From the NCBI GenBank assembly GCA_018242585.1, contig JAFEBQ010000004.1, positions 35,558 through 99,557 on the forward strand: 64,000 nt of DNA, written 5' to 3'. Under the pieces are notes generated by a model. That model worked only from the letters and a program-made list of their open reading frames with translations, did no database searches and was not told where the DNA came from. The stretch is from Planctomycetota bacterium. GTDB lineage: Bacteria; Planctomycetota; Planctomycetia; Pirellulales; PNKZ01. A program made the position numbers and the translations under genes. This document shows positions 1-64,000 of this stretch, piece by piece (positions within the stretch are counted from its first letter, which is position 1; each line of letters starts with the position of its first letter).

Positions 1-1
1 G

Positions 2-1096
2 CCGTGGGAGTTCAAGCCGCGCGGCCAGTGCGGCACGATGGTCAGCGATCTGTTCCCCCACGTGGCCGAGTGCGTCGACGAGATGGCCATCGTGCGGTCG
101 ATGGTCTCGAACTTTTCGGAGCACACCGCCGCGAATTACTTCATGCACTCGGGCTCCGGTCTGCAAGGGCGGCCCAGCATGGGAGCCTGGGTCACCTACG
201 GCCTGGGGAGCGAGTGCCAGAACTTGCCCGGCTTTGTCGTACTCGATTGCGCGCAGATTCCCCCCGGCGGCGCCGATCTGTTCAACAGCGGCTTTCTGCC
301 GGCCAGCTATCAGGGTTCGTTCTTCCACGCCAACGCGCACCCGGTTGCGGACCTGAAGCGCGACGAGACAAGCGACGACTTGCAGCGGCGCAAGCTGGCC
401 CTGGCCGCGCGGATGAATCGTAATCTACTCTCCGCCACCGGGCACAATGATGAGGTCGAAGCGGCGCTGGCCAACTACGAGTTGGCTTTCAAAATGCAAA
501 CCACCGTGCCCGAGCTGGTCGACCTCGGCGGCGAAAGCGAGGCCACGCACAAGCTATACGGGCTGGACGAAAAAGAGACCGAGCAATTCGGGCGGCAATG
601 CCTGATGGCGCGGCGGCTGGTCGAGCGCGGCGTCCGGTTCATCGAGCTGCTACCTCCGCGGATCAACGGCGACCGCTGGGACCAGCACGGCAAATTGCGC
701 GACGGACACGAGCAAAACGCCCGCCAGACCGACAAGCCCGTCGCGGCCTTGCTCAAGGATCTGAAGTCTCGCGGCCTGCTGGACAGCACGCTGGTAATCT
801 GGGGTGGCGAGTTCGGCCGCACGCCGATGGCCCAGGGGAGCGACGGGCGCGATCACAACCCGTTCGGCTTCACCATGTGGCTGGCCGGCGGCGGGATCAA
901 GGGAGGAACGGTCTACGGCGCGACCGACGACTATGGCTATTACGCGGTCGAGAACAAGGTCGAGGTCCACGATCTGCACGCCACGATGCTCCACTTGCTG
1001 GGGCTCGACCACAAGCGAAGCACGTACCGCTTTGGCGGCCGCGACATGCGCCTGACCGACGTGCATGGGGAAGTAGTGAAAGGGATTTTGGCATAA
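2..1096 (+). CDS. DUF1501 domain-containing protein (sulfatase-fold family), 5' end cut by window edge
   Basis: Frame is open from nt 2 (PWEFKPRGQCGTMVSDLFPHV...). It is collinear with the C-terminal ~365 aa of the complete paralog at 4737..6179. Shared blocks: SDLFP, SMG.W.TYGLGSE, NLPGFV, FGRQCL.ARR, WGGEFGRTP, HDLHAT.LH, RLTDV.GEVVK. Stop TAA at 1094-1096. Confidence 0.9.
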   Translation, partial: PWEFKPRGQCGTMVSDLFPHVAECVDEMAIVRSMVSNFSEHTAANYFMHSGSGLQGRPSMGAWVTYGLGSECQNLPGFVVLDCAQIPPGGADLFNSGFLPASYQGSFFHANAHPVADLKRDETSDDLQRRKLALAARMNRNLLSATGHNDEVEAALANYELAFKMQTTVPELVDLGGESEATHKLYGLDEKETEQFGRQCLMARRLVERGVRFIELLPPRINGDRWDQHGKLRDGHEQNARQTDKPVAALLKDLKSRGLLDSTLVIWGGEFGRTPMAQGSDGRDHNPFGFTMWLAGGGIKGGTVYGATDDYGYYAVENKVEVHDLHATMLHLLGLDHKRSTYRFGGRDMRLTDVHGEVVKGILA

Positions 1097-1147
1097 CCGG
1101 AATGTTTGTATTGATCTGCCCGAGTTTCCGCCCGCTACAATTCCCGC

Positions 1148-1315
1148 ATGGACACGTTCATTCTCAAATGCCGGAAGTGCGGTCTGACCTTGATCGGCAG
1201 CACCAAAGAGCCACGCACCGGCCAGCTCAAGCCGCAGCCCTGGCTGTGCGCCGAGTGCGCGAAAAAAAAGCCAGGGACCGAGGCCGCGAAGATGCTGTCG
1301 AAACAGAAGCAGTAG
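1148..1315 (+). CDS. small zinc-ribbon-like protein (55 aa), not in ORF track
   Basis: ATG at 1148, TAG at 1313-1315. Product: MDTFILKCRKCGLTLIGSTKEPRTGQLKPQPWLCAECAKKKPGTEAAKMLSKQKQ. It has two CxxC pairs (C8/C11, C34/C37) and a Lys-rich tail. Codon third positions are mostly G/C, as in neighbouring genes. A perfect 23-bp inverted repeat starts 5 nt after the stop. Confidence 0.45.
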   Translation: MDTFILKCRKCGLTLIGSTKEPRTGQLKPQPWLCAECAKKKPGTEAAKMLSKQKQ

Positions 1316-1319
1316 TACC

Positions 1320-1384
1320 CGTAGGTCAGGCCTTGGCCTGACGAATGGTGGCCACAACCATGTCAGGCCAAGGCCTGACCTACG
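1320..1384. terminator. perfect 23-bp inverted repeat (hairpin), probable terminator / REP-like palindrome
   Basis: CGTAGGTCAGGCCTTGGCCTGAC (1320-1342) and its exact reverse complement GTCAGGCCAAGGCCTGACCTACG (1362-1384) are separated by 19 nt containing GTGGCCAC. There is no T-tract, so a terminator role is only inferred from position. Confidence 0.5.
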
Positions 1385-1413
1385 AAACTGACCTCAAATG
1401 AAAAGACCATAGC

Positions 1414-1499
1414 GGGTGCCATGCTCAAGTCAGCAGACTTGAGCATGCGAATCGCCACAACGACATGCTCAAGCCTTGGGGGCCTTGAGCATGGCACCC
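1414..1499. repeat. nested palindromic repeat cluster (ATGCTCAAG / CTTGAGCAT arms)
   Basis: Local hairpins ATGCTCAAGT(1421-1430)/ACTTGAGCAT(1437-1446) and ATGCTCAAG(1465-1473)/CTTGAGCAT(1484-1492) are enclosed by GGGTGCCATGCTCAAG(1414-1429)/CTTGAGCATGGCACCC(1484-1499). A further GC hairpin follows: CCCCCGGCG(1529-1537)/CGCCGGGGG(1541-1549). Confidence 0.55.
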
Positions 1500-1763
1500 G
1501 TTCTGATGGATGGCGCACCGTTGTTCGGCCCCCGGCGGCTCGCCGGGGGCTAAAGTCTCGATGCGACGATTGGCGTAACGTCCTTGGCCAAACGCAATTC
1601 CCGAGCCCCTAATCCCTCGCCCCTAGCCCCTCCTCTCCCCCCCGCCTTAACCTCAATCGCGTTGCAATCTTGGGGCTCCTCGGATAGGCTGTTGAGTGGC
1701 GTCGGGCACCGGCCCGGCGCTCCCGCCCCACTCGGCTTCTATCCCGTCAAACCTGGCCCGCCG

Positions 1764-4679
1764 ATGATGGATCGTCCCTGGCGATTCACCGCTGTCGTTC
1801 TTGGCCTGTTGCTCTCGGCGCTGGCGCTACGCGCCGATGATCCTGAGAAACGTGATCCGAAGCCTAGCGACCCCGCAAAGCATGACGCCGAAGGGCTCGC
1901 CTTCTTCGAGCAGAAGATTCGCCCGGCGCTGGTCACCCACTGTTACGAGTGCCATTCGGCCCAGAGCAAGACGCCCAAGGGGGGCCTGCTGCTCGATAGT
2001 CGCCAAGGGTTGCTGACCGGCGGCGACTCGGGCCCCGCGCTGGTGGTGGGCAAGCCGGCCGAAAGCCTGCTGCTTCAGGCGATCAAGTACGAAGGGATCG
2101 ACATGCCGCCGAAGGCCAAGCTGCCGGCCGAGGTGGTGGCCAACTTCGAACGTTGGATCGCGATGGGGGCTCCCGACCCGCGCGAAGGCAAGGCGCTGAC
2201 CCGCGGACAAATCGACATTGAAGCCGGCCGCAAGTTCTGGTCGTTCCAACCGCCCCAACGTCGCCCCGCGCCGACGGTGCAACAAGCCGACTGGCCGCGC
2301 GGCGAGGTCGATCGCTACATCCTCACCCGACTGGAACAAGCCAAGCTGAAGCCAGTGGCCGACGCCTCGCGCCGGGCGCTGATTCGCCGGCTGTCGTTCG
2401 ATCTGATCGGGCTGCCGCCGACGCCGGCCGAGATCGAAGCCTTTGAACAAGACAAGTCCCCCGACGCGGTCGAACGGCTGGTCGATCGATTGCTGGCGTC
2501 GCCGCAATTTGGCGAACGCTGGGCCCGGCACTGGCTCGACGTGGTCCGCTACGGCGAGTCGCTGACGCTGCGTGGGTTCATTTTGCCCGGCGCTTGGCGG
2601 TACCGCGATTACGTCATTCGGGCCTTCAACGAAGATCGGCCCTACCATCAGTTTGTGCTGGAACAGATCGCCGGCGACCTGCTGCCCGCCAACGATGTCG
2701 ATACGAAGCAGCGGCAACGGGTGGCGGTGTCGTTCCTAGCCTTGGGGAACACCAACCTCGAAGAGCAAAACAAGAAGCAGTTGCGGATGGACGTGGTCGA
2801 CGAGCAGCTCGACACCATCGGCAAGGTCTTCCTGGGCCAGACGCTGGGCTGTGCCCGGTGTCACGATCACAAGTTCGACCCGATTCCGACCCGCGATTAC
2901 TACGCGCTGGCCGGCATTTTGCGCAGCACGCGGACCCTGCACCACGCCAACGTGTCGAAGTGGCTCGAAACGGCCGTGCCGCTGCCGCCGGACCAATCGG
3001 CGCAGTACGACAAGGCCGACGCCGAGATCAACGCCTTTGAGTCGAAGCTGCAAGCGGCGCGCAACAATCTGACCTCCATGATCGCCGTTCACGATGAACA
3101 GGCTTCGCCCAATGACAAGCCCGAGGCGCTTCCGGTCGGGGACTTGCCGGGCGTGGTGGTCGACGATGCGCAAGCCAAGGCGGTGGGCCAGTGGGTTCAG
3201 TCGACCCACTATCGCCGCTTCGTCGGCAGTGGCTACTTGCACGATGGCAACAAGGACAAGGGCAAGAAAACACTCACGTTCGTCCCCGACATCACCAAGG
3301 CCGGAAAGTACGAAGTGCGCCTGGCGTACACGTCGGACCCGAACCGCGCCACGTCGGTCCCGGTGACCATTTTCTGCGCCGACGGCGAAACGACCGTCCG
3401 CGTCAACATGCGCCAGGCCCCTGACCTGGACGGCCGCTTCGTCTCGCTGGGCACCTACCAATTCGAATCGAACGGCCAAGGTTTCGTCATCATCTCGAAC
3501 GAGGGGACCGACGGGTATGTCTGTCCCGACGCGGTGCAGTTCGTGCCGTTCCAGTCGACCGACAACTTGATGAAGCTGGTCAAGACCAAGTTCTCCGACA
3601 ATTCGCCCGAGGACGTTCGCCAGGCGAGCGACCGGTTGCAGTCGATGGAAAAGGAAATGACCAAGCTCCGCAAGGACGCCCCCAAGCGTCCCACGGTGCT
3701 GACGGTCGAGGAAGAGTTCCAGCCCGAGAACGCCCGGATTCACGCCCGTGGCAACGTGGCCACGCTGGGCGATGAAGTGCCTCGCGGGTTTCTGCAAGTG
3801 GCCATGTCCGAGCCGGCAACGGAATTGCCCAGCGACGAAAGCGGCCGCCGGCAGTTGGGCGAGTGGCTGGCCAGCGCCAAAAATCCCCTGACGGCGCGCG
3901 TGATGGTCAACCGGGTTTGGCACTGGCTGTTCGGCGCTGGCCTGGTGCGGACGACTGACAATTTCGGCGCTGCGGGCGAGTTGCCGTCGCACCCTGAACT
4001 GCTCGACTACCTGGCGACGCGTTTTGTCGACGAGGGCTGGTCGATCAAGAAGCTGGTCCGTGAGTTGGTCCTGTCGCACACGTACCAGTTGGCGACGACG
4101 ACGGACAAAGCCGCCTTGGCCGCCGATCCCGAGAACCGGCTGCTGTGGCGGTCGAATCGGCGGCGACTCGACGGCGAGTGCCTGCGCGACGCGATGTTGC
4201 TGGTTAGCGGCCAATTGGACGCGAGCCCCGGCGAATCGCAAATCCCGGCCAGCGCCTCGTCGGACTATGGACTCAAGCTCGAGAACAATCGCCGCAGCAT
4301 CTATCAGCCCATTCTGCGTAACGCCCTGCCCGAGGTGCTCGAAGTGTTTGACCTGGCCGATTCGAGTTCGGTCACCGGCAAGCGAAACGTCAGCACGGTC
4401 GCGCCGCAGGCGCTCTTGATGATGAATCATCCGTTCGTGCTGGCCCAAGCCGAGCACGCGGCCAAGCTGCTGCTGAAAGAACCGGATCGCTCGCGCTCGG
4501 AACGGGTAACGATGATCTTCCAACGGGCGCTGGGCCGCGAGCCGACGCCGCGCGAGTTGGAGTTCAGCGAGAAGTTCGTCGGCCGCTTGCTCGACGAGCA
4601 AAAGGTCGCGCCCGAGGAAGCCTGGAGTCAGGTTTACCAGGCCGTGTTTTCGACGATCGATTTCCGCTATACCGATTGA
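1764..4679 (+). CDS. PSCyt1/PSCyt2(DUF1549)/PSD1(DUF1553) family protein with an inserted CBM-like domain
   Basis: Start moved to ATG 1764 (MMDRPWRFTAVVLGLLLSALALRADD signal peptide). The 60 codons upstream in the track ORF are Pro/Ser-rich and lie in a repeat-rich spacer. Motifs: CYECHSAQSKTPKGGLLLD (planctomycete cytochrome c, PSCyt1); DRYILTRLEQAKLKP...LIRRLSFDLIGLPPTPAEIEAF (DUF1549); CARCHDHKFDPI..DYYALAGIL; C-terminal DUF1553-like NRVWHWLFGAGLVRTTDNFG. Confidence 0.9.
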   Translation: MMDRPWRFTAVVLGLLLSALALRADDPEKRDPKPSDPAKHDAEGLAFFEQKIRPALVTHCYECHSAQSKTPKGGLLLDSRQGLLTGGDSGPALVVGKPAESLLLQAIKYEGIDMPPKAKLPAEVVANFERWIAMGAPDPREGKALTRGQIDIEAGRKFWSFQPPQRRPAPTVQQADWPRGEVDRYILTRLEQAKLKPVADASRRALIRRLSFDLIGLPPTPAEIEAFEQDKSPDAVERLVDRLLASPQFGERWARHWLDVVRYGESLTLRGFILPGAWRYRDYVIRAFNEDRPYHQFVLEQIAGDLLPANDVDTKQRQRVAVSFLALGNTNLEEQNKKQLRMDVVDEQLDTIGKVFLGQTLGCARCHDHKFDPIPTRDYYALAGILRSTRTLHHANVSKWLETAVPLPPDQSAQYDKADAEINAFESKLQAARNNLTSMIAVHDEQASPNDKPEALPVGDLPGVVVDDAQAKAVGQWVQSTHYRRFVGSGYLHDGNKDKGKKTLTFVPDITKAGKYEVRLAYTSDPNRATSVPVTIFCADGETTVRVNMRQAPDLDGRFVSLGTYQFESNGQGFVIISNEGTDGYVCPDAVQFVPFQSTDNLMKLVKTKFSDNSPEDVRQASDRLQSMEKEMTKLRKDAPKRPTVLTVEEEFQPENARIHARGNVATLGDEVPRGFLQVAMSEPATELPSDESGRRQLGEWLASAKNPLTARVMVNRVWHWLFGAGLVRTTDNFGAAGELPSHPELLDYLATRFVDEGWSIKKLVRELVLSHTYQLATTTDKAALAADPENRLLWRSNRRRLDGECLRDAMLLVSGQLDASPGESQIPASASSDYGLKLENNRRSIYQPILRNALPEVLEVFDLADSSSVTGKRNVSTVAPQALLMMNHPFVLAQAEHAAKLLLKEPDRSRSERVTMIFQRALGREPTPRELEFSEKFVGRLLDEQKVAPEEAWSQVYQAVFSTIDFRYTD

Positions 4680-4691
4680 GTGCATATTCTA

Positions 4692-4713
4692 CCCAGGGAT
4701 GGCTATCCCTGGG
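4692..4713 (+). other. intercistronic stem-loop between PSCyt gene and DUF1501 gene
   Basis: CCCAGGGAT(4692-4700) ggct ATCCCTGGG(4705-4713). It lies between the TGA at 4677-4679 and the ATG at 4737. Confidence 0.4.
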
Positions 4714-4736
4714 CTTTCATCGTGGAGCGCTTGCCC

Positions 4737-6179
4737 ATGTTTAATTCGTCATTCTCCCGCCGGCAGATGTTGCTGAACGCCTCGTGCGGCTTTGGCTACA
4801 TGGCGCTGGCCGGCCTGTCGGCCAATCGTTCGTTGGCGGCGACGACGAGCGCGGCGGCAGTCAACCCACTGGCCGCCAAGACGCCCCACTTTCCGGCCAA
4901 GGCCAAGCGCGTGATCTTCTTGTTCATGCAAGGGGGCGTCAGCCAGGTCGACAGCTACGACCACAAGCCCCAACTCGACAAGCTGGAAGGGGAGCTGATG
5001 TCGTTTGACGACGCCCGCGCCTTGGCCAACAAGGGAGTCCGCGGCGTCACGCAACGGGTGATGAAGTCGCGCTGGAACTTCGCGCAACATGGCGAGTGCG
5101 GCCGCTGGGCCTCGGACCTGTTCCCCGAGGTGAACCGGCATGTCGACGACTTGTGCTTCGTCCACTCGATGCACACCGAGGGGATCGCGCACGGGCCGGC
5201 CACGTTGTTCCTGCACTGCGGCGCCACCCAGTTCATTCGCCCGTCGATGGGCTCGTGGATCACCTATGGCCTGGGTTCCGAGAACGAGAACCTGCCCGGC
5301 TTCGTTTCCATTTCTCCCTCGAACGGCAACGGCGGCCCTCGCAACTATGGGACCGCGTTCCTGCCGGCGGTGTACCAGGGGACCGCGCTGGGCAAGGCCG
5401 GCGCGCCGGCCAAGGACGCCACGATCCGCAACCTGACCAACGCCGAGCTTGACCGATCGGCCCAGCGTCGCCAGCTCGACTTCATTCAACAACTCAATGC
5501 CGAGCAAGCGGCCGCCAAGCCGGGTGACAGCGAGCTTGACGCGGTGATCAACTCGTACGAGCTGGCCTGGCGGATGCAGCAGCACGCCCCCGAGCTGCTC
5601 GACCTGACCCAAGAATCTCCCGAGACGCTGGCCCTGTACGGCATTGGCGATAAGGAGACCGACAACTTCGGGCGGCAATGCTTGCTGGCCCGTCGCATGT
5701 GCGAAGCCGGCGTGCGCTACATTCAGGTCAGCTACGGTGACAACAGCGCGAACCCCGCCTGGGACCAGCACTCGAACATCGAAAAGCACGGCACCCACGC
5801 CAAGGCCGTCGATCGCCCGATCGCGGGCTTGCTGGCCGATCTGAAGCGGCGCGGGCTGCTGGAAGACACGATCGTCTGGTGGGGTGGCGAGTTCGGCCGC
5901 ACGCCGTACGCCGAAAAGAACGGCACCGGCCGCGATCATGACTCGGCCGGGTTCACGGTCTGGCTGGCGGGCGGCGGGTTCAAGCCGGGCTTCTCGTACG
6001 GGGCGACCGACGAGTTTGGATTCAAAGCGGTCGAGAACAAGGTCCACATGCACGACCTGCACGCCACGATCCTGCACCAGTTGGGGCTCAACCACGAGCA
6101 ACTGACCTATCGCTACGCCGGCCGCAACTTCCGCCTGACGGATGTGTATGGAGAAGTGGTGAAGGAAATCGTCGCGTAG
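4737..6179 (+). CDS. DUF1501 domain-containing protein with twin-arginine-type signal
   Basis: Start placed at ATG 4737 (MFNSSFSRRQMLLNASCGFGYMALAGLSANRSLAA, Tat-like SRRQML). Conserved DUF1501 blocks are as in the paralog at 2..1096. It sits immediately downstream of a PSCyt/DUF1553 gene, the canonical planctomycetal pair. Confidence 0.9.
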   Translation: MFNSSFSRRQMLLNASCGFGYMALAGLSANRSLAATTSAAAVNPLAAKTPHFPAKAKRVIFLFMQGGVSQVDSYDHKPQLDKLEGELMSFDDARALANKGVRGVTQRVMKSRWNFAQHGECGRWASDLFPEVNRHVDDLCFVHSMHTEGIAHGPATLFLHCGATQFIRPSMGSWITYGLGSENENLPGFVSISPSNGNGGPRNYGTAFLPAVYQGTALGKAGAPAKDATIRNLTNAELDRSAQRRQLDFIQQLNAEQAAAKPGDSELDAVINSYELAWRMQQHAPELLDLTQESPETLALYGIGDKETDNFGRQCLLARRMCEAGVRYIQVSYGDNSANPAWDQHSNIEKHGTHAKAVDRPIAGLLADLKRRGLLEDTIVWWGGEFGRTPYAEKNGTGRDHDSAGFTVWLAGGGFKPGFSYGATDEFGFKAVENKVHMHDLHATILHQLGLNHEQLTYRYAGRNFRLTDVYGEVVKEIVA

Positions 6180-6314
6180 CGACGATTGTCAGTAGTCAGT
6201 TGTCCGTGGTCCGTTGCACTCCATTGGCAACGCGTTTTGCAACTGACAACGGACTACTGACCACGGACATTTGAAGTCACCGCGTCACCACTTCTTGACC
6301 GGCAGGCACGCTCG

Positions 6315-7865
6315 TCAAACCTTCAGCAATTCCTTCGCCTGTGTATAACCTGGTGCCGCCTTGCCGTATTCGCTGGCGGTCACGCGGGCCAGGCCGGCCA
6401 GGTGACGCCAACGGAACGCCGGCCGCGCCAGGGCGAATTCCTCGTTGACGGTGCGGTAATACTTCTCGGCGTGCAGCGCCCCGTCCTCGCTGGTGGCGTA
6501 CTTCAGCAGCAAGTCGAACGCCGGCTGCGCGTCGGTTTGCGTCTGGGCAAAGCGAGCCGCCACGGCGCACGCCCGGAATTGATCCTTGGACGTGATCGCG
6601 TCGTCGAGGGCCTTCAACTGCGACTGCGGATCGCTCTCGGTCACGGCCGCCAACTGCTCGTCGGTCGGATACGGCTCCTTGTTCATCGGACCCGACTGGC
6701 CCGCCGTGTGGTACGCGCCGACGATCATGCTGGCCGCGGTGTTGCGCGGGCTGCTGACCCGGGCGATGTTGCGCCAGGCATTGGCCGAGTCCGAAGCGTG
6801 GACGCCGTACGAATCGCCGTGGACGCTCCCCACCGGCTTGTCGGGACGGGCTTCCTTACGGCCCGGATCGTGCAGCAGCAATCGATTGGCCGCCAGCGAA
6901 AGCGCCTCGGCAATCGCCGTCGGAGCGATGCCGTCGGCCAGGGCCGCCGCCGCCGCGTCGGCCGCCTGGGCCGGGCTGTTGCTAAAGATCGCGAGGCTGA
7001 AGCTTTCGACCCAGGCGTCGTCGGGCACACGTGTGCCGAGCGGCTTGCTGGCGAGTTGATATTGGTCGAACAGCTTGGGCAACTGGTCGCGAATGGCCGA
7101 GGTCTTGTACTTCCGCTCGTACATCCGGTTCTCGACATCCAGGCAGTATCGCAACGACTGCCGCAACAGGGTGTGGGCGAACTCCATGCCCGTCAGGTCC
7201 AGCGTCGACCAGGCCCGCCAGCACAACACCACGCGATGCACGTCGACTTCGTCCTGCATGGCGAATTGCAGGTGGTTGAACGCCTCGCCCGGTTCCTTGC
7301 GCACGTCGGCGGCAAAGGCCCGTTCGGCGGCGGCCACGTCCCGGTTGCGCGACAATTGTTGCAACGTCTCGCCGGCCGAGCGATCGGTCGGCAGATCGTC
7401 ATCGTGGGCGATGATCGTTTGCAGGATGTCCTTGCTCCGGCCGCCGTGGGCCTGAATACGTGTGGCGTTGCGGTGCAGAACCTTCAACACTGGCAAGGGC
7501 TTGAGCGCGGCCGGCAACTGGCGCGACATCTCGTACGCCGGCGCCAAGGCCATGAACGTGTGATAGCCGATGTAATCTTCGCCGCCGAACGTCCGGGCGT
7601 TGGCCAACGCGCCGGCCGCGACCAACGTCTTCAACTCGGTCCCCGAGTTCAGGCGCTCGACCAGTTGGGGCAGCAGTTTGTCAGCCGGCGACTCCTGCAT
7701 GAGGGCCACCAGCGGCTCCAAGCCGCCAAAGTCGAGCGTCCCGGCCGATTCGGCAGCCAGTGCCGGGGACAGCCCCATATCGACGGCCAATGAAGCGCCG
7801 ACGCTGGCCACCAACATGCTCCGCCCCACGTCGGTCAAAAACTCGCGGCGATTGCGCTGGGACAT
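6315..7865 (-). CDS. hypothetical exported protein with twin-arginine signal (516 aa)
   Basis: MSQRNRREFLTDVGRSMLVASVGASLAVDMGLSPALAAE at the N-terminus. Amino-acid composition is balanced, unlike the Arg/Gly/Leu-rich antisense ORF 6402..7793. No family recognised. Confidence 0.75.
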   Translation of the reverse strand: MSQRNRREFLTDVGRSMLVASVGASLAVDMGLSPALAAESAGTLDFGGLEPLVALMQESPADKLLPQLVERLNSGTELKTLVAAGALANARTFGGEDYIGYHTFMALAPAYEMSRQLPAALKPLPVLKVLHRNATRIQAHGGRSKDILQTIIAHDDDLPTDRSAGETLQQLSRNRDVAAAERAFAADVRKEPGEAFNHLQFAMQDEVDVHRVVLCWRAWSTLDLTGMEFAHTLLRQSLRYCLDVENRMYERKYKTSAIRDQLPKLFDQYQLASKPLGTRVPDDAWVESFSLAIFSNSPAQAADAAAAALADGIAPTAIAEALSLAANRLLLHDPGRKEARPDKPVGSVHGDSYGVHASDSANAWRNIARVSSPRNTAASMIVGAYHTAGQSGPMNKEPYPTDEQLAAVTESDPQSQLKALDDAITSKDQFRACAVAARFAQTQTDAQPAFDLLLKYATSEDGALHAEKYYRTVNEEFALARPAFRWRHLAGLARVTASEYGKAAPGYTQAKELLKV

Positions 7866-7946
7866 GGCGACGGTCTCCTAGAGGGAAAGAGTGGCTAGCG
7901 ATGCGGCGTGAAACAGTGATGCGATGCGATTCCAATGACTGGGTAG

Positions 7947-8071
7947 CCCTGACAATTCATTGTCAGGGTCGCGAACGCGACAAGAGGGTTCTGTGGCCGG
8001 CCCGCAAGCCGATTGACGCGGAACTCGACCCCCTCTTGTTGCTACGCAACCCCGACAACTAGTTGTCGGGG
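7947..8071 (+). repeat. structured intergenic element: two CCCYGACAA..TTGTCRGGG hairpins flanking a diverged copy of the 157-nt repeat core
   Basis: Hairpins ccctgacaattcattgtcaggg (7947-7968) and ccccgacaactagttgtcgggg (8050-8071). Long-range arms ACAAGAGGG (7980-7988) / CCCTCTTGT (8031-8039). The 17-mer TCTTGTTGCTACGCAAC (8034-8050) is identical to the minus-strand sequence at 61451-61467. Confidence 0.45.
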
Positions 8072-8140
8072 CCACCCAATTCCTCACTTTACATCTAACG
8101 ACTGGGTGTTACACGCCGGTTGGCCATTTCTGTCCCGGGG

Positions 8141-10075
8141 CTATGCTGGCGGCTTGGCCGCTCCGGCCCGGGCGCGCCCGCGCAGCCAAATCCCTAGCCC
8201 CGACGCGGTCAGCAGCGACCCCGACACGGTCGCCACCAGGATAAACGTCCCCCGCAGGCCGTCCCGCGTCCGGGCGATGTCTTCATCCAACGGGCGGATG
8301 ATCTCCAACACTCCCCCCACTTCCCCTACCTTCCAATTGATTTTGGGGCTTTCCTTGTGGCCGTTGTGGCACTTAACGCAGGCTTCGCCCATTTTGCGCG
8401 CTTTGGCAAACCGGAGCGACGCGCGACCCTGATAGTCTTCGAAGCGGTCGATCGGTTGCTCGGGATTGGCCCGCAGGATCGCTAGCGCGTTCCGCTCGAA
8501 CTCGTCGCGTGGTCCGCCATCTTTGCGCGAGCGGAAGGGGTAATCGCTGTACAGACGCACCTGCATGCCCGAGGCGCTGCGCTGGCTGATCCGCTGGCCC
8601 AGTTCAATGTTCAACGTCGCCGGCAGCGGAATGGCCTTGGGCTTGTTCCGATAGTCGTGCGTTACGTCGATGCCTTGCGAGCTGATCCGATCGACCACTT
8701 CGGTGCTGTACAAGTTGTCGACTTCTTCCAGAATCTCGGCCTGCTGCTTACAGCTTTCCAGTGCCGTCGACCGGACCAGGTAGCTCGACAATCGGGACAG
8801 ATGCGCAAGCCCCAGCGCCGAGCCAAGCGTGATCGCCACCAGCAAACTGGCCGGCAAAGGATTGCGCTGGCACCACCGCCACAGCCGTTCCCCCCGGCCG
8901 ATCGGTCGGGCGCGAATCGGTTCGCCGGCCAGCCAGCGGCGCAAGTCGTCGGCCAACTCGGCCGCCGTGGCGTAACGCCGGCCGGGAGATTTGGACAACA
9001 GCTTGAGCGAAATCGTTTCCAGGTCGCGGGGAATCTTGTCGTTCATCTGCCGCGGCGGTCGCGGCTCGTCTTCGAGCACCTGGAGCAGCAGCATGCGTCG
9101 GTTGCCCCGGAAGGGCCGCTCGCCGGTCAGCAACTCATACAGCACGACACCCAGGCTGTAGAGATCGCTCCGCGAATCGACGCTGCGCGATTCTCCTCGC
9201 GCTTGCTCCGGCGACATATAGGCGGGCGTGCCAAGCACCTGGCCATCGAGCGTCATGGAGGTTTCGTCCCCTTCCCGCTTGGCCAAGCCAAAGTCCATCA
9301 AGTGGGGCTGGCCGCCGGCGTCGAGCATAATGTTCGACGGCTTGATGTCGCGGTGAATCACCCCATGCCGGTGGGCATATTCGAGCGCGTCGGCCACCGC
9401 GGCCACGATCTCGGCCGAGCGGATAAAGTCGAACCGGCCGCTCAGTTTGTTGGCGAGCGTGGTTCCCTCGATGAACTCCTCGACCAGGTAGTACACGCCG
9501 TCGTCGGTCTTCTCGACGCTGAACAGCGACACGATGCCTGGGTGCTTCAACTGGGCGGCAGCCCGGGCTTCGCGCATCAGCCGATCGACGTCCTGGTCGC
9601 TGGCCAGGCTGCCCGAGCGGAGCACCTTGATTGCGACCATCCGCCCCAGTTCGACATCGCGGGCGCGGAACACGTGGCCAAATGAACCGCTGCCGAGTTC
9701 TTCGAGAAGCTCGAACTTGCCCAGTCGGCGCGGCGCGCCATCGGGACCGAGAGTAAAGGCGTTCGACGGTTGTCGCGCGCCGAGGGCTGCCTCCAAGAGC
9801 GTATGCGGCAACGTGTCGGCGGCGCCGGTTCCGTCCCCCCCTGCGGGACGCAGACCGCTGATCAGCGGATCGGCTTCGGCGTCGAGCTCGTTAAGGGTCT
9901 GCTGGCAGGCGGCGCATTGCTCGATGTGCAAGGCCAGGCCGCCCAGGTCGCGCAGCGACAGGTTGCCCAACGCAAAGCGGGATAACTCGGCTCGGCTTGG
10001 ACAGTCAATGGCCATGACGCAATGTTTTGGCTTGCGAAGCGAGTCTTGGTGGATCAGCGGCGCAAACACACTCAT
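8141..10075 (-). CDS. membrane Ser/Thr protein kinase with N-terminal HxxxCxxC (ZAS-like) motif and C-terminal CxxCH heme-type sensor domain (DUF3365-like)
   Basis: Kinase motifs: GSGSFGHVFRA..VAIK, HRDIKPSNIML, DFGLAK, GTPAYMSPE. HIEQCAAC at nt 9905-9928. TM segment ASLLVAITLGSALGLAHL. Periplasmic region ends in ACVKCHNGH (CxxCH at 8366-8380), followed by a second TM FILVATVSGSLLTASGLGIWL. The start could alternatively be Met21 (nt 10015). Confidence 0.9.
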   Translation of the reverse strand: MSVFAPLIHQDSLRKPKHCVMAIDCPSRAELSRFALGNLSLRDLGGLALHIEQCAACQQTLNELDAEADPLISGLRPAGGDGTGAADTLPHTLLEAALGARQPSNAFTLGPDGAPRRLGKFELLEELGSGSFGHVFRARDVELGRMVAIKVLRSGSLASDQDVDRLMREARAAAQLKHPGIVSLFSVEKTDDGVYYLVEEFIEGTTLANKLSGRFDFIRSAEIVAAVADALEYAHRHGVIHRDIKPSNIMLDAGGQPHLMDFGLAKREGDETSMTLDGQVLGTPAYMSPEQARGESRSVDSRSDLYSLGVVLYELLTGERPFRGNRRMLLLQVLEDEPRPPRQMNDKIPRDLETISLKLLSKSPGRRYATAAELADDLRRWLAGEPIRARPIGRGERLWRWCQRNPLPASLLVAITLGSALGLAHLSRLSSYLVRSTALESCKQQAEILEEVDNLYSTEVVDRISSQGIDVTHDYRNKPKAIPLPATLNIELGQRISQRSASGMQVRLYSDYPFRSRKDGGPRDEFERNALAILRANPEQPIDRFEDYQGRASLRFAKARKMGEACVKCHNGHKESPKINWKVGEVGGVLEIIRPLDEDIARTRDGLRGTFILVATVSGSLLTASGLGIWLRGRARAGAAKPPA

Positions 10076-10115
10076 TAGAACGGCCGCGCGTTACAGCCGT
10101 CGCGCGCCCGCCGCG

Positions 10116-10775
10116 TTATTCTTGCAAGTCTCCCAATTCAGCCCGCAGCCGGTGCAACACCCGGGACTTGGCCACGCGAACGGCGCCGGCGCTCATACCC
10201 AAGTCGGCGGCGACGTCTTTGGCGGCGCGCCCTTCGACCGTGGTCTGCCAAAAGGCCTGCCAGGTGCGGGGTTCGAACTCGCCGCGGATCAGCTCGAGCC
10301 CGCGCTGGAAGAGTTGCCGCTCGGCGGTCACATCGTCGGTCGATGGCGTGCTTGAGGACGATGCTTCCCCCGCCGACAAGTCAGCCTGGGCCTCGTCGAC
10401 CAATTGTGCCATTCGTTCGAGCGCCTCGCTGCCCCCAGCGCCGCGAGGTTCGCGCGATTGTTTGCGGAAAAAGTCGTGAATCTTGTTCGAGGTGATCGTC
10501 CGCAGCCAGCCGCGGAAGGTGTCGGATTGCCGGTCGATGCGCAAGGTGGCGACGTGCGACGCCACGGCCTGGAACACGTCCTGCATCACGTCGGCGATGT
10601 CAGCCTCCGACAGCCGCCACCGCCGGCACCAGTGGGCCACCAGCGGCGCATAGAGCGCCACCAGCCGGTCCCAAGCGCCGGCCTCGTCGGTGCGCAACCG
10701 CTCGACCAGGCTGCGTGAAGCGCCGCTCGACGACCAGGAAGCGCGGCTATGACCGATCTCGACGACGTCGTTCAT
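10116..10775 (-). CDS. ECF-type RNA polymerase sigma-70 family factor
   Basis: Region 2-like: LYAPLVAHWCRRWRLSEADIADVMQDVFQAV...FRGWLRTITSNKIHDFFRK. Region 4 HTH: AAKDVAADLGMSAGAVRVAKSRVLHRLRAEL. It lies 40 nt upstream of, and is co-oriented with, the kinase gene. Confidence 0.9.
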   Translation of the reverse strand: MNDVVEIGHSRASWSSSGASRSLVERLRTDEAGAWDRLVALYAPLVAHWCRRWRLSEADIADVMQDVFQAVASHVATLRIDRQSDTFRGWLRTITSNKIHDFFRKQSREPRGAGGSEALERMAQLVDEAQADLSAGEASSSSTPSTDDVTAERQLFQRGLELIRGEFEPRTWQAFWQTTVEGRAAKDVAADLGMSAGAVRVAKSRVLHRLRAELGDLQE

Positions 10776-11022
10776 GAGGTGACGAATGCGTGGCAGGACG
10801 ATGCGCGGCTGGCAGGGCCGACATTTCTCATGCTAGACGGTTTTGGCGATGCTTGCACTACACCGTTGGCAACCACCACGCGGCGCGGCGTTTTACTCGT
10901 GTTTTGGCGAACGGAAGTGACCTTGGAGGGAACTGCTCCAACACGATAAACTTTTAGCCGAAAATCAAGCCGAACATTGCTGGGGTCACCGCCGTTTTTC
11001 ACGTCTGAACGGAATCGACTCT

Positions 11023-11385
11023 TTGACCTCTGAATTGTCGCCACGAACACGAATCGCACTCGGCGCGCTGGTGGGAACCCCCTTCGCACACGTGGTGCTG
11101 GCCGGGGCGTTGTGTCTGGCGCTCCCCTTGTTGGCGGCAGGAGTGCGGGCGAGCTGTCGCGTCTGGAAGCAATCGAGCGCCGACTTGACGCCGGCCTACG
11201 CGACGATTGCCACGCTGTTTTGCATTGTTCAGCCGTGCTCGTACCTGGCTTGGGAAAAGTATGTGCTGCCGGTGTTGCCGGTCGCGGCCATCTGCCTATG
11301 GCGATGTTCAAACAAGCCTGCGGTCGCGCTGTCGACACGCCCGGCAATAGCGGCCGACAAACGCCAACTCGCACGCGCCGCATAA
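11023..11385 (+). CDS. possible small membrane protein (120 aa, TTG start)
   Basis: Hydrophobic segments: ALGALVGTPFAHVVLAGALCLALPLLAAGV, ATIATLFCIVQPCSYLAW, VLPVLPVAAICLW. Codon third positions are mostly G/C. It is convergent with the HlyD gene across a hairpin. No family recognised. Confidence 0.35.
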   Translation: MTSELSPRTRIALGALVGTPFAHVVLAGALCLALPLLAAGVRASCRVWKQSSADLTPAYATIATLFCIVQPCSYLAWEKYVLPVLPVAAICLWRCSNKPAVALSTRPAIAADKRQLARAA

Positions 11386-11388
11386 GAG

Positions 11389-11409
11389 ACGCGTCACCGC
11401 ATGACGCGT
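11389..11409. terminator. hairpin between convergent stop codons (candidate bidirectional terminator)
   Basis: ACGCGTCA(11389-11396) ccgca TGACGCGT(11402-11409). It lies between TAA 11383-11385 (+) and the stop of the minus-strand gene at 11409-11411. Confidence 0.45.
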
Positions 11410-12311
11410 TATTGCTTGGGCGCGGCCAACTCGATCGTCATTTCGGCGTCGAGCCCGGGGCGTAGTTCCCATTGGCCGTCGGTTTGCCGGTTGTCGACTT
11501 CGGCCCACACCTGATAGACGCCCCCCGCCTGAATGCGCGGGTCGACGAACGTGACCTGTCCGGCGAAGGTCACTTGTTGATTCGGACCAATGGCCACGCG
11601 GATTTGCACGGGACGCCCCTGCACGTCGCTGCGACTGTAGCGATCGGCTTTGATGAACGCTTCGACGCGCAGTCGATCGAGCCGCACGATGCGAACCACC
11701 GTGTCCCCCATCTGAACCCATTCGCCGGCGCGATACAGAACCTCGACGACTTCGCCGGCGAGCGGGGCCCGAATTTGGCGGCGTTGGATTTCGTCGTCGG
11801 CCAGCCGAACCTTGATCTGGTTCGCCGCCGCTTCGAGACCGGCCAGCTTTTGATCGTGCTCGGCTTGCTCGATTTGCAACGTAGCCTGATCGATCGAGAG
11901 TTGCAGCTTTTGCATCTCGACAAGCGACTTGGTGCCGGGCACCTTGGCGTTGGCGTCGGCGTTGAGCCGGTATTCGGTCTCGGCGACTTTGCGCACGGCG
12001 CGGGCATAGCGGGCGTTGACGTCGTTCGAGGCTTTTTCGACGGCGATGTCCCGTTCGGCTTCGGCGGCCTGCTTGCGCAGCGAGGCGGAGGTGTCGTTGA
12101 TTCGCCCCAAGATGTCGCTCCGCTTGACTTGTTGACCGGGGCGAGCCGTCAACTCGCTGAGCAGCCCGGGCTCCTGGGCCGGAACTTCGACTTCATCAAT
12201 CGCCGAAACCAGGCAGCGCTCAAACCGCGCGGTGCGCGGAGCGTCGGTGGTGTCGGTCTCGGTGGCCAAGAACGCAACAACCAACATGGGAGCAACCTGC
12301 CACATCGACAT
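11409..12311 (-). CDS. HlyD-family efflux/secretion periplasmic adaptor (membrane fusion protein)
   Basis: N-terminal hydrophobic anchor MSMWQVAPMLVVAFLA. Coiled-coil hairpin region: ASLRKQAAEAERDIAVEKASNDVNARYARAVRKVAETEYRL...LQIEQAEHDQKLAGLEAAANQ. Beta-barrel motif: RRQIRAPLAGEVVEVLYRAGEWVQMGDTVVRIV. Confidence 0.85.
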   Translation of the reverse strand: MSMWQVAPMLVVAFLATETDTTDAPRTARFERCLVSAIDEVEVPAQEPGLLSELTARPGQQVKRSDILGRINDTSASLRKQAAEAERDIAVEKASNDVNARYARAVRKVAETEYRLNADANAKVPGTKSLVEMQKLQLSIDQATLQIEQAEHDQKLAGLEAAANQIKVRLADDEIQRRQIRAPLAGEVVEVLYRAGEWVQMGDTVVRIVRLDRLRVEAFIKADRYSRSDVQGRPVQIRVAIGPNQQVTFAGQVTFVDPRIQAGGVYQVWAEVDNRQTDGQWELRPGLDAEMTIELAAPKQ

Positions 12312-12725
12312 CCCTCGACATTTTTAAGCGATGGAGAGTTCGCCGTGCGCCGTTCATCGTAGCCAGCGCCACCAAGGCCAGCAACGAACATGGGGGTATC
12401 TTGCCGCAGGGCCTGAAAGGGCCCGTGGCGCGGCGTAACGCTTTTACTGGTGGGATGGCTGCGCTCTCCGCGCAGAAGAAACAGGCACGAATTAGGCCGC
12501 ATCGGCGCAATCGTCAATGCCCGCACGGCAATGGGAGTTGGGCCCTAGAAAACCACCTAACTGCAGGTGCCCGTGGGATGAAATCACTTGCTAACCCCCA
12601 GTGGAACCTAGAGTTGTCAAGGAACAGCGGCGAGTTTTCGTCGCGATGAAAGTAACCCTCGCGCGAACCAAGCGCGACTCACACACAGTGCCCCGAGAAG
12701 GGAACTGCTTTACAAGTCCAGGTGG

Positions 12726-13976
12726 ATGATGAAACCAGGATCACGGCGAGTATTGCTGGTCGATAACGACCCGATGTTTCGGCGATTGCTGACGACGCTG
12801 CTGTCGAAAGAAACTGGTTGCGAAGTGCGCCAAGCGCACGGCGGGGCCGAGGCGATCGACGCGGCCGAACTCTGGCGTCCCGATTTGGTGATTCTCGACA
12901 TCTCAATGCCGCGGCTGGACGGCTTTGCCGCCTGCCATGCTTTGAAGCAAGGCAAGTTGAAGCCCGCGCCGCAGGTGATGATGGTCTCGGCCCACTCGAC
13001 GCTGGAAGAGCAAGTCAAGGCGTTCAGCGCCGGAGCCGACGATTACCTGGTCAAGCCGATCGATCATCTGGAGTTTCGTTCGCGGGTCCACCTGCATTTC
13101 CGGCTGCGCGAGGCGCAGGCCGTCGTGAAGCGGTCGCAGCGCAAGCTGCGCAAGCGCCACGCCGAGTTGCAACGGCTGACCAGCGAGCGATCCAGGGAAA
13201 TGCTGGCCACGCAGGACATCGCCATTTTCACCTTGGCCAAGGTGGCCGAGTCACGGGACAACGAGACGGGTATGCATCTGACGCGGATGCGCGAGTATTC
13301 GCAGCTACTGGCCTGCGACTTGCGCGACCGCAGCCCCTATGCGGACCAGATCGACAACACGTTCCTCGACGACTTGTACCGTTCGAGCCCCCTGCACGAC
13401 ATCGGCAAGGTCGGCATTCCCGACGCCGTGCTATTGAAGCCCGGGCGATTGACCGTCGAAGAGTTTGAAATCATGAAGCAGCACGCGTCGATCGGCGCGA
13501 ATATTCTGCAACAAGCCGTCAAGCAGTCGGCCAGTGGCAGCTTTCTGGCCATGGCGGCGTTGATTGCCCAATCACACCACGAGCGGTGGGACGGCACCGG
13601 CTACCCACGTGGGCTGGCCGGGGCTGATATTCCGCTGCCGGGCCGAATCGTGGCCGTGGCCGATGTGTTCGACGCGCTAACGTCCAAGCGGCCCTACAAG
13701 GAACCCTGGCCCGCCGAGAAGGCGGCGCAATATATCGAAGAGCAATCGGGAAGCCACTTTGACCCGGTGATCGTCGACGCCTTCCGTCGCGTGTTGCCGC
13801 GGTTCCTCGACGTGCATCGTTCGTGCGGCGACGACGGCTCGTCGCTGATGAGCATGTTGCAAACCGCCACGGCGTTGAACTCGGCGGACGTGACGACCTA
13901 TATCGAAAGGGCGATGGCATTCACGACCGATGTGCCCGCCTTTATGTCGCGGACTCCGGACATCGTGATGATCTAG
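12726..13976 (+). CDS. response regulator receiver + HD-GYP domain protein (putative c-di-GMP phosphodiesterase, RpfG-like)
   Basis: REC domain: RVLLVDNDPMFRRLL...DLVILDISMPRLDGF...MVSAHS...DDYLVKP. HD-GYP domain: HLTRMREYS...PLHDIGKVGIPDAVLLKPGRLT..EFEIMKQHASIG...HHERWDGTGYPRGL...IVAVADVFDALTSKRPYK. Confidence 0.92.
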   Translation: MMKPGSRRVLLVDNDPMFRRLLTTLLSKETGCEVRQAHGGAEAIDAAELWRPDLVILDISMPRLDGFAACHALKQGKLKPAPQVMMVSAHSTLEEQVKAFSAGADDYLVKPIDHLEFRSRVHLHFRLREAQAVVKRSQRKLRKRHAELQRLTSERSREMLATQDIAIFTLAKVAESRDNETGMHLTRMREYSQLLACDLRDRSPYADQIDNTFLDDLYRSSPLHDIGKVGIPDAVLLKPGRLTVEEFEIMKQHASIGANILQQAVKQSASGSFLAMAALIAQSHHERWDGTGYPRGLAGADIPLPGRIVAVADVFDALTSKRPYKEPWPAEKAAQYIEEQSGSHFDPVIVDAFRRVLPRFLDVHRSCGDDGSSLMSMLQTATALNSADVTTYIERAMAFTTDVPAFMSRTPDIVMI

Positions 13977-14130
13977 AGCAGTTCTCGAAACACTCTCGCA
14001 TGGGTGGCCCAGGTGCTTGCACCTGGGTGGCCGCAGGCCACAAGAAACCTCGGGTGCCGTTCCGCGCGGGTGGCGAGTTTCCCTTTGGGTTGCGCGTGTC
14101 CATCGAGTTTCTTGTTGCTGCGCAACACCG
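13974..14130 (+). repeat. ~157-nt structured repeat, copy A (starts at the TAG stop of the HD-GYP gene)
   Basis: It aligns over its full length with the reverse complement of 61447..61604. Substructures: CCAGGTGC-tt-GCACCTGG; GTGGCC-gca-GGCCAC; long-range ACAAGAAAC...GTTTCTTGT; GTTGC-tgc-GCAAC. It lies between convergent genes. Confidence 0.65.
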
Positions 14131-14209
14131 CATGCTTACGCGCGTTGGCGGCTTAAAGAACCATTCACTCCATCCAGGACGGCGGCGCCGGTGACAACTC
14201 GCGATAAGC

Positions 14210-15565
14210 TCAGGAGTGGGGCTCGTCAATGCTCCATTCCTTGAGCCGGCGTTGCAGCGTGCGAACCGAGATGCCCAGCGTCTCGGCCGTGCGCGAGCGG
14301 TTACCGCTGAACTTTTCCAGCGTCTGGAGAATGGCGGACTTCTCCATGTCGATCAGCGTGGCGTCGTCGGGCAGCGTCCCCAAGCCGGGAGTTGTCGAAA
14401 AGCTCGGCGGCAAGTGCTGTAGCGACAGTTCATCCCCCTCTTGCAGCACGAGCATGCATTCCAGGCAATTGCGCAGCTGCCGGACGTTGCCAGGCCACTC
14501 GTAGCTCTCGAGAAACGTCCGCAGTTCGGGGCTCAGGGCCGGGCGCGGCCGGCGAATGCGCTCGGTCAGGTCGGTGAGGATATGCTCGGCGATCGGCACG
14601 ATGTCCTCGCGATGACTGCGCAGCGGCGGCAACATGATCGTGATCACCTGCAAGCGATAGTACAGGTCTTCGCGGAAGCGCCCCTCGTGCATGAGCGCCG
14701 TCAGGTCTCGACTCGTGGCGGCCACCACGCGCACCTCGACCGAGCGTGGCTCGTTGCCGCCCACGGGCGTGATCATTCGAGTTTCCAAGGCGCGCAGCAG
14801 CTTGGCCTGGGAACTGAGCGGAAAGTCACCGATTTCATCGATGAACAACGTGCCACCGTGGGCCTGGGCAAATCGCCCCTGCCGGTCGACCGTCGCCCCC
14901 GTGAACGAGCCGCGGACATGGCCGAACAACTCACTTTCGACGAGCGACTCGGGAATGGCCGCCATGTTGACGACGACAAACGGCTGATCGTGCCGCGCGC
15001 CTTGCGCGTGAATTCCCTCGGCCACCAACTCCTTGCCGGTTCCTGACTCGCCTTGAATCGTGACGGTGCTGTCTGACTTGGCGGCGCGGGCGATCTGCTC
15101 GCGAACGCGGTCCAGGGCCGGCGAAGTGCCCACCAATTGCCCCGACGGCTTGAACCGTCGGGACGCGGAACGCAGCCGCGGCGTCGGCGGCGGCTGCTTT
15201 TCCTCGTTGCAATAGCTCTCGGCCAGCTTCAGCAACTGGCGCGGGTCGACCGGCTTGGTCAGATAGTCGCGCGCCCCGAGCTTCATGGCGTTGACCGCCG
15301 ACTGCACATCGCCGTAGGCAGTCACCATGATGAACGGCGTGCCTGGCTTGCGCGCCATCCACAGATTGAGCAAATCGACGCCACTTTTTGTGCCCAGGCA
15401 AAGATCGCTCACCACCAGGTCGACCGGACGGTTAATGGTCTCGAGAGCCTCGTCGGGATTGCGCGCGGTCAGGACTTCGTAGCCTTCGATCCGCAGCATC
15501 CGCGATAGGGCTTGCCGCTCGTTGGCGTTGTCTTCCACCACCAGTATGGAATGTTGATTGGCCAC
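14210..15565 (-). CDS. sigma-54-dependent response regulator (NtrC-family enhancer-binding protein)
   Basis: REC: ILVVEDNANERQAL...DLVVSDLCL...MVTAYG...ARDYLTKP. AAA+ sigma-54 activation domain: TIQGESGTGKELVAEGIH, ESELFGHVRGSFTGA, GGTLFIDEIGD, RVVAATSRDL, REDLYYRL. C-terminal Fis-type HTH: RSRTAETLGISVRTLQRRLKEW. Confidence 0.93.
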   Translation of the reverse strand: MANQHSILVVEDNANERQALSRMLRIEGYEVLTARNPDEALETINRPVDLVVSDLCLGTKSGVDLLNLWMARKPGTPFIMVTAYGDVQSAVNAMKLGARDYLTKPVDPRQLLKLAESYCNEEKQPPPTPRLRSASRRFKPSGQLVGTSPALDRVREQIARAAKSDSTVTIQGESGTGKELVAEGIHAQGARHDQPFVVVNMAAIPESLVESELFGHVRGSFTGATVDRQGRFAQAHGGTLFIDEIGDFPLSSQAKLLRALETRMITPVGGNEPRSVEVRVVAATSRDLTALMHEGRFREDLYYRLQVITIMLPPLRSHREDIVPIAEHILTDLTERIRRPRPALSPELRTFLESYEWPGNVRQLRNCLECMLVLQEGDELSLQHLPPSFSTTPGLGTLPDDATLIDMEKSAILQTLEKFSGNRSRTAETLGISVRTLQRRLKEWSIDEPHS

Positions 15566-15580
15566 GATCAGGGTTTCCTG

Positions 15581-17083
15581 TTAGCAGATGGAAATCAGCA
15601 TCGGCACGCTCAGCAATTGAGTGGCTGCGGCCAGCGTCGCCGGACTGACCTGCAGCGGATCGCTGACTTGCTTGGCGTTGGTCGGCAAGTTCACGCAAAA
15701 CTCGGCGCCACCTTCGGCGCTATCTTGGCAATGGATCGTCCCCCACGCTTCCTCGACAAAGCGGCGGACCAGGGCCAATCCCAACCCGGTCCCCAGGTGC
15801 TTGGTCGAGAAGAACGGCTCGAAGATCGCCTCGCGCAACTCCTCCGGCACACCCGGTCCTGTGTCCGAAACCTGGAGTTTCAACGTCTCGCCGTCGGTGG
15901 CGACCGAGATCCGCACTTGCCCGTGCGGCCCAACGGCCTCGGCCGCGTTGGTCAACAGATTGAGCATCACTTGCCGCAAGCGGGTGCGATCGATGAAAGC
16001 CAGCGCAGGCTCGGTGGGCAACGTCGCCGCCAGCTTGATCTCGTCCCGATCCAGCAACGGCCCCATGAAGGTCAACAGCGAACGGACCTCGACGCCAACG
16101 TCAACCAGTTCGGCCCGGGCTTCCTCGGGCTTGGCATATTCCAGTAGCGTGCGGAGCATGCCCTCGACGCGCCCGATTTCTTCGATCGTCTCGGTGACAA
16201 TCTCGGTGGGTTGTGATTCACGAGCGGCATGAGCCAACCATGCCCGTTCGATCACGTGCAGGTTAATGCGGACGGCATTCAGCGGATTGCGGATTTCGTG
16301 CGCGATGCCGCCGGCCACCTGCCCCAACTCGGCCAACTGTTTGACACGGCCAACGGCCAGCGCGGTCTGTAGATCGGAAACACGCTTGGCGATCGAAATC
16401 GCCGAGTAACAAGCCAGGCCCACCACCACGACAATGAGCAACGTGGTCACGATCCAGCGCTGTCGCGTGGTGGCCATCACCTGGGTCAACCGGCGCTCGA
16501 ACCATTCGGTATTCAGCCCCGAGTGATACGTCGCAATCTGTTTGCTTCCCACCAGAACCGGAATTGACAGATCATAGGCGGTGATTCCACCGGTCAATTC
16601 TGGGGAACTGGTCTCGACCACATCCTCGCCGGCGTCGGGCATCTGACGCTGATACCAATTGTGGGCCAGCGCGCCCCCTTCGAGCGACTTGGTGCTGTGC
16701 TTGAGCACCTGCCCCGTCTGGTCAACCACCGCCGCGTAGAGATGCGAATCGTCGGTTGGCAACGTCCGATCCCAATGGCGTCGCAGCCATTCGGCGTCGG
16801 CCTTGTCGAGTCCCTCTTGCGGCGAGGTGATGTGCTGAAATTCGTCCTGAATGCGCATGGTCGTGCGAATGGCGTGCGAGCGCAGCCGATTCACCTCGAC
16901 CTGCAACAGCCCGTTGCGAGTTTCCTTGAAGTCGAGCGTCATGCTCCAGAAAGCGATTCCCGCGATCCCCACCACGCACAGCCCAAAGGCCAGGAACAAC
17001 AATGCCAAATTGCCGCGCAGCATCGCCCGAGAGACTTGCTTGACGCGACCAATGGCTCGAGGCGGGTTCATCAGGTATTCCAC
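15581..17083 (-). CDS. sensor histidine kinase (two TM segments, periplasmic sensor domain)
   Basis: TM1 LALLFLAFGLCVVGIAGIAFW, TM2 WIVTTLLIVVVVGLACYSAI. H-box GGIAHEIRNPLNAV. N/G boxes LLTNAAEAV, DTGPGVP, GTGLGLALV. It lies 15 nt upstream of, and is co-oriented with, the NtrC-family gene. Confidence 0.9.
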   Translation of the reverse strand: MEYLMNPPRAIGRVKQVSRAMLRGNLALLFLAFGLCVVGIAGIAFWSMTLDFKETRNGLLQVEVNRLRSHAIRTTMRIQDEFQHITSPQEGLDKADAEWLRRHWDRTLPTDDSHLYAAVVDQTGQVLKHSTKSLEGGALAHNWYQRQMPDAGEDVVETSSPELTGGITAYDLSIPVLVGSKQIATYHSGLNTEWFERRLTQVMATTRQRWIVTTLLIVVVVGLACYSAISIAKRVSDLQTALAVGRVKQLAELGQVAGGIAHEIRNPLNAVRINLHVIERAWLAHAARESQPTEIVTETIEEIGRVEGMLRTLLEYAKPEEARAELVDVGVEVRSLLTFMGPLLDRDEIKLAATLPTEPALAFIDRTRLRQVMLNLLTNAAEAVGPHGQVRISVATDGETLKLQVSDTGPGVPEELREAIFEPFFSTKHLGTGLGLALVRRFVEEAWGTIHCQDSAEGGAEFCVNLPTNAKQVSDPLQVSPATLAAATQLLSVPMLISIC

Positions 17084-17471
17084 TCAACGAAAGATCGAGA
17101 TAATGCGGCGACGCCAAGCGCGACCACACGCTCCGTCGTGTCACCCCCAAAAGCAATCGGTGCGCCAAAACGTCGCCACGTGGCGAAAGTATGGCCAGTT
17201 AGTCGCTTACGAGATTATTTGCACCATGCCACTAATGAGCAATGCGACAATTTGCCGCCCTCCCCAAATGGCGGAAGACAAATTGTCGCACGCCGCGCGC
17301 GGTCATTGAAATGGGTTTCTAACCCTGTCCGCGCTGGTTCGCGGGGCAACGCCGGTGGCGAATCGATCACGCTCCACGATTCAGGCGCGACGAAACGCAT
17401 ACCCGTGGCACGGCTTAGAAGCCCCGATTCAAAAACCGGGGTTGATGTGAAAAGCGCCGGCGTGTTGAGTG

Positions 17472-17672
17472 CTAGCCACGCGCTACTTCGCGCAGAGATT
17501 CTTCGGCCTCGTGCAACTTTTCGAGCATCTGGCACAGTTCGGTGACGTTGTCCTCGTCGGCTGCGGTCGGCGCGGCGTCGGCGGTCGACGGCTGTTGCCA
17601 GTGGGCGACCTGCTCGCGAATGGTTTCGACCTGTTCTTCTAGCTGCACGATGTCGCGTGATGGGCTCATCAT
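17472..17672 (-). CDS. small acidic coiled-coil protein (66 aa), hypothetical
   Basis: MMSPSRDIVQLEEQVETIREQVAHWQQ...LCQMLEKLHEAEESLREVARG. Codon usage resembles neighbouring genes. AAGGGA lies 5-10 nt upstream of the ATG. Confidence 0.5.
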   Translation of the reverse strand: MMSPSRDIVQLEEQVETIREQVAHWQQPSTADAAPTAADEDNVTELCQMLEKLHEAEESLREVARG

Positions 17673-18116
17673 TGATTCCCTTTGCAGTAGGCTACTGCAA
17701 CATTATCGCTCTTGGCCAAACATGGCAACGATCAATCTCCTGACAAAACCGATGCCGTGATTGTTTGCCTTCAGTTGATCCATTACGGCTCATCACGCGC
17801 CACGATGGGGATGCAGAATACTCAAGCGACGCACGCGAGCGAGATTTGCACAAGCTGGGAAAACCACCGACGATTCACAGCGCCACAACTCACCCGGCAG
17901 TCTATCAGCAATGGCTCGTCTGCATGGTGTCGCGAAATGGATACAGTGCGAGACGATTTCAGTCTTAGTTTGCTTCGATAGCTCGCGTCGTCGAACTCAG
18001 AACGTGAGTTGGTCGCGATCAACCTGATTGCCATCCTGTCATATTTCCCTCGCTTTCTTGGCGATTCTTGCCAACTTCCCTGATGTGGATTGGTTTTCTC
18101 TCCATTCACCACGACT

Positions 18117-18131
18117 TGGCACACCGTTTGC
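18117..18131 (+). promoter_or_regulatory. candidate sigma-54 (-24/-12) promoter
   Basis: TGGCAC(18117-18122)-accgt-TTGC(18128-18131) is an exact match to TGGCAC-N5-TTGC. It is intergenic, 86 nt upstream of and oriented toward the ORF at 18217. Confidence 0.55.
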
Positions 18132-18216
18132 GTTTATCTGGCCACAAGCTCGGTACGAGTCTGGCACAAACAACAATCCACCCCAGTTCAGGTTCCGACC
18201 GCGAAAGGATGCCACC

Positions 18217-18414
18217 ATGGTCAGCCATAACCACGACAGCCGATTGAATCAGCCGTGCCACTTGTCGATTCGGGAAATCCATCACCGCGCCGACCTGATC
18301 CGCGATCAATGGGACTCGCACGAATTGCAGGTGCGCCACGAACGGGCCTTGGAAGCGCAGGCTCGCTTGATACGGATGGCCATCTCGCTCGACGAATCGG
18401 CTTGCGGGCGCTAA
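18217..18414 (+). CDS. small His-rich hypothetical protein (65 aa)
   Basis: MVSHNHDSRLNQPCHLSIREIHHRADLIRDQWDSHELQVRHERALEAQARLIRMAISLDESACGR. GAAAGGA lies upstream of the ATG. Third positions are G/C-rich. It is preceded by the -24/-12 candidate. Confidence 0.45.
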   Translation: MVSHNHDSRLNQPCHLSIREIHHRADLIRDQWDSHELQVRHERALEAQARLIRMAISLDESACGR

Positions 18415-18686
18415 GTCGTCGCGGATTTGCCGTCGAGTGCCGGCGTCGGATTGGCGATTTGCGCCCCACCTGCTTCGGCGGGCGGCTGATCGCCAAGCTC
18501 GACGGCCGTGGTCATCGTTTCGGCCACCACCGAGCCCAAGGCGCTCAAGATGGGTGTCGTATCGCGGAAAAGCCGGCCCACCGCCAGCCGCACATGCCCA
18601 GTCGCCGGCAACACACCATTGGTCGGTTCAAACCCCTTCCAATCGGCGTTCGACAATGGGCAATTGCACCCAGGCGCGCGTGGCAT
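18411..18686 (-). CDS. hypothetical protein (91 aa), last gene of minus-strand operon
   Basis: First ATG after an in-frame stop, 43 nt downstream of the preceding gene. Third positions are strongly G/C. No family recognised. Confidence 0.45.
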   Translation of the reverse strand: MPRAPGCNCPLSNADWKGFEPTNGVLPATGHVRLAVGRLFRDTTPILSALGSVVAETMTTAVELGDQPPAEAGGAQIANPTPALDGKSATT

Positions 18687-18728
18687 TGGCGGGCGCGACG
18701 GTCAACTCGTCGGCGTTGACCAAAACGG

Positions 18729-19073
18729 TTAGCTGCGCCGGCCCAGCCATTGGGTAATCAGCAGCTTGGCGACTTCAACCATCGGTGGCAGCGCGAGCGT
18801 CAGCCACGAGGGAATCGGCGCCGGCGCGGCCTCTCCTTTGGTGGGCCGACTTCGTCGCGTGGTGAACACCATTCGGCCGACCGCAAAGCCGACCAGGCCA
18901 GCGCCGGCGGTCGAGAGCCACGGATGCTGGCCGACGATACGGCGCGGCTCCAGATCATCACCAACGCGCGCGACGATTTCGCCACGGCGACGGCGGATAC
19001 CGGCCTCGGCCAGGGCCAGTTCGCCGGCCAGCGGATCACGCTGGTTCGCTGATGTCGCGGCCAAATTGCTCAC
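18729..19073 (-). CDS. small membrane protein, YqjK-like position (GTG start)
   Basis: Coiled N-terminus, then HPWLSTAGAGLVGFAVGRMVF. It follows DUF883 and holin-family genes, as in the enterobacterial yqjD-yqjE-yqjK arrangement. The assignment rests on context and architecture only. Confidence 0.5.
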   Translation of the reverse strand: MSNLAATSANQRDPLAGELALAEAGIRRRRGEIVARVGDDLEPRRIVGQHPWLSTAGAGLVGFAVGRMVFTTRRSRPTKGEAAPAPIPSWLTLALPPMVEVAKLLITQWLGRRS

Positions 19074-19488
19074 GCTGTTGTTCCCGACGATGCTCGTATT
19101 TTTTGCGCAATTGCGCCCGCCACGCGGCCCTCATTCGCCAGACCACCCCCCCGCCCAGCGTCACCGTGGCCAACAACACCCCCGCGCCGACGCCCACACA
19201 CCCCAGCCAAAGCCGGCCACCGAGCGCCTCGCCCAGCAGCACCGCCGCTCCGATCAACAGCAGCGCCGTGGCCACCATCAACGCGGCAACGACCATCGAC
19301 AGGGCCAAGATCCCGGCGACCCCCAGGATGGCCGCACGGTGCGCGCGATCGCGCCACTGATCGAGGCGAACCGACAGATAGTACCAGACGTACTCGGCCA
19401 ACTCTTGCCCAAGCTGCGCATACGTCGCGTCGGCGTCCGCCTCTGGCGCGGGCGGTTGTTCCGGATCGTCGTGAACCTGGGCGATCAT
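19036..19488 (-). CDS. phage-holin-superfamily-III-like membrane protein (YqjE-like)
   Basis: Two long TM segments (AAILGVAGILALSMVVAALMVATALLLIGAAVLLG; LWLGCVGVGAGVLLATVTLGGGVVW) are followed by the basic tail RAQLRKKYEHRREQQREQ. It lies directly downstream of a DUF883 gene. Confidence 0.65.
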   Translation of the reverse strand: MIAQVHDDPEQPPAPEADADATYAQLGQELAEYVWYYLSVRLDQWRDRAHRAAILGVAGILALSMVVAALMVATALLLIGAAVLLGEALGGRLWLGCVGVGAGVLLATVTLGGGVVWRMRAAWRAQLRKKYEHRREQQREQFGRDISEPA

Positions 19489-19552
19489 GGCGAGTTACTT
19501 TCGGCAGCACCTGCGCACCGCGCCACCATCCCTTGGCACGGTAACGCGAAGA

Positions 19553-19852
19553 TCAGCGACGCGTCCAAATGGCTCCCAATACAAAACCGATTCCCGCCGC
19601 CGTCAGCACCGCGCGGATCGGATGTTCGGTCAAGCACTGCTCGATCGATTGCTCGACCCCGCGGATCTTGGCACGCTGTTCTTCGCGGCACGTCTCGGCT
19701 TCCTGGCGCAAGTCACTGACTTTTTCCCGCGCCGCCGCCTTGGCCGCTTCGGCCAGAGCCTTGATATCTCGTTCCAAATCGGCCAACCGCTGGCGCAGCT
19801 CTGCGGCGGCGCGATGCGTTTGATCCGCTGAGCTGGTGTCACCCGTCGACAT
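19553..19852 (-). CDS. DUF883 family (ElaB/YqjD-like) membrane-anchored protein
   Basis: A helical, charged N-terminal ~70 aa is followed by EHPIRAVLTAAGIGFVLGAIWTRR. This matches the family C-terminal anchor pattern (ENPW..vgiaAgiG.vlG.ll.RR). Confidence 0.8.
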   Translation of the reverse strand: MSTGDTSSADQTHRAAAELRQRLADLERDIKALAEAAKAAAREKVSDLRQEAETCREEQRAKIRGVEQSIEQCLTEHPIRAVLTAAGIGFVLGAIWTRR

Positions 19853-19886
19853 GATCCGACTCTCCTCCGTTCAGGTTCCGAAACGA

Positions 19887-20123
19887 TCAAGGCTGCGGAG
19901 GTTGTCGCGCCTGGTGCTTTTCGATATATGACCGGGCGCGGTCATGATCGATGGCGCGGACCAGCAGCTTGATCTTCATCATTCCCAATCCGACCAGGCC
20001 AGCCTGCGATTCGCCGTCCACTTCGCACTTGATTCCCTCGCCGTGCAAAGCGCCGCGCAACAGCTCGGCTTCGGTCGCGTCGGACGTGGAAAACACCTCT
20101 ACTAAATCGTCACTTTGAAGCAT
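19887..20123 (-). CDS. DUF2007 domain protein (putative signal-transducing, PII-like fold)
   Basis: The 78-aa product LVEVFSTSDATEAELLRGALHGEGIKCEVDGE...IKLLVRAIDHDRARSYIE fits the typical DUF2007 pattern. Confidence 0.7.
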   Translation of the reverse strand: MLQSDDLVEVFSTSDATEAELLRGALHGEGIKCEVDGESQAGLVGLGMMKIKLLVRAIDHDRARSYIEKHQARQPPQP

Positions 20124-20879
20124 GATTCAAGCCTTCCGTTGTTGCAACCGCCTGGAACCGCTCGCGATTCTCCGGCAATCGTCCTTATATCGCAGCATTC
20201 CCGGGCGGAGGCAATCACCTGGGGGCAAATTTCGTCAGACAGGTTGACCTCGTGTTGACCAATGCTCATGCGACAAATCCGCACGATCCGCCACGCTTAA
20301 GAATGGCCAACCAGCAACGCCGACGTTTTTCCGATGGATACGAAGCCCGTCGGTTACCACCGCGATGGGCGAAGCCGTCGATTTGACGCACACGTTGCTG
20401 GCGCGCTAATTGCCCACGAAGCGAAGGTGGCGTCCGTCAGAATCGGACAAGGCGTTGTCGTGCGCGAATTGTCGATTGCCATGAGCATGGTTGTGGTTGA
20501 AATGGCCAACGAAGAGGCCGGACGACACGGTATCCAGGCGACGATGGCCCATTTGCAATTGAGATCCCTGTTGTGAGTCGTCAAGAAGACGGCGCTCGCG
20601 TCCTTGGCAATGAAGCATCGCGCTGGCGGCGCTGATCGGCGACCCGACGACCAACCACGCCGCGCGACGACCGGCAGGAGCCAATGTGTCAGTGACACAG
20701 ATCATCACGGGGACGGTCTGTCACCGGGAAGCGGCAATGGCGCGCGACGAGTGGAAGCCGACGGAACTCGACTAGCTGTTCATCAACACAGCGGCTGAGT
20801 TGAATGCGGCGTCAGCCCACGACCTTCCAGCGCCGTTTAGCATGAAACCTGACGTCGCAACTCGCCAGGGATCGCCGCA

Positions 20880-21287
20880 CTATCGCGAAACGGCCGTCGT
20901 GTCGCCGATCGAGCTGACCGCGTGGACAAGCGACAGAATCGCCGCGCGAACCGAGTCGGGAACCTTGGGCCAAGCCTCTTCGACGAACTGCAAGTCTGGC
21001 TCGTGTCGCGGGTGGTTGTCCGCGCGGTCGTCCGGGTGGTGAATGCCATACTGCGCCGCGGCCAGAATCAGCTCGCGCCGCGAGCGGGCTTTGGTCTTTT
21101 GGCGAATGCGGTGGACAAATACGTTCACCGTGCCAGCCGCTACTCCGATCGTGTCCGCGATTTCCTTGTGGCTATAGCCTTGAACCAGGTACGTCAGGAC
21201 GGACATCTCGCGCTGGCTCAATTCGGGCCAAGCGTGCGGGGATGCTAACACTTTGGTTTCGTTCAGTTCGTGTTCCACGATCGACAT
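20880..21287 (-). CDS. LuxR/GerE-type HTH transcriptional regulator (135 aa)
   Basis: Start placed at ATG 21287 (MSIVEHEL...). HTH: LSQREMSVLTYLVQGYSHKEIADTIGVAAGTVNVFVHRIRQKT. The upstream 91 codons of track ORF 20880..21560 are Cys/Arg/Phe-rich and look non-coding. It is divergent from the giant gene. Confidence 0.75.
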   Translation of the reverse strand: MSIVEHELNETKVLASPHAWPELSQREMSVLTYLVQGYSHKEIADTIGVAAGTVNVFVHRIRQKTKARSRRELILAAAQYGIHHPDDRADNHPRHEPDLQFVEEAWPKVPDSVRAAILSLVHAVSSIGDTTAVSR

Positions 21288-22041
21288 AACTGCGGACTCC
21301 CATCCTGAAATACACCGTCGCCATCCTCGTCGGTCGCCATTCTCAGTTTGGCTGTCGACGGACAACTCCTCGCGGCCGCGCGTCGTAGCGCGGCATCGAA
21401 AAAGGTTAACTTTGTCTGTGTATTGAACGCTGCCTGCGCGTTGGACGCAGGATCGACACCAGCCGACGTAAAGCAAATGGCGTACCCTGGCACGACAAAC
21501 GAGCCCCACCGATGAGGGGAAAACCAGAAAATCGCCGAGAAACACGACAAATAATCGCAAGAAAATAATTTACGTTCTCCGTTGCAAGGGGGGGTGCGCG
21601 GAGCGTCATTACGCCAGCGCGTCGCCGAATCCATGCACTACCCGCCATTCTGTCGTATTTGACAACCACAACACGCATGATTGCGCCGCGCGGCGCCGCG
21701 GACAGCTTGAACGGCGGCTCTCGATGCTCGCAACAGCCTCAAGAAAGTGCTTGGCGCAGCGGTCCGATTTGCTCGTGACGATGAGCGCCGCCGCACATCA
21801 TTCATACTGGCGAGGCAGCAACTTCTTTTGCTTTAACGCAACCCGCGCAATCAATCATTAACGACAGACTGTCGCGAAAGCTTTACAAAACACGCGACTG
21901 CCTGTCGGGGGGCACGACACCCCACCAAGCGTCTTACGCCACTCTTCTTCAAAAAATGCGCGCGCAAAACATTAACGATTCCCGTCATTTTAGCATTTTT
22001 TCTTTACACGCGCGGCGTTCGCTCGCGCGTGGCATGCCTGC

Positions 22042-22056
22042 TGGCATATTTTTTGC
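22042..22056 (+). promoter_or_regulatory. candidate sigma-54 (-24/-12) promoter upstream of the giant gene
   Basis: TGGCAT(22042-22047)-atttt-TTGC(22053-22056), with correct GG/GC spacing. It is on the + strand, 355 nt upstream of ATG 22411. Confidence 0.5.
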
Positions 22057-22410
22057 CTTCTACCTAGTCGCGCGGGCTGTGCGTTGATAACGCGGCTGTT
22101 TTGAAAGCGCTGGCTCGGGAGATGCCAGTCGCATTCGGTACGGCTGTGTGCGACGGCAATTCGCAACGGCATGTCTCAGGGCTGACGCGTGCCACCTGCA
22201 CGGGGCAGTGTATCCGTTTGATTGAGATGCCCGCGAAGGGGGTGCCTTCGTGGGAGTGCGTTGTGCGCTCGGCTTCGGATCGAATTTGGTTGCAAATTTC
22301 GACGGCCTTTCTGGCCAAATCCTGAGACGACCTGTGGTGCGGCGAAGGTTTCCTTCGAACCGGCGGTTGTGCTGCGCCCAGAGTCTCGTTGCTTGACAAG
22401 GTAGGCGGTT

Positions 22411-22497
22411 ATGTACGTAAAGGCTTCGCGCCGCTGGGCGGCCGCGTGGTTGCTGCTCCTTTCGTTTTGCTCGGGGTTCGCGCCGCGCTTGCAGGCC
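22411..22497 (+). other. predicted Sec signal peptide of the giant protein
   Basis: Basic n-region KASRR, hydrophobic core WAAAWLLLLSFCSGF, and LQA-A cleavage-type site. Confidence 0.6.
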
Positions 22498-25400
22498 GCC
22501 CCGCCAGCTAGCGATTCCGTTCCCAACCTCGGCCAGCCGCGAGGGGAAGCGCGTTCCCCGCTAGTCTGGGGCTGGGACCGGCAATCATTGCGACCGATGG
22601 CGCCACAGCCCGCGGCGCCCTTGGCCATTGCCGAGCGCGCCGATTACCGCTATGGCATCGAAGTCGGAGCGCTCGGCATCGCGCGCGAAGCAACTCCGCC
22701 GCCCGCGCGTCGAGCGGCCGATGAAGCCGGCGTATTGACCGAGTCGTTGCTGCCGCTGCGCAGTGGCACGCTCCGCTTCCAAAATGGGCTGTCGCCGATC
22801 TTCACACGCGCGCGGACGCTAACCATCCCGCTGCCCGCTCAATCGCGGCCAGTGCTGTACGTGCCCAATGCCGAAGAATTGCAACAACTGCAACAGCAGG
22901 TGGCGAAGCAACAGGTCAAAGTTGACGCGCTGCGACAAAAAGCCGCACAACGGCGCCAAGCCGAGTTGACGGCGCGCCGCGGCGGTGGCAACGGTTGGTT
23001 CAGCGTCGGCTTCTTCATGCTTGCCGCGCTGGGCGTCGTCGTCATGTGGTGCTGGCTGGCTCGGAGCGCTCGTGTCGGCGGCCCAGCACCGGTCGGCGCA
23101 ATCGAAACCGACCAACTCGATGACGTCTGGGACGAGGAAGCGTTCTTTGAAGAATCGGCTGCGGCCGGTCAGTTCGCGGCTTTGGCCTTGGAGCTCAAGC
23201 GGGCCTTCCTCACCGGACAAGCGCGGATCGACGCCTGGCTCGAACGAGGTGGATTGTTGCGTTGGTGGGACGCGCTGATCGCCGCCTGCGGTTCCATGGC
23301 TCGCGACGCGGTGGATTTGGCGACCGGCACTCGATCAACGCGCCGTCAGATCGCGCGGCGCGTCGGCCACCACGCGCTGGTTTACTGGTGCGTCATCATG
23401 TCGGTGCTCATCGGCCTGCCCCAATCATCACGCGCCGGGACGTTTTACTGGGATCCAAATCAGAACGTGAACAACAGCAATCCCTACAGCCTGGCCACGC
23501 AGATCGGGCTGGGTGGGGCTGGCACGTGGGACAACTTGACCACGATGTGGTGGGATGGCTCGAGTGTTACCGACACCACTTGGAACAACGCCGGCAACGA
23601 CGTGGCGGTGTTCGGCGGGCTGGTCGGCGGGGCCGTCAACTTGCAGGCCGCGGGAATCACCGTCGGCGGCGTGACGTTCAACACCACGGGCTATACGGTC
23701 GGCAGCGCCAACACCCTGACCCTGGGGGGAACGACGGCCACGTTGACGGCCAACGCCAGCGCCACCATTTCGTCGATCCTGGCCGGTTCGGCGAACATGG
23801 TGAAGAACGGCGGTGGCACCTTGACCATCACGGGCGCTTCGACCGGCTTTACCGGCGGCACGACGATCACGGCTGGAACACTGCTGCTCAAACAAGTGAG
23901 CCTGGGCCCCACGGGCACGCCGACGACCATCACCCTGAACAACGGCGGCGTTCTGAACACGTTCGACGCGGCGGCGTTTACGTACACCAACTTGATCAAC
24001 GTCCAAGGGGCGGCCACGATCACCAATGGCGGAAACGTCCCCACCACGATCAGCGGCGGGCTGAACGTGGCCAATTCGCTCTTCACGATTGCTGGCTTTA
24101 GCACCTATACGTTCTCGGGCGCGACGACGCTGGCTGGGCCGATCACGACGTTGAATGTCGGCAACACGGTCTTCCTCTCGGGCAACGTCACCGGCGCGGT
24201 GCTCAACAAGACGGGCGGCGGCCCCTTGGTGCTAAACGGCGGCGCGGGGGTCAACGACAGTTGGTCGTTCACGCCGACGTTCCCCTCGGGCGGCTCGAAC
24301 CCGATGGCCGTGACCAATATCCTGCAAGGCCGCTTGTTATTTCAGGGGGCCAATTCGCAATTACAAGCGGGGACCGTCCTGGTCAATGCCGGCGGTGAAC
24401 TGGAAGTCAGTACTGGCGCGAATCTGAATGCGGGCACGAATATCGTGCTGGCTTCGAGTCTGAATGGCATGGGCGCCCTCGGCTTGAACTCGGCGGTGGA
24501 CATGAGCGCGACGCCGATCGCCAATTTTCAGAACGCGATCGTGGGCGTGTACGGCGGCGCGTTTCAGATCAATAGCTCGACCTATACCTTCCCCATCGAT
24601 CTGTCCAACTTCCTCTGGTCGACCGGGGCTTCGAGCAGCCCGATCTATCTCGGCTCGGCGGCGGGCGGCACGTTAACGGGCACCTTGTCCCCCGACCCGA
24701 CCGGCGCCTATCGCTTGGGTGGGAATCTGTTGAACAACACGCTGACCGTGTCGGGCAACAACACATTTACCAACGCCACGGCCCCGTTGATCATCGGCTC
24801 GCCGATCGGCAACGTGTCAGGCTACAACACCTCGACCGGCGCCACGGTCATCAGCGGCAACAACGCCGGCTACAGCGGCACGGTGACCGTCAACGGCCGC
24901 AGCCAACTGAACCTGGCCGGCACGACCAATCAGAACCCCATCGGCACCGGCGTGATCGATTTGCTCGGCCTGAGCACGTTGAACATCAACGGCAAGTACG
25001 TGGGCACCAGCCCGATGCTGGGTAACACCACCGTCAATGCCTATGCCGGCAGCACGATCCAGTTGAACAACACGGCGTTCACCACCGCCAACACGAACGT
25101 CCGCTTCGATCCGTCAACCGTGCTGAACATGTACGGTTCGACGCTGAATTTCACCGTCTCGTACACGGGTGCCTTGACCACTTCGGCCCAGCAGTTCGCG
25201 ACCTTGAACATGTCGGGCGCGGTCAGCCTTCAGGCCAGCACCACTACCACCAGCGGCACCGGCACGTTGACCTTCTCGGCCTTGAACCGTAACGACAACG
25301 CCACCTTGGCATTCCTGGCGTCGACGACGTCGTACGCCATCATCGGCCGCGCGACCAGCACTGGCAGCGTGCAAATCTTCGCCCCCAATCTCAACGGCAC

Positions 25401-28400
25401 CAGCGCCGCGCCGCCGGTGACCAATGGCATGGTCGCGCCGTGGATGTTTGACCAGACGAACCTGACGTTCATGAATTACGGCGCGACCGGCTTCATCGAC
25501 GCCCCCTGGACATCAACCCTGTCAACGGGCACGATCGGCGCGAATCCCACCGGGCTGGTCGTGGTCACCGCCAACATCAACACCGCCGCCGGCGCGTCGG
25601 CCTGGGCGTTCCGCACGGCCAACAACATCGGCGGTACGACCCTGACCATCGGCTCGGGTGGTTTGATTCAGACCGGCGGCACGATCTCGGCCCCGATCGT
25701 GTTCGGCTCGGTGGGGACGCCCGTCGAGGCGGTGCTTATCAACACAGGCAACGCGACCATCTCGGGGGCCATCACGGCCAACGGACTGACACGCACGGGC
25801 TCCACCGGTACCACGTTGACGATCAGCGGAGCCAACACCAACCTGACCGGCACCATCACCGTCAACGCCGGCACGTTGTCGGGCAGTCAGACCGGCTTGA
25901 ACTACCGGCCCATCTTGCTGAACGGCGGCACGATCGACTTTAACAATGGCACGGTCTTTTATCAGAACAACATCACGGTCAACGGCGACGCGCAGATGAG
26001 CGACTCGAACGGCGGTCAGCCGCGGTTGGGCACGTTGCAAGTAAACGCCCGGCCAAACGATCCGACCGACCCGATCGTGTTGTCGATGGTGAACCAGAAC
26101 TTCGACATCGGCACGACCACGCTCGGCGGCAACACGATCTTCAACGTCACCTCGGGCACCACCCGGATCGACGGGCCGTTGGTGGGCGAGGGCGTCTCGT
26201 TCACCAAGTACGGCGGCTCTTTCCTGTTCATCGACAGCACGACCAGCAGCTTCACCGGCTCGGTCACCGTTAACCAAGGGTTGTTGCTGCTGGCCACGGG
26301 GAACAATGCCGGAGACACACCGCTGGGTACGGCGGGTAGCACGGGGAACCCGATCGTCGTCAACCCGGGGGGCAACCTGGGGATCACCAATACGACCGTC
26401 TCCGGCGTGACGAACGTAACCTTGACCAGCGACACAGGCGGCCTGGCAGGCATCGGTCTGGCCTACTCGGGTAACGCGGGCTTGCCGTTGGCAAGCTCGC
26501 TGTCGTTGACGATCAACTCGGCCAATTACTCGGCGCCGTTTGGTGGCGTGGTGAGCATCAATGCCACCGGCTTCAGCGCGCCAATTGACTTTGGCAACAT
26601 CTTTGGCCAGTCCAATTGGTTCCTCGGCTCGAACTTTGGCGGCAGCTTCACCGGCACGCTCACTCCGGACACCAACGGGGTCTATCGCCTGGGGGGCGGC
26701 GGCAGCACGCTCACCCTGGTGGGCGGCAACAACCAAATCAACAACAGCACCTTCACCGGTGGCGTCACGGTGCAGTTCGGCGCCATCAGCAACTATTACC
26801 AGGCCAGCAGCGTCGCGCTGTTTAATGGCAGCGGCAACGTGCAAATCGCGGTGGCGAACAACTACAGCGGTTCGTCGATCATCAACGCGGGCGAGACCGT
26901 CTTCGCGGCCAACAACAACGCGCTTGGCACGAGCACCATCTTCTTTAACGGCGGTGGGCTGGCGGCCGATTCGTCCTCGGGGCTCCCCACGCTCAGCGCG
27001 CTGCGGACCATCACGAACACCATCGGGTTCTACGGCGACGCGGTGTTCACCAACACGCCCAGCTTGGTGATTGCCGGACAGGTGAACCTGGGCGACGGCA
27101 TCACGGGGGCGAACCGGACCTTGACCATCAACAATGCCGCCACTTCGAGCACGTCGGACGGCATGGTAATCATTACCGGCACGATCTCCGATGGCATCAA
27201 CGGCGCGGCCAACAACAGCCTGACCAAAGGTGGCGCCGGCGTGCTGGCCCTGACCAATACGAACAACAGTTGGACGGGTGCCACCAACATCAACCTCGGC
27301 GAAATCCTGGTCACCAACGACTCGCAAATCTCGTCGCAGTCGTTGATCACGATGAACGGCGGCGGTCTGGCGGCCTGGACAACCTCGTTCACCACCGACC
27401 GGCCTTATGTCCTGTACGGCCTCGGCCTGTTCGACGTGGGGGCGGGTGTCACCCTGACCCAGGCGCTCGACGTGGCCGGCAACAGCAACCTGAGCGGCGC
27501 CGGTGCGCTGAACAAGCTGGGCCTCGGCACGTTGCTGCTCAATGGCGTCAACTCGTACACCGGCATTACCACGATCAGCAACGGCATTCTGGCCGTCAGC
27601 GCCGACGTGAACCTGGGTGACGTGCCGACCAAGCAGTCGGTCACCATTCAGGGTGGCGTGTTGCAGGTGCTCAACACCACCGCGAATTTAGGCTCGTTCA
27701 CCACCTCGCGCAATATCGCCGTCACCACGTCGGGCGGAATCGATATCGCGGCCGGCGCGACCGCAACCGTTGCCGGCGTGGTAAGCGGCACGGGCTTGTT
27801 GACCAAGCTTGGCGGCGGCACGTTGTTCGTCGCGGGCAACAACACCAACACCGCGGTGGCGATCCAAAACGGCGTCCTGCAAGCCAGCGGCAGCCTGCCC
27901 TTCGCGGCCACGGCCACGCTCAGCTTCAACGGCGGCACCCTGTCGCTGAAGAACCTTGCCGCCAATCAAACCGTCACGACTTCGGGAGCTTCGACGTACG
28001 GCGGCGGCGGGCACTTGGAAATCATCGCGGGTGCCACCACGACGAGCACGTTTACCATGTCGGGCGCGCTGACTCGATCGGGCTTCGGCACGTTGATCCT
28101 CAACCCGGGGAGCACCAACACCCTGGGCGTGACGACGGCCGGCGGCGTGCGCTGGTTGCAGACGGGCAACATCAACGGCGTGGCCGCGGCGTCGGCCAAT
28201 GTGAGCGGCGTCGGCATCTTGCCCGCCAGCATCATCGTCGAGACCAATGGCATTGGAAACTTCGCGGTCTCCAGCGGCGGCACGGTGGGCGTCAGGTCGT
28301 ACTCGGGCGCCGTGGTGACCGATCTGGTGAGCACGCCGCTCCAGCCAACGGCCATCGCCTCGATCAGCGCGACCCAGAACCTGACCGGCACCAGCAGCAT

Positions 28401-31400
28401 TTACGCTCTGGCCACGTCGGCCGATATCACCGGCGGCACGCTGCTGGTCGAAAGTTTGTCCAACACCAATCAAGGTGGCATCCTCGTCAATGGCAACGTG
28501 ACCATCGGCGCGAACTTGATCGCTGACGCCACCTATGCCACCGGAACCACCACATCGGGCGAAGTCCTGCTGTACGTCGCGCCGGGCTTTACGGCCTCGG
28601 TCACCGGCAACGTGGTCGCCAACAGCTTCACCAAATTCGGCACGGGCACGCTCAACTTGAGCAGCGCTGATTTTTCCGTGCTGGGCGCCGTGACGGTCCA
28701 AGAGGGAACGCTGCGCATCGGAGCGGGCGCTGGCAATTTGTTCTCTCCCGGACAGACGCAGTTGTTCTTGAACAACCAGGGCACGTTGGATTTGAATGGC
28801 CAATCGCTGATGGTTGCCGGCCTGGGTAACACGGCGGCCGTCACCGGTGGCATCGCCGGCGGCATCGTCGGTAACAGCAGCAACACCAACGCCACGCTCC
28901 GCGTCAACAGCCCCAACGGCGCCGTCACCACCTTTGGCGGCGTGATTCAGGACAACCTGGGGTCGGGCACCGGCAAGGTCACGCTCAACAAGAACGGCCA
29001 GGGGACGTTGGTGCTGTCGAACTTCTCGACCAGCAACGACCAAGCCAGCCAGAACAGCTTTACCGGCGGCGTGAACCTGACGGCCGGCACGTTGACGATT
29101 CAAGACCCGCAGGCCCTCGGCGGCGCCAATGGCACGACGCCTGGCGCGGTCAACCTGTATGGCGGCACGCTGAACCTGAACAGCAACGGCGGCGGCTTCA
29201 ACAGCGCGATCATCCTGGGCAATCCGACGACCACGGGGCTGACGCTGAATCTGCTCGGCTCGGCGGCGATCAACGTCGATCGCACCACGGCCTCGACCAG
29301 CTACACGGGAAACTACTTCCAAATCGGCACGCTGAACCTGGGTGAGAACACCCTGTCGGTGACCGGCGCCGACAGTTATGGCCTGCAAGTGCAGGACGCC
29401 GTGAACATTCTGGGCAACTACGCCGTGATCGCGCCAGGGACCGGATATCCCAGCGGCACCCTCAGCCTGGCAGGCGTCATCAGCGGCGGCGCGCTCGACA
29501 TCAAAGCCCTCGGCAACTACACCTTCACGACGGTCATCGCCGGCAATAGCAACACCTACACCGGCGGCACCAACATCCTGACCGGCGCGCTGCAGATCGT
29601 CCCGACCAGCGGCACGCCGCTGGGCAGCGGGCGCGTCGAGGTGTTTCCGGGGGCGGTGTTGCGGTTGTCGAGCACCTTTGGCAACGACGGCACGATTGGC
29701 GGCGCGGCGCTGCAAGTGCTGAGCACCAAGAGCACGATGGGGGTGGTGGCCCTCGACACGAGCATTGATCCCTCGACGCTCCTGACATCCAGCAATTTCA
29801 ATAGCGCTTATAGTGTTTTGCTGGGCATCTCGACGCCGTACTTTTCCCAACCGCTCGACATGTCGACCATCGGCAATGGCCGCGCGTTCCTGGGCGGAGC
29901 GCTGAACCAGGAAGTCGACTACACCGCCGCGACGCTCGGCGCGGGCGCCGCCGAGCCGATCATCACGACGCTGACCGGCGTCAGCACCCCGGTTTATCGA
30001 CTGGGGGGCGGCGTCAACAGCCTGGCCCTGGTCGGGCCCGACAACCTGCTGACCGACAAGGGGGGCGTGCCGACCTTCGTTCAGTTTGGCAACCCGAACA
30101 GCAATGTCGCCTCGGTCACGCTGGGTGGTGGCACGATCTACATTCGTGAATCAAACAACTACACCGGCGGCACCCAGATCGCCAAGTCAACCACCGTCGA
30201 AATCGACGTCGGTTCCGGCCCGGCCGGACAGACGCCGCTGGGAACTGGCACCGTTGAGGTGTATGGCACGCTGCAAGCGGGCCTGCCGGGGGGCTATAAC
30301 GGCGTGGCTTCGTTCTTCAATGCCGCCACGGGCACCAACTCGGTCAACATCCAGATGCGGCCGGGCGGTTCGTTGCTGATCTTCGACGCGCCGGGGAACG
30401 TGCCCGGGGGCCAGGGCCGCTGGGGCGACAATGTTCCGCTTGACTTGAACGGCGGCACCTTCCGTTTCTTGGGCGCTTCGTCGTACGACTCGTCCGAGAC
30501 GATCGGCGTGATCACCGTTAACAAAGGCTCGACCTTGTTCGTCAACCGCGGCGCGGCCGGCAACGCGGCTTTGACGATCGGCGGCACCAATGCCACGACG
30601 GCCGGCCTGGTGCGCGGGACCGGTGGCACCTTGCAGATTCAGGTGTCGACCAGCTCGTTCCATGCCTTGGGCCAGGCCGACGGTGTCGGCACTTTGTCTG
30701 GTCAATCGGATCGCTTGATCGTCAACGGTGGCATCAGCGGGATTGGTGGATTGAGCGGCGTGACCAACACCGGCAGCGGCGTGATCGCCGGCGGCGTCGG
30801 TATGGCCGCGCCGTGGATCGTCGACCTGACCAACCTGACGTACGTCACCTATGACCCGTCGGGCCTGGGGACCGGCTTCCAGGATGTGTTGCCCAATAAC
30901 GCCTCACCGGCGGCAGGCCAAGTCGGCTATAGCCAGATTGTCAATGGCGCGGTCTTTGGCGCCGGCGCGAGCCCGGGCCAGGACACGATCGATGTCGAAG
31001 TCGCCGCCACGACCTTGTCGTCGAACATCGACGCCTGGGCCATGCGCATCGGCGCCCAGACCACCATCAACCCCAACGGTGCGTTCAATCAAATCACGCT
31101 TGAGAGCGGTGGTTTGTTGGTGGCCGCGGCCTCCACGCTGGGGGCCGCGACGACATCGACCGGTATGTTGGGTTTGCCGGCGCCGATGACTCTCTACTTT
31201 GGCAACAGCAGCACGAGCACCCCGACCGAAGCCATCATCTACAACAGCACGACCGTGACGATCAACGCCCAGATCGTCGCCAACGGCCTGACCAAGTTTG
31301 GCGCAGGCCAACTCGATATCTTCTCGAGCAACCCGTCGTTGTCCGGGACGATCACGATCAATCAGGGCAACCTCATGGTGTTGAACTCGATTAGCGGTAT

Positions 31401-34400
31401 CGGCACCACCGTGGCCGGCGCGCTCAACGGCCAGAATGTGGTGCTCAATGGCGGCGGCTTGGTGATCGATGCCTTTGTCGGCAACGCCTCGACCGCCACC
31501 CAGGCGTCGAATATCCGCGCGACAAGCTACCTGGGGAGCAATGTCACCGTCAACGGCGACGCCGCGATCACCAACAATGGCCAGTCGACGCTGCAGCGAA
31601 TCAACGCCCTGACACTGGCCGATCTTGGCCCGCACAGCCCGATCAATCTGACGATTCAGGGCATCGCCGTCATGGGCCCGGTGACCTTGGGGGCCAATAA
31701 CAACAACATCATCGCGTCGTTCGCCGGCATGGCGAATGAAATCTTCTATGGCCAGGTCAGCGGCGGCATGCTCAGCAAGTGGGGCAATGGCACCCTGACC
31801 TTGGTGAACCCCACCAACAACTACTCGGGGGGCACGATCGTCAACGGCGACGCGCAAGGCACGGCGACCAGCGTGCTGGCCAGCATGACCAAGACCGGGA
31901 CGCCGTTCGGCACCGGGCCGATCTCCGTCAACCCGGGCGGCATGTTGCGGATCATGGACCCCAGCAACATCGCCAACCAGACCGTCACGTTGAACAGCGA
32001 CGGCATCGGGCTGGCCGGCCTGGCGCTGGCCTATAACGGTCCCGCGCCGACGATCACCACGTCGGGCACGGCCCAGAACGGCCAGGTGCTGGTCCAGTCG
32101 AGCGGCGACTTTGGCGGCGTGCTGGCCTTGGACATCAACTTCTACACCCAAGCGATCAACCAGGCCACGTTGGGCAACGGCAAGATGTTCCTGGGAACGT
32201 CGACCAGCAACACATACTTCAACGCCACGCTCACTCCCGGCGCGCCGGACAGCGGAACCACGCCGGTCTATCGTCTGGCCAGCGGCGGCAATCAGGGTAC
32301 CCTCAGCCTGGGTGGCGGCTTCTTCGAGAACGTCTTGACCGCGGCCAGCAGCCCGACCGGCACGGTCAGCGTGCAGATCGGCGCCGCCACCGGCGCCGAT
32401 CCGACCAGCACCCTGGCCACCTACGTGAACGGCAACGGCTCGTTGGCCTTGAACAATCGGAACAACCTGACGGCCGGCAGCATCGTGCAAATCAACGGCG
32501 GCGCGGTGCCGGTCATCAGTCAGAACAACACCAACGGCGCGAACCTGAACCTGGGCAACAACCTGGCCCTGGGCCAGGCGACGCTGGTCTTCAACGGCGG
32601 CAACCTGACCGACTCGACGTCGATTGTCTTGCCGGCGGTCAACAACCTCGTCCTGCTGGCCGACACCATGACCGCCAGCAACGGCTCGGAGATCGACATC
32701 CTGGGGAACGTGAACATGTCGCCGTCGGGCGTCGGCGCCACGCGAACCTGGAACATGACCAGCTCGACCTTGGCCATCGACGGCGTCGTCAGCGGCGTCG
32801 CCGGCTCGGACCTGATCAAGACCGGCAACGGCTTGTTGCTGTTGGGTGGGCAGAACACGTACCTCGGCACCACGACGATCAACGCGGGCACGGTGCTGGT
32901 CAGTACGAACGTGCTTGCCAACCAGAACGGCGCGCTGGGGAACAGCGACACGCCGGTCATCCTGGGCAATGCCGGCACCAACACCGCCGGCAGCATGGGC
33001 TTGGCCGGGCAGGTCACGTTTGGCCGCGACATCCAGACCACGCCCAACGGCACCGCGTCCAACAATCTGTATGGCCAGGCGCTCGCCTATGCGAACATCA
33101 CCGGCGGCATCAACTTGACGGGCACGATGAGCGTGCTGCAATTCAGCTCGACGACCAACACCGGCGGGATTCTTGATCTGCAAGGGGCGATCAGCGGCAC
33201 GGGGGCCCTGAGCCTGGGCGCCCAGGTGAGCACCCAATCGGGCACGGTGCGCATCTCGGGTAGCACCAACGGGCTAAGCGGCAACAACTTTACCGGCGGC
33301 GTAACGCTGGCGGGCGGGCGGCTGCAGATCGGCGCCGACACTTATTACACCGGTTCCACCAATTCGGGCACGATCCTGAGCGGCCCGTTGGGAACCGGCA
33401 CATTGACGCTCAGCGGGACCGGCGTCGTGCTCGAAGCGTACGGCGCGGCGCGGCTGATCATGAACCCGCTCGGCGCGCTGTCTTCGACCAGCGCCACCAC
33501 GGTCGCTTTTGGCGGACACAACAGCTTGACCTTTGCCAACTCCACGGCCTTCAACATCAACAGCTCGGCGTCCAGTCTAGCGCGCACGTTCAACGTGCAG
33601 ACCACGCAAGGCGTCGTCACCATCATGGCGCCGCTTACCCAGACCGGCACCACGTCGCTGACCAAGACGGGGGCCGGCACGTTGGTGCTGTCCGGCGCGA
33701 ATGCCTTCTCGGGCGGAATCACCATCTCGCAAGGCACGTTGGAAGTCTTTGCCGACAACAACCTGGGCGCGGTCACCTCGACGTCGAACAACATGACGCT
33801 CGGTTCCGCCAATAACTATGCCCAATTGATGCTGGGCGGCGGCTCGTCGCTCGTCTGGAACTCGGGCCTTGGCAATAGCAACCGCGTCTTGACGTTGGCT
33901 GGGCCGTCGTCGTTGAACTTGCTGGCCGGCAGCAGCTTGAACATCAACACCAAGGTCACGGCCGCGGCGGCGAACCCGCTCAGCGTGATCGGCCCGGGCA
34001 CGTTGTCCTTGAACAACACCACGAACGCCATCGTCAACCTGATCGTCGGTGGCGACCCGTCCGGGGGCGGCATTGTCCAGACGACGGCCACCTTGGGCAC
34101 TCCGTTTACCACGGGCGCGGGCAACAACGTGACGCTCTACTCGGGCGAGTTGTTCGTCAACAATTCCGCCGGAGCGGCGGCTCAGTCGATTACCATCGGC
34201 GCGCTGAACTACGCCGGCGGCGGTTATGTGGCAATGGCCATGGGGTCTGTCGCCACCACCACTTCGACGTTGATCGCGACGGCGCTGACGCGCCAAGCGC
34301 AAGGCACGATCATCATCTCGCCGTCGGCGCTGGCGAATCTGGGACTCACGGAAAAGTTCGCCACCGGCACGGCACAGTCGGTTACCAACGGCATGCTGAC

Positions 34401-37400
34401 CTTGCCATCGATCGTCGTGCAAGACGTGACCGCCAGCCCCGTGACGGCCGGCGGCATTGTCTACGGCGACCTGAACTTCGCCGCCTACAACGCCAGTTCA
34501 GGCAGCTTTGTCGTCAACACGACGAGCACGACGAGCTCGCTCGACGCGAGCAACGCGACCAGCCTGGCGGCCCTGATCGCCAGCACCACCGTCGGCACCG
34601 CGGCGGGCCAGACGATTGACATCTATGCCGTGCAGACCAGCGCGAACATCAGCCCGTTCGATCCGACCAACGTGCTGCGCATCAACAACGGCGGTTTGAT
34701 TCTGAACGGCACGACGAGCGCGCCCTTGGTGAGCGCGAACCTGTTCTTTGGCACCTCGTCCAGCGCCACCGAGGCGCTGGTCTACGTGCGCGGCGGCCAG
34801 ACCGGCTTCTCGACCATCTCGGGCAATATCACCGCGACCAACTTCACCAAGGCGGGGGCCGGCAGCCTGGTGCTGAGTGGCACGAGCAACTTGCTCACCT
34901 CGTCCACCACGACCAGCGTCGCCACCGTGGCCATCGACCAGGGCGTATTGCAGTTCGCCGGCCAGAGCGCCGTGTTCAGCAGCACGTTCTCCTCGGGCGC
35001 GAGCGCGTCGGGGCTGGTCAATATCGCGCCGGTTGACCAGGGGACGTTGGACCTGAACGGTCAGAACCTGACGTTTGCCGGCCTGGGCTTCGCCAACTCG
35101 TCGACCTCGACGGGCATCGTCACCAACTCGGCCGGCACGACCGCCTCGCTGACCCTGAACGGGTACAACCAGACGACCACGTTCAACGGCGCGCTGAGCG
35201 GCAACCTGAACCTGAACAAGACCGGCAGCGGCACGCTGGTCCTGGGCAATAACAGCAGTTACAGCGGCACCACGACGATCTATGCCGGACAGATTTTCAG
35301 CGCCAGCAGCAGCTACTCGGCGAACGGCGCCGTGCAGATTCAAGGCGTCACCAGTCTGGGCACGGGCCCCATCGTGCTCGCCGGCGGCGCCTTGACGATT
35401 AGCGCCGTCCTCGGCGCCACGGCCATCGCGGGCAACGAGGTGGAGGACAACATCAGCGTGCTTCAAATCGGGCCCAACAACGGTTACGACGTCACCGTGG
35501 CCGCGTTGAACAACTACGGCGCGCCAAACACCACCAGCAATATCTCCGCCACGGGCGCCGCCGCCTGGCAGGTCATCAACTCGCTGAACGTGTTGGCGCC
35601 GGTGGTGTCCTTTGGCGGCAGCGGCTCGAATATCTTGGTCCGCGGCGGCGCCACCTTCAGCGGCACCGTGGCCGGCATGAATGTGGTGATGACCGACGGG
35701 GCGGGCGGCACGGTGACAAGCAATAGCGCGGTCATCAACGTCGTCAACCAGGTGGTCTTGGGTGGCCCGGTGTCCGCCCCTGGCAGCGTGATTACCAAGA
35801 TCGGTGGGAGCACGTTGTTCTTGACCAATACGGGTGACCAGGGCAACGCGGCCAATAACGTCGGTGCCTGGCAGGTGGAGGTCGGCACGATCGAAACACG
35901 CGTCACGGGGGGGGGCGTCAGCCCGCTCGGCCCCAACGCGACCTTGATTCTCAACGGCGCGTCGTGGAACCTGCGCGACGATGGCGACAACACCAACAAT
36001 TCACAACTGTTGACCGAGTTCCAGAACAACACGATCCAGATCGGCTCGCTCGGCTCGATCACCAGCATGAACTATCAGTCGAGCGCCAATGCGACGATCG
36101 ACTCGCGCACGCTTTCGCTCGGCAATAACAAGACGGTCCTCATCAACAACCTCGTCTTTGGCGGGCCTTTGGGAACCGCTTTCCTGTCCCCCACCGGCGC
36201 GAACAACTACTCGTACCAGATCAACAACCTTTCGCTGCAGGGGCGTGACGCGGCCTTGAGCATGGGCCTCAGCATGACCGTCAACAACCTGAGTGGAAAC
36301 GGCACCCTGTTCCGCCAAGGCGGAGCCACGTTGTACATCAATGGGAACAACAGCACGACCGGCAACACGGGCGGCACGGTCATGGCGGGGGGCACCTTGG
36401 CGTTTGGCTCGCTGATGGGCACCAACCTGATCCAACTTAACAACAGCGCGACCCTCGGCCCCGGCAACATCACGATTCAGCCCGGCGCGATCGTCCGCTT
36501 CAACAGCCCCACGAACCTGGCCAACGCCGGGCAGTTGGTCGATGTCCGCAGCAACCTCTCGAACCTGGGCATCCTGGGCATCGGCGACAACTCGCCCATC
36601 GCCAGCTACAACCTCCGCACGCCCATGGCCGCCGGCGCCTATAACAGCAGCATGGTGCTGTCGCTGGGAACCGGCGGCGGCATTTTGGCGATCAACACCC
36701 AGAACTACTCCCAGGCCATCGACCTGTCGCGCATTGGCGACGGCAGTTGGTACTTGGGTTCGACCAGCAACGGCGTCGGTCTGAACGGCAGCTACGACGC
36801 CACTTCGTTGGGCGTCGGCGCCGCCTACAACTTTGGCACCAGCAGCAGCCCGATCAACCAGGCGGCTTATCGCCTGGGTGGCGGCGGCGCGTCGCTGTTG
36901 ATCAACAACTCGGTGCTGGTCGGCAACGCCGGCGTGGTGGTCGGCTTGCCGCGCACCAATGCGGCCAACGCCGTCGGCAATGGCACCGGCACGGTGATTC
37001 TCGGCAGCGCGCAAAGCTACACGGGGCCAACCGAAGTTTACAGCGGCAGCACGCTCGAGTTCCGCGGCCAACTGAGCACCAGCCAGATCGAGACGTTCGG
37101 CCTGGTCACGGCCGGCGGCGCGGGGGGAACTTTCGTCAATTCGACCGGCACCGGCAACATCGCGGTCCTGGCCCGCCCGGGAAGTGAAATCCGCCTCGAC
37201 AACCAATTCGACCTGTTGCCCAACTCGGCCACGAACGGCCGCTGGTTCGACACCGCGCCGGTCAACTTGGACAGCACCATCCTCCGCTTGATCGGCAATT
37301 TCACCACGGACATCCGGGAAACCGTCGGCCAGGTCACCGTCACCGGCGGCTCGTTGATCATCGCCAATCGCAGCTTCAACGGCCGCGCCACCGAACTGGA

Positions 37401-40400
37401 CATCGCGGGCGTCACGCGGTCGACGAATGTCGCGGTCACCGGTTCGAGCGGCGTGTACACGATCGCCGGCAACAACGCCATGTTGTCGATCGAAGGGGCG
37501 GCGAACACACTGGGCGCCGACGAGCGCGTGATCATCACCACTCCGGCCAACGTGCCCACCGTGACCAATGGCATGGTCGCGCCGTGGATGGTCGACCGCA
37601 ACAATAGCCAGTTCCTCACCTACAGCACCACGGACCTGGGCTTTATCGACGCCGGCTTCACGTTGTCGATGAGCGGCGGGCTGGCCGGCGGGATCACCGG
37701 CGGCACCGATCGGGCCTATTTCACGGCCTCCACGACGTTCTCGGGCGGGAGCACGATCGATGTCTACGCGGCGCGCGTCGACGCCTCGCTCAGCCTGTCG
37801 TCCTCGTTCAACGGCGAACAATTGATCCTGGAAAGCGGTGGCTTGCTGGTCGGCGGCGCCGCGGCTCCGACCATCTTGCCGCAATTGGTCTTTGGCACGC
37901 CGACCGCGTCGACCGAAGCGATGATTAGCATCGGCAACAGCGGCAGCGCCAACTTGACGCTCGGTGACATCACCAATCCAAACAGCGGCGCCGGCCAGCT
38001 CTTGGCCACCAGCATTTCCAAGTTCGGCGACGGCGTGCTGACCTTGGTGGCGAACCAGCCGAACTTCACCGGCAACATCGCCGTCGATCGCGGCACGGTG
38101 TCGCTCCAGTCGGTCGCCGGCGGCGCTTCCACCGCCGGTGGCAGCAACGTGGCCCCGTCCTTCACCGCCGGCGCCGTCGTGCTGAACGGCTTCAACACCA
38201 CGCTCAGTTTGGGCCTGGGCGGAGCCAACGGCACGGCCAGCACGTTTAGCAATTCGATCGTCCTGGGACCAAACAACCCGCTGGCCACCTTGGCCGTGCT
38301 GAGCGCCGTCGGCCAGACCACCACCACCAGCACGGCGTTTCTGACGGGTGGTTTGCTGTTCGGTGGCGCGCCGGGCGAACAAGGACAGACGCTGCAGGTC
38401 ACCAATCCATCGGGCACCACCAACTCGATCCAGATCAACGGGTTGGTCGATTTGGGCACCGGCGGCAACGTGACCGTCGCCACGACAACCACGGCCACCC
38501 TGACCTTGGCCGGACAAGTCGTCGGTAGTTCGACCCTCATCAAGAACGGCGCGGGCTTTGGCAGCACCGGTGTGCTGGCGTTGTTGAACACGGCCAACTT
38601 GAACACCTACACCGGCGGCACGGTGCTCGTGTCCGGCACGATGTTCGTGTATGGCTCGAATAGCGCCAACACGGCCACCTATTCGGCGCTGGCGACCGGC
38701 GGCCTGGGCTCGGGCGCGGTCACGCTGGACGGCGGCACGCTAAGCCTGAGGATCGCGGCTGACGCCACGACGACGTTCAAGACCATCACCTTCGCCAACG
38801 ATCTGGTCGTGAATGGAAACTCCACGATTGTCGTCGATCGCGGAGGGACCGGTATCGACACCACCAGCACCACCAAGAACCTGGCTTTCAATAGCCTGTC
38901 GATCGGCTCGCAGAACCTGACATTGCTGGGCGCTAACGCCTTCTCGTTGGGCGTGATGGGCACGACCACGTTGTCAGGCTCGCCGATTCTCACTCTGGCC
39001 AGTTCCGACCTGGTTCTCAACGGCTCGGTGACCGACAACGGCTCGAACCAGGCCTTGATCAAGAACGGCCCGAACAACTTGTGGCTTAACAACGGGACGG
39101 CGACGTTCACCGGCACCTACAGCAGCGGCACCACGATGAACGTGTCGTCGACCTTGGGCTTGTACGTTGGCCAAACGATCAGCGGTGGCACCTTGCCCGC
39201 CGGCGAGGTGATCACGGCGATTGGCACCAACACGATTACGCTGGCCATCGCCCCCTCGGGAGCGTTCTCGGGCCAGTCGATGTCGGCCACCAACGGCGCG
39301 AGCTACACCGCCTCGGGGGGCATTGATGTCAACATGGGCTTCCTCCGCTTTGGCAACAGCTCGGCCAGCGGCGGCAATCCGAATCCCTTCGCCACCGCGG
39401 GAACGGGCACGCTGACCATCAACCCCGGCGCCGGGATCATCATCGAAGGGCTTGGCAACCTGAACAGCGGCCAGGTGGTCGACGTGCGCAGCATCGCTTC
39501 GAGCTTGGCGCAGTTCGTCATTCACGGCAACTTCGACCCCACCTCGTACATCAGCAACACATCGAGCGGCGTGCTGGCCCTCTATAGCACGACCTTTACG
39601 ACGGCCACTGGCACCACGGCGTTGAATATGTCGGCCATTGGCGACGGCACGTTCTACCTGGGGGCCAGCCAGGGAGGCTCGGTCTACTCACTCAGCGGCT
39701 TGCTCCCAGGACGCAACACCGATGGGCAAAGCGACATCTATCGCCTGGGGGGTGGCGGCACGACCTTGACGCTGTCGGGCGGCATCGCGGGGCCGTTGCT
39801 GGCCGATCAGTCGGTTGGCATTCCGCCCGTCCAGGTTGTCATCGGCTCGTTGGCCACCAACGGCACCGGCACCGTCGTCTTGAACCAAACCAACGCTTAT
39901 ACCGGCGGAACGATCATTTCGCGCGGCTCGGGGGCGATCATCGTGTCGGGCGGCGCGAATGGCATGCCGTTCGGCGGCGCGGTCGCGCCGTCGTTCACGG
40001 CCACGTACGATGGCAATTTCTCCAGCTTGGTGGCGGTTTCGTCGGGCGTTGGCCTGACGCAGAACCAGGTTCTGAACGGCGCGGGCTTGGACCCGAATAC
40101 ATCGATTGTTACCTTCTCGGGCTTGAGTCTGGCGACGACCACCGCGACCGGCTCGATCAACGCCTTTAACATTACGGTCGGCTCGACCGCCGGCTTGTAT
40201 CCTGGCATGTTGCTCACCTCGGGCGCGGGCGTCCCGGCCGACACCACGATCGTCGCCATCTCGGGAACGACCGTCACGTTAAGCAATCAGTTGACCGCGG
40301 CCTTATCCTCGGCGTCGATTAGCGTCTCGCCGACGATTGTCTTAAGCACCATGCCGTCGGGCGGCGCCTTTACCGGGGCACTGACGGCGGGTGGCTATAC

Positions 40401-43400
40401 CGCCACGTCGGACGGTTCGATCACGTTGACGGTGTCGTCAACCTTGGGGCTGGCGGTGGGGCAAACCATCGTCGGACCAGGTATTCCGACCGGCGACACC
40501 ATTACGGCCATCGGCGCTGGCACCGTCACTCTGGCCGTCGCCCCCTCGGCCCCCTTCACAAGCCAGTCGGTCTCGACCGGCGGCACGGGCAACGTCGATC
40601 TGTTTGGCACGCTGACCTTGCAGGGAACGGGCTTCACCGGCGGCAGCTTGGAAAACAGCACCGGCACCGCCAACTCGAACAATCTGATTCTCCACCCCGG
40701 CGCGCAGCTCAGCTTTAACAACGGCACCAGCGGCAACATCGTCTCGACGTCGAGCGTGAGCGACCGGTTCAACGCCAACGCGTCGCTGGCGCTGTATGGC
40801 ACCACCGTCTCGATTAGCAGCCCGAGCAATGCGTCGTCGTCGATGTACATTGGCGGGGTCTCGTTCCTGGGCGGCTCGCGGATGGCGGCTATCTCGTCCG
40901 GCACCGGTTCGGCCACCTTGACCATCAGCGGCACGAACACCTTTACCCGGGTCGGCAACGGCACCATGGTGTTCCTCGACACCGCTGCCGGACGGTTGGG
41001 GAACACCACCGGCAACAACCGCGAGCAGATCATCGTCAACGGCGGTGTCACCAACATCAGCGGCACGGTCGTGAACGGCATGTTGCCGGCCTATTACATC
41101 GCCGGCAACGACAATACGTTCGTCACGTACGGCGCTGGCGGGTTCACCCGGGCCGCGTACAGCAATACCGTCCCGGCAGGCACGTTTACCCTTGGCGCCA
41201 ATGAGTTCGCCGGCACCGCCGTGGCCAACGTCACGGGTAGCGTCACGCTGTCCGACAACCCGGTGCTGTACGCAATGGCCATGGGCGCTGTCACGATCAA
41301 TAGCGGGGCCGGCCAGTTGAACACGATTCAATTGAACGGCACGACGGCTTCACCGCAGTCCGGCGGCGGCTTGCTCAGCTATGGCAGCGGCACGATCAAC
41401 GCCAATCTGAACTTCAACAATCAAGAAGCTCTGATCTACAACGCGGCGGGCGCCACGTTGACGATGAATGGCGTCATTCAAGGCGCCAGCACCATCACCA
41501 AGTTCGGCACGGGCACGTTGCTGGTAAACGCCGATCAAAGCAGCGCGGCCCTGGGCCCCGGCAACGGCTACGCCAACGGCTGGGTGGTGAACGAAGGCAC
41601 ATTGCAAGCCAACCAGTACGGCGCGCTGGGTGACGCGGTCCCGACCAATACCGTGCAACTGATTGGCAGCGCCAGCGGCGCCGCGACCTTGAGCTTGCAG
41701 TTGAACGTCAACGGCTTCCAGAACGCCACCTATTCGTCGGGCACGATCATCGCGGTCGACAACGCCGCCATCAACTGGCAATCAAACGGCAACGACCGCG
41801 TCAGCACGGTCGCGGATATCACCATTCAATCGACCGGCGGCGCGTTGGAGCCGGCCCAGTTCCAGTTGCAAATGAACAACCGTCTGCGCTCGATCCTGCA
41901 GGCGGGCGTCCTGACCATTCAAGCCATCGACACCAACGGCGCGGTGATTCCCAACGGCACGGCCAGCGCCATCGTCACCGTCTCGTACAGCACCACCTTG
42001 CCGGGCTCGACGACGACCACGCTGACCGCCGGGGTCGGGGCCACGGGCATGTCGGTGGCCAGCCTGGCCGGCGGCGCCAACACCACGTTGATGAAGTGGG
42101 GATCTGGCGAACTGTTCATCCGTGGCGACAGCAGCAGCGCCTTTAGCGGCAGCGTGCTGATCCAAGAAGGCGCTATTCAGGTCAACAGCAACGGCGCCTT
42201 GGGCACCGGCGCGGTAACCGTCAGCCGCTACGGCACCCTCGACATCAACGTGGCCAACTGGACACCCACGAATTCGTCGATCACCTACTCGACCGGCTCG
42301 CTGGTCCGCTTGTCGGCCGACGGCGCGCTGGCCGGCGCGTCGAGTTGGAGCCTGGGCGGCGCGACGCTGCAGGTCAACAACGACCAAGGCGTCGCCAGCC
42401 CGAACCTGTACGCCTCGCCGGTCACGATTCGTTTGAACGGCGGCTCGATCGAAGGGTTCATCCCCTATGAATCGAACATCATCCAGAGCAATCTCAGCCA
42501 GGGGATGGTCTACCGGACGTTGGGCTCGAACCTGACCATCGCGCTCGATGGTAACTCGTTCATCGGCCAGAACAACTCGCAAGGGGTCAACGGCCTGGAC
42601 AATGGCGCCCAGGCGAACGCGACGAGCCCGTTCACGCAAGCCGGCGCGGGCGCGATCCTGGTGGTCAATGGCGCGATCACCGATGGCAGCTTCGGTGGGG
42701 CCTCGTTGACCAAACAGGGCTTCGACACGGTGATCCTGGCGGGGCTCAACACCTACTCGGGCGGCACGTTCATCAACAACGGCATGTTGCGAATCGGCCA
42801 GACGAACGCGCTCTCGACGCTCGGCAACTTGTATACCACGTCCACCGGCGTGTTTGACTTGAATGGCTTCGACCAGACGGTCGCCATGCTCAGCAGCCAA
42901 ACGACGCCCACCACCGGCGTCAATCCCAACGGCGCCAATGGCTTTGTCTTCAACTCGGCGACGACGATCAACACCTTGACCATCGGCTTGTCGCCGTCGA
43001 CCTCGGCGACGTATGCCGGCCTCATTCAAGGCAACATCGCCCTGAATATCACCGCTGGCGAGACGGTGCTGGCCAACGCCAACACCTACGTCGGCGGCAC
43101 CACGATCAGCGGCGGCATCTTGACGGTGACGAATACTTCGGGATCGGGCGCCGGCACCGGCCCGGTCACGATCACTTCGGGCGCCCTGCAAGGGACCGGC
43201 ATCATCACGGGTCCGGTCACCTTGGGTGCCGCGGGCTCGATCAATCCTGGCACGTCCGCCTTCACCGGCGCGGGCCACCTGACCGTGAGCAGCCTGATTA
43301 GCAATGGCGGCACGCTGAACTTCCGCCTGAACGACACCTCGGCCAGTAGCGACCAGTTGATCATTGCCGGCGGCGTCGCGGCGCTGACGTTTAGCGCGCT

Positions 43401-46400
43401 GACCACGATTGGTCTCTCGAACCCCAACGGTCTGGCGGGCGGAAAAACCTACGCGCTGATCAACTACGGTGGTGGCGCGCTGGACCCGGCGCAATTCAAC
43501 ATGCTGCAACTGCAAAGCAGCACGCTGCTCATCAACACCACCAACTACAACGCCACCCTCGTCAACGACACGGCCAACCACTCGATTGACGTCTTGTTGT
43601 CCGCGCCGACCAATCTTACCTGGTACGGCGTCGGCACCTTGTCATCGAGCACCCAATTGGGAACGCCCGGCGTGTGGGATATCAACACGTCGAACAACTT
43701 CTACCAGGGGACGCTCTCGGGCGGTTCGGTCGTTTACCAGGATCCCAACGTCAATGACGTCACCTTCGATGACCACGCGGTATCGATCAGCGGCCTGACG
43801 ACGGTCACCCTGATCGGAAACGTCACGCCGCTGACCGTGACCTTCAACAACAACGCCAACAACTACGTGCTGACCGGCACGGGCAGCATCATCGGCATTA
43901 CCAGTGGTGGCCCTTTGACCAAACAAGGGTTGGGAAGTGCCACGATCGGCACCGCCAACACCTTTAACAGTGGCGCCTCGATCGAGAAGGGGACGCTGCT
44001 CGTCGCGGCCAGCACATCCCTCGACGGCGGCTCGACGGTGATTCAATCGGGCCCGCTGGGCACCGGGACCATCACGCTGGCGTCGGGAGCGGCCATCGGC
44101 GCCGACAACAGCAGCACCCAGACTCTGGCCAACAACATCGTTGCCAGGGGCGCCATTACGATCACCGGCAGCGGCAACCTGGTCTTCGACCAACAAGGGT
44201 TGACGGGGGTGAATCAGAATTACTTCTACCTGGGCGACAACACCACGCTGACCGTCAATAGCACCGCCACGATCAGCGACATCATTACCGATCAGGCATA
44301 CGGCACGGCGGGTAGCGGCGGCGCGAACCAAGGCTTCGCGCTGACCATTGCCGGCAGCAGCACGCTGAACCTGGGGGCGACGCCCAGCTACACCGGCGGC
44401 ACCGTGGTCAATGGCGGCACGCTCAACGTCCTGGCCAGCGGCAGCTTGCCCAGCGCGTCCAACCTGACGGTCGGCGCGTCCGGCACGGTGGTCCTCAACA
44501 ACATCGGTCAGTCACTGGCGACCGTCGCCAGCGATGGCGCCTTGACGTTTGCCGCCACCTCGGGCGTCAATACGATGGCCTCGCTCAGCGGCGCCGGCAC
44601 GACCAATCTGGCCGCGAACACGATCATCACTTCGCTGAACAGCTCGGGAATCATCGCCGTCAACTCGGGCACGACCACCACCGTGACGGTCAGCAATGGC
44701 ATCTTCTCGGGGGCGTTGAACGGCAATACCAATCTGTACAAGGGGGGGGCCGCGAGCGACCTGCTCACCATCTCGGGCACTGGCAACTATTCCGGCATCA
44801 CGACCATCGCCGCTGGCACGCTGAACGTGACCTCGCTGGCCGATGGTGGGCAAGTGAGTTCGGTGGGCGCGTCGGGCAACCAGTCGAACAACCTGGTCAT
44901 CAATAACAACGCGGCGCTGCAATACACCGGCACGTCCAATTCGAGCACCGACCGGCTATTCACCATCGCGGGCGCGAACGCCACGCTCGACGCCTCGGGA
45001 GCCGGAGCGGTGGTCTTCTCGAACGCCGGCAGTCTGAACTTCAGCAACAACGGCGCGACCGTTTTGAACCTGACCGGGAATAGCGCGCAGTTGAACGTGC
45101 TGACCCCGATCATCACAAACCCCACGAGCGGCCTCACCTCGGTGATGAAATCGGGCCTTGGCACGTGGGAACTGGCCGGCCTGAACACCTATGGCGGCGT
45201 CACGACCATCAGCAGCGGCATCCTGGCCGTCACCACGATGTCGGCCGGAGGCTTGGCCAGCAGCGTCGGCGCGTCGTCCAACGCGGCCGCCAGCTTGGTC
45301 ATTGGCGGCGCCACGTCGGCCGGCACGTTGCAATACTTGGGCAACGGCGACTCGACCGACCGCTTGTTCACCATCGGCGCCAGCAGCGGCACGATCGACG
45401 CCTCGGGCGCGGGCTTGCTTAACTTCACGAGCGGCGGGGCCATTGTATTTCAAGGAGCCGCGAACTCGACGCACACCATCACCTTGACCGGCACGGGCAG
45501 CGGCGCGCTGTCGCCGGTGATTGGCAACTTTGGCAGCGGCGCAACGGCCGTCACCAAGAACGGCGCCGGCCAATGGGCCCTCGCGGCGTTGAACACCTAC
45601 ACCGGTGTCACGTCGATCAACGGTGGCACGCTGAGCGTGAGCGTCCTGGCCAACGGCGGCGCGAACAGCAACATCGGCGCTTCGTCCAACGCGGCGGGCA
45701 ACCTGGTCATCGGCAGCGGCGGCGCATTGCAGTTCATTGGCTCGTCCGGAGGCTCGACCGACCGGTTGTTGACCGTCAATCCTGGCAACGCCGTGCTCGA
45801 CGCGTCGGGCTCGGTGGCCTTGCAATTCACCAACAGCGGAGCAGTCGCTCTGAGCGGCACCAATACCGCCCGGACGATCACCTTCACGGGCACGTCGGTC
45901 GGCAGCTTGATCAACACCTTTGCCCCGACCATTGGCAACAACGGCACCGGCGCCACGTCGGTCACCAAGGACGGCACGAACCTTTGGGCGCTGACCGGTT
46001 CAAACAGCTATACCGGCGTGACCCGGATTCTCAACGGCACGTTGAGCATGAGCGTCGTCGCCAACGGTGGCACGAGCAGCCCCCTGGGCGCCGCTTCCAA
46101 CGCATCGACGAACCTGGTCATCGACGGCGGCGCGCTGCAATACACGGGCGGCGCGGCATTCACCGACCGCCTGTTTACCATCGGCACCGGCGGCGCGACG
46201 CTCGACGCCTCGGGCAGCGGCCTACTTAATTTGAACAACGGCAGCGCGTTGACCTTGCTGGGCGCCAACACGCAGCGGACGTTGACCTTGACCGGCGCCG
46301 GCTCGGGGTTGCTGGCGGCGATCATTCCCGACAATGGCACCGGCACCACGCCGCAACTGTCGATTTACAAGGACGGCATTGGTTCGTGGGCACTGACCTC

Positions 46401-49400
46401 GAACGGCAGCACCTACACGGGCACCGTCACGATCAATGCTGGCACGCTGAGCGTGTCGACGTTGGCCAACGGTGGCGTGGCGAGCAGCCTGGGCAAATCG
46501 AGCAACGCAGCCAGCAACCTGCTGATTGGCAACAATGCCGCGCTGCAATACACCGGCGGCAACATCACCACCGACCGGCTGTTCACGATTGCCGGCGCGA
46601 CGGCCATCGTCGACGCCTCGGGCTCGGGAACCTTGACCTTCAGCAATGCCGGCGCGGTCGCCTTTGGCACGGTCGATCAAGCCGCCACGCTGCAAATCAC
46701 CGGTACCGGCAATGCCGTGTTCAGCACTGGTTTGAATGACAACGGCGCGGGCTCGGTCTCGCTGCTCAAGGCCGGCACGGGCACTTGGACCCTGCTGGGC
46801 AACAATGGCTATTCGGGCACCACGACGATCAGCGGCGGCACGCTGCAGATCGGTAACGGCGGCGTGACGGGAACCCTCAGCGGCACCAGCGGCGTCACCG
46901 GCACGGGAGGCACGCTGACCTTCAACCGTTCCGGAAGCATCGAGTTCGACGCGCCCATCGGCGGCGCGGTCAATGTCGTGCAAGCCAACGCCGGAACCCT
47001 GATTCTGACCGGCGCCAACGGCTACACCGGCACGACGACGATTACCTCGGGCACCCTGCAAATCGGCAACGGCGGCGCCTCGGGCTCGATCGCCAACACA
47101 AGCGCCGTGACCGACAACGGCACCCTGGTGTTCAACACCTCGGGCGACACCTCGCTGGCGGCGGCTATCAGTGGCACGGGCGCGGTGATTCAAAATGGCT
47201 CGGGCACCGTCACGCTCAGCGGCGCAAATACTTACTCGGGCATCACGACGATCAATGGTGGCACGCTGAGCGTGGCGTCGTTGGCGGTCGGGGGCCTGGC
47301 CAGCGGCATCGGACGCTCGGGCAGCCAATCGGGCAATCTGGTCATCAACGGCGGCGCGCTGCAGTACACCGGCAACGGGGGCATCACCGACCGATTGTTC
47401 ACCGTCGGTACCGCGGGCGCAACCCTTGACGCCTCGGGCCCGGGACTGTTGCAGATCGCCAACCCCGGCGCGATCGCTTACGCAGGCACGGGCACGAACG
47501 TGACGCTGACCTTGACCGGCAGCGGCACCGCCGCGCTGGCCGCGGCCATCAACGACATCGCCGGCGCTCAAACCGCGGTGAACGTGGCCGGCGGCTCGTG
47601 GACGTTGTCGTCGAACACCAGCGCCTATTCGGGCGGCACCACGATTGGCGGCAACGTGTACGTCACCAACACCAGCGGCTCGGCCCTGGGGTCGGGCGCG
47701 GTCACGATCAATGCCGGTGGCAATCTTTCGGGAACGGGCATCGTGAGCGGCGCCGTCACGCTGAATGCCGGCGGAACCATCGCGGCCGGCATCCTGGGCA
47801 CGCCGGGCACCTTGACCCTCGGTTCGCTGGCCACGGGCTCGACGGGAGTGGTGAACATCAACTTCGCATTGCACGACTATCAGGGCGTGCAGGGCGCGAA
47901 CAGCTTGCTGGCGATTACCTCGGCCACCTTGCCGGTGTTCAGCACCACCACGTCGGTCAACATTACCGGACTGTCTGGGTTTGGCCTGGGAACCTATCAG
48001 CTGTTCAGCTATGCCGCCAGCGGGCTGTTGAGCGCCGGCAGCATGGCGAACCTGCAGATCGGCAACGTCACCGGCGCTGGCAGTTTCTCGTATGCGTTCC
48101 AGAACGTGGCCAATCAGATCGATCTGGTCGTGTCGGCCGCGGTTCTCAATCTGACATGGACCGGCGCCGACACGCCGGCTCAATGGGATCTGACCACGAC
48201 GAATAACTGGCTCAATGGGGCCAGCCCAGCCACCTACATCGATGGCGCGAACGTCACGTTTGCCGACAGCCCAACCACGACATCGGTGACGGTCGCGACC
48301 ACGGTGACCCCGGGCTCGATCACGTTCACCAACACCACGACCGCTTACACGATCACGGGCACGGGCACGATCGCCGGTGCCACGACGGCCCTGCAAGCGA
48401 ACGGTAGCGGGATGATCACGATCAACAACTTGAACACTTACGGCGGTGGCACGACGGTCAACGGCGGCACGATGGTCGTCGGTTCGAGCACGCAAGTCAC
48501 CAGTGGCACGCTGGCGTCGGGCCCATTGGGCCTTGGCACGATCACCCTCTCCGATGGCGTAAGCTTGGGCGGTGACGGCCAGACCTTGGCCAACGCGCTG
48601 GCCATCGCCGGCGGCGTGACCTTCACCGGCAGCGGCAATCTCACCTTCGACCCACAATCACTCTCCGCGGCAAACACGGTCACGTTGCTGGGCAATGCCA
48701 CGCTCACGGTCAGCAACTTGACCACCACGATCAACGACGTGATTACCGACCTGGGCAACTCCCGATCGCTGACCAAGGCAGGGAGCGGCACTTTGGAGAT
48801 CGGCGCGATCGCCCAATACACCGGCGCGACGATCGTCAATGCCGGCACCCTGAGCGTCCTGAGCACCGGCGGCCTCGCCTCGGGCAACAACTTAACCGTG
48901 GCGGCCTCGGCCGCGGCTCAGTTCGCGAACGCGAATCAAACCCTCGGCACCGCCAATATCAGCGGAGCTCTGACCTTCTCGGCGGCCGGCGCAAGCACGA
49001 TCGGCAGCCTGACTGGCAGTGGCACCGTGACGGTGACCAACGCCTCGGCCATCTCGCTGGCGGTGAACGGCGGCAGCTTCGGCGGCGCGATCAATGGCTC
49101 GGGCGCCTTGGTGTTCACTGGCGACACTACGCTGTCGGGTGCTAGCGGCTACACGGGCGGCACGACGGTCAGTGGCGGCGTGCTGAACGTGCTGAGCACG
49201 GGCAGCCTGGCCAGCACGGGTAACCTGACGCTGACGGGGACGGCGGCGGCGATCTTCGCCAACGTGGGCCAGCAACTGGCGATTGTGAACAACGGCAGCT
49301 CGACGGCGGGAGCCTTGAGCTTCTCGGCCACGAGCGGCACGATCACGCTGACCCAGTTGACCGGCTCGGGCAACACGCTGTTTGCCAGCAACGCCAACGT

Positions 49401-52400
49401 AACCACGTTCGACACGGGTTCGGCCACCGTGGCCGGCAACGGCACGTTCACCACCGTGAACAGCGGCACGTTGACGGTCTCGGGCGTGGCGACCATCGGC
49501 ACCATCGCCGGCGGCACCGTCCGCCTGGGCGGCGCGACGGCGGCGATCACCACCCAGAGCGGCGGCCTGGTCACCATCCTCGGCAGCGGCACGTTGACCA
49601 CCTTCTCGGGCGGCACGTTGACGTTCGCCGGGGCTTCGACCACCAACGCGATCAGCAACCTGACGGCCTCGGGGACCGTGGTCGCCTCGACTTCGAGCAC
49701 GATCTTGAACGTGAGTGGCGGCAGCTTCGCCGGCACGATTACCGGCAGCGGTTCGGTCGCGGTGCTGGGCAGCTTCCGCCTGGGCGGCAGCACCCAGAGC
49801 TATACCGGCACGACCACTGTGTCGGGAACTGGCACCTTGAACCTGACCTTGTCGAGCGCCATGAGCGGCACGACGGTCAACGTGAACAACGGCGGCGTGC
49901 TGAACGTGCTGAACGGCACGTCGCTGGCGAGCGGCACGAACCTGACGGCCGACGGCACGGTCAGCTTCAGCGCCGATCAGACGCTGGCCTCGTTGACTGG
50001 TTCGACCGGCATCGTGAGCATCAGCGGCACGACGCTGACGATTGGCGGCGGCAGCTACGCCGGCCAGATCAACGGCGTCAGCGGCAACCTGGCGGTTACC
50101 GGCACAACGACCCTCAGCGGTGCGTTGGGATACGATGGCGCCACGACCGTTTCGGGCACCTTGGATCTGAACCTGGCCAGCGTGATGAGCAGCACCAGCG
50201 TCACCGTCTCGAATAGCGGCGTCCTGAACGTGCTAACCGCGAACTCGCTGGCTTCGACCACCGCCCTGACGAACAACGGCACGGTCAGCTTCAGCGCCTC
50301 GCAGGCCCTGGCCAGCTTGGACGGCGGCAGCAGCGCTACCTTGAGCCTGGGCGGCAACACGCTGACCATCTCGGGCGCGGGCGGCAGCTTTGGCGGCGCG
50401 ATCAACGGCACGGGCGTGGTGGCGATGAACAGCGCCAGCGGCGTGCAGACCTTGTCGGGCACGAGCAACTACACGGGCGGCACCAACCTGGTGGCCGGCA
50501 CGCTGGTCATCGTCGGCGCCAACGCCCTGGGGACCGGCACGTTGTCGTTCAACGGCGGCGTGCTCCGCTCGTACAATGACGTGGCGCTGACCAATCCGAT
50601 TAACATCAGCACCTCGAACGGTGGCTTCGACGTGGTTAACTCGGGCGAGAATGTCACGCTGAGCGGGACGATCTATGGCTCGGCCCAGTTGACCAAGTTG
50701 GGGGATGGCACCTTGTGGCTGACTGGCGCCAGTAACTCGACCGCCACCACGTCGGTCCAAAGCGGCACCGTCAGCGGCAACGCCAGCAACGCCGGCACGT
50801 CCGTGGAGGTCACCAGCGGCGCGACCTTCTCGTTCAACCAGACCGCGCCGGGCGCTTACACCGGCACGATCACCGGCACCGGTAACATCCAGGTCACCGG
50901 CGGCAGCACCCTGACCCTGTCGGGAGTCGGCAGCAGCTACAGCGGCACCACCGCCGTCAGCGGCGCCACGTTGTACGTCGGCAACGCCGGCAACCTGGGC
51001 ACGGGCGGTCTGGTGATCACCGACGGCACGCTGAGCGGCAACCTGACCGGCGCGATCATCTATCCGTCGCCGGTCACCTTGTCGGGGAGCAGCAACCTGG
51101 TGGTGCCGAACACCGGCGTCACCATCTCGCTGACCGGCACCGTGACCGGCAGCGGCAGCTTCAACTACACCGGCACCGGCAGCACGCTGGTCTTGGCCAA
51201 CAATAACATCGGAGCGTTGACCGCTTCGCTGGCCGTCACGGCTGGCACGCTGCAAGTCACCAACGCCGGCGGCTTGGGCACCGGCACCGTAACGGTGAGC
51301 GCCAACGGCCAGTTGGCGTTCTCGAACCTGGGCACGATCAGCACGTCGAACAACATCACGGTCTTCAGCACGACTTTGAACAGCGCTCCGGCCCTGTCGT
51401 TCTCGGGCAACAACACCTTCAACGGCAACTTGACGGTGGGTGGTTCGGCCGGCAGCGTGGCGGTCGTCGGCCTGGATTCGGGCAGCTTCACGACTTTGAG
51501 TGGCACGCTGACCAAGACCGACACGATCTTCGAGTTCAAGAACACCGGTTCGAGCGTCGCCAATCTGTTCATCAGCGGCACGCTGGTCAGCGTCAACCCG
51601 GGCGGCGCCTACGACAGCGACGTGATCTTCAACGGCAATAACCAAGGCCTGAACGTCACGCTCTCCAGTGCCCAGAGCTACTCGGGGCCGACCTACGTCA
51701 CCAATGGCAGCACCCTGGCCCTGGCCGCCAGTAACGTGTTGCCCACGCCGACCAATGGCGGCGCTTACACGGACATGACGTTGACCACTTCGGCCTCGGT
51801 CACGACGTTCGATCTGGCCGGCAACAGCGATACGGTTCGCAGCCTGTCGAGCTTGAACAGCGGCACCTCGACCTCGGGCAGCAACATCGTCACTGACTCG
51901 GTGGCGACGGCCAGCACGCTGACCATCGCCATGACCAACACCACCTTGGCCAACGGCGCCACGGGCCTGGCCACGTTCAACGGCGTGGTCAGTGGCAGCA
52001 ATCTGAGCATGGTGATGGCCGGCGCCAGCGGCACCGCCCAGGTAATGACCGGCGTGAACACCTACGGCGGTTCGACCACGATCTCGGGTGGCGCTTACGT
52101 GGTGAACGGCTCGATCGGCACGGGCAACGTCACGGTGATGAGCGGCTCGAACGGCGCGATCCTGTCGGGCAACGGCACCGTGAACGGCGCCGTGGTCGTG
52201 CAGCACGGCGCCACCAGCGCTCAGGACGGTGTCATCAGCCCGGGCCTGAATGGTGTGAATGGCGCGACGGCCGCTCAGCAGACCGGCGTCTTGACGGTCG
52301 CCAACAACCTGACGATCAACGGCACCTACCTGTGGGATGTCAACCCGAACACGAGTTCGACGAACATCGGCACGGCCGGCACGAACTACGACCAGATCCA

Positions 52401-52839
52401 GCTCACCGGTGGCTCGAATGCCTTGACGGTGGGGGGCGCCTCGACCTTCGCCCTGAACTTCCTGAACAGCTCAGCTCCGCAGACCAGCGGCTTGCAAACC
52501 GCCGCCTTCTGGCAACAGTCGGAATCCTGGCACGTCGTGACCACGTCGAACTCCTCGGGGGTCTCGGGCTCGTTCTTCTCATCGATCACGGGCTACGGCA
52601 CCAACGGCTCGATCGCTGGCGTAGGCGGCTTCGCCTTCTCGACGACTGGCAACGACCTGGTCCTCACCTGGACGCCGGTGCCCGAACCGGGCAGCTTGAG
52701 TTTGGCGGCCCTGGCTGGCTTGGGTCTGGGCGCTTACGGCTGGCGTCGTCGCCGCCGCGCGGCCGACGAAGCCGCCAAGCCGGCGGTTGACGATGCGGCC
52801 ACGGCCGGCGAAGTGGTTGATCCGACGATGGACGCTTAG
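22411..52839 (+). CDS. giant (10,142 aa) secreted PATR-type beta-strand-repeat protein with C-terminal PEP-CTERM anchor
   Basis: Single uninterrupted ORF of 30,429 nt. N-terminal signal MYVKASRRWAAAWLLLLSFCSGFAPRLQA/A. More than 9,700 aa of G/T/N/S/A/L/V-rich repeats follow, with recurring K.G.GTL.L.G.N.Y.G.T.I..GTL units (autotransporter-associated beta strand repeat, PF12951/TIGR02601-like). The C-terminus is VPEPGSLSLAALAGLGLGAYGWRRRRR. Confidence 0.9.
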   Translation: MYVKASRRWAAAWLLLLSFCSGFAPRLQAAPPASDSVPNLGQPRGEARSPLVWGWDRQSLRPMAPQPAAPLAIAERADYRYGIEVGALGIAREATPPPARRAADEAGVLTESLLPLRSGTLRFQNGLSPIFTRARTLTIPLPAQSRPVLYVPNAEELQQLQQQVAKQQVKVDALRQKAAQRRQAELTARRGGGNGWFSVGFFMLAALGVVVMWCWLARSARVGGPAPVGAIETDQLDDVWDEEAFFEESAAAGQFAALALELKRAFLTGQARIDAWLERGGLLRWWDALIAACGSMARDAVDLATGTRSTRRQIARRVGHHALVYWCVIMSVLIGLPQSSRAGTFYWDPNQNVNNSNPYSLATQIGLGGAGTWDNLTTMWWDGSSVTDTTWNNAGNDVAVFGGLVGGAVNLQAAGITVGGVTFNTTGYTVGSANTLTLGGTTATLTANASATISSILAGSANMVKNGGGTLTITGASTGFTGGTTITAGTLLLKQVSLGPTGTPTTITLNNGGVLNTFDAAAFTYTNLINVQGAATITNGGNVPTTISGGLNVANSLFTIAGFSTYTFSGATTLAGPITTLNVGNTVFLSGNVTGAVLNKTGGGPLVLNGGAGVNDSWSFTPTFPSGGSNPMAVTNILQGRLLFQGANSQLQAGTVLVNAGGELEVSTGANLNAGTNIVLASSLNGMGALGLNSAVDMSATPIANFQNAIVGVYGGAFQINSSTYTFPIDLSNFLWSTGASSSPIYLGSAAGGTLTGTLSPDPTGAYRLGGNLLNNTLTVSGNNTFTNATAPLIIGSPIGNVSGYNTSTGATVISGNNAGYSGTVTVNGRSQLNLAGTTNQNPIGTGVIDLLGLSTLNINGKYVGTSPMLGNTTVNAYAGSTIQLNNTAFTTANTNVRFDPSTVLNMYGSTLNFTVSYTGALTTSAQQFATLNMSGAVSLQASTTTTSGTGTLTFSALNRNDNATLAFLASTTSYAIIGRATSTGSVQIFAPNLNGTSAAPPVTNGMVAPWMFDQTNLTFMNYGATGFIDAPWTSTLSTGTIGANPTGLVVVTANINTAAGASAWAFRTANNIGGTTLTIGSGGLIQTGGTISAPIVFGSVGTPVEAVLINTGNATISGAITANGLTRTGSTGTTLTISGANTNLTGTITVNAGTLSGSQTGLNYRPILLNGGTIDFNNGTVFYQNNITVNGDAQMSDSNGGQPRLGTLQVNARPNDPTDPIVLSMVNQNFDIGTTTLGGNTIFNVTSGTTRIDGPLVGEGVSFTKYGGSFLFIDSTTSSFTGSVTVNQGLLLLATGNNAGDTPLGTAGSTGNPIVVNPGGNLGITNTTVSGVTNVTLTSDTGGLAGIGLAYSGNAGLPLASSLSLTINSANYSAPFGGVVSINATGFSAPIDFGNIFGQSNWFLGSNFGGSFTGTLTPDTNGVYRLGGGGSTLTLVGGNNQINNSTFTGGVTVQFGAISNYYQASSVALFNGSGNVQIAVANNYSGSSIINAGETVFAANNNALGTSTIFFNGGGLAADSSSGLPTLSALRTITNTIGFYGDAVFTNTPSLVIAGQVNLGDGITGANRTLTINNAATSSTSDGMVIITGTISDGINGAANNSLTKGGAGVLALTNTNNSWTGATNINLGEILVTNDSQISSQSLITMNGGGLAAWTTSFTTDRPYVLYGLGLFDVGAGVTLTQALDVAGNSNLSGAGALNKLGLGTLLLNGVNSYTGITTISNGILAVSADVNLGDVPTKQSVTIQGGVLQVLNTTANLGSFTTSRNIAVTTSGGIDIAAGATATVAGVVSGTGLLTKLGGGTLFVAGNNTNTAVAIQNGVLQASGSLPFAATATLSFNGGTLSLKNLAANQTVTTSGASTYGGGGHLEIIAGATTTSTFTMSGALTRSGFGTLILNPGSTNTLGVTTAGGVRWLQTGNINGVAAASANVSGVGILPASIIVETNGIGNFAVSSGGTVGVRSYSGAVVTDLVSTPLQPTAIASISATQNLTGTSSIYALATSADITGGTLLVESLSNTNQGGILVNGNVTIGANLIADATYATGTTTSGEVLLYVAPGFTASVTGNVVANSFTKFGTGTLNLSSADFSVLGAVTVQEGTLRIGAGAGNLFSPGQTQLFLNNQGTLDLNGQSLMVAGLGNTAAVTGGIAGGIVGNSSNTNATLRVNSPNGAVTTFGGVIQDNLGSGTGKVTLNKNGQGTLVLSNFSTSNDQASQNSFTGGVNLTAGTLTIQDPQALGGANGTTPGAVNLYGGTLNLNSNGGGFNSAIILGNPTTTGLTLNLLGSAAINVDRTTASTSYTGNYFQIGTLNLGENTLSVTGADSYGLQVQDAVNILGNYAVIAPGTGYPSGTLSLAGVISGGALDIKALGNYTFTTVIAGNSNTYTGGTNILTGALQIVPTSGTPLGSGRVEVFPGAVLRLSSTFGNDGTIGGAALQVLSTKSTMGVVALDTSIDPSTLLTSSNFNSAYSVLLGISTPYFSQPLDMSTIGNGRAFLGGALNQEVDYTAATLGAGAAEPIITTLTGVSTPVYRLGGGVNSLALVGPDNLLTDKGGVPTFVQFGNPNSNVASVTLGGGTIYIRESNNYTGGTQIAKSTTVEIDVGSGPAGQTPLGTGTVEVYGTLQAGLPGGYNGVASFFNAATGTNSVNIQMRPGGSLLIFDAPGNVPGGQGRWGDNVPLDLNGGTFRFLGASSYDSSETIGVITVNKGSTLFVNRGAAGNAALTIGGTNATTAGLVRGTGGTLQIQVSTSSFHALGQADGVGTLSGQSDRLIVNGGISGIGGLSGVTNTGSGVIAGGVGMAAPWIVDLTNLTYVTYDPSGLGTGFQDVLPNNASPAAGQVGYSQIVNGAVFGAGASPGQDTIDVEVAATTLSSNIDAWAMRIGAQTTINPNGAFNQITLESGGLLVAAASTLGAATTSTGMLGLPAPMTLYFGNSSTSTPTEAIIYNSTTVTINAQIVANGLTKFGAGQLDIFSSNPSLSGTITINQGNLMVLNSISGIGTTVAGALNGQNVVLNGGGLVIDAFVGNASTATQASNIRATSYLGSNVTVNGDAAITNNGQSTLQRINALTLADLGPHSPINLTIQGIAVMGPVTLGANNNNIIASFAGMANEIFYGQVSGGMLSKWGNGTLTLVNPTNNYSGGTIVNGDAQGTATSVLASMTKTGTPFGTGPISVNPGGMLRIMDPSNIANQTVTLNSDGIGLAGLALAYNGPAPTITTSGTAQNGQVLVQSSGDFGGVLALDINFYTQAINQATLGNGKMFLGTSTSNTYFNATLTPGAPDSGTTPVYRLASGGNQGTLSLGGGFFENVLTAASSPTGTVSVQIGAATGADPTSTLATYVNGNGSLALNNRNNLTAGSIVQINGGAVPVISQNNTNGANLNLGNNLALGQATLVFNGGNLTDSTSIVLPAVNNLVLLADTMTASNGSEIDILGNVNMSPSGVGATRTWNMTSSTLAIDGVVSGVAGSDLIKTGNGLLLLGGQNTYLGTTTINAGTVLVSTNVLANQNGALGNSDTPVILGNAGTNTAGSMGLAGQVTFGRDIQTTPNGTASNNLYGQALAYANITGGINLTGTMSVLQFSSTTNTGGILDLQGAISGTGALSLGAQVSTQSGTVRISGSTNGLSGNNFTGGVTLAGGRLQIGADTYYTGSTNSGTILSGPLGTGTLTLSGTGVVLEAYGAARLIMNPLGALSSTSATTVAFGGHNSLTFANSTAFNINSSASSLARTFNVQTTQGVVTIMAPLTQTGTTSLTKTGAGTLVLSGANAFSGGITISQGTLEVFADNNLGAVTSTSNNMTLGSANNYAQLMLGGGSSLVWNSGLGNSNRVLTLAGPSSLNLLAGSSLNINTKVTAAAANPLSVIGPGTLSLNNTTNAIVNLIVGGDPSGGGIVQTTATLGTPFTTGAGNNVTLYSGELFVNNSAGAAAQSITIGALNYAGGGYVAMAMGSVATTTSTLIATALTRQAQGTIIISPSALANLGLTEKFATGTAQSVTNGMLTLPSIVVQDVTASPVTAGGIVYGDLNFAAYNASSGSFVVNTTSTTSSLDASNATSLAALIASTTVGTAAGQTIDIYAVQTSANISPFDPTNVLRINNGGLILNGTTSAPLVSANLFFGTSSSATEALVYVRGGQTGFSTISGNITATNFTKAGAGSLVLSGTSNLLTSSTTTSVATVAIDQGVLQFAGQSAVFSSTFSSGASASGLVNIAPVDQGTLDLNGQNLTFAGLGFANSSTSTGIVTNSAGTTASLTLNGYNQTTTFNGALSGNLNLNKTGSGTLVLGNNSSYSGTTTIYAGQIFSASSSYSANGAVQIQGVTSLGTGPIVLAGGALTISAVLGATAIAGNEVEDNISVLQIGPNNGYDVTVAALNNYGAPNTTSNISATGAAAWQVINSLNVLAPVVSFGGSGSNILVRGGATFSGTVAGMNVVMTDGAGGTVTSNSAVINVVNQVVLGGPVSAPGSVITKIGGSTLFLTNTGDQGNAANNVGAWQVEVGTIETRVTGGGVSPLGPNATLILNGASWNLRDDGDNTNNSQLLTEFQNNTIQIGSLGSITSMNYQSSANATIDSRTLSLGNNKTVLINNLVFGGPLGTAFLSPTGANNYSYQINNLSLQGRDAALSMGLSMTVNNLSGNGTLFRQGGATLYINGNNSTTGNTGGTVMAGGTLAFGSLMGTNLIQLNNSATLGPGNITIQPGAIVRFNSPTNLANAGQLVDVRSNLSNLGILGIGDNSPIASYNLRTPMAAGAYNSSMVLSLGTGGGILAINTQNYSQAIDLSRIGDGSWYLGSTSNGVGLNGSYDATSLGVGAAYNFGTSSSPINQAAYRLGGGGASLLINNSVLVGNAGVVVGLPRTNAANAVGNGTGTVILGSAQSYTGPTEVYSGSTLEFRGQLSTSQIETFGLVTAGGAGGTFVNSTGTGNIAVLARPGSEIRLDNQFDLLPNSATNGRWFDTAPVNLDSTILRLIGNFTTDIRETVGQVTVTGGSLIIANRSFNGRATELDIAGVTRSTNVAVTGSSGVYTIAGNNAMLSIEGAANTLGADERVIITTPANVPTVTNGMVAPWMVDRNNSQFLTYSTTDLGFIDAGFTLSMSGGLAGGITGGTDRAYFTASTTFSGGSTIDVYAARVDASLSLSSSFNGEQLILESGGLLVGGAAAPTILPQLVFGTPTASTEAMISIGNSGSANLTLGDITNPNSGAGQLLATSISKFGDGVLTLVANQPNFTGNIAVDRGTVSLQSVAGGASTAGGSNVAPSFTAGAVVLNGFNTTLSLGLGGANGTASTFSNSIVLGPNNPLATLAVLSAVGQTTTTSTAFLTGGLLFGGAPGEQGQTLQVTNPSGTTNSIQINGLVDLGTGGNVTVATTTTATLTLAGQVVGSSTLIKNGAGFGSTGVLALLNTANLNTYTGGTVLVSGTMFVYGSNSANTATYSALATGGLGSGAVTLDGGTLSLRIAADATTTFKTITFANDLVVNGNSTIVVDRGGTGIDTTSTTKNLAFNSLSIGSQNLTLLGANAFSLGVMGTTTLSGSPILTLASSDLVLNGSVTDNGSNQALIKNGPNNLWLNNGTATFTGTYSSGTTMNVSSTLGLYVGQTISGGTLPAGEVITAIGTNTITLAIAPSGAFSGQSMSATNGASYTASGGIDVNMGFLRFGNSSASGGNPNPFATAGTGTLTINPGAGIIIEGLGNLNSGQVVDVRSIASSLAQFVIHGNFDPTSYISNTSSGVLALYSTTFTTATGTTALNMSAIGDGTFYLGASQGGSVYSLSGLLPGRNTDGQSDIYRLGGGGTTLTLSGGIAGPLLADQSVGIPPVQVVIGSLATNGTGTVVLNQTNAYTGGTIISRGSGAIIVSGGANGMPFGGAVAPSFTATYDGNFSSLVAVSSGVGLTQNQVLNGAGLDPNTSIVTFSGLSLATTTATGSINAFNITVGSTAGLYPGMLLTSGAGVPADTTIVAISGTTVTLSNQLTAALSSASISVSPTIVLSTMPSGGAFTGALTAGGYTATSDGSITLTVSSTLGLAVGQTIVGPGIPTGDTITAIGAGTVTLAVAPSAPFTSQSVSTGGTGNVDLFGTLTLQGTGFTGGSLENSTGTANSNNLILHPGAQLSFNNGTSGNIVSTSSVSDRFNANASLALYGTTVSISSPSNASSSMYIGGVSFLGGSRMAAISSGTGSATLTISGTNTFTRVGNGTMVFLDTAAGRLGNTTGNNREQIIVNGGVTNISGTVVNGMLPAYYIAGNDNTFVTYGAGGFTRAAYSNTVPAGTFTLGANEFAGTAVANVTGSVTLSDNPVLYAMAMGAVTINSGAGQLNTIQLNGTTASPQSGGGLLSYGSGTINANLNFNNQEALIYNAAGATLTMNGVIQGASTITKFGTGTLLVNADQSSAALGPGNGYANGWVVNEGTLQANQYGALGDAVPTNTVQLIGSASGAATLSLQLNVNGFQNATYSSGTIIAVDNAAINWQSNGNDRVSTVADITIQSTGGALEPAQFQLQMNNRLRSILQAGVLTIQAIDTNGAVIPNGTASAIVTVSYSTTLPGSTTTTLTAGVGATGMSVASLAGGANTTLMKWGSGELFIRGDSSSAFSGSVLIQEGAIQVNSNGALGTGAVTVSRYGTLDINVANWTPTNSSITYSTGSLVRLSADGALAGASSWSLGGATLQVNNDQGVASPNLYASPVTIRLNGGSIEGFIPYESNIIQSNLSQGMVYRTLGSNLTIALDGNSFIGQNNSQGVNGLDNGAQANATSPFTQAGAGAILVVNGAITDGSFGGASLTKQGFDTVILAGLNTYSGGTFINNGMLRIGQTNALSTLGNLYTTSTGVFDLNGFDQTVAMLSSQTTPTTGVNPNGANGFVFNSATTINTLTIGLSPSTSATYAGLIQGNIALNITAGETVLANANTYVGGTTISGGILTVTNTSGSGAGTGPVTITSGALQGTGIITGPVTLGAAGSINPGTSAFTGAGHLTVSSLISNGGTLNFRLNDTSASSDQLIIAGGVAALTFSALTTIGLSNPNGLAGGKTYALINYGGGALDPAQFNMLQLQSSTLLINTTNYNATLVNDTANHSIDVLLSAPTNLTWYGVGTLSSSTQLGTPGVWDINTSNNFYQGTLSGGSVVYQDPNVNDVTFDDHAVSISGLTTVTLIGNVTPLTVTFNNNANNYVLTGTGSIIGITSGGPLTKQGLGSATIGTANTFNSGASIEKGTLLVAASTSLDGGSTVIQSGPLGTGTITLASGAAIGADNSSTQTLANNIVARGAITITGSGNLVFDQQGLTGVNQNYFYLGDNTTLTVNSTATISDIITDQAYGTAGSGGANQGFALTIAGSSTLNLGATPSYTGGTVVNGGTLNVLASGSLPSASNLTVGASGTVVLNNIGQSLATVASDGALTFAATSGVNTMASLSGAGTTNLAANTIITSLNSSGIIAVNSGTTTTVTVSNGIFSGALNGNTNLYKGGAASDLLTISGTGNYSGITTIAAGTLNVTSLADGGQVSSVGASGNQSNNLVINNNAALQYTGTSNSSTDRLFTIAGANATLDASGAGAVVFSNAGSLNFSNNGATVLNLTGNSAQLNVLTPIITNPTSGLTSVMKSGLGTWELAGLNTYGGVTTISSGILAVTTMSAGGLASSVGASSNAAASLVIGGATSAGTLQYLGNGDSTDRLFTIGASSGTIDASGAGLLNFTSGGAIVFQGAANSTHTITLTGTGSGALSPVIGNFGSGATAVTKNGAGQWALAALNTYTGVTSINGGTLSVSVLANGGANSNIGASSNAAGNLVIGSGGALQFIGSSGGSTDRLLTVNPGNAVLDASGSVALQFTNSGAVALSGTNTARTITFTGTSVGSLINTFAPTIGNNGTGATSVTKDGTNLWALTGSNSYTGVTRILNGTLSMSVVANGGTSSPLGAASNASTNLVIDGGALQYTGGAAFTDRLFTIGTGGATLDASGSGLLNLNNGSALTLLGANTQRTLTLTGAGSGLLAAIIPDNGTGTTPQLSIYKDGIGSWALTSNGSTYTGTVTINAGTLSVSTLANGGVASSLGKSSNAASNLLIGNNAALQYTGGNITTDRLFTIAGATAIVDASGSGTLTFSNAGAVAFGTVDQAATLQITGTGNAVFSTGLNDNGAGSVSLLKAGTGTWTLLGNNGYSGTTTISGGTLQIGNGGVTGTLSGTSGVTGTGGTLTFNRSGSIEFDAPIGGAVNVVQANAGTLILTGANGYTGTTTITSGTLQIGNGGASGSIANTSAVTDNGTLVFNTSGDTSLAAAISGTGAVIQNGSGTVTLSGANTYSGITTINGGTLSVASLAVGGLASGIGRSGSQSGNLVINGGALQYTGNGGITDRLFTVGTAGATLDASGPGLLQIANPGAIAYAGTGTNVTLTLTGSGTAALAAAINDIAGAQTAVNVAGGSWTLSSNTSAYSGGTTIGGNVYVTNTSGSALGSGAVTINAGGNLSGTGIVSGAVTLNAGGTIAAGILGTPGTLTLGSLATGSTGVVNINFALHDYQGVQGANSLLAITSATLPVFSTTTSVNITGLSGFGLGTYQLFSYAASGLLSAGSMANLQIGNVTGAGSFSYAFQNVANQIDLVVSAAVLNLTWTGADTPAQWDLTTTNNWLNGASPATYIDGANVTFADSPTTTSVTVATTVTPGSITFTNTTTAYTITGTGTIAGATTALQANGSGMITINNLNTYGGGTTVNGGTMVVGSSTQVTSGTLASGPLGLGTITLSDGVSLGGDGQTLANALAIAGGVTFTGSGNLTFDPQSLSAANTVTLLGNATLTVSNLTTTINDVITDLGNSRSLTKAGSGTLEIGAIAQYTGATIVNAGTLSVLSTGGLASGNNLTVAASAAAQFANANQTLGTANISGALTFSAAGASTIGSLTGSGTVTVTNASAISLAVNGGSFGGAINGSGALVFTGDTTLSGASGYTGGTTVSGGVLNVLSTGSLASTGNLTLTGTAAAIFANVGQQLAIVNNGSSTAGALSFSATSGTITLTQLTGSGNTLFASNANVTTFDTGSATVAGNGTFTTVNSGTLTVSGVATIGTIAGGTVRLGGATAAITTQSGGLVTILGSGTLTTFSGGTLTFAGASTTNAISNLTASGTVVASTSSTILNVSGGSFAGTITGSGSVAVLGSFRLGGSTQSYTGTTTVSGTGTLNLTLSSAMSGTTVNVNNGGVLNVLNGTSLASGTNLTADGTVSFSADQTLASLTGSTGIVSISGTTLTIGGGSYAGQINGVSGNLAVTGTTTLSGALGYDGATTVSGTLDLNLASVMSSTSVTVSNSGVLNVLTANSLASTTALTNNGTVSFSASQALASLDGGSSATLSLGGNTLTISGAGGSFGGAINGTGVVAMNSASGVQTLSGTSNYTGGTNLVAGTLVIVGANALGTGTLSFNGGVLRSYNDVALTNPINISTSNGGFDVVNSGENVTLSGTIYGSAQLTKLGDGTLWLTGASNSTATTSVQSGTVSGNASNAGTSVEVTSGATFSFNQTAPGAYTGTITGTGNIQVTGGSTLTLSGVGSSYSGTTAVSGATLYVGNAGNLGTGGLVITDGTLSGNLTGAIIYPSPVTLSGSSNLVVPNTGVTISLTGTVTGSGSFNYTGTGSTLVLANNNIGALTASLAVTAGTLQVTNAGGLGTGTVTVSANGQLAFSNLGTISTSNNITVFSTTLNSAPALSFSGNNTFNGNLTVGGSAGSVAVVGLDSGSFTTLSGTLTKTDTIFEFKNTGSSVANLFISGTLVSVNPGGAYDSDVIFNGNNQGLNVTLSSAQSYSGPTYVTNGSTLALAASNVLPTPTNGGAYTDMTLTTSASVTTFDLAGNSDTVRSLSSLNSGTSTSGSNIVTDSVATASTLTIAMTNTTLANGATGLATFNGVVSGSNLSMVMAGASGTAQVMTGVNTYGGSTTISGGAYVVNGSIGTGNVTVMSGSNGAILSGNGTVNGAVVVQHGATSAQDGVISPGLNGVNGATAAQQTGVLTVANNLTINGTYLWDVNPNTSSTNIGTAGTNYDQIQLTGGSNALTVGGASTFALNFLNSSAPQTSGLQTAAFWQQSESWHVVTTSNSSGVSGSFFSSITGYGTNGSIAGVGGFAFSTTGNDLVLTWTPVPEPGSLSLAALAGLGLGAYGWRRRRRAADEAAKPAVDDAATAGEVVDPTMDA
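39115..40575 (+). repeat. intragenic island of four ~55-60-aa non-PATR repeats (S.[LA]GL.VGQ.I.G.G.P.G..ITAI....[IV]TL)
   Basis: Copies start at ~39115, ~39995, ~40147 and ~40396. Example: VSSTLGLYVGQTISGGTLPAGEVITAIGTNTITLAIAPSGAFSGQSMS versus VSSTLGLAVGQTIVGPGIPTGDTITAIGAGTVTLAVAPSAPFTSQSVS. Confidence 0.7.
44785..47650 (+). repeat. intragenic tandem array of ~400-410-nt (~135-aa) units
   Basis: Unit starts (N.Y.G[VI]T.I..GTL.V..LA.GG...S..G.SSNAA.NLVI...ALQY.G....TDRLFT......LDASG.G.L.F) are at ~44785, 45186, 45595, 46006 and 46411, with a variant GTLQIGNGG unit at 46804, then 47227. Copies are diverged at the nucleotide level. Confidence 0.8.
52675..52758 (+). other. PEP-CTERM sorting motif (PVPEP + TM helix + RRRRR)
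   Basis: ccg gtg ccc gaa ccg at 52675-52689, hydrophobic GSLSLAALAGLGLGAYGW, RRRRR at 52744-52758, followed by a 26-aa acidic tail. Confidence 0.8.
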
Positions 52840-53080
52840 AGCAGTTCTCGAATCTCGGTAGCGAGCGTGTCTACCAAGCCGGTGGCTTTGCCACCGATCT
52901 CGGCGGCAAAGCCGCGTATAGCGAATCGGCACGCGATGCCCTGAGCTAGGCGACCAGAGTTCACATCTGCCAGGTCGCCATCAAGGCGTGAAAGATTTGA
53001 CTCGGTCCGCGCACTAGCTGATATTGGGCCGGCTCTCGCCTCGTACGCCCATCTAGCCCCAACCTTGCCAAGGCCCCGCC

Positions 53081-54766
53081 ATGCGCCGCACGTTGTCTCT
53101 CGCTGGCTCGCTTCGCTACGCCCAATGGTCCTTTGGCGCGATGTGCGCGATCCTATCATGTGGCTTGCTAGTGTCGCTGAGCCCGGTGTTGGCGGCTGCC
53201 GCGACACCCAAGCAAAACCGGCCGAGCATTGTTTACATCCTGTGCGACGACTTGGGTTACGGCGATCTCAAGTGCCTGAACCCAGATGGCAAGATCGCCA
53301 CGCCGCGCTGCGACCAGATGGCCCGCGACGGCATGCGCTTCACCGACGCTCACTCAGGATCGGCGGTTTGCACCCCCACGCGCTACGGCGTGATGACGGG
53401 GCGCTATAGCTGGCGCACTCCGCTGCAAAGCGGCGTGCTCGGCGGCCTGAGCCCGCGACTGATCGAGCCCGGTCGGGTGACCGTCGCGTCGTACCTGAAG
53501 CAGCACGGCTACCACACTTGTTGCGTTGGCAAGTGGCACCTGGGCATGGACTGGACAGTCTTGCCGGGCAAGGAGATCACCAAGCTCAACATCGAGACTC
53601 CCGATCAGGTTCACAACGTCGACTATGCCAAGGGGACGACCAACGGCCCCACCTCAGTAGGCTTTGATCGGTACTTTGGCATCGCCAGCTCACTCGACAT
53701 GGTTCCTTACGCATTCATCGAGAACAACCACCTGACCCAGCCGATCGCCACCGACAAAAGTTTTGCCATGATGCTCGGCCGTGAAGGGCGCGCCACGCGT
53801 CTTGGCCCCGCGGCGGCCGATTTCGACGCCGTCGACGTGCTGCCGACGCTGACGCGCGAGGCGGTGGCCTACATCGACCAGTGCGCCGCCGACGCCCGGG
53901 ATGGCAAGCCGTTCTTCCTGTACTTGCCACTGGCCTCGCCCCATACTCCGATCCATCCAGCCAAGCAGTGGCGTGAAAAGAGCGGCCTGAACCCTTACGC
54001 CGATTTCGTCATGCAAACCGACGCCACGGTCGGAGCGGTCTTCGACACTCTTGACAAGCATGGTCTCACGCGCGACACGCTGGTCATCCTGACCAGCGAC
54101 AATGGCTGCTCGCCCCAAGCGGACTTTCCCGAACTGCTGGCCAAGCAGCACAACCCCAGCTACCACTTCCGCGGCACCAAAGCCGACATCTACGAGGGGG
54201 GGCATCGCGTTCCGCTGCTGGTCCACTGGCCGGCGCGGGTGAAGGCCGGCAGCGCGAGCGACCGGATCACATGCCTGACCGATTTGCTGGCCACATGTGC
54301 CGAGATCGTCGGCACGCCGCTGCCGGCCAGCGCCGGCGAGGACAGCGAGAGCATGCTCGCCGCCATGACGGGCGAGTCGGCCGGCGCCCAGCGGCAAGCC
54401 GCCGTGGTCCATCACTCGATCAACGGCTCGTTCGCCATCCGCGACGGCAAATGGAAACTCTGCTTGTGCCCGGGCTCGGGTGGCTGGAGCGCGCCGCGCC
54501 CCAACATCGACGACGCCAGCAAGCTACCGCTGGTGCAACTGTTCGATCTGTCGACCGACATCGGCGAACGGAACAACTTGGAAGGCGAGCAGCCTGACCA
54601 GGTGAAGCGCCTAACTACGTTGCTTGAAGACTTCGTCGCTCAGGGGCGCAGCACGCCGGGCACGGCTCAGCTCAACACCTTTGAACCCGACATCTGGGCA
54701 GCCGGCAAGAAAGCACATCAGCCGTTGCCCCCCAAGCCCAAGCAACGGAAGCCACAAGCGTCATGA
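53081..54766 (+). CDS. arylsulfatase-family sulfatase (formylglycine-dependent)
   Basis: Signal peptide, PSIVYILCDDLGYGD, FGly motif SAVCTPTRYGVMTGR, GKWHLG, TSDNG. Confidence 0.93.
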   Translation: MRRTLSLAGSLRYAQWSFGAMCAILSCGLLVSLSPVLAAAATPKQNRPSIVYILCDDLGYGDLKCLNPDGKIATPRCDQMARDGMRFTDAHSGSAVCTPTRYGVMTGRYSWRTPLQSGVLGGLSPRLIEPGRVTVASYLKQHGYHTCCVGKWHLGMDWTVLPGKEITKLNIETPDQVHNVDYAKGTTNGPTSVGFDRYFGIASSLDMVPYAFIENNHLTQPIATDKSFAMMLGREGRATRLGPAAADFDAVDVLPTLTREAVAYIDQCAADARDGKPFFLYLPLASPHTPIHPAKQWREKSGLNPYADFVMQTDATVGAVFDTLDKHGLTRDTLVILTSDNGCSPQADFPELLAKQHNPSYHFRGTKADIYEGGHRVPLLVHWPARVKAGSASDRITCLTDLLATCAEIVGTPLPASAGEDSESMLAAMTGESAGAQRQAAVVHHSINGSFAIRDGKWKLCLCPGSGGWSAPRPNIDDASKLPLVQLFDLSTDIGERNNLEGEQPDQVKRLTTLLEDFVAQGRSTPGTAQLNTFEPDIWAAGKKAHQPLPPKPKQRKPQAS

Positions 54767-56262
54767 TTTCTAACGCATCGTTCGTCCGCGCCGCGGTGAT
54801 TGCTGGCGTGTTTTGCCTGGGCCTGGGCGCGCACGCGGCCACCATCATCGACGCGCGGCCGAATGTTTTGTTCTGCATTGCGGACGATTGGGGCTGGCCG
54901 CACGCCGGCGCTTATGGCGACCCGGTGGTCAAGACGCCGACGTTCGACCGGATGGCCCGCGAAGGGGTGCTGTTCGCCAACGCCTTCGTCTCGTCCCCGT
55001 CGTGTACGCCGTCGCGCTCGGCGCTGATGACGGGCCAGTACCACTGGCGGCTGGCCGAGGCGGCCAACTTGCACAGCACGCTCCAGACGCGCTTCCGCTC
55101 CTATAGCGAGATGCTCCGCGACAATGGCTACGCCATCGGTCACAGCCGCAAGGCCTGGGGCCCCGGCAAGCTGGAACCGGGCGGGCGCACGGAAGACCCG
55201 TCGGGGCCGCAGTTTAAGAACTTCGACGCCTTTCTGGCCCAGCGCCCCAAAGGAACCCCCTTCTGCTATTGGTTCGGCTCCCCCGATCCGCATCGCCCTT
55301 ACGAGCCAGGGACCGGCGTCGGACGCGGCATGAAGCTGGCCGATGTTCGAGTGCCAAGCTGCTTCCCCGACAACGAGTTGGTCCGCAGCGATGTGGCGGA
55401 CTATTACTTTGAAGTCGAGCGTTTCGACCGCGAAGTCGGCGAGGCGATTTCACAGCTTGAAGCGACGGGCGAATTGGACAACACGATCATCGTCATGACC
55501 GGCGACCACGGCATGCCCTTTCCGCGCGGCAAGAGCAACCTATACGACCTGGGTTGCCATGTCCCCTTGGTGCTGCGCTGGGGCGCCAAGGTCAAGCCGG
55601 GACGCGTGCTCGAGGACTTTGTCAGCCTCACCGATTTAGCGCCGACGTTTTTGGAAGCGGCCGGCGTCGCGCCACTGGCCGAGATGACCGGTCATAGCTT
55701 GCTGCCGACTCTCCTTTCGGATCGCGCCGGCTGGATCGAGCCGCGACGCCATCACGTGATCTACGGCAAGGAACGTCACGTCCCGTCGCAGGAAAAAGGA
55801 AACCTGGGGGGCTATCCGTCGCGGGCCATTCGCACCGCCGATCACCTTTACATTCGCAACTTCGCGCCGGAGCGTTGGCCCAATGGCATTGCCGACGGCG
55901 AGCAGTCGTTCATCGGCAACTCCTACGCCGATTGCGACGACGGCCCGACCAAAACATTCTTGATCCAGCACCAGTCCGATCCCGCGGTGCGCAAGTTCTT
56001 TGATCTGGCCTTTGCCAAGCGCCCTGCCGAGGAACTTTACGACTTGAAGAACGATCCGCAGCAATTGGTGAACGTCGCCGACCAGCCGGCATACCACAAA
56101 CTCAAAACTGGCTTGTCTGGAGCGTTGATGGAAGAACTGCGCGCCTCGGGCGACCCGCGCATTGTCGGTGGCGGCGAGAAGTTCGACGCGTATCCGTACT
56201 ACGGCGCTACGATGGCTACCAAGAAGCAAAAGAACAAAAAAGCAACTGACCCTAGCTCCTGA
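54763..56262 (+). CDS. sulfatase-family protein (formylglycine-dependent)
   Basis: Signal peptide, [21 protein letters not shown], FGly motif [28 protein letters not shown]. The ATGA overlap (54763-54766) with the upstream sulfatase suggests translational coupling. Confidence 0.93.
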
Positions 56263-56282
56263 TCGAAAGGCGTCTGCCGCGC

Positions 56283-57839
56283 ATGAGCATCCCACGCACC
56301 GTTCTGGCTCTGATTCTGTCGCTTGCCCCGCTGACGGCCGGTCTGGCCGCCGAGGCCAAGCGACCGAACATCGTCTTTATCTTCTCGGACGATCACGCCT
56401 ATCAGGCGATCAGCGCCTATGGCGACTCGCGGCGGTTGTTGCAGACGCCGAACATCGACCGCCTGGGCGTTGAAGGCATGCGCTTCGATCGCTGCCTGGT
56501 CACCAATTCGATCTGCGGGCCATGCCGCGCCGTGATCCTGACCGGCAAGTACAGCCATTTGAACGGCTTTTACAACAACTCGAACAGCACCTTCGATAGC
56601 TCACAGACCACGTTTCCCAAGCTACTGCAAAAGGTCGGCTACCAGACAGCCGTCATTGGCAAGTGGCACCTGATGAGCGATCCGACTGGCTTCGATCACT
56701 GGGAAATCCTGCCTGGCCAGGGGGTCTATTACAACCCGCCGATGATTCGCAAAGGGGAACGAGTCAAGCACACCGGCTACACGACCGACATCATCACTGA
56801 TCTGAGTCTCGATTGGCTCAAGCAGCGCGATGCGTCGCGGCCGTTTTTGTTGATGATGCAGCACAAGGCCCCGCACCGCGAATGGTCGCCGCCGTTGCGG
56901 CACCTGGGCCACGACAACGATCGCCAGTACGAACCGCCGGCCACGCTGTTTGACGATTACTCGGGCCGCGGGCTGGCGGTGCGCGACCAGGACATGACGA
57001 TTGCCAATACGTTCACGCCGCTCGATGCCAAGCTGGCCGCGCCCAATAGCCTGAACCCTGAACAACTCGCCGAGTGGAACAAGTATTACGAGCCGCGCAA
57101 CGAGAAGTTCCGCGCCGCCAACCCGCAAGGCAAAGACTTGGTCCGCTGGCGGTATAACCGGTACATGCACGATTACCTAGGCTGCGTCAAAGCGGTCGAT
57201 GAATCGGTCGGCCGGATGCTGAAGTTCTTGGACGACAACGGCCTGACCGAGAACACCATTGTCGTCTACTCGGCTGACCAGGGGTTCTACCTGGGCGAAC
57301 ACGGCTGGTTCGACAAGCGGTGGATCTTTGAAGAGTCGCTGCGCACGCCGCTGTTGGTCCGCTGGCCCGGGGCGACGAAGCCCGGCAGCGTGAACTCGCA
57401 ACTGGTCAGCAACCTGGACTTTGCCCAGACATTCCTGGCCGCCGCCGGCGTCGATGCCCCGTCGGACATGCAAGGCAACAGCCTGGTTCCCTTGCTGCGT
57501 GGCGAGCAAGCGGCCAACTGGCGCAAGAGCTTTTACTATCACTACTATGAATACCCGGCGCCGCATCACGTGCGGCCCCACCGTGGCGTGGTGACGGATC
57601 GCTACAAGTTGGTCCACTTCTACAAGCCCGACGTCGATTACTGGGAGTTGTACGATCGCCAGCAAGACCCGTTGGAACTGCGCAACGTGCTTGACGAGCC
57701 GGCGTCGCAATCGGTCGTGACTGAGTTAAAGGCCGAGCTATCACGATTGGAGAAAGAGCTAAAGGTTCCCGCCGAAGCGCCGGCCTGGGCCTATGGGGGC
57801 AAACGCAATCAAGTCCCCAAAATCGATCGCACGAATTGA
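56283..57839 (+). CDS. sulfatase-family protein with DUF4976-like C-terminus
   Basis: Signal peptide, [22 protein letters not shown]-x-P-x-R motif [34 protein letters not shown]-terminal YKLVHFY....[15 protein letters not shown]. Confidence 0.93.
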
Positions 57840-57884
57840 GCGCGCACTCCTGACCGAAACAGCGTCGCTCCGTTATCCTACAAG

Positions 57885-57916
57885 CCCAGGGGTTCCACCC
57901 CCTGGGTTTTTCTTTT
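57885..57916 (+). terminator. Rho-independent terminator after the sulfatase operon
   Basis: CCCAGGGG(57885-57892) ttccac CCCCTGGG(57899-57906), followed by TTTTTCTTTT (57907-57916). Confidence 0.75.
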
Positions 57917-57948
57917 GGCGTTCGATTTTGCAGTAAGAGCCTGCTCCT

Positions 57949-59241
57949 TTGTCCAATCCAGAGCACAGCGACGTGATCGTCATCGGCGCCGGGGCCGCAG
58001 GATTGCTGGCCGCGTGCCGCGGCGCCGAGCGCGGCCGGCCGACGCTGCTACTGGAAAAGAACCGCAAGCCGGGCGTGAAGATCCTGATCTCCGGCGGCAC
58101 GCGGTGCAATCTGACCCACGATTGCGACGAGCGGGGGATCATCGCCGCCTTTGGCTCGGCCGGCAGCTTTCTGCATTCGCCCCTGGCGGCCCTGGGCCCG
58201 CGCGAACTGGTCGAGCTGTTCCACGCCGAAGGGGTGCCAACCTACGTCGAGCCAGGGACCGGCAAGGTCTTCCCCCGTAGCGACCGGGCGCTCGACGTGG
58301 TGCGGGCGCTGATGGCCCGCCTGGAACGGAGCGGAGCAAAGCTGCTGCTAGGGCAAGCGGTCGAGCGGATCGAACGCGACGGCGCGCGATTCGTGATCTC
58401 GACCAGCGAGCGGACGTTCACCTGTGACAAGCTGATCGTCGCCGTCGGCGGGCGCAGCTACCCGGGCTGTGGCACCACGGGTGACGGCTACCGTTGGCTG
58501 GCCGCGTGGGGGCATACCATTCGCCCGCCCCGCCCTGCCCTGGTGCCACTGACCAGTGACGAACCCTGGGTGCGCGAGCTGTCGGGCATTACGGCGGTCG
58601 ATTGCCTGGTCCGCGTCGTCGAGTGCGCCAAGGAAAACGAGGCACCGCCGCAGGCCAAGAAGCGCGTCAAAGGCTTGCCCGCGGGTGTGTTGATCGAACG
58701 CCGCGGCGCGCTCCTATTCACTCATTTCGGCCTGTCGGGGCCGGTGGCTCTCGATGTCAGTCGCGCCGTGACCGGCGCCGCGCGGCCCAGCGATGTCGAA
58801 CTGCGGGTCGATTTTCTGCCCGAGCTGTCGGCCGAGGCGCTCGATGATCACTTGCGCGCCGCCGCGGCCAGCGATGGCAAGAAGCTGATCGTGGGGCTCG
58901 TGCCCGAGGCGCTGTCACGCCGGCTGGTCGAAGCGTTGGCCCGACAGGCGGGCTTACCGCTCGACCGGCGCGCGGCCGAGCTGAGCAAAGCGGAAAGGGC
59001 CGGCTGGGTCGATGCGCTCAAGCGCGCGCCGATTCATGTCTCGGGAACGCGCGGCTTTGACAAGGCCGAGGTCACCGCCGGCGGCGTGGCGCTCGACGAG
59101 GTCGACTCGCGGACCATGCAAAGCAAGCTCGTGCCGAACTTGTACCTGGTGGGCGAGATTCTAGACCTCGACGGGTTCATAGGCGGCTACAACTTTCAGG
59201 CGGCGTTCAGCACTGGCTGGTTGGCCGCGTCGAGTGTTTAA
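57949..59241 (+). CDS. HI0933/BaiN-like NAD(P)/FAD-dependent flavoprotein (TTG start)
   Basis: DVIVIGAGAAGLLAA dinucleotide-binding motif, LLLEKNRKPGVKILISGGTRCNLTH, and C-terminal GEILDLDGFIGGYNFQAAFSTGWLAA. Confidence 0.88.
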   Translation: MSNPEHSDVIVIGAGAAGLLAACRGAERGRPTLLLEKNRKPGVKILISGGTRCNLTHDCDERGIIAAFGSAGSFLHSPLAALGPRELVELFHAEGVPTYVEPGTGKVFPRSDRALDVVRALMARLERSGAKLLLGQAVERIERDGARFVISTSERTFTCDKLIVAVGGRSYPGCGTTGDGYRWLAAWGHTIRPPRPALVPLTSDEPWVRELSGITAVDCLVRVVECAKENEAPPQAKKRVKGLPAGVLIERRGALLFTHFGLSGPVALDVSRAVTGAARPSDVELRVDFLPELSAEALDDHLRAAAASDGKKLIVGLVPEALSRRLVEALARQAGLPLDRRAAELSKAERAGWVDALKRAPIHVSGTRGFDKAEVTAGGVALDEVDSRTMQSKLVPNLYLVGEILDLDGFIGGYNFQAAFSTGWLAASSV

Positions 59242-59346
59242 GATTCGTATGCTTCTTAATGAATGAAGCGCCGGGCTTGGACGGCAAGTTACGCGCTTCC
59301 AGCTTGCCTCGGGATGGTTTAATCTGAATACGGCTCAGCGCTAAAC

Positions 59347-59454
59347 CCTTCTCCTCCCGTGAGAAGGTGGCGGCGCAAGCCGCCGGATGGAGGTCGCGCG
59401 TCAATCTCGTGCGGCGCACTCACCCTCCCCCTGCCCCTCCCTGCCAGGGAGGGG
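59347..59454. repeat. REP-like GC-rich multi-hairpin element
   Basis: CTTCTC..GAGAAG, GGCGGCgcaaGCCGCC, and CCCCTCCCTG(59434-59443)/CAGGGAGGGG(59445-59454). It lies in the spacer upstream of ATG 59515. Confidence 0.4.
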
Positions 59455-59514
59455 TGTTTACGGTTTCCGCTCCTGACATTTTCACTTGCACCAAGCCGCC
59501 AGCGAGTTCCGTCT

Positions 59515-60930
59515 ATGCGTATGACCGCCTTTGCCGCAGCACTATTCACAATCGTGGCGTCAAATCTCCAGTCCGCCGAGAACCTCTCCTACTTCCGCGC
59601 CGATCGGGGCCTGGCGGCCAACGATTCGCAGCCGCTGCCTGACACGCTTTCCGAAGGGGAACTCGAATGGCGCGTGCCGGTGGCGCCGGGGCACTCGACG
59701 CCGTGCGTGGCGGGCGATCTGATCGTGGTGACCACGTTCGAGAATGACAAGTTGGCTACCGTGGCGTTCGATCGGGCCAGCGGCGCCGAGCGCTGGCGTC
59801 AGTCGGCACCAGCCGCAAAGATCGAAGAGTTCCACAAGACCAGCAGCCCCGCCGCGGCCACGGCCGCCAGCGACGGCCAGCGGATCTATGTCTTCTTTGG
59901 CAGCTATGGCCTGCTCTGCTATGACTTGTCGGGCAAGCTGCTCTGGTCCAAGCCGATGGGCCCGTTCCAGGATGAATTCGGCTCGTCCAGTTCGCCGCTG
60001 TTGATCGACGGCAAGCTGGTCTTGAACGAAGATCACGACCTGAACAGCTTTCTGATCGCCATCAACTGCGCCGATGGCAAGACCATTTGGCAAACGCCGC
60101 GCGAAGGCTTCACGCGCAGCTACGCCACGCCCATCGTCTGGAACGTCGCTGGTCGCGAGCAACTGATCGTGGCCGGCGCGCTGCAAGTGACCAGCTACGC
60201 CGTCGACTCGGGACGGCCGCTCTGGTCGCTCGACGGTTTCGCGCGGATCGTCAATACCACGCCGGTGGCGGCTGATGACTTGCTGCTGGTGGCAACATGG
60301 AGTCCTGGCGGCGACAAGGAATCGCGGATCGCGATGGAGCCGTGGGACGCGACGGTCAAACAGTTCGATAAGAACGGCGACCAGAAGCTGGCGCGCGAAG
60401 AGGTCACCAACCCCGACGTGCTTGATCGGTTCTTTCGCATCGATTTGAACCAGGACCAGGGGCTTGACCAGCAGGAGTGGGAAAGGTACGCCAGCGTGTT
60501 TGAACGGGCCCGCAACGTGCTGCAGGCGATTCGCTTGAAGCAAACATCCGAGGGTACGTTGGTGCCCGAGGTGGCTTGGACCTATGAGAAGGGACTGCCG
60601 TACGTGGCCAGCCCGCTGGTTTATCGGGGCGTGGTCTACCTGGTGAAGGACGGGGGTATTCTGTCGACGCTCGATCTACAGACCGGCAAGCTGTTGAAGC
60701 AAGGCCGGTTGCGCGGCACTGGCTCGTACTACGCTTCGCCGGTGGCCGGCGACGGCAAGGTATACCTGGCCAGCGACCCGGGCGTGGTCACGATACTCGA
60801 GGCGGACGGACATTGGCAGCCCGGCGACATGCGCGAATTGTTCGAGCGAATCGTCGCCACGCCGGTGATCAGCGACGGTCGCATTTACGTCCGTTCCGAA
60901 AAGGCGATGTATTGCTTTGTGAAGAAGTAA
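59515..60930 (+). CDS. PQQ-like beta-propeller repeat protein (BamB-like fold) with an internal EF-hand pair
   Basis: Start moved to ATG 59515 (MRMTAFAAALFTIVASNLQSAE signal). Repeated W-containing blades: LEWRVPV, AERWRQS, KLLWSKPM, KTIWQTPR, RPLWSLDG. EF-hand-like FDKNGDQKLAREEV and IDLNQDQGLDQQEW. Confidence 0.85.
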   Translation: MRMTAFAAALFTIVASNLQSAENLSYFRADRGLAANDSQPLPDTLSEGELEWRVPVAPGHSTPCVAGDLIVVTTFENDKLATVAFDRASGAERWRQSAPAAKIEEFHKTSSPAAATAASDGQRIYVFFGSYGLLCYDLSGKLLWSKPMGPFQDEFGSSSSPLLIDGKLVLNEDHDLNSFLIAINCADGKTIWQTPREGFTRSYATPIVWNVAGREQLIVAGALQVTSYAVDSGRPLWSLDGFARIVNTTPVAADDLLLVATWSPGGDKESRIAMEPWDATVKQFDKNGDQKLAREEVTNPDVLDRFFRIDLNQDQGLDQQEWERYASVFERARNVLQAIRLKQTSEGTLVPEVAWTYEKGLPYVASPLVYRGVVYLVKDGGILSTLDLQTGKLLKQGRLRGTGSYYASPVAGDGKVYLASDPGVVTILEADGHWQPGDMRELFERIVATPVISDGRIYVRSEKAMYCFVKK

Positions 60931-60958
60931 CTAGCTGAGTTCCGCAGCGAGGAAAATC

Positions 60959-61384
60959 ATGAAGACCAAATCGGGGCTGTTGTTGGTGGTTGGTGCGGCG
61001 CTGTTTCTGGCGGCGTCGGCGTCGGTGGCTTTTCCGCCCGACAAGCCCGCGGCGGCGACCAGCGAGCTGAGTCTGCGCGTCGAAGAAGCCCAGGCCTACG
61101 TCCGGCTGTACGAGATACGCCTGCTTAACGCCAAGGTGATCGCCGAACAGGAAGGGCTGAAGTGGGACAACGTCAACGCCACGTTCGCACAACTGGAAAG
61201 GGCCTTCGAGAAAGGGGCCATTTCCGACAAGAGCTTCCGCGAGGGGAAGGAACAATTCGAGTGGTATCGCTTGCAAGACAAGATTCAGGACTGGCAGGAG
61301 ATCGAAGAGGAACTGAACATCGCGAAAATCAGGCTGCGCATGGTCGAGCGCGGCATGGTGGTCTACGGCGGCGACAAGCCATGA
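60959..61384 (+). CDS. secreted coiled-coil hypothetical protein (141 aa)
   Basis: Signal MKTKSGLLLVVGAALFLAASASVA. AGGAAA lies upstream of the ATG. Codon usage resembles neighbouring genes. No family recognised. Confidence 0.65.
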   Translation: MKTKSGLLLVVGAALFLAASASVAFPPDKPAAATSELSLRVEEAQAYVRLYEIRLLNAKVIAEQEGLKWDNVNATFAQLERAFEKGAISDKSFREGKEQFEWYRLQDKIQDWQEIEEELNIAKIRLRMVERGMVVYGGDKP

Positions 61385-61446
61385 GGGGCGATTGAGCTTT
61401 GCCGAAAGCGGCAATCAGAATCGGGTAGCACCAGTTGCTCGTCAAC

Positions 61447-61604
61447 CGGTGTTGCGTAGCAACAAGAAACTCGATGGGCACGCGCAACCCATATGGAAAC
61501 TCGCCACCCGTGAGGGACGGCGCTCGAGGTTTCTTGTGGCCTTCGGCCACCCAGGTGCAAGCACCTGGTCCACCCCCCGCTACGGTCTCTTAAGAGCTGT
61601 TCTA
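61447..61604 (-). repeat. ~157-nt structured repeat, copy B (starts at the TAG stop of the SDR gene)
   Basis: Its reverse complement aligns end to end with 13974..14130. It has the same four stem elements, with changes confined to loops (GCA/GAA, TGC/TAC) and one ~16-nt variable segment. It lies between convergent genes. Confidence 0.65.
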
Positions 61605-62375
61605 ATGTGCCGTCCAGCCGCCGTCGACGGTTAGCAGGCTGCCGGTCACGTAGCTGGCCGCGTCGCTGGCCAGGAAAATGGCCGCCCCTTGAATCTCTTC
61701 CATGCGGCCCCAGCGTTTCAGCGCGGTTGCGCCGACGATGTTCTTGAGCGCGTCTTCGTTGTTGGCGATCGGCTCGTTCATCGGCGTCAGGAACGGCCCC
61801 GGGCAAATCGCGTTGCAGGTGATCTTGAACGGCGCGAGCTCCAGCCCCAGCCCGCGGGTCATAATTGAGACGGCTCCTTTGCTGGCGTTGTATGGCGTGC
61901 GATTGGCCAGCCCGACCACGCCAAGCGTGCTTGACAGATTGACGATCCGCCCGTAGTTGCGCTGCTTCATGTGGGGGACCACGGCCCGAGCCATCAGCCA
62001 CAGGCCGGTCACGTTGACGTTTTGCACCTCCAGGAATTGCTCAAGCGTCAGTTCATCGATCGATCCGCGGATGTTGATGCCGGCGTTGTTGATCAGAATG
62101 TCGATCTGGCCGAACTCCTTGATCGCCCTGTCGGCCACTTCCTTGACCTCGTTGGGCTTGGTCACGTCAGCCGCCATGCCCAGCGCGCGACGGCCGTAGT
62201 CCTTGGCAATCTGCTCGGCCGTGGCAACGGCTTCCTGTTCATGCCGGCTGATCAACAGCAGGTTCGCCCCGGCCGAAGCCAAACCTTCGGCCATCGCTCG
62301 GCCGAGTCCCTTGGACCCGCCGGTGACGATCGCGACCCGGCCCGTCAGATCGAACTGCTTGATCCCTGGCAACAT
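61602..62375 (-). CDS. SDR-family oxidoreductase (FabG/gluconate-5-dehydrogenase-like)
   Basis: TGGSKGLGRAMA (TGxxxGxG), NNAGI, and catalytic S...YNASK, PGPF. Confidence 0.93.
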   Translation of the reverse strand: MLPGIKQFDLTGRVAIVTGGSKGLGRAMAEGLASAGANLLLISRHEQEAVATAEQIAKDYGRRALGMAADVTKPNEVKEVADRAIKEFGQIDILINNAGINIRGSIDELTLEQFLEVQNVNVTGLWLMARAVVPHMKQRNYGRIVNLSSTLGVVGLANRTPYNASKGAVSIMTRGLGLELAPFKITCNAICPGPFLTPMNEPIANNEDALKNIVGATALKRWGRMEEIQGAAIFLASDAASYVTGSLLTVDGGWTAH

Positions 62376-62429
62376 GTGGCAGATTCCTTATGCGATGCGT
62401 GAGTTGGGTAATTTGTGAGCCGCGCCCGT

Positions 62430-62957
62430 TTATGACTTGGCCGGCTCGTCGAGCGTTTTCATCAGCACGACGCTCTGATAGTTCGTCTCGGGCCAACAAA
62501 CTTTGTCGACCGGCTGGAAACCAAGCCGCGCGTACCAGGCGATCAGATGCGTCGCCTGCTCAGCGGTGTCGAGGGCCAGATGCGTGGCCTGGCACTTTCG
62601 CGCCCGCTGCTCCATCAGCTTGATCATCCGCAGCCCGATCCCCCGCCGCTGCAACGAAGGCTGCACAGCGAATTGGCCGAACTTATAGATGCCCGGCCGG
62701 CGATAGGTTTCGCAGATCGAATCGGCGCACGGCGCATAGAGCGTGACCGTGCCGACGATCTTGCCGTGCAGTTCAGCGACGACCGATTCGCCTTCGTCCA
62801 GCCGATTGCGCGTGGTCGCTTCGTCCTGGTACGAAGCTTGGTAGCGCAACCCCTGGGCCGCGTGCGGCCGGTAGGCTTCGTGCAGCAGCTCGGTGATTTC
62901 GGCCACCGAATCGCTGGAGCGGAGATCGCGATAAACAATTCGTTCAGCGCTAGCCAA
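62430..62957 (-). CDS. GNAT-family N-acetyltransferase
   Basis: Acetyl-CoA binding motif QPSLQRRGIGLRMIKLMEQRA. 175 aa, a typical GNAT length. Confidence 0.88.
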   Translation of the reverse strand: MASAERIVYRDLRSSDSVAEITELLHEAYRPHAAQGLRYQASYQDEATTRNRLDEGESVVAELHGKIVGTVTLYAPCADSICETYRRPGIYKFGQFAVQPSLQRRGIGLRMIKLMEQRARKCQATHLALDTAEQATHLIAWYARLGFQPVDKVCWPETNYQSVVLMKTLDEPAKS

Positions 62958-63164
62958 GCGGGCCTCGGAACCAATGCCATGCCGGCGACACGCCGGGCCT
63001 CGTAACGATCGACGCTTCTATTGTTGCGCGATCGGGCAAGCCATCGCAACCGGCGCGCGTTACTATCGTAACGCGATCAATCGGGTACGCAATTGGCGCG
63101 GGGCTAACCGGCGGGAAACATAACCGCGAAAAACTCGAACGGACGCCGGTCGCGAGGAGGCCGA

Positions 63165-64000
63165 TCACTGCCCCGGCGCCGCGGTCGGCTGTACAGCGGG
63201 AGCGACCCCCAGGGCCTGGGCTCGCAGCAGATTGCCCAGGTGTTGTGGCCCGGTGGCGGCGCGAAACTGCTTGGCCGCCTCGACGTTGTTTCCTTGCGTC
63301 TCGTAGACCCGGCCCAAGTTGTAATGGGCCGCGCTCGTCCAAGGGCCTTTCGGCGTCGCGATCAACGTGCGGGTCAGCAGATAGTCGATCGCCGAGTCGA
63401 AATTGTCCCGCTCCCACGAGATCAGCCCCAGCCAGTAGCTGGCCTGTTCTTTCATCCGGCGATACATCGCGAGCTTGTCAGGGGGTAATTGCTGGGACTG
63501 GGTGGCGGCGGCCAGGTCTTCCTCGGCGATGCGACATTCGATGTAGTAATGGATCGCGCCGCGCTCGCCGGTGTATCGGCCCAACAAGTGGCGAATCCGT
63601 CCGTGCCAGAGGGGCTTGCCCGGCACCTCGCGAAACGGCGTCAGCTCGGCCGATGCGGCCGCTCGCTCGACCTGGGCCAAGGCCCGCCGCGCCGCGAGTG
63701 GCCGCGTCCAAAGCTGCACGCCAATCAAGCCTGCGCTTTGCGGCAACTGCTTAGCGATGACGCTAGGGGCCACGGTCAGTTCCAGCCGTTGAGCGCCGGC
63801 CAAACGCTGTTCGACAATCCGCGCCCTGCTGGACAAATAGAGAGGCGTCGCTTCAATCAGCGCGACGACGTGATCCAAGTCGGCCGGCGCCAGTGGATAG
63901 GCCTCACCCTCGATGCCAAGCGCCGACAATCGCTCGCGATCGGCGCGCAGTTGGGCCAGCGTCATCACGCCGCGGCCGTCGCGAGGGCGGATGGGCAGCC
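63165..64000 (-). CDS. hypothetical protein, C-terminal part (ORF open to window edge), TPR-like helical C-terminus
   Basis: The frame stays open upstream of the GTG at 63968 to nt 64000 (..LPIRPRDGRGV-MTLAQL). The C-terminal AHYNLGRVYETQGNNVEAAKQF resembles a TPR unit. Confidence 0.7.
   Translation of the reverse strand, partial: LPIRPRDGRGVMTLAQLRADRERLSALGIEGEAYPLAPADLDHVVALIEATPLYLSSRARIVEQRLAGAQRLELTVAPSVIAKQLPQSAGLIGVQLWTRPLAARRALAQVERAAASAELTPFREVPGKPLWHGRIRHLLGRYTGERGAIHYYIECRIAEEDLAAATQSQQLPPDKLAMYRRMKEQASYWLGLISWERDNFDSAIDYLLTRTLIATPKGPWTSAAHYNLGRVYETQGNNVEAAKQFRAATGPQHLGNLLRAQALGVAPAVQPTAAPGQ

What the first reader, a model, noticed from the sequence alone, without database searches (positions are those of the whole stretch)
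22411..52839. Single 30.4-kb ORF: a 10,142-aa PEP-CTERM-tailed beta-strand-repeat giant protein of unknown function
One + strand frame runs 30,429 nt without a stop, which is 47.5% of the window. The product begins with a canonical signal peptide and ends with a PEP-CTERM motif. In between, it is almost entirely G/T/N/S/A/L/V-rich repeats of the PATR (autotransporter-associated beta strand) type, very poor in charged residues, Cys and His. I see no enzymatic or known ligand-binding domain. Bacterial proteins above 10,000 aa are very rare, and to my knowledge none of this PATR + PEP-CTERM class has a demonstrated function. Possibilities include a fibre, an adhesin, an S-layer-like coat, or a cell-cell contact role. 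This is the most likely candidate for an undescribed system in the window, especially with the regulatory context reported separately.
Basis: partly seen in the sequence, partly recalled or inferred. Interest (0 to 1): 0.85.

Follow-up and report, generated by a model that had tools for sequence, protein, structure and literature searches.

The report
Giant planctomycete beta-helix surface protein
The 30.4-kb open reading frame is real and encodes a roughly 1-megadalton rod-like surface protein of a planctomycete. It belongs to a common, already annotated family (autotransporter-type beta-helix with a PEP-CTERM sorting tail), so it is a very large member of a known kind, not a new system.

Summary
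Observation confirmed: one ORF, 22411-52839 (+), 10,142 codons, intact. GC3 is 0.87. There are no near-identical DNA repeats that could have collapsed in assembly. Pfam and NCBIfam find only PATR (PF12951/TIGR02601) and a C-terminal PEP-CTERM (PF07589/TIGR02595), both above curated cut-offs.

The source is an NCBI Planctomycetota MAG (neighbours MBS0207687.1, MBS0207708.1 and MBS0207709.1 match exactly). AlphaFold2 models aa 7440-8000 as an all-beta solenoid (pLDDT 95.7). A family profile matches solved autotransporter passenger beta-helices (Ssp 6e-16, IcsA 4e-10). There is no beta-barrel, TPS domain or enzyme domain.

Among the 120 best relatives, 39 carry PEP-CTERM tails and about 29 carry autotransporter barrels, so the architecture is common.

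- PATR motifs (about 53) cover only about 14% of the protein.
- Giant genes are a documented planctomycete trait.
- The family's usual signal peptide and mature start lie at aa ~296-343. They follow a 300-aa orphan extension that has its own signal peptide, a coiled coil and a membrane helix, and no relatives anywhere.

The C-terminal third is two 1,510-aa protein-sized units fused head to tail.

Most likely: a Sec-exported, exosortase-processed fibre or adhesin about 0.2 µm long. This function is inferred, not shown.

The parts
22411..52839 (+). Whole ORF: 10,142 aa, about 997 kDa
22411..22497 (+). First signal-peptide-like segment, aa 1-29 (MYVKASRRWAAAWLLLLSFCSGFAPRLQA)
   Evidence: Sequence. 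AF2 helix at aa 3-20.
22498..23295 (+). Orphan N-terminal extension, aa 30-295. It has a disordered Pro/Ala/Arg-rich stretch (30-148), a confident long helix or coiled coil (154-190), a membrane helix (196-221) and a helical acidic region.
   Evidence: AF2; hydropathy. No homologue was found in 5.8e9 proteins, in 1.84e9 representatives (only two weak fragmentary hits that I read as low-complexity matches), in genome contigs, in metagenome contigs, or in Pfam/NCBIfam. Codon usage best fits coding in this frame, but by a weak margin.
23296..23436 (+). Family-typical extended signal peptide, aa 296-342 (MARDAVDLATGTRSTRRQIARRVGHHALVYWCVIMSVLIGLPQSSRA). ATG at codon 296 is a possible alternative start. 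Predicted cleavage is SRA|GT.
   Evidence: It aligns in position with the signal peptides of stand-alone relatives. Hydrophobic segment at 318-336. Start codons listed.
23437..23820 (+). Mature N-terminal start module, aa 343-470 (GTFYWDPNQN...GGAGTWDN...)
   Evidence: It aligns to residues ~17-60 onward of independent relatives, E 1e-8 to 5e-17. Beta-helix from aa 344, with pLDDT above 90 at aa 390-490.
25558..38160 (+). Old collinear internal duplication: aa ~1050-3000 against ~2860-5250 (offsets +1,811 to +2,290; 28-42% identity). It includes a roughly 550-aa module with the APPVTNGMVAPWMVD motif, which also recurs near aa 950 just upstream of this span.
39109..40590 (+). Three mini-domain repeats of about 60 aa (STLGLxVGQTIxGxGIPxGxxITAIGxxTVTLA) at aa ~5567-5630, 5912-5975 and 5997-6060. 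Their fold is unknown.
43258..44010 (+). Junction J1 (boundary aa 7066|7067): the end module of one unit is joined directly to a mature-N-terminus motif
44341..47610 (+). Array of 136-aa (408-nt) PATR-containing modules, aa ~7311-8400. The tile aa 7440-8000 is modelled as a beta-helix.
47788..48540 (+). Junction J2 (boundary aa 8578|8579)
48145..52674 (+). Last protein-sized unit, aa 8579-10088 (1,510 aa), ending in the pre-PEP end module
52675..52758 (+). PEP-CTERM sorting signal, aa 10089-10116 (PVPEPGSLSLAALAGLGLGAYGWRRRRR)
   Evidence: PF07589 23.8-24.5 bits against cut-off 20.7; TIGR02595 19.7 bits against cut-off 16
52759..52836 (+). 26-aa acidic tail after the Arg cluster (AADEAAKPAVDDAATAGEVVDPTMDA)
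   Evidence: Sequence. Tails of 0-30 aa occur in relatives.
20880..21560 (-). Divergently oriented LuxR/GerE-type HTH gene. The HTH is at aa 113-167 of the longest ORF, and the true start is probably internal. It is a possible regulator, not shown to be one.
   Evidence: PF00196, E 1.7e-15. EpsA model scores only 22 bits against cut-off 170.
22042..22057 (+). Sigma-54 -24/-12-like match, TGGCATATTTTTTGCC, 369 nt upstream of the ATG. Not statistically supported.
   Evidence: 11 such matches in the window against 13.5 expected

Best explanation
The ORF encodes a cell-envelope or surface fibre of a planctomycete, of about 1 MDa.

Shown:
- An intact 10,142-codon ORF.
- N-terminal signal-peptide-like segments.
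- A body that is homologous in sequence to the passenger beta-helix of classical (type Va) autotransporters, and is modelled as a beta solenoid wherever tested.
- A C-terminal PEP-CTERM sorting signal in place of an autotransporter beta-barrel.
- No catalytic or known binding domain.

Inferred mechanism:
1. The precursor is exported by Sec.
2. Signal peptidase cuts after SRA (aa 342), whichever start codon is used. The mature protein therefore begins GTFYWD, as in stand-alone relatives.
3. The Cys-free, acidic (pI about 4.3), Thr/Ser/Asn/Gly-rich chain folds into a long right-handed beta-helix. At about 6 coils per 136 aa this gives about 0.2 µm if continuous.
4. The PEP-CTERM helix holds the C-terminus in the inner membrane until an exosortase, encoded elsewhere in the genome, cleaves it and hands the protein to the cell surface or exopolysaccharide layer.
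5. There it acts as an adhesin or matrix fibre, as shown genetically for other PEP-CTERM proteins in flocculation and in adhesion to polysaccharide.

Origin: the gene grew by internal duplication and by in-frame, head-to-tail fusion of protein-sized units of about 1,500 aa, with loss of the PEP-CTERM tail and signal peptide between them.
For: - ORF and coding signal.
- Domains: PATR and PEP-CTERM above curated cut-offs and nothing else significant.
- Fold: AF2 of aa 7440-8000 has pLDDT 95.7 and pTM 0.92, all short strands. The best Foldseek PDB matches are all beta-helices (Ag43, TibA, EtpA, IcsA, Pet), though weak. AF2 of aa 344-610 is again a beta-helix.
- Homology to solved passengers: the family profile matches Ssp 8e7f at E 6e-16, over a region that contains its PATR; IcsA 5ke1 at 4e-10; and fusolisin at 7e-6 (PMC9977779).
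- Relatives: 2,075 PATR proteins. Of the best 120, about 29 carry the PF03797 barrel and 39 carry PEP-CTERM-like ends.
- Mature start: aa 343-470 aligns to the first mature residues of relatives.
- Fused units: junction motifs and collinear paralogy.
- Source is Planctomycetota. PEP-CTERM and EpsH are known in Rhodopirellula (PMC1569441).
- PEP-CTERM and exosortase genetics: PepA in floc formation (PMC9850573); CrtB in adhesion to polysaccharide and in biofilm formation (PMC12188702).
Against: - No expression, localisation or processing data exist for this gene.
- No exosortase lies in the 64-kb window.
- How a 1-MDa beta-helix would cross the outer membrane without a barrel is unknown.
- Only about 8% of the protein was modelled. 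A recurring 550-aa module has no solved relative. A continuous rod is therefore an extrapolation.
- The true start codon is unresolved.
Confidence: 0.75

Rival explanations
1. Two products from one ORF. The first ~300 codons encode a separate orphan membrane protein, or are not translated at all. The giant protein starts at ATG codon 296 (nt 23296), with the family-typical 47-aa signal peptide.
For: - Relatives begin exactly at the position equivalent to aa ~296-343: signal peptide, then (T/Y)YWD or TW.G.
- The N-extension has no relative anywhere.
- It differs sharply in composition: all 4 Cys, and 74 of the protein's 567 charged residues within the first 400 aa.
- It has lower GC3 (0.74 against 0.87) and a weak coding margin.
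Against: - There is no stop codon between codon 1 and codon 296. The chance of that is about 4e-4 for random sequence of this G+C.
- Codon usage still fits the coding frame best in each third of the extension, whereas the intergenic DNA upstream is flat.
- The topology of the full-length reading is self-consistent: signal peptide, periplasmic coiled coil, membrane helix, cytoplasmic helices, then a second export helix.
Confidence: 0.4
2. The protein is a regular coat (S-layer-like), or is released into the medium as a soluble exoprotein. In that case it is not an anchored fibre or adhesin.
For: - PEP-CTERM proteins are found in exoproteomes (PMC12188702).
- The acidic, Thr/Ser-rich composition resembles that of glycosylated surface-layer proteins (PMC1569441).
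Against: - A beta-helix about 0.2 µm long is the geometry of a fibre, not of a lattice subunit.
- The closest characterised homologues are adhesins or stalks of autotransporters.
- No S-layer domain was found.
Confidence: 0.12
3. Assembly artefact: a chimeric or collapsed repeat region of a metagenome bin that happens to stay in frame, or several adjacent PATR genes joined by errors.
For: - The source is a MAG.
- The C-terminal third looks like protein-sized units joined end to end.
Against: - No DNA repeat exceeds 88% identity or 202 nt, so nothing could collapse.
- G+C is uniform at 0.63-0.66, and GC3 and codon usage are uniform across the ORF.
- The junctions lack both the PEP-CTERM tail and the signal peptide, and stay in frame. 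Random misjoins would not produce that.
Confidence: 0.05
4. A contact-dependent toxin-delivery or two-partner-secretion (TpsA/CdiA-like) or type I secreted RTX adhesin.
For: Giant beta-helical filaments are typical of TpsA/CdiA. A HlyD-family gene lies at 11409-12311.
Against: - There is no TPS domain, RTX repeat, toxin domain or C-terminal T1SS signal.
- The C-terminus is a PEP-CTERM.
- The HlyD gene is 10 kb away on the other strand, with no ABC transporter or TolC gene beside it.
Confidence: 0.02

Closest known systems
PATR / 'autotransporter-associated beta strand repeat-containing' proteins with a PEP-CTERM tail (PF12951 + PF07589), e.g. P0025 (Planctomycetota MAG, 1,487 aa), P0049 (Candidatus Scalindua), P0065 (Chthoniobacteraceae), P0057
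   Same: - Same N-terminal mature motif: giant GTFYWDPNQN...GGAGTWDN against P0025 QTYYWDTNPN...GGAGTWNN.
- Same 136-aa PATR modules.
- Same end module: giant NDLVLTWT|PVPEP against P0057 NDLLLTWTASA|IPEP.
- Same sorting signal.
   Different: - It is six to seven times longer than any relative listed. All listed relatives are at most 1,669 aa, which may be a limit of the search tool.
- It is built from fused units.
- It has an orphan 300-aa extension in front of the usual signal peptide.
Classical (type Va) autotransporter passengers with PATR: Ssp (8e7f), IcsA (5ke1), Ag43 (7koh), ShdA, Brucella BmaC
   Same: Homologous beta-helical stalk sequence: profile E 6e-16 and 4e-10; ShdA model partial hit. 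Same fold class. These proteins have adhesin roles.
   Different: There is no PF03797 beta-barrel translocator and no protease or other head domain. Anchoring and export must follow the exosortase route, not BAM-assisted autotransport.
Giant genes of Planctomycetes (Fuerstiella marisgermanici, Gimesia maris, Rhodopirellula; Reva & Tümmler 2008; Kohn et al. 2016)
   Same: Same phylum and the same size class (above 30 kb). These genes are also predicted to encode surface or adhesion proteins and are also untested (PMC5177795, PMC12673574).
   Different: Those papers give no domain-level description that I could compare. Whether their largest genes are of the PATR/PEP-CTERM type was not checked here.
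PEP-CTERM proteins with genetic evidence: PepA of Aquincola and Zoogloea; CrtB substrates of Nostoc
   Same: Same sorting signal. The role proposed here (holding cells and exopolysaccharide together) is the role shown for them (PMC9850573, PMC12188702).
   Different: I did not compare their sequences with this protein. Their regulators (RpoN and PrsT for PepA; PMC9850573) are not identifiable here.

Membership tests
PATR / TIGR02601 beta-strand-repeat proteins | One or more matches to PF12951 / TIGR02601 above the curated cut-off | tested here: met
   PF12951 reaches up to 131.9 bits (cut-off 27) and is found in every 1,000-aa tile of the first tiling. TIGR02601 reaches up to 97.5 bits (cut-off 19.85). 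About 53 units by an iterated in-house HMM.
PATR / TIGR02601 beta-strand-repeat proteins | The repeats sit in a right-handed parallel beta-helix | tested here: met
   AF2 pLDDT 95.7 for aa 7440-8000, and a beta-helix from aa 344. The profile matches the beta-helical stalks of Ssp and IcsA. Only two segments were modelled.
PEP-CTERM / exosortase substrates | C-terminal PEP motif, then a hydrophobic helix, then a basic cluster, matching TIGR02595 / PF07589 | tested here: met
   VPEP-GSLSLAALAGLGLGAYGW-RRRRR. PF07589 scores 23.8-24.5 against 20.7; TIGR02595 scores 19.7 against 16.
PEP-CTERM / exosortase substrates | The motif lies at the extreme C-terminus | tested here: inconclusive
   26 residues follow the Arg cluster. 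Relatives show tails of 0-30 aa, median about 6.
PEP-CTERM / exosortase substrates | N-terminal signal peptide | tested here: met
   Two candidates, aa 1-29 and aa 296-342. No dedicated predictor was available.
PEP-CTERM / exosortase substrates | An exosortase (EpsH/Xrt) and several PEP-CTERM paralogues in the same genome | not testable with these tools
   Only the 64-kb window is available. It holds no exosortase and no second PEP-CTERM ORF.
PEP-CTERM regulatory module PrsK/PrsR (and EpsA) | Histidine kinase, sigma-54 response regulator or LuxR-type regulator reaching the curated scores of TIGR02916 / TIGR02915 / TIGR03020 | tested here: not met
   TIGR02915 scores 335 against 502.6, and generic NtrC scores higher. 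TIGR02916 scores 82 against 300. TIGR03020 scores 22 against 170.
Classical autotransporter (type Va) | C-terminal 12-stranded beta-barrel translocator (PF03797 / TIGR01414) | tested here: not met
   No match in either tiling. The C-terminus is a PEP-CTERM.
Two-partner secretion TpsA / CdiA | N-terminal TPS (haemagglutination activity) domain and a TpsB partner | tested here: not met
   No such domain in aa 1-1000, and no Omp85-type gene among the neighbours scanned.
Type I secreted RTX giant adhesins (LapA/SiiE type) | RTX or Ig-like repeats and an adjacent ABC/MFP/TolC operon | tested here: not met
   No RTX or Ig repeat families. Only a lone HlyD-family gene 10 kb away.

The most novel reading that the evidence does not exclude
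The ORF is a natural 'polyprotein'. An orphan inner-membrane protein (aa 30-342: periplasmic coiled coil, membrane helix, cytoplasmic helices) would be made in 1:1 ratio with the fibre and split from it by signal peptidase at an internal signal peptide. It would then serve as a dedicated export or anchoring partner. The fibre itself, about 0.2 µm long and anchored by exosortase, would be a component of the planctomycete surface fibres, whose proteins I believe are still unidentified. Examples are the fibres that emerge from crateriform structures and are implicated in polysaccharide capture.
Probability: 0.07. Interest if true: 0.7.

Novelty: new member of a known kind. Interest (0 to 1): 0.3.

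Why it matters
As a family member it adds little. PATR/PEP-CTERM proteins are annotated by the thousand, and giant genes are a recognised planctomycete trait.

It is still a clean example for three open questions:
- How does the exosortase pathway move a 1-MDa beta-helix to the surface without the beta-barrel that homologous autotransporter passengers use?
- How do giant genes grow? Here the junctions show protein-sized units fused head to tail, with the sorting tail and signal peptide deleted.
- Do lineage-specific N-terminal extensions in front of a canonical signal peptide have a function?

If the product turned out to be a planctomycete surface fibre, it would give a molecular handle on structures known so far only from microscopy.

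Tried and rejected
- Source look-ups. Exact look-ups by my own ORF calls for sulfatases 1 and 2 failed. Contig look-ups for the exact NCBI proteins P0123 and P0243 also failed. The source was finally identified through a DUF1501 homologue search and a cluster look-up.
- The giant protein starting at ATG codons 203, 212, 296 or 330 is not in the 15-billion-protein collection. The full length could not be submitted as a DNA reference (30,000-nt limit), and I did not submit it as plain protein letters. All 120 listed relatives are at most 1,669 aa, which suggests a length limit in that search, so this absence tells us little.
- The only close relative contig (85% identical DUF1501 protein, L002) ends 16 kb before the region of interest.
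- phmmer and composition-adjusted BLAST of the junction modules against the protein's own ends were uninformative because of compositional bias. Comparison with stand-alone relatives worked instead.
- Sigma-54 promoter idea: a -24/-12-like site lies upstream, but such sites are no more frequent than in shuffled sequence.
- The PrsK/PrsR/EpsA idea for the neighbouring regulators was rejected on curated scores.
- No Rfam family or tRNA in the window.
- No terminator between the ORF and the sulfatase genes, and one promoter-like site before them, so an operon link is undecided.
- The recurring 550-aa 'APWMVD' module has no solved relative.
Full report
**1. The observation**

The window contains one ORF at 22411-52839 on the + strand. 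It starts with ATG, runs 10,142 codons, and has an in-frame TAG 6 nt upstream of the ATG. With roughly 0.027 stop codons per random codon at this G+C, such a frame cannot be open by chance.

G+C at the three codon positions is 0.51/0.55/0.87 over the ORF. The 850 bp upstream are flat at 0.5-0.6. A codon-usage model trained on 15 confident genes of the window prefers the annotated frame throughout.

The product is about 997 kDa.

Repeat collapse is an unlikely source of error. Internal protein repeats are 25-53% identical. The best DNA repeats are 60-88% identical over at most 202 nt, and the only tandem array has a 408-nt period at 62-75% identity. G+C is uniform across the ORF.

**2. Domains**

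Pfam on ten 1,000-aa tiles, and again on tiles offset by 500 aa, finds only PATR (PF12951, up to 131.9 bits, cut-off 27) and PEP-CTERM (PF07589, 23.8-24.5 bits, cut-off 20.7). NCBIfam gives TIGR02601, TIGR02595 (19.7 bits, cut-off 16) and a partial, far sub-threshold match to the ShdA autotransporter adhesin. Relaxed scans of the unusual segments add nothing.

There is no beta-barrel translocator, TPS domain, RTX repeat, enzyme or lectin family.

'Almost entirely PATR repeats' does not hold. An HMM iterated on the protein itself finds about 53 PATR units covering about 1,460 residues (14%), spaced 90-400 aa apart.

**3. Source and context**

The DUF1501 protein at 4680-6179 is 100% identical to MBS0207687.1. 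The sulfatase at 56283-57839 is MBS0207708.1, and the oxidoreductase at 57949-59241 is MBS0207709.1. All three come from a 188-kb contig of an NCBI MAG labelled Planctomycetes/Planctomycetota bacterium. The next-best DUF1501 hits are 85% (an unnamed read-archive contig) and 77% (Pirellulales).

The neighbours fit a planctomycete:
- PSCyt/PSD1 and DUF1501 gene pairs.
- Three sulfatases directly downstream.
- A Ser/Thr kinase and an ECF sigma factor.
- A response regulator with an HD domain.
- A histidine kinase and sigma-54 activator pair.
- A small LuxR/GerE-type gene divergent from the giant ORF.

The kinase, the activator and the LuxR protein do not reach the curated scores of the PEP-CTERM-associated regulators PrsK, PrsR and EpsA. 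A sigma-54-like -24/-12 match lies 369 nt upstream of the ATG, but such matches are no more frequent in the window than in shuffled sequence. No exosortase and no second PEP-CTERM ORF lie in the window. There are no Rfam families or tRNAs.

**4. Fold and family**

A 961-aa tile (aa 7440-8400) finds 2,075 relatives, all PATR proteins. The best is a partial Prosthecobacter protein at 42% identity.

Among the best 120:
- About 29 carry the autotransporter barrel PF03797 (Alphaproteobacteria, Achromobacter).
- 39 end in a PEP-CTERM-like signal. These include entries named Planctomycetota, Candidatus Scalindua and Chthoniobacteraceae.

The same passenger-type body is therefore combined in nature with either of two C-terminal devices, and the PEP-CTERM combination is common.

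Sequence evidence is stronger. A profile of the alignment matches three solved autotransporter passengers:
- The beta-helical stalk of the Serratia autotransporter Ssp (8e7f, E 6e-16, chain residues 428-580). This stretch includes the PATR that the authors place at residues 464-496 (PMC9977779).
- IcsA (5ke1, E 4e-10).
- Fusolisin (8axg, E 7e-6).

A second model, of aa 1-700, shows a beta-helix from aa 344, with pLDDT above 90 at aa 390-490. Residue-class autocorrelation over the mature part peaks at lag 2 and at lags 19-21, as expected for strands and coils.

Extrapolating about 22.7 residues and 0.48 nm per coil to 9,746 residues gives about 0.2 µm. That figure is an inference. Only two segments were modelled. 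About half of the sequence did not match the 122 relatives I held. A recurring 550-aa module with the motif APPVTNGMVAPWMVD has no solved relative.

**5. The N-terminus is not what it seems**

Residues 343-470 (GTFYWDPNQN...GGAGTWDN...TWNNAGNDVAVFGG...) align to the very first mature residues of independent relatives, with E from 1e-8 to 5e-17 and subject positions from ~17-60. For example, P0025 from a Planctomycetota MAG reads ...SSVFAQ|QTYYWDTNPN...GGAGTWNN.

The stretch just before it looks like the long signal peptides of those relatives: aa 296-342, MARDAVDLATGTRSTRRQIARRVGHHALVYWCVIMSVLIGLPQSSRA. Codon 296 is an ATG.

The 295 residues in front of it have these features:
- Their own signal-peptide-like start (aa 1-29).
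- A stretch predicted disordered (aa 20-148).
- A confident long helix (aa 154-190, pLDDT 89-95).
- A strongly hydrophobic helix (aa 196-221).
- Further helices up to aa 335.
- All four cysteines of the protein and a large share of its charged residues.

No relative of this extension was found in:
- 5.8 billion proteins by word-indexed search.
- 1.84 billion representatives by full HMMER, which returned only two weak, fragmentary hits that I read as low-complexity matches.
- GTDB genomes.
- JGI metagenomes.
- Pfam and NCBIfam.

Its codon usage still fits 'coding in this frame' best, but with a smaller margin than normal genes, and GC3 is 0.74 against 0.87 for the body.

Two readings remain open:
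- A single precursor with three membrane-spanning segments, in which signal peptidase cuts at SRA|GT.
- Initiation at codon 296, with the upstream part a separate or unused coding remnant.

Either way, the mature fibre most likely begins at G343.

**6. How the gene became giant**

Best-paralogue mapping shows two patterns:
- An old collinear duplication: aa ~1050-3000 against ~2860-5250, offsets +1,811 to +2,290.
- A younger series at the C-terminal end: aa 6900-7350 against 8410-8830 (offset ~+1,500) and aa 6750-6950 against 9720-9930 (offset ~+2,970).

At aa 7066|7067 and 8578|8579, the last strand of an 'end module' is followed directly by the motif that opens stand-alone relatives after their signal peptide:
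- End-module strands: ...HSIDVLLSA and ...NQIDLVVSA. Compare the true C-terminus ...GNDLVLTWT|PVPEP, and P0057 ...GNDLLLTWTASA|IPEP.
- Opening motifs: NLTWYGVG...WD..NNF and LNLTWTGAD...WD..NNW. Compare P0101 QTTYTWTGAGDG..ANW and P0027 AQIVWTGASS..ANW.

The two units so defined are 1,512 and 1,510 aa, the size of stand-alone relatives (1,300-1,670 aa). The simplest reading is an in-frame fusion of tandem paralogous genes, with loss of the PEP-CTERM tail and signal peptide at each joint.

The start motif also occurs inside some 1,350-aa relatives, so such joints are a recurrent feature of the family.

**7. Mechanism**

Shown: the sequence features listed above.

Established for the families involved:
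- PEP-CTERM is a C-terminal sorting signal made of a PEP motif, a membrane helix and a basic cluster. It is found only in bacteria that have an outer membrane, exopolysaccharide genes and an EpsH-family exosortase. Rhodopirellula baltica, a planctomycete, has 12 such proteins and one EpsH, and no PrsK/PrsR (PMC1569441).
- Genetic work links PEP-CTERM proteins and exosortases to flocculation, retention of exopolysaccharide, adhesion to polysaccharide and biofilm formation (PMC9850573, PMC12188702).
- PATR lies in the beta-helical stalk of autotransporters and promotes efficient passenger secretion (PMC9977779).

Inferred for this protein:
1. Sec export.
2. Signal-peptidase cleavage.
3. Folding into a long acidic beta-helix (mature part pI about 4.3, net charge -148, no Cys).
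4. C-terminal cleavage by an exosortase encoded elsewhere.
5. Display at the surface or in the matrix, as a fibre or adhesin.

N-x-S/T sequons are only mildly enriched: 247 against 222 ± 13 in shuffles. How the chain crosses the outer membrane is unknown.

**8. Novelty**

The class is known and publicly annotated. Giant genes are a documented planctomycete trait:
- All 29 genomes examined had genes above 5 kb, and 15 had genes above 20 kb. Genes above 30 kb were seen only in Fuerstiella and Gimesia at that time (PMC5177795; reviewed in PMC12673574).
- Proteins of at least 10,000 aa are reported as frequent in PVC phyla (bioRxiv 10.1101/2023.11.21.568195).

No paper in the searched library mentions both the passenger-associated transport repeat and PEP-CTERM, so 'function not demonstrated' stands.

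The verdict is a very large new member of a known kind. It has two features worth a note: the fused-unit architecture and the orphan N-terminal extension.

Noticed in passing
window 22411-23436 (aa 1-342 of the ORF): An orphan N-terminal extension lies in front of the family's usual signal peptide. It has its own signal peptide, a confident 37-residue helix, a strong membrane helix and all four Cys of the protein. No relative was found in any database searched.
   Followed up: yes
window 43606-43611 and 48142-48147 (aa 7066|7067 and 8578|8579): Head-to-tail joints between protein-sized units of about 1,510 aa. An end-module strand runs straight into a mature-N-terminus motif, as if tandem genes had fused and lost the PEP-CTERM tail and signal peptide.
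   Followed up: yes
window 25258-26910, 30643-32310, 34411-36060, 37408-39060: Four copies of a roughly 550-aa module with the conserved motif APPVTNGMVAPWMVDxTNLTFxTY..GFIDAP. It has no Pfam family and no solved relative by sequence, and its fold was not modelled.
   Followed up: partly
window 39109-39300, 40144-40335, 40399-40590: Three mini-domains of about 60 aa (STLGLxVGQTIxGxGIPxGxxITAIGxxTVTLA) are inserted in the repeat body. A similar stretch occurs in relative P0001. These are the only candidates for a non-solenoid insert.
   Followed up: partly
window 53081-57839 (+): Three sulfatase genes in a row lie 241 nt downstream of the giant ORF on the same strand; the first two overlap by 4 nt. 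No terminator-like site lies between the ORF and the first sulfatase, and one sigma-70-like site sits at 52997-53025. A functional link (binding and desulfation of sulfated polysaccharides) is possible, but sulfatases are very abundant in planctomycetes.
   Followed up: partly
window 17152-17167 (-) and 18117-18132 (+): The two best sigma-54 -24/-12-like matches in the window (10 of 11 consensus positions). One lies 84 nt upstream of the start of the histidine kinase / sigma-54 activator operon, which hints at autoregulation. The total count of such sites is not above chance.
   Followed up: partly
window 17100-20870: A stretch of lower G+C (0.58-0.63) holds only small ORFs with no family hits. 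They include a hydrophobic 150-aa ORF (19036-19488, -) and a 99-aa ORF (19553-19852, -) that by eye resembles DUF883/ElaB-type tail-anchored proteins.
   Followed up: no
window 1584-6179 and L002: PSCyt1/PSCyt2/PSD1 and DUF1501 gene pairs occur here. One copy carries a Golvesin C-terminal domain. The pairs are duplicated in tandem in the 85%-identical relative contig. This is a typical planctomycete gene pair of unknown function.
   Followed up: no
output: All 120 listed relatives are at most 1,669 aa long, although longer PATR proteins exist. The homologue search probably has a length bias or cap, so the lack of giant relatives in that list does not show they are rare.
   Followed up: no

What the first reader, a model, noticed from the sequence alone, without database searches (positions are those of the whole stretch)
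43141..52760. Giant ORF looks like an in-frame head-to-tail fusion of three complete PATR proteins
A distinctive end-of-protein module occurs three times: 43141-43610, 47671-48150 and 52090-52674. Its pattern is G.V.L..GG.I.PG....G.LT[VL].SL, then a short stretch, then a ...D.L... block, then a small-residue tail. The third copy is followed by the real PEP-CTERM anchor. The first two copies lack an anchor and run directly into segments resembling the start of the mature protein at 23437. Those segments are LTWYGVG..VWDINTSNNFYQG...VNDVTFDD...VTLIGNVTPLTVTFNNNANNYVLTGTG at 43611, and LTWTGADTPAQWDLTTTNNWLNG..YIDGANVTFADSP...VTVATTVTPGSITFTNTTTAYTITGTG at 48151. For comparison, the native start reads GTFYWDPN..TWDNLTTMWWDG...NDVAVFGG...VNLQAAGITVGGVTFNTTGYTVGS. 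The simplest reading is that tandem paralogs lost their anchors, stops and signal peptides and merged into units of roughly 6,700, 1,500 and 1,560 aa.
Basis: inference. Interest (0 to 1): 0.75.

Follow-up and report, generated by a model that had tools for sequence, protein, structure and literature searches.

The report
Conserved seams inside a giant surface protein
A 10,142-residue planctomycete surface protein is built from three beta-helix cassettes joined by two copies of a conserved "helix-end next to helix-start" seam that also occurs inside well over a thousand other proteins, so it is a normal (if extreme) member of a modular family rather than a recent merger of three genes.

Summary
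The ORF at 22411-52839 (10,142 aa, PATR repeats, PEP-CTERM end) contains an end-of-helix module at aa 6932-7062 and 8445-8575. Each is followed 4-5 residues later by a start-of-helix module (LTW.G..WD....NW) at aa 7068-7157 and 8580-8651. With HMMs built only from other organisms' proteins these score 43-76 bits, and nothing else in the protein exceeds 4 bits. The true C-terminal module (aa 9935-10088) is a divergent subtype. The native N-terminus matches only weakly.

The same contiguous seam lies deep inside most of the 150 best relatives: 286 seams, with a 2-7 aa linker in 93%. An exhaustive search found 1,167 clusters at E<=1e-10. In relatives the seam-type halves sit at real protein ends only in a minority. 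There are no signal-peptide or anchor relics at the seams. The giant's own termini carry different subtypes from its seams.

Both end modules match the terminal rungs and autochaperone-like end of the Ssp autotransporter beta-helix. The gene is therefore best read as an inherited multi-cassette architecture expanded by internal duplication. Split orthologues could not be tested because no close relative was found. Interest is low to moderate.

The parts
22411..52839 (+). Giant ORF, 10,142 aa, with 46 PATR-like repeats and a PEP-CTERM end.
   Evidence: GC3 is 0.87 throughout.
22411..23436 (+). N-terminal extension, aa 1-342. Its composition differs from the rest. It contains a signal-peptide-like start, a Q-rich coil, a transmembrane-like stretch, and a second signal-like stretch (aa 318-342) just before the mature-like start. 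An alternative start is M296 at nt 23296.
   Evidence: No Pfam or NCBIfam hit. No homologue found. GC1/2/3 of .71/.55/.73 is coding-like.
23437..23703 (+). Native N-terminal cap (N0), a variant subtype of the start-of-helix module.
   Evidence: N-half HMM scores 3.1 bits, the third best in the protein. It resembles the true N-termini of P0009 and P0017.
23437..43611 (+). Cassette 1, aa 343-7067, with no seam inside. It contains its own super-repeats (aa ~905-2800 versus ~2677-5060) and the marker motif VTNGMVAPWM.D at aa 1011, 2802 and 5059.
   Evidence: (family D13).
43204..43596 (+). Seam 1 C-half, aa 6932-7062: the end-of-beta-helix, autochaperone-like module.
   Evidence: 43.5 bits with the HMM built from other organisms. 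The A4 profile aligns to Ssp residues 468-588.
43612..43881 (+). Seam 1 N-half, aa 7068-7157: the start-of-helix module NLTWYG...WDINTSNNF. It follows a 5-aa linker, LSAPT (nt 43597-43611).
   Evidence: 35.8 bits. Sequence shown.
44785..47471 (+). Run of ~135-aa (405-nt) tandem repeats inside cassette 2. Copies are ~50% identical in protein and 62-83% in DNA.
   Evidence: (families D3, D6, D8).
47743..48135 (+). Seam 2 C-half, aa 8445-8575.
   Evidence: 50.8 bits. AF2 model of aa 8387-8698 has pLDDT 86 and pTM 0.80. Foldseek best hits are Ssp 8e7f and the IcsA autochaperone 3ml3.
48148..48363 (+). Seam 2 N-half, aa 8580-8651: NLTWTGADTPAQWDLTTTNNW. It follows a 4-aa linker, AAVL.
   Evidence: 76.3 bits. 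Sequence shown.
52213..52674 (+). True C-terminal module (C3), aa 9935-10088: the terminal subtype of the end-of-helix module.
   Evidence: Homologues P0153-P0159 all end in a PEP-CTERM sequence. hhalign to the seam profile gives 98.8%. AF2 pLDDT is 76, and the best PDB hit is Ssp 8e7f with TMq 0.50.
52675..52758 (+). PEP-CTERM sorting signal PVPEPGSLSLAALAGLGLGAYGWRRRRR, followed by a 26-aa acidic tail (nt 52759-52836).
   Evidence: TIGR02595 scores 17.6 against a cutoff of 16. PF07589 scores 19.6 against 20.7.

Best explanation
The ORF encodes one giant, exosortase-type (PEP-CTERM) surface protein made of PATR beta-helix.

It has three beta-helix cassettes. Each opens with a Trp-rich start module and closes with an end module homologous to the last rungs and autochaperone-like end of classical autotransporter passengers. 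Where two cassettes meet, the end module of one and the start module of the next form a fixed seam of about 210 aa.

This seam is an old, widespread building block of planctomycete-type 'autotransporter-associated beta strand' proteins. The giant inherited the multi-cassette plan and grew mainly by duplication inside cassettes. It was not formed by a recent merger of three genes.

Inferred function: the end modules act as local folding nuclei or caps, so that a very long beta-helix can fold cassette by cassette. The whole protein is a long adhesive or matrix fibre anchored through PEP-CTERM.
For: Shown:
- The ORF has PATR repeats and a PEP-CTERM end.
- There are exactly two seams, detected with HMMs built from other organisms' proteins.
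- The same contiguous seam lies inside the proteins in most of the 150 top hits, out of 1,167 clusters at E<=1e-10.
- It also occurs in a Planctomycetota MAG protein with a different repeat background (L001).
- Among the 150 relatives there are 286 seams, and cassettes have a median length of 558 aa.
- The seam linker is 2-7 aa in 93% of cases.
- Seams within one protein are more alike (median 37.8% identity) than seams between proteins (30.5%). J1-J2 identity is 37%.
- A collinear paralogous block spans the seam: aa 6901-7500 matches aa 8413-8961.
- The C-half profile aligns to Ssp residues 468-588. That region is the PATR plus the autochaperone-like last rungs, according to PMC9977779.
- The AF2 seam model has pLDDT 86 and pTM 0.80, and its best PDB hits are Ssp and the IcsA autochaperone region.
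- C3 hits the same Ssp structure.
- There are no long, high-identity DNA repeats in the ORF.

Inferred: the folding-nucleus or cap role, and the adhesin or fibre role.
Against: - The top-150 list is ranked by score and so favours proteins that carry the complete seam. The terminal-versus-internal frequencies come from that biased sample and from a crude signal-peptide rule.
- The Foldseek E-values are modest (1.4e-3 to 3.9e-3), and model coordinates could not be inspected. Whether the helix is continuous across the seam is therefore unknown.
- The giant's cassettes (1,508-6,725 aa) are all longer than the longest of 283 cassettes in relatives (1,253 aa), so it is atypical of the family.
- No orthologue was available to rule out a fusion history.
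- No exosortase gene lies in the window.
Confidence: 0.7

Rival explanations
1. One reading: three tandem paralogous PATR/PEP-CTERM genes in this lineage lost stops, anchors and signal peptides and merged in frame.
For: - Seam-type modules occur at real termini in some relatives: the N-half follows the signal peptide in P0016, P0023 and P0083, and the C-half runs into PEP-CTERM in P0062.
- The bodies of units 2 and 3 are paralogous, up to 44% identity.
- An ancestral head-to-tail concatenation somewhere in the family history is a reasonable origin for the seam.
Against: - The seam is conserved, with a fixed short linker, in hundreds of proteins from other organisms. It therefore predates this gene.
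- C3 and N0 are different subtypes from C1/C2 and N1/N2.
- There are no relics at the joins.
- Three relatives whose ends carry seam-type modules are solitary genes with no adjacent PATR gene.
Confidence: 0.12
2. The seam is not merely a pair of caps. It is a functional domain in its own right, for example a ligand- or glycan-binding platform displayed at intervals along the fibre.
For: - The N-half has invariant aromatic and acidic residues (W, W-D, N-W, D..F).
- The seam is more conserved than the surrounding repeats.
- Source databases label relatives as adhesins.
Against: - No similarity to any known binding domain in Pfam, NCBIfam or PDB.
- The conserved residues fit a hydrophobic helix cap equally well.
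Confidence: 0.1
3. A polyprotein: the seams are processing sites, and the giant precursor is cut into three separate beta-helix proteins.
For: Only the exact, conserved position of the join and its short linker.
Against: - There is no protease domain or known cleavage motif.
- The AF2 model treats the seam as one confident body, pTM 0.80.
- Only the last fragment would retain the anchor.
Confidence: 0.05
4. An assembly or sequencing artefact has joined separate genes into one ORF.
For: Repeat-rich giant genes are prone to misassembly. The first 342 aa look foreign to the rest of the protein.
Against: - Coding-type GC3 is uniform along the ORF.
- No DNA repeat is both longer than ~160 nt and above ~87% identity.
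- The same seam occurs in many independent assemblies.
Confidence: 0.03

Closest known systems
Multi-cassette 'autotransporter-associated beta strand repeat' proteins of Planctomycetota and relatives. Examples are P0003-P0005 with 6 seams each, MBN2580617.1 from a Pirellulales MAG, and the L001 protein of MAG CAVPTO010000003.1.
   Same: They share PATR repeats and the same contiguous C-half|N-half seam with a 2-7 aa linker. Many have PEP-CTERM ends. Their terminal modules are often of a different subtype from the seam modules.
   Different: Cassettes in relatives have a median length of 558 aa and a maximum of 1,253 aa. Here they are 1,508, 1,513 and 6,725 aa, and the protein is about twice the length of the longest relative sampled (5,881 aa).
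Classical type Va autotransporter passengers with PATR and an autochaperone region: Serratia Ssp (PDB 8e7f) and Shigella IcsA (3ml3, 5ke1).
   Same: They share the PATR motif followed by the terminal beta-helix rungs. The match is by profile (Ssp 468-588) and by fold. A short helix lies near the end of the module, as described for Ssp.
   Different: Here there is no beta-barrel translocator. The module is used internally as well as terminally. The anchor is PEP-CTERM. Pfam AC or Pertactin models are not hit.
PEP-CTERM/exosortase substrates (Haft et al. 2006, PMC1569441).
   Same: A C-terminal PEP motif, a hydrophobic helix and an Arg cluster. TIGR02595 is above its cutoff.
   Different: The Pfam score falls just below gathering. 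A 26-aa acidic tail follows the Arg cluster. No exosortase gene is visible in the window.
Planctomycete 'giant genes' (Kohn et al. 2016, PMC5177795).
   Same: A gene of over 20 kb in a planctomycete-type neighbourhood. Such genes were found in 15 of the 29 genomes surveyed there, the largest being 36 kb.
   Different: That literature does not describe the cassette/seam anatomy shown here.

Membership tests
PATR / TIGR02601 beta-strand repeat proteins | Repeats scoring above the PF12951 gathering threshold. | tested here: met
   The three thirds of the protein score 55, 76 and 128 bits against a cutoff of 27. A self-derived HMM finds 46 copies.
PEP-CTERM exosortase substrates | C-terminal PEP motif, transmembrane helix and basic cluster. 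| tested here: met
   TIGR02595 scores 17.6 against 16. PF07589 scores 19.6 against 20.7, which is borderline. The sequence is PVPEPGSLSLAALAGLGLGAYGWRRRRR.
PEP-CTERM exosortase substrates | An exosortase (EpsH/Xrt) encoded in the genome. | not testable with these tools
   None among the window's ORFs. The rest of the genome is unavailable.
PEP-CTERM exosortase substrates | An N-terminal Sec signal peptide. | tested here: inconclusive
   There are two signal-like hydrophobic stretches, aa 1-29 and aa 318-342, and the true start is uncertain. No signal-peptide predictor was available.
Type Va autotransporters | A C-terminal beta-barrel translocator domain. | tested here: not met
   Pfam finds only PATR and PEP-CTERM.
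Type Va autotransporters | A beta-helical passenger ending in an autochaperone-type region. | tested here: met
   The profile aligns to Ssp 468-588. Foldseek hits Ssp and the IcsA autochaperone region for the seam, and Ssp for C3. E-values are modest.
Seam-bearing multi-cassette PATR proteins (no curated model) | A contiguous C-half|N-half seam with a short fixed linker. | tested here: met
   Two seams with linkers of 5 and 4 aa. The family mode is 4 aa.
Seam-bearing multi-cassette PATR proteins (no curated model) | Cassette length of about 500-700 aa. | tested here: not met
   Cassettes here are 6,725, 1,513 and 1,508 aa, against a family maximum of 1,253 aa.
Recent gene fusion of tandem paralogues | Split two- or three-gene versions in related genomes. 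| not testable with these tools
   No close relative was found in the protein, genome, metagenome or exact-match look-ups.
Recent gene fusion of tandem paralogues | Relics of stop, anchor or signal sequence at the joins. | tested here: not met
   Only 4-5 residues separate the modules, and the DNA reads straight through.
Recent gene fusion of tandem paralogues | All fused units carry like N- and C-terminal modules. | tested here: not met
   C1 and C2 score 43-51 bits while C3 scores -0.9. N1 and N2 score 36-76 bits while N0 scores 3.

The most novel reading that the evidence does not exclude
The ~210-aa seam is an uncurated domain pair that places an autochaperone-like folding nucleus inside the chain. 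This would let non-autotransporter, exosortase-sorted beta-helix proteins fold cassette by cassette and so reach lengths of 10,000 aa. On this view the autotransporter autochaperone is one terminal use of a more general, reusable helix-end module.
Probability: 0.3. Interest if true: 0.5.

Novelty: new member of a known kind. Interest (0 to 1): 0.3.

Why it matters
It corrects a tempting reading. A sequence that looks like a protein end next to a protein start is not, by itself, evidence of gene fusion in these proteins, because it is the family's standard joint.

It also points to a widespread module that no Pfam or NCBIfam model covers: 1,167 clusters at E<=1e-10. A model for it would improve the annotation of giant planctomycete and related surface proteins.

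It links these proteins to the autochaperone region of autotransporters, which gives a testable idea of how extremely long beta-helices fold.

Tried and rejected
- **Self-BLAST.** Whole-protein self-BLAST returned only the identity hit, so 300-aa windows were used instead. BLAST scores obtained without composition correction overstate similarity in this G/T/S/A-rich protein. C3 versus L001 scored 64.7 bits by BLAST but gave nothing with composition-corrected phmmer. HMM and profile results were preferred for that reason.
- **jackhmmer.** With default filters it rejected even the self-match because of the bias filter.
- **Word-indexed homologue searches.** The seam region gave only 2 weak hits. 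The N-terminal extension gave none.
- **Searches for close relatives or synteny.**
  - Genome contigs returned one distant locus, L001.
  - Metagenome contigs returned one distant locus, L002, which has N-halves only.
  - An exact look-up of the downstream sulfatase found nothing.
- **Other scans.**
  - Tandem Repeats Finder found no meaningful arrays.
  - The promoter/terminator scan was uninformative.
- **Neighbourhoods of relatives.** The loci of P0016, P0083, P0062 and P0023 showed no adjacent PATR gene.

Full report
**The object**

The window holds one uninterrupted ORF, 22411-52839 on the + strand, of 10,142 aa. Pfam sees only PATR repeats (PF12951; 55, 76 and 128 bits in the three thirds) and a C-terminal PEP-CTERM motif. 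NCBIfam adds TIGR02601 and places TIGR02595 above its cutoff, at 17.6 against 16. A PATR HMM derived from relatives finds 46 repeats: 27, 11 and 8 in the three units.

The flanking genes are typical of a planctomycete: PSCyt1/PSCyt2/PSD1, DUF1501 and three sulfatases in a row. Genes of over 20 kb are already documented in planctomycetes. Kohn et al. found them in 15 of the 29 genomes they surveyed, the largest being 36 kb (PMC5177795).

**Checking the observation**

Self-comparison shows that C1 and C2 are each other's best matches, as are N1 and N2. A collinear block, aa 6901-7500 against aa 8413-8961, runs straight across the join.

This composition inflates BLAST scores, so I built HMMs of the two halves from 225 copies found in other organisms' proteins, with the giant left out.
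- The C-half HMM scores 50.8 bits at aa 8445-8575 and 43.5 bits at aa 6932-7062. The next best of 99 candidate segments scores 4.1 bits.
- The N-half HMM scores 76.3 bits at aa 8580-8651 and 35.8 bits at aa 7086-7157. The third best hit in the whole protein is the native N-terminus (aa 366-431), at only 3.1 bits.
- The motif W.G..WD....N[WF] occurs only twice in the protein.

The third end-like module (C3) does not score with the C-half HMM. It nevertheless has its own homologues, all ending in a PEP-CTERM sequence (P0153-P0159, E 6e-20 to 7.5e-4). Its profile aligns to the seam profile with 98.8% probability (E 1e-16) over the PATR lead-in and the first ~60% of the module.

**The same seam elsewhere**

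A profile of the two joins (A1) was searched exhaustively against 1.84 billion representative proteins. It found 3,889 hits at E<=1e-3, 1,167 at E<=1e-10 and 55 at E<=1e-30. In most of the 150 best hits, the best stretch covers the whole profile, end module and start module together, deep inside proteins of 1,000-5,400 aa.

A Planctomycetota MAG protein (L001, 2,875 aa, PEP-CTERM) has the same seam at about aa 2070-2260, within a different repeat background.

In the 150 relatives:
- Of 386 C-half hits, 286 are followed directly by an N-half, 53 lie within 120 aa of the C-terminus, and 47 are elsewhere.
- Of 384 N-half hits, 286 are preceded by a C-half and 18 lie near the N-terminus.
- Seams recur every ~560 aa. 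The median cassette is 558 aa, the interquartile range 496-676 aa, and the maximum 1,253 aa. P0003, P0004 and P0005 have six seams each.
- The linker between the halves is most often 4 aa and is 2-7 aa in 265 of 286 seams. The giant's linkers are 5 and 4 aa.

No Pfam or NCBIfam model covers the seam. Source databases call these proteins 'autotransporter-associated beta strand protein' or 'fibronectin-binding autotransporter adhesin', and one is from a Pirellulales MAG.

**Are the halves really protein ends?**

Sometimes. In P0016, P0023 and P0083 the N-half follows the signal peptide directly. In P0062 the C-half runs straight into the PEP motif. This is the minority pattern, however.
- Of 103 relatives with a signal-peptide-like start (by a crude rule), only 10 have a seam-type N-half in the first 150 aa.
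- Of 52 relatives with a PEP-CTERM-like end, only 11 have a C-half within 71 aa of the PEP motif. In 29 it lies at least 277 aa upstream, and 12 have none.
- True N-termini tend to carry variant W..W..NW motifs. The giant's N0 resembles those of P0009 and P0017.

The giant follows the family's usual layout: a variant start, then body, seam, body, seam, body, then a variant end and the anchor.

**What the modules are**

The seam profile matches the Serratia Ssp autotransporter (PDB 8e7f) by sequence at E 5.6e-11. The C-half columns align to Ssp residues 468-588. The Ssp paper places the PATR at residues 464-496. It describes the last three rungs as autochaperone-like and set off by a short helix (PMC9977779). 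The autochaperone concept is reviewed in PMC5767081.

An AlphaFold model of aa 8387-8698, built with 27 seam copies, is confident (pLDDT 86.3, pTM 0.80). It is all-beta with one short helix near the end of the C-half. Its best PDB matches are Ssp (E 3.9e-3, probability 1.00) and the IcsA autochaperone region (probability 0.96, TMt 0.54), followed by further autotransporter passengers among lower-ranked hits (IcsA 5ke1, Ag43, IgA1 protease).

The C3 model (pLDDT 75.6) also hits Ssp best, with E 1.4e-3, TMq 0.50 and 3.5 Å over 197 columns. All three end modules are therefore versions of the terminal rungs of a PATR beta-helix. I could not inspect coordinates, so the geometry across the seam is not established.

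**History**

Several results argue against a merger of three complete genes in this lineage.
- The seam is shared, with the same spacing, by hundreds of proteins elsewhere.
- There is no space for relics and none is seen.
- The giant's terminal modules are different subtypes from its seam modules.
- J1 and J2 are 37% identical over the seam core. That is the typical value for two seams in one protein (median 37.8%) and is above the between-protein median (30.5%). It is no higher than their best matches in other organisms, at 38-41%. The two seams are therefore old.
- The ORF has no long, high-identity DNA repeats, so recent duplication or misassembly is unlikely.

An ancient head-to-tail concatenation, or equivalently an in-frame duplication of a whole mature region, remains a sensible origin for the first seam in the family. 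The direct test, split orthologues, could not be run because no close relative was found. Four relatives with seam-type ends are solitary genes.

**How it most likely works**

The domain content, the seams and their structural affinities are shown. The rest is inferred. Each cassette is probably a beta-helix segment whose end module nucleates or caps folding, as proposed for autotransporter autochaperones. The start module would cap the next helix. The whole protein would be a long surface or matrix fibre held by the PEP-CTERM system.

What is unusual here is scale. All three cassettes exceed the longest cassette seen in relatives. They are swollen by internal repeats: a run of ~135-aa repeats in cassette 2, and ~1,800-2,300-aa super-repeats in cassette 1.

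**Verdict**

This is an extreme but recognisable member of a known kind. The pattern is the family's standard joint, not a fusion scar specific to this gene.

Noticed in passing
window 22411-23436 (aa 1-342 of the giant ORF): The N-terminal extension has a quite different composition from the rest (rich in W, R and C). It has a signal-like start, a Q-rich coil, a transmembrane-like stretch, and a second signal-peptide-like stretch directly before the mature-like GTFYWDPN. GC by codon position looks coding (.71/.55/.73), but it has no family hit and no homologue anywhere. The real start may be M296 (nt 23296). If any fusion exists in this ORF, this join is the better candidate.
   Followed up: partly
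window 25407-25453, 30780-30826, 37551-37597 (aa 1011, 2802, 5059): Cassette 1 has its own super-repeats of about 1,800-2,300 aa. Collinear diagonals link aa 905-2800 to aa 2677-5060. The repeats are marked by the motif VTNGMVAPWM(F/V)D, and copies 1 and 3 are 87% identical in DNA. This is a second kind of internal period, without C|N seams.
   Followed up: partly
window 44785-47471: There are about seven tandem repeats of ~135 aa (405 nt) inside cassette 2. They are ~50% identical in protein and 62-83% in DNA, and too diverged for Tandem Repeats Finder to detect.
   Followed up: partly
window 52759-52836: A 26-aa acidic tail (AADEAAKPAVDDAATAGEVVDPTMDA) follows the Arg cluster of the PEP-CTERM signal. 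Some homologues (P0153, P0154, P0156) also have tails.
   Followed up: no
window 53081-57839; 20880-21560 (-); 14210-17083 (-): Three sulfatase genes lie in a row directly downstream of the giant gene. A LuxR-type regulator lies upstream on the opposite strand, and a sigma-54 response regulator plus histidine kinase pair lies further up. Any link to the giant gene is unknown.
   Followed up: no
L001 3815-12442 (MAG CAVPTO010000003.1): This 2,875-aa PEP-CTERM protein has one seam set in a different repeat type (GS.G.ATITG.GS.W units rather than PATR). It shows that the seam travels independently of the surrounding repeat family.
   Followed up: partly
proteins P0047, P0066, P0078, P0118, P0122, P0124, P0125, P0027 (C-termini): In these relatives the last C-half is followed not by PEP-CTERM but by a conserved ~70-aa tail ending ...NQFD..G.F.....FYRLQ(L/V)P. 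This is probably a different sorting or terminal domain.
   Followed up: no
L002 7955-14977 (Ga0265338_10000025): This 2,341-aa ORF carries two strong N-half modules (aa 683 and 1025) with no detectable C-half before them. It is an example of the 80 'orphan' internal N-halves.
   Followed up: no
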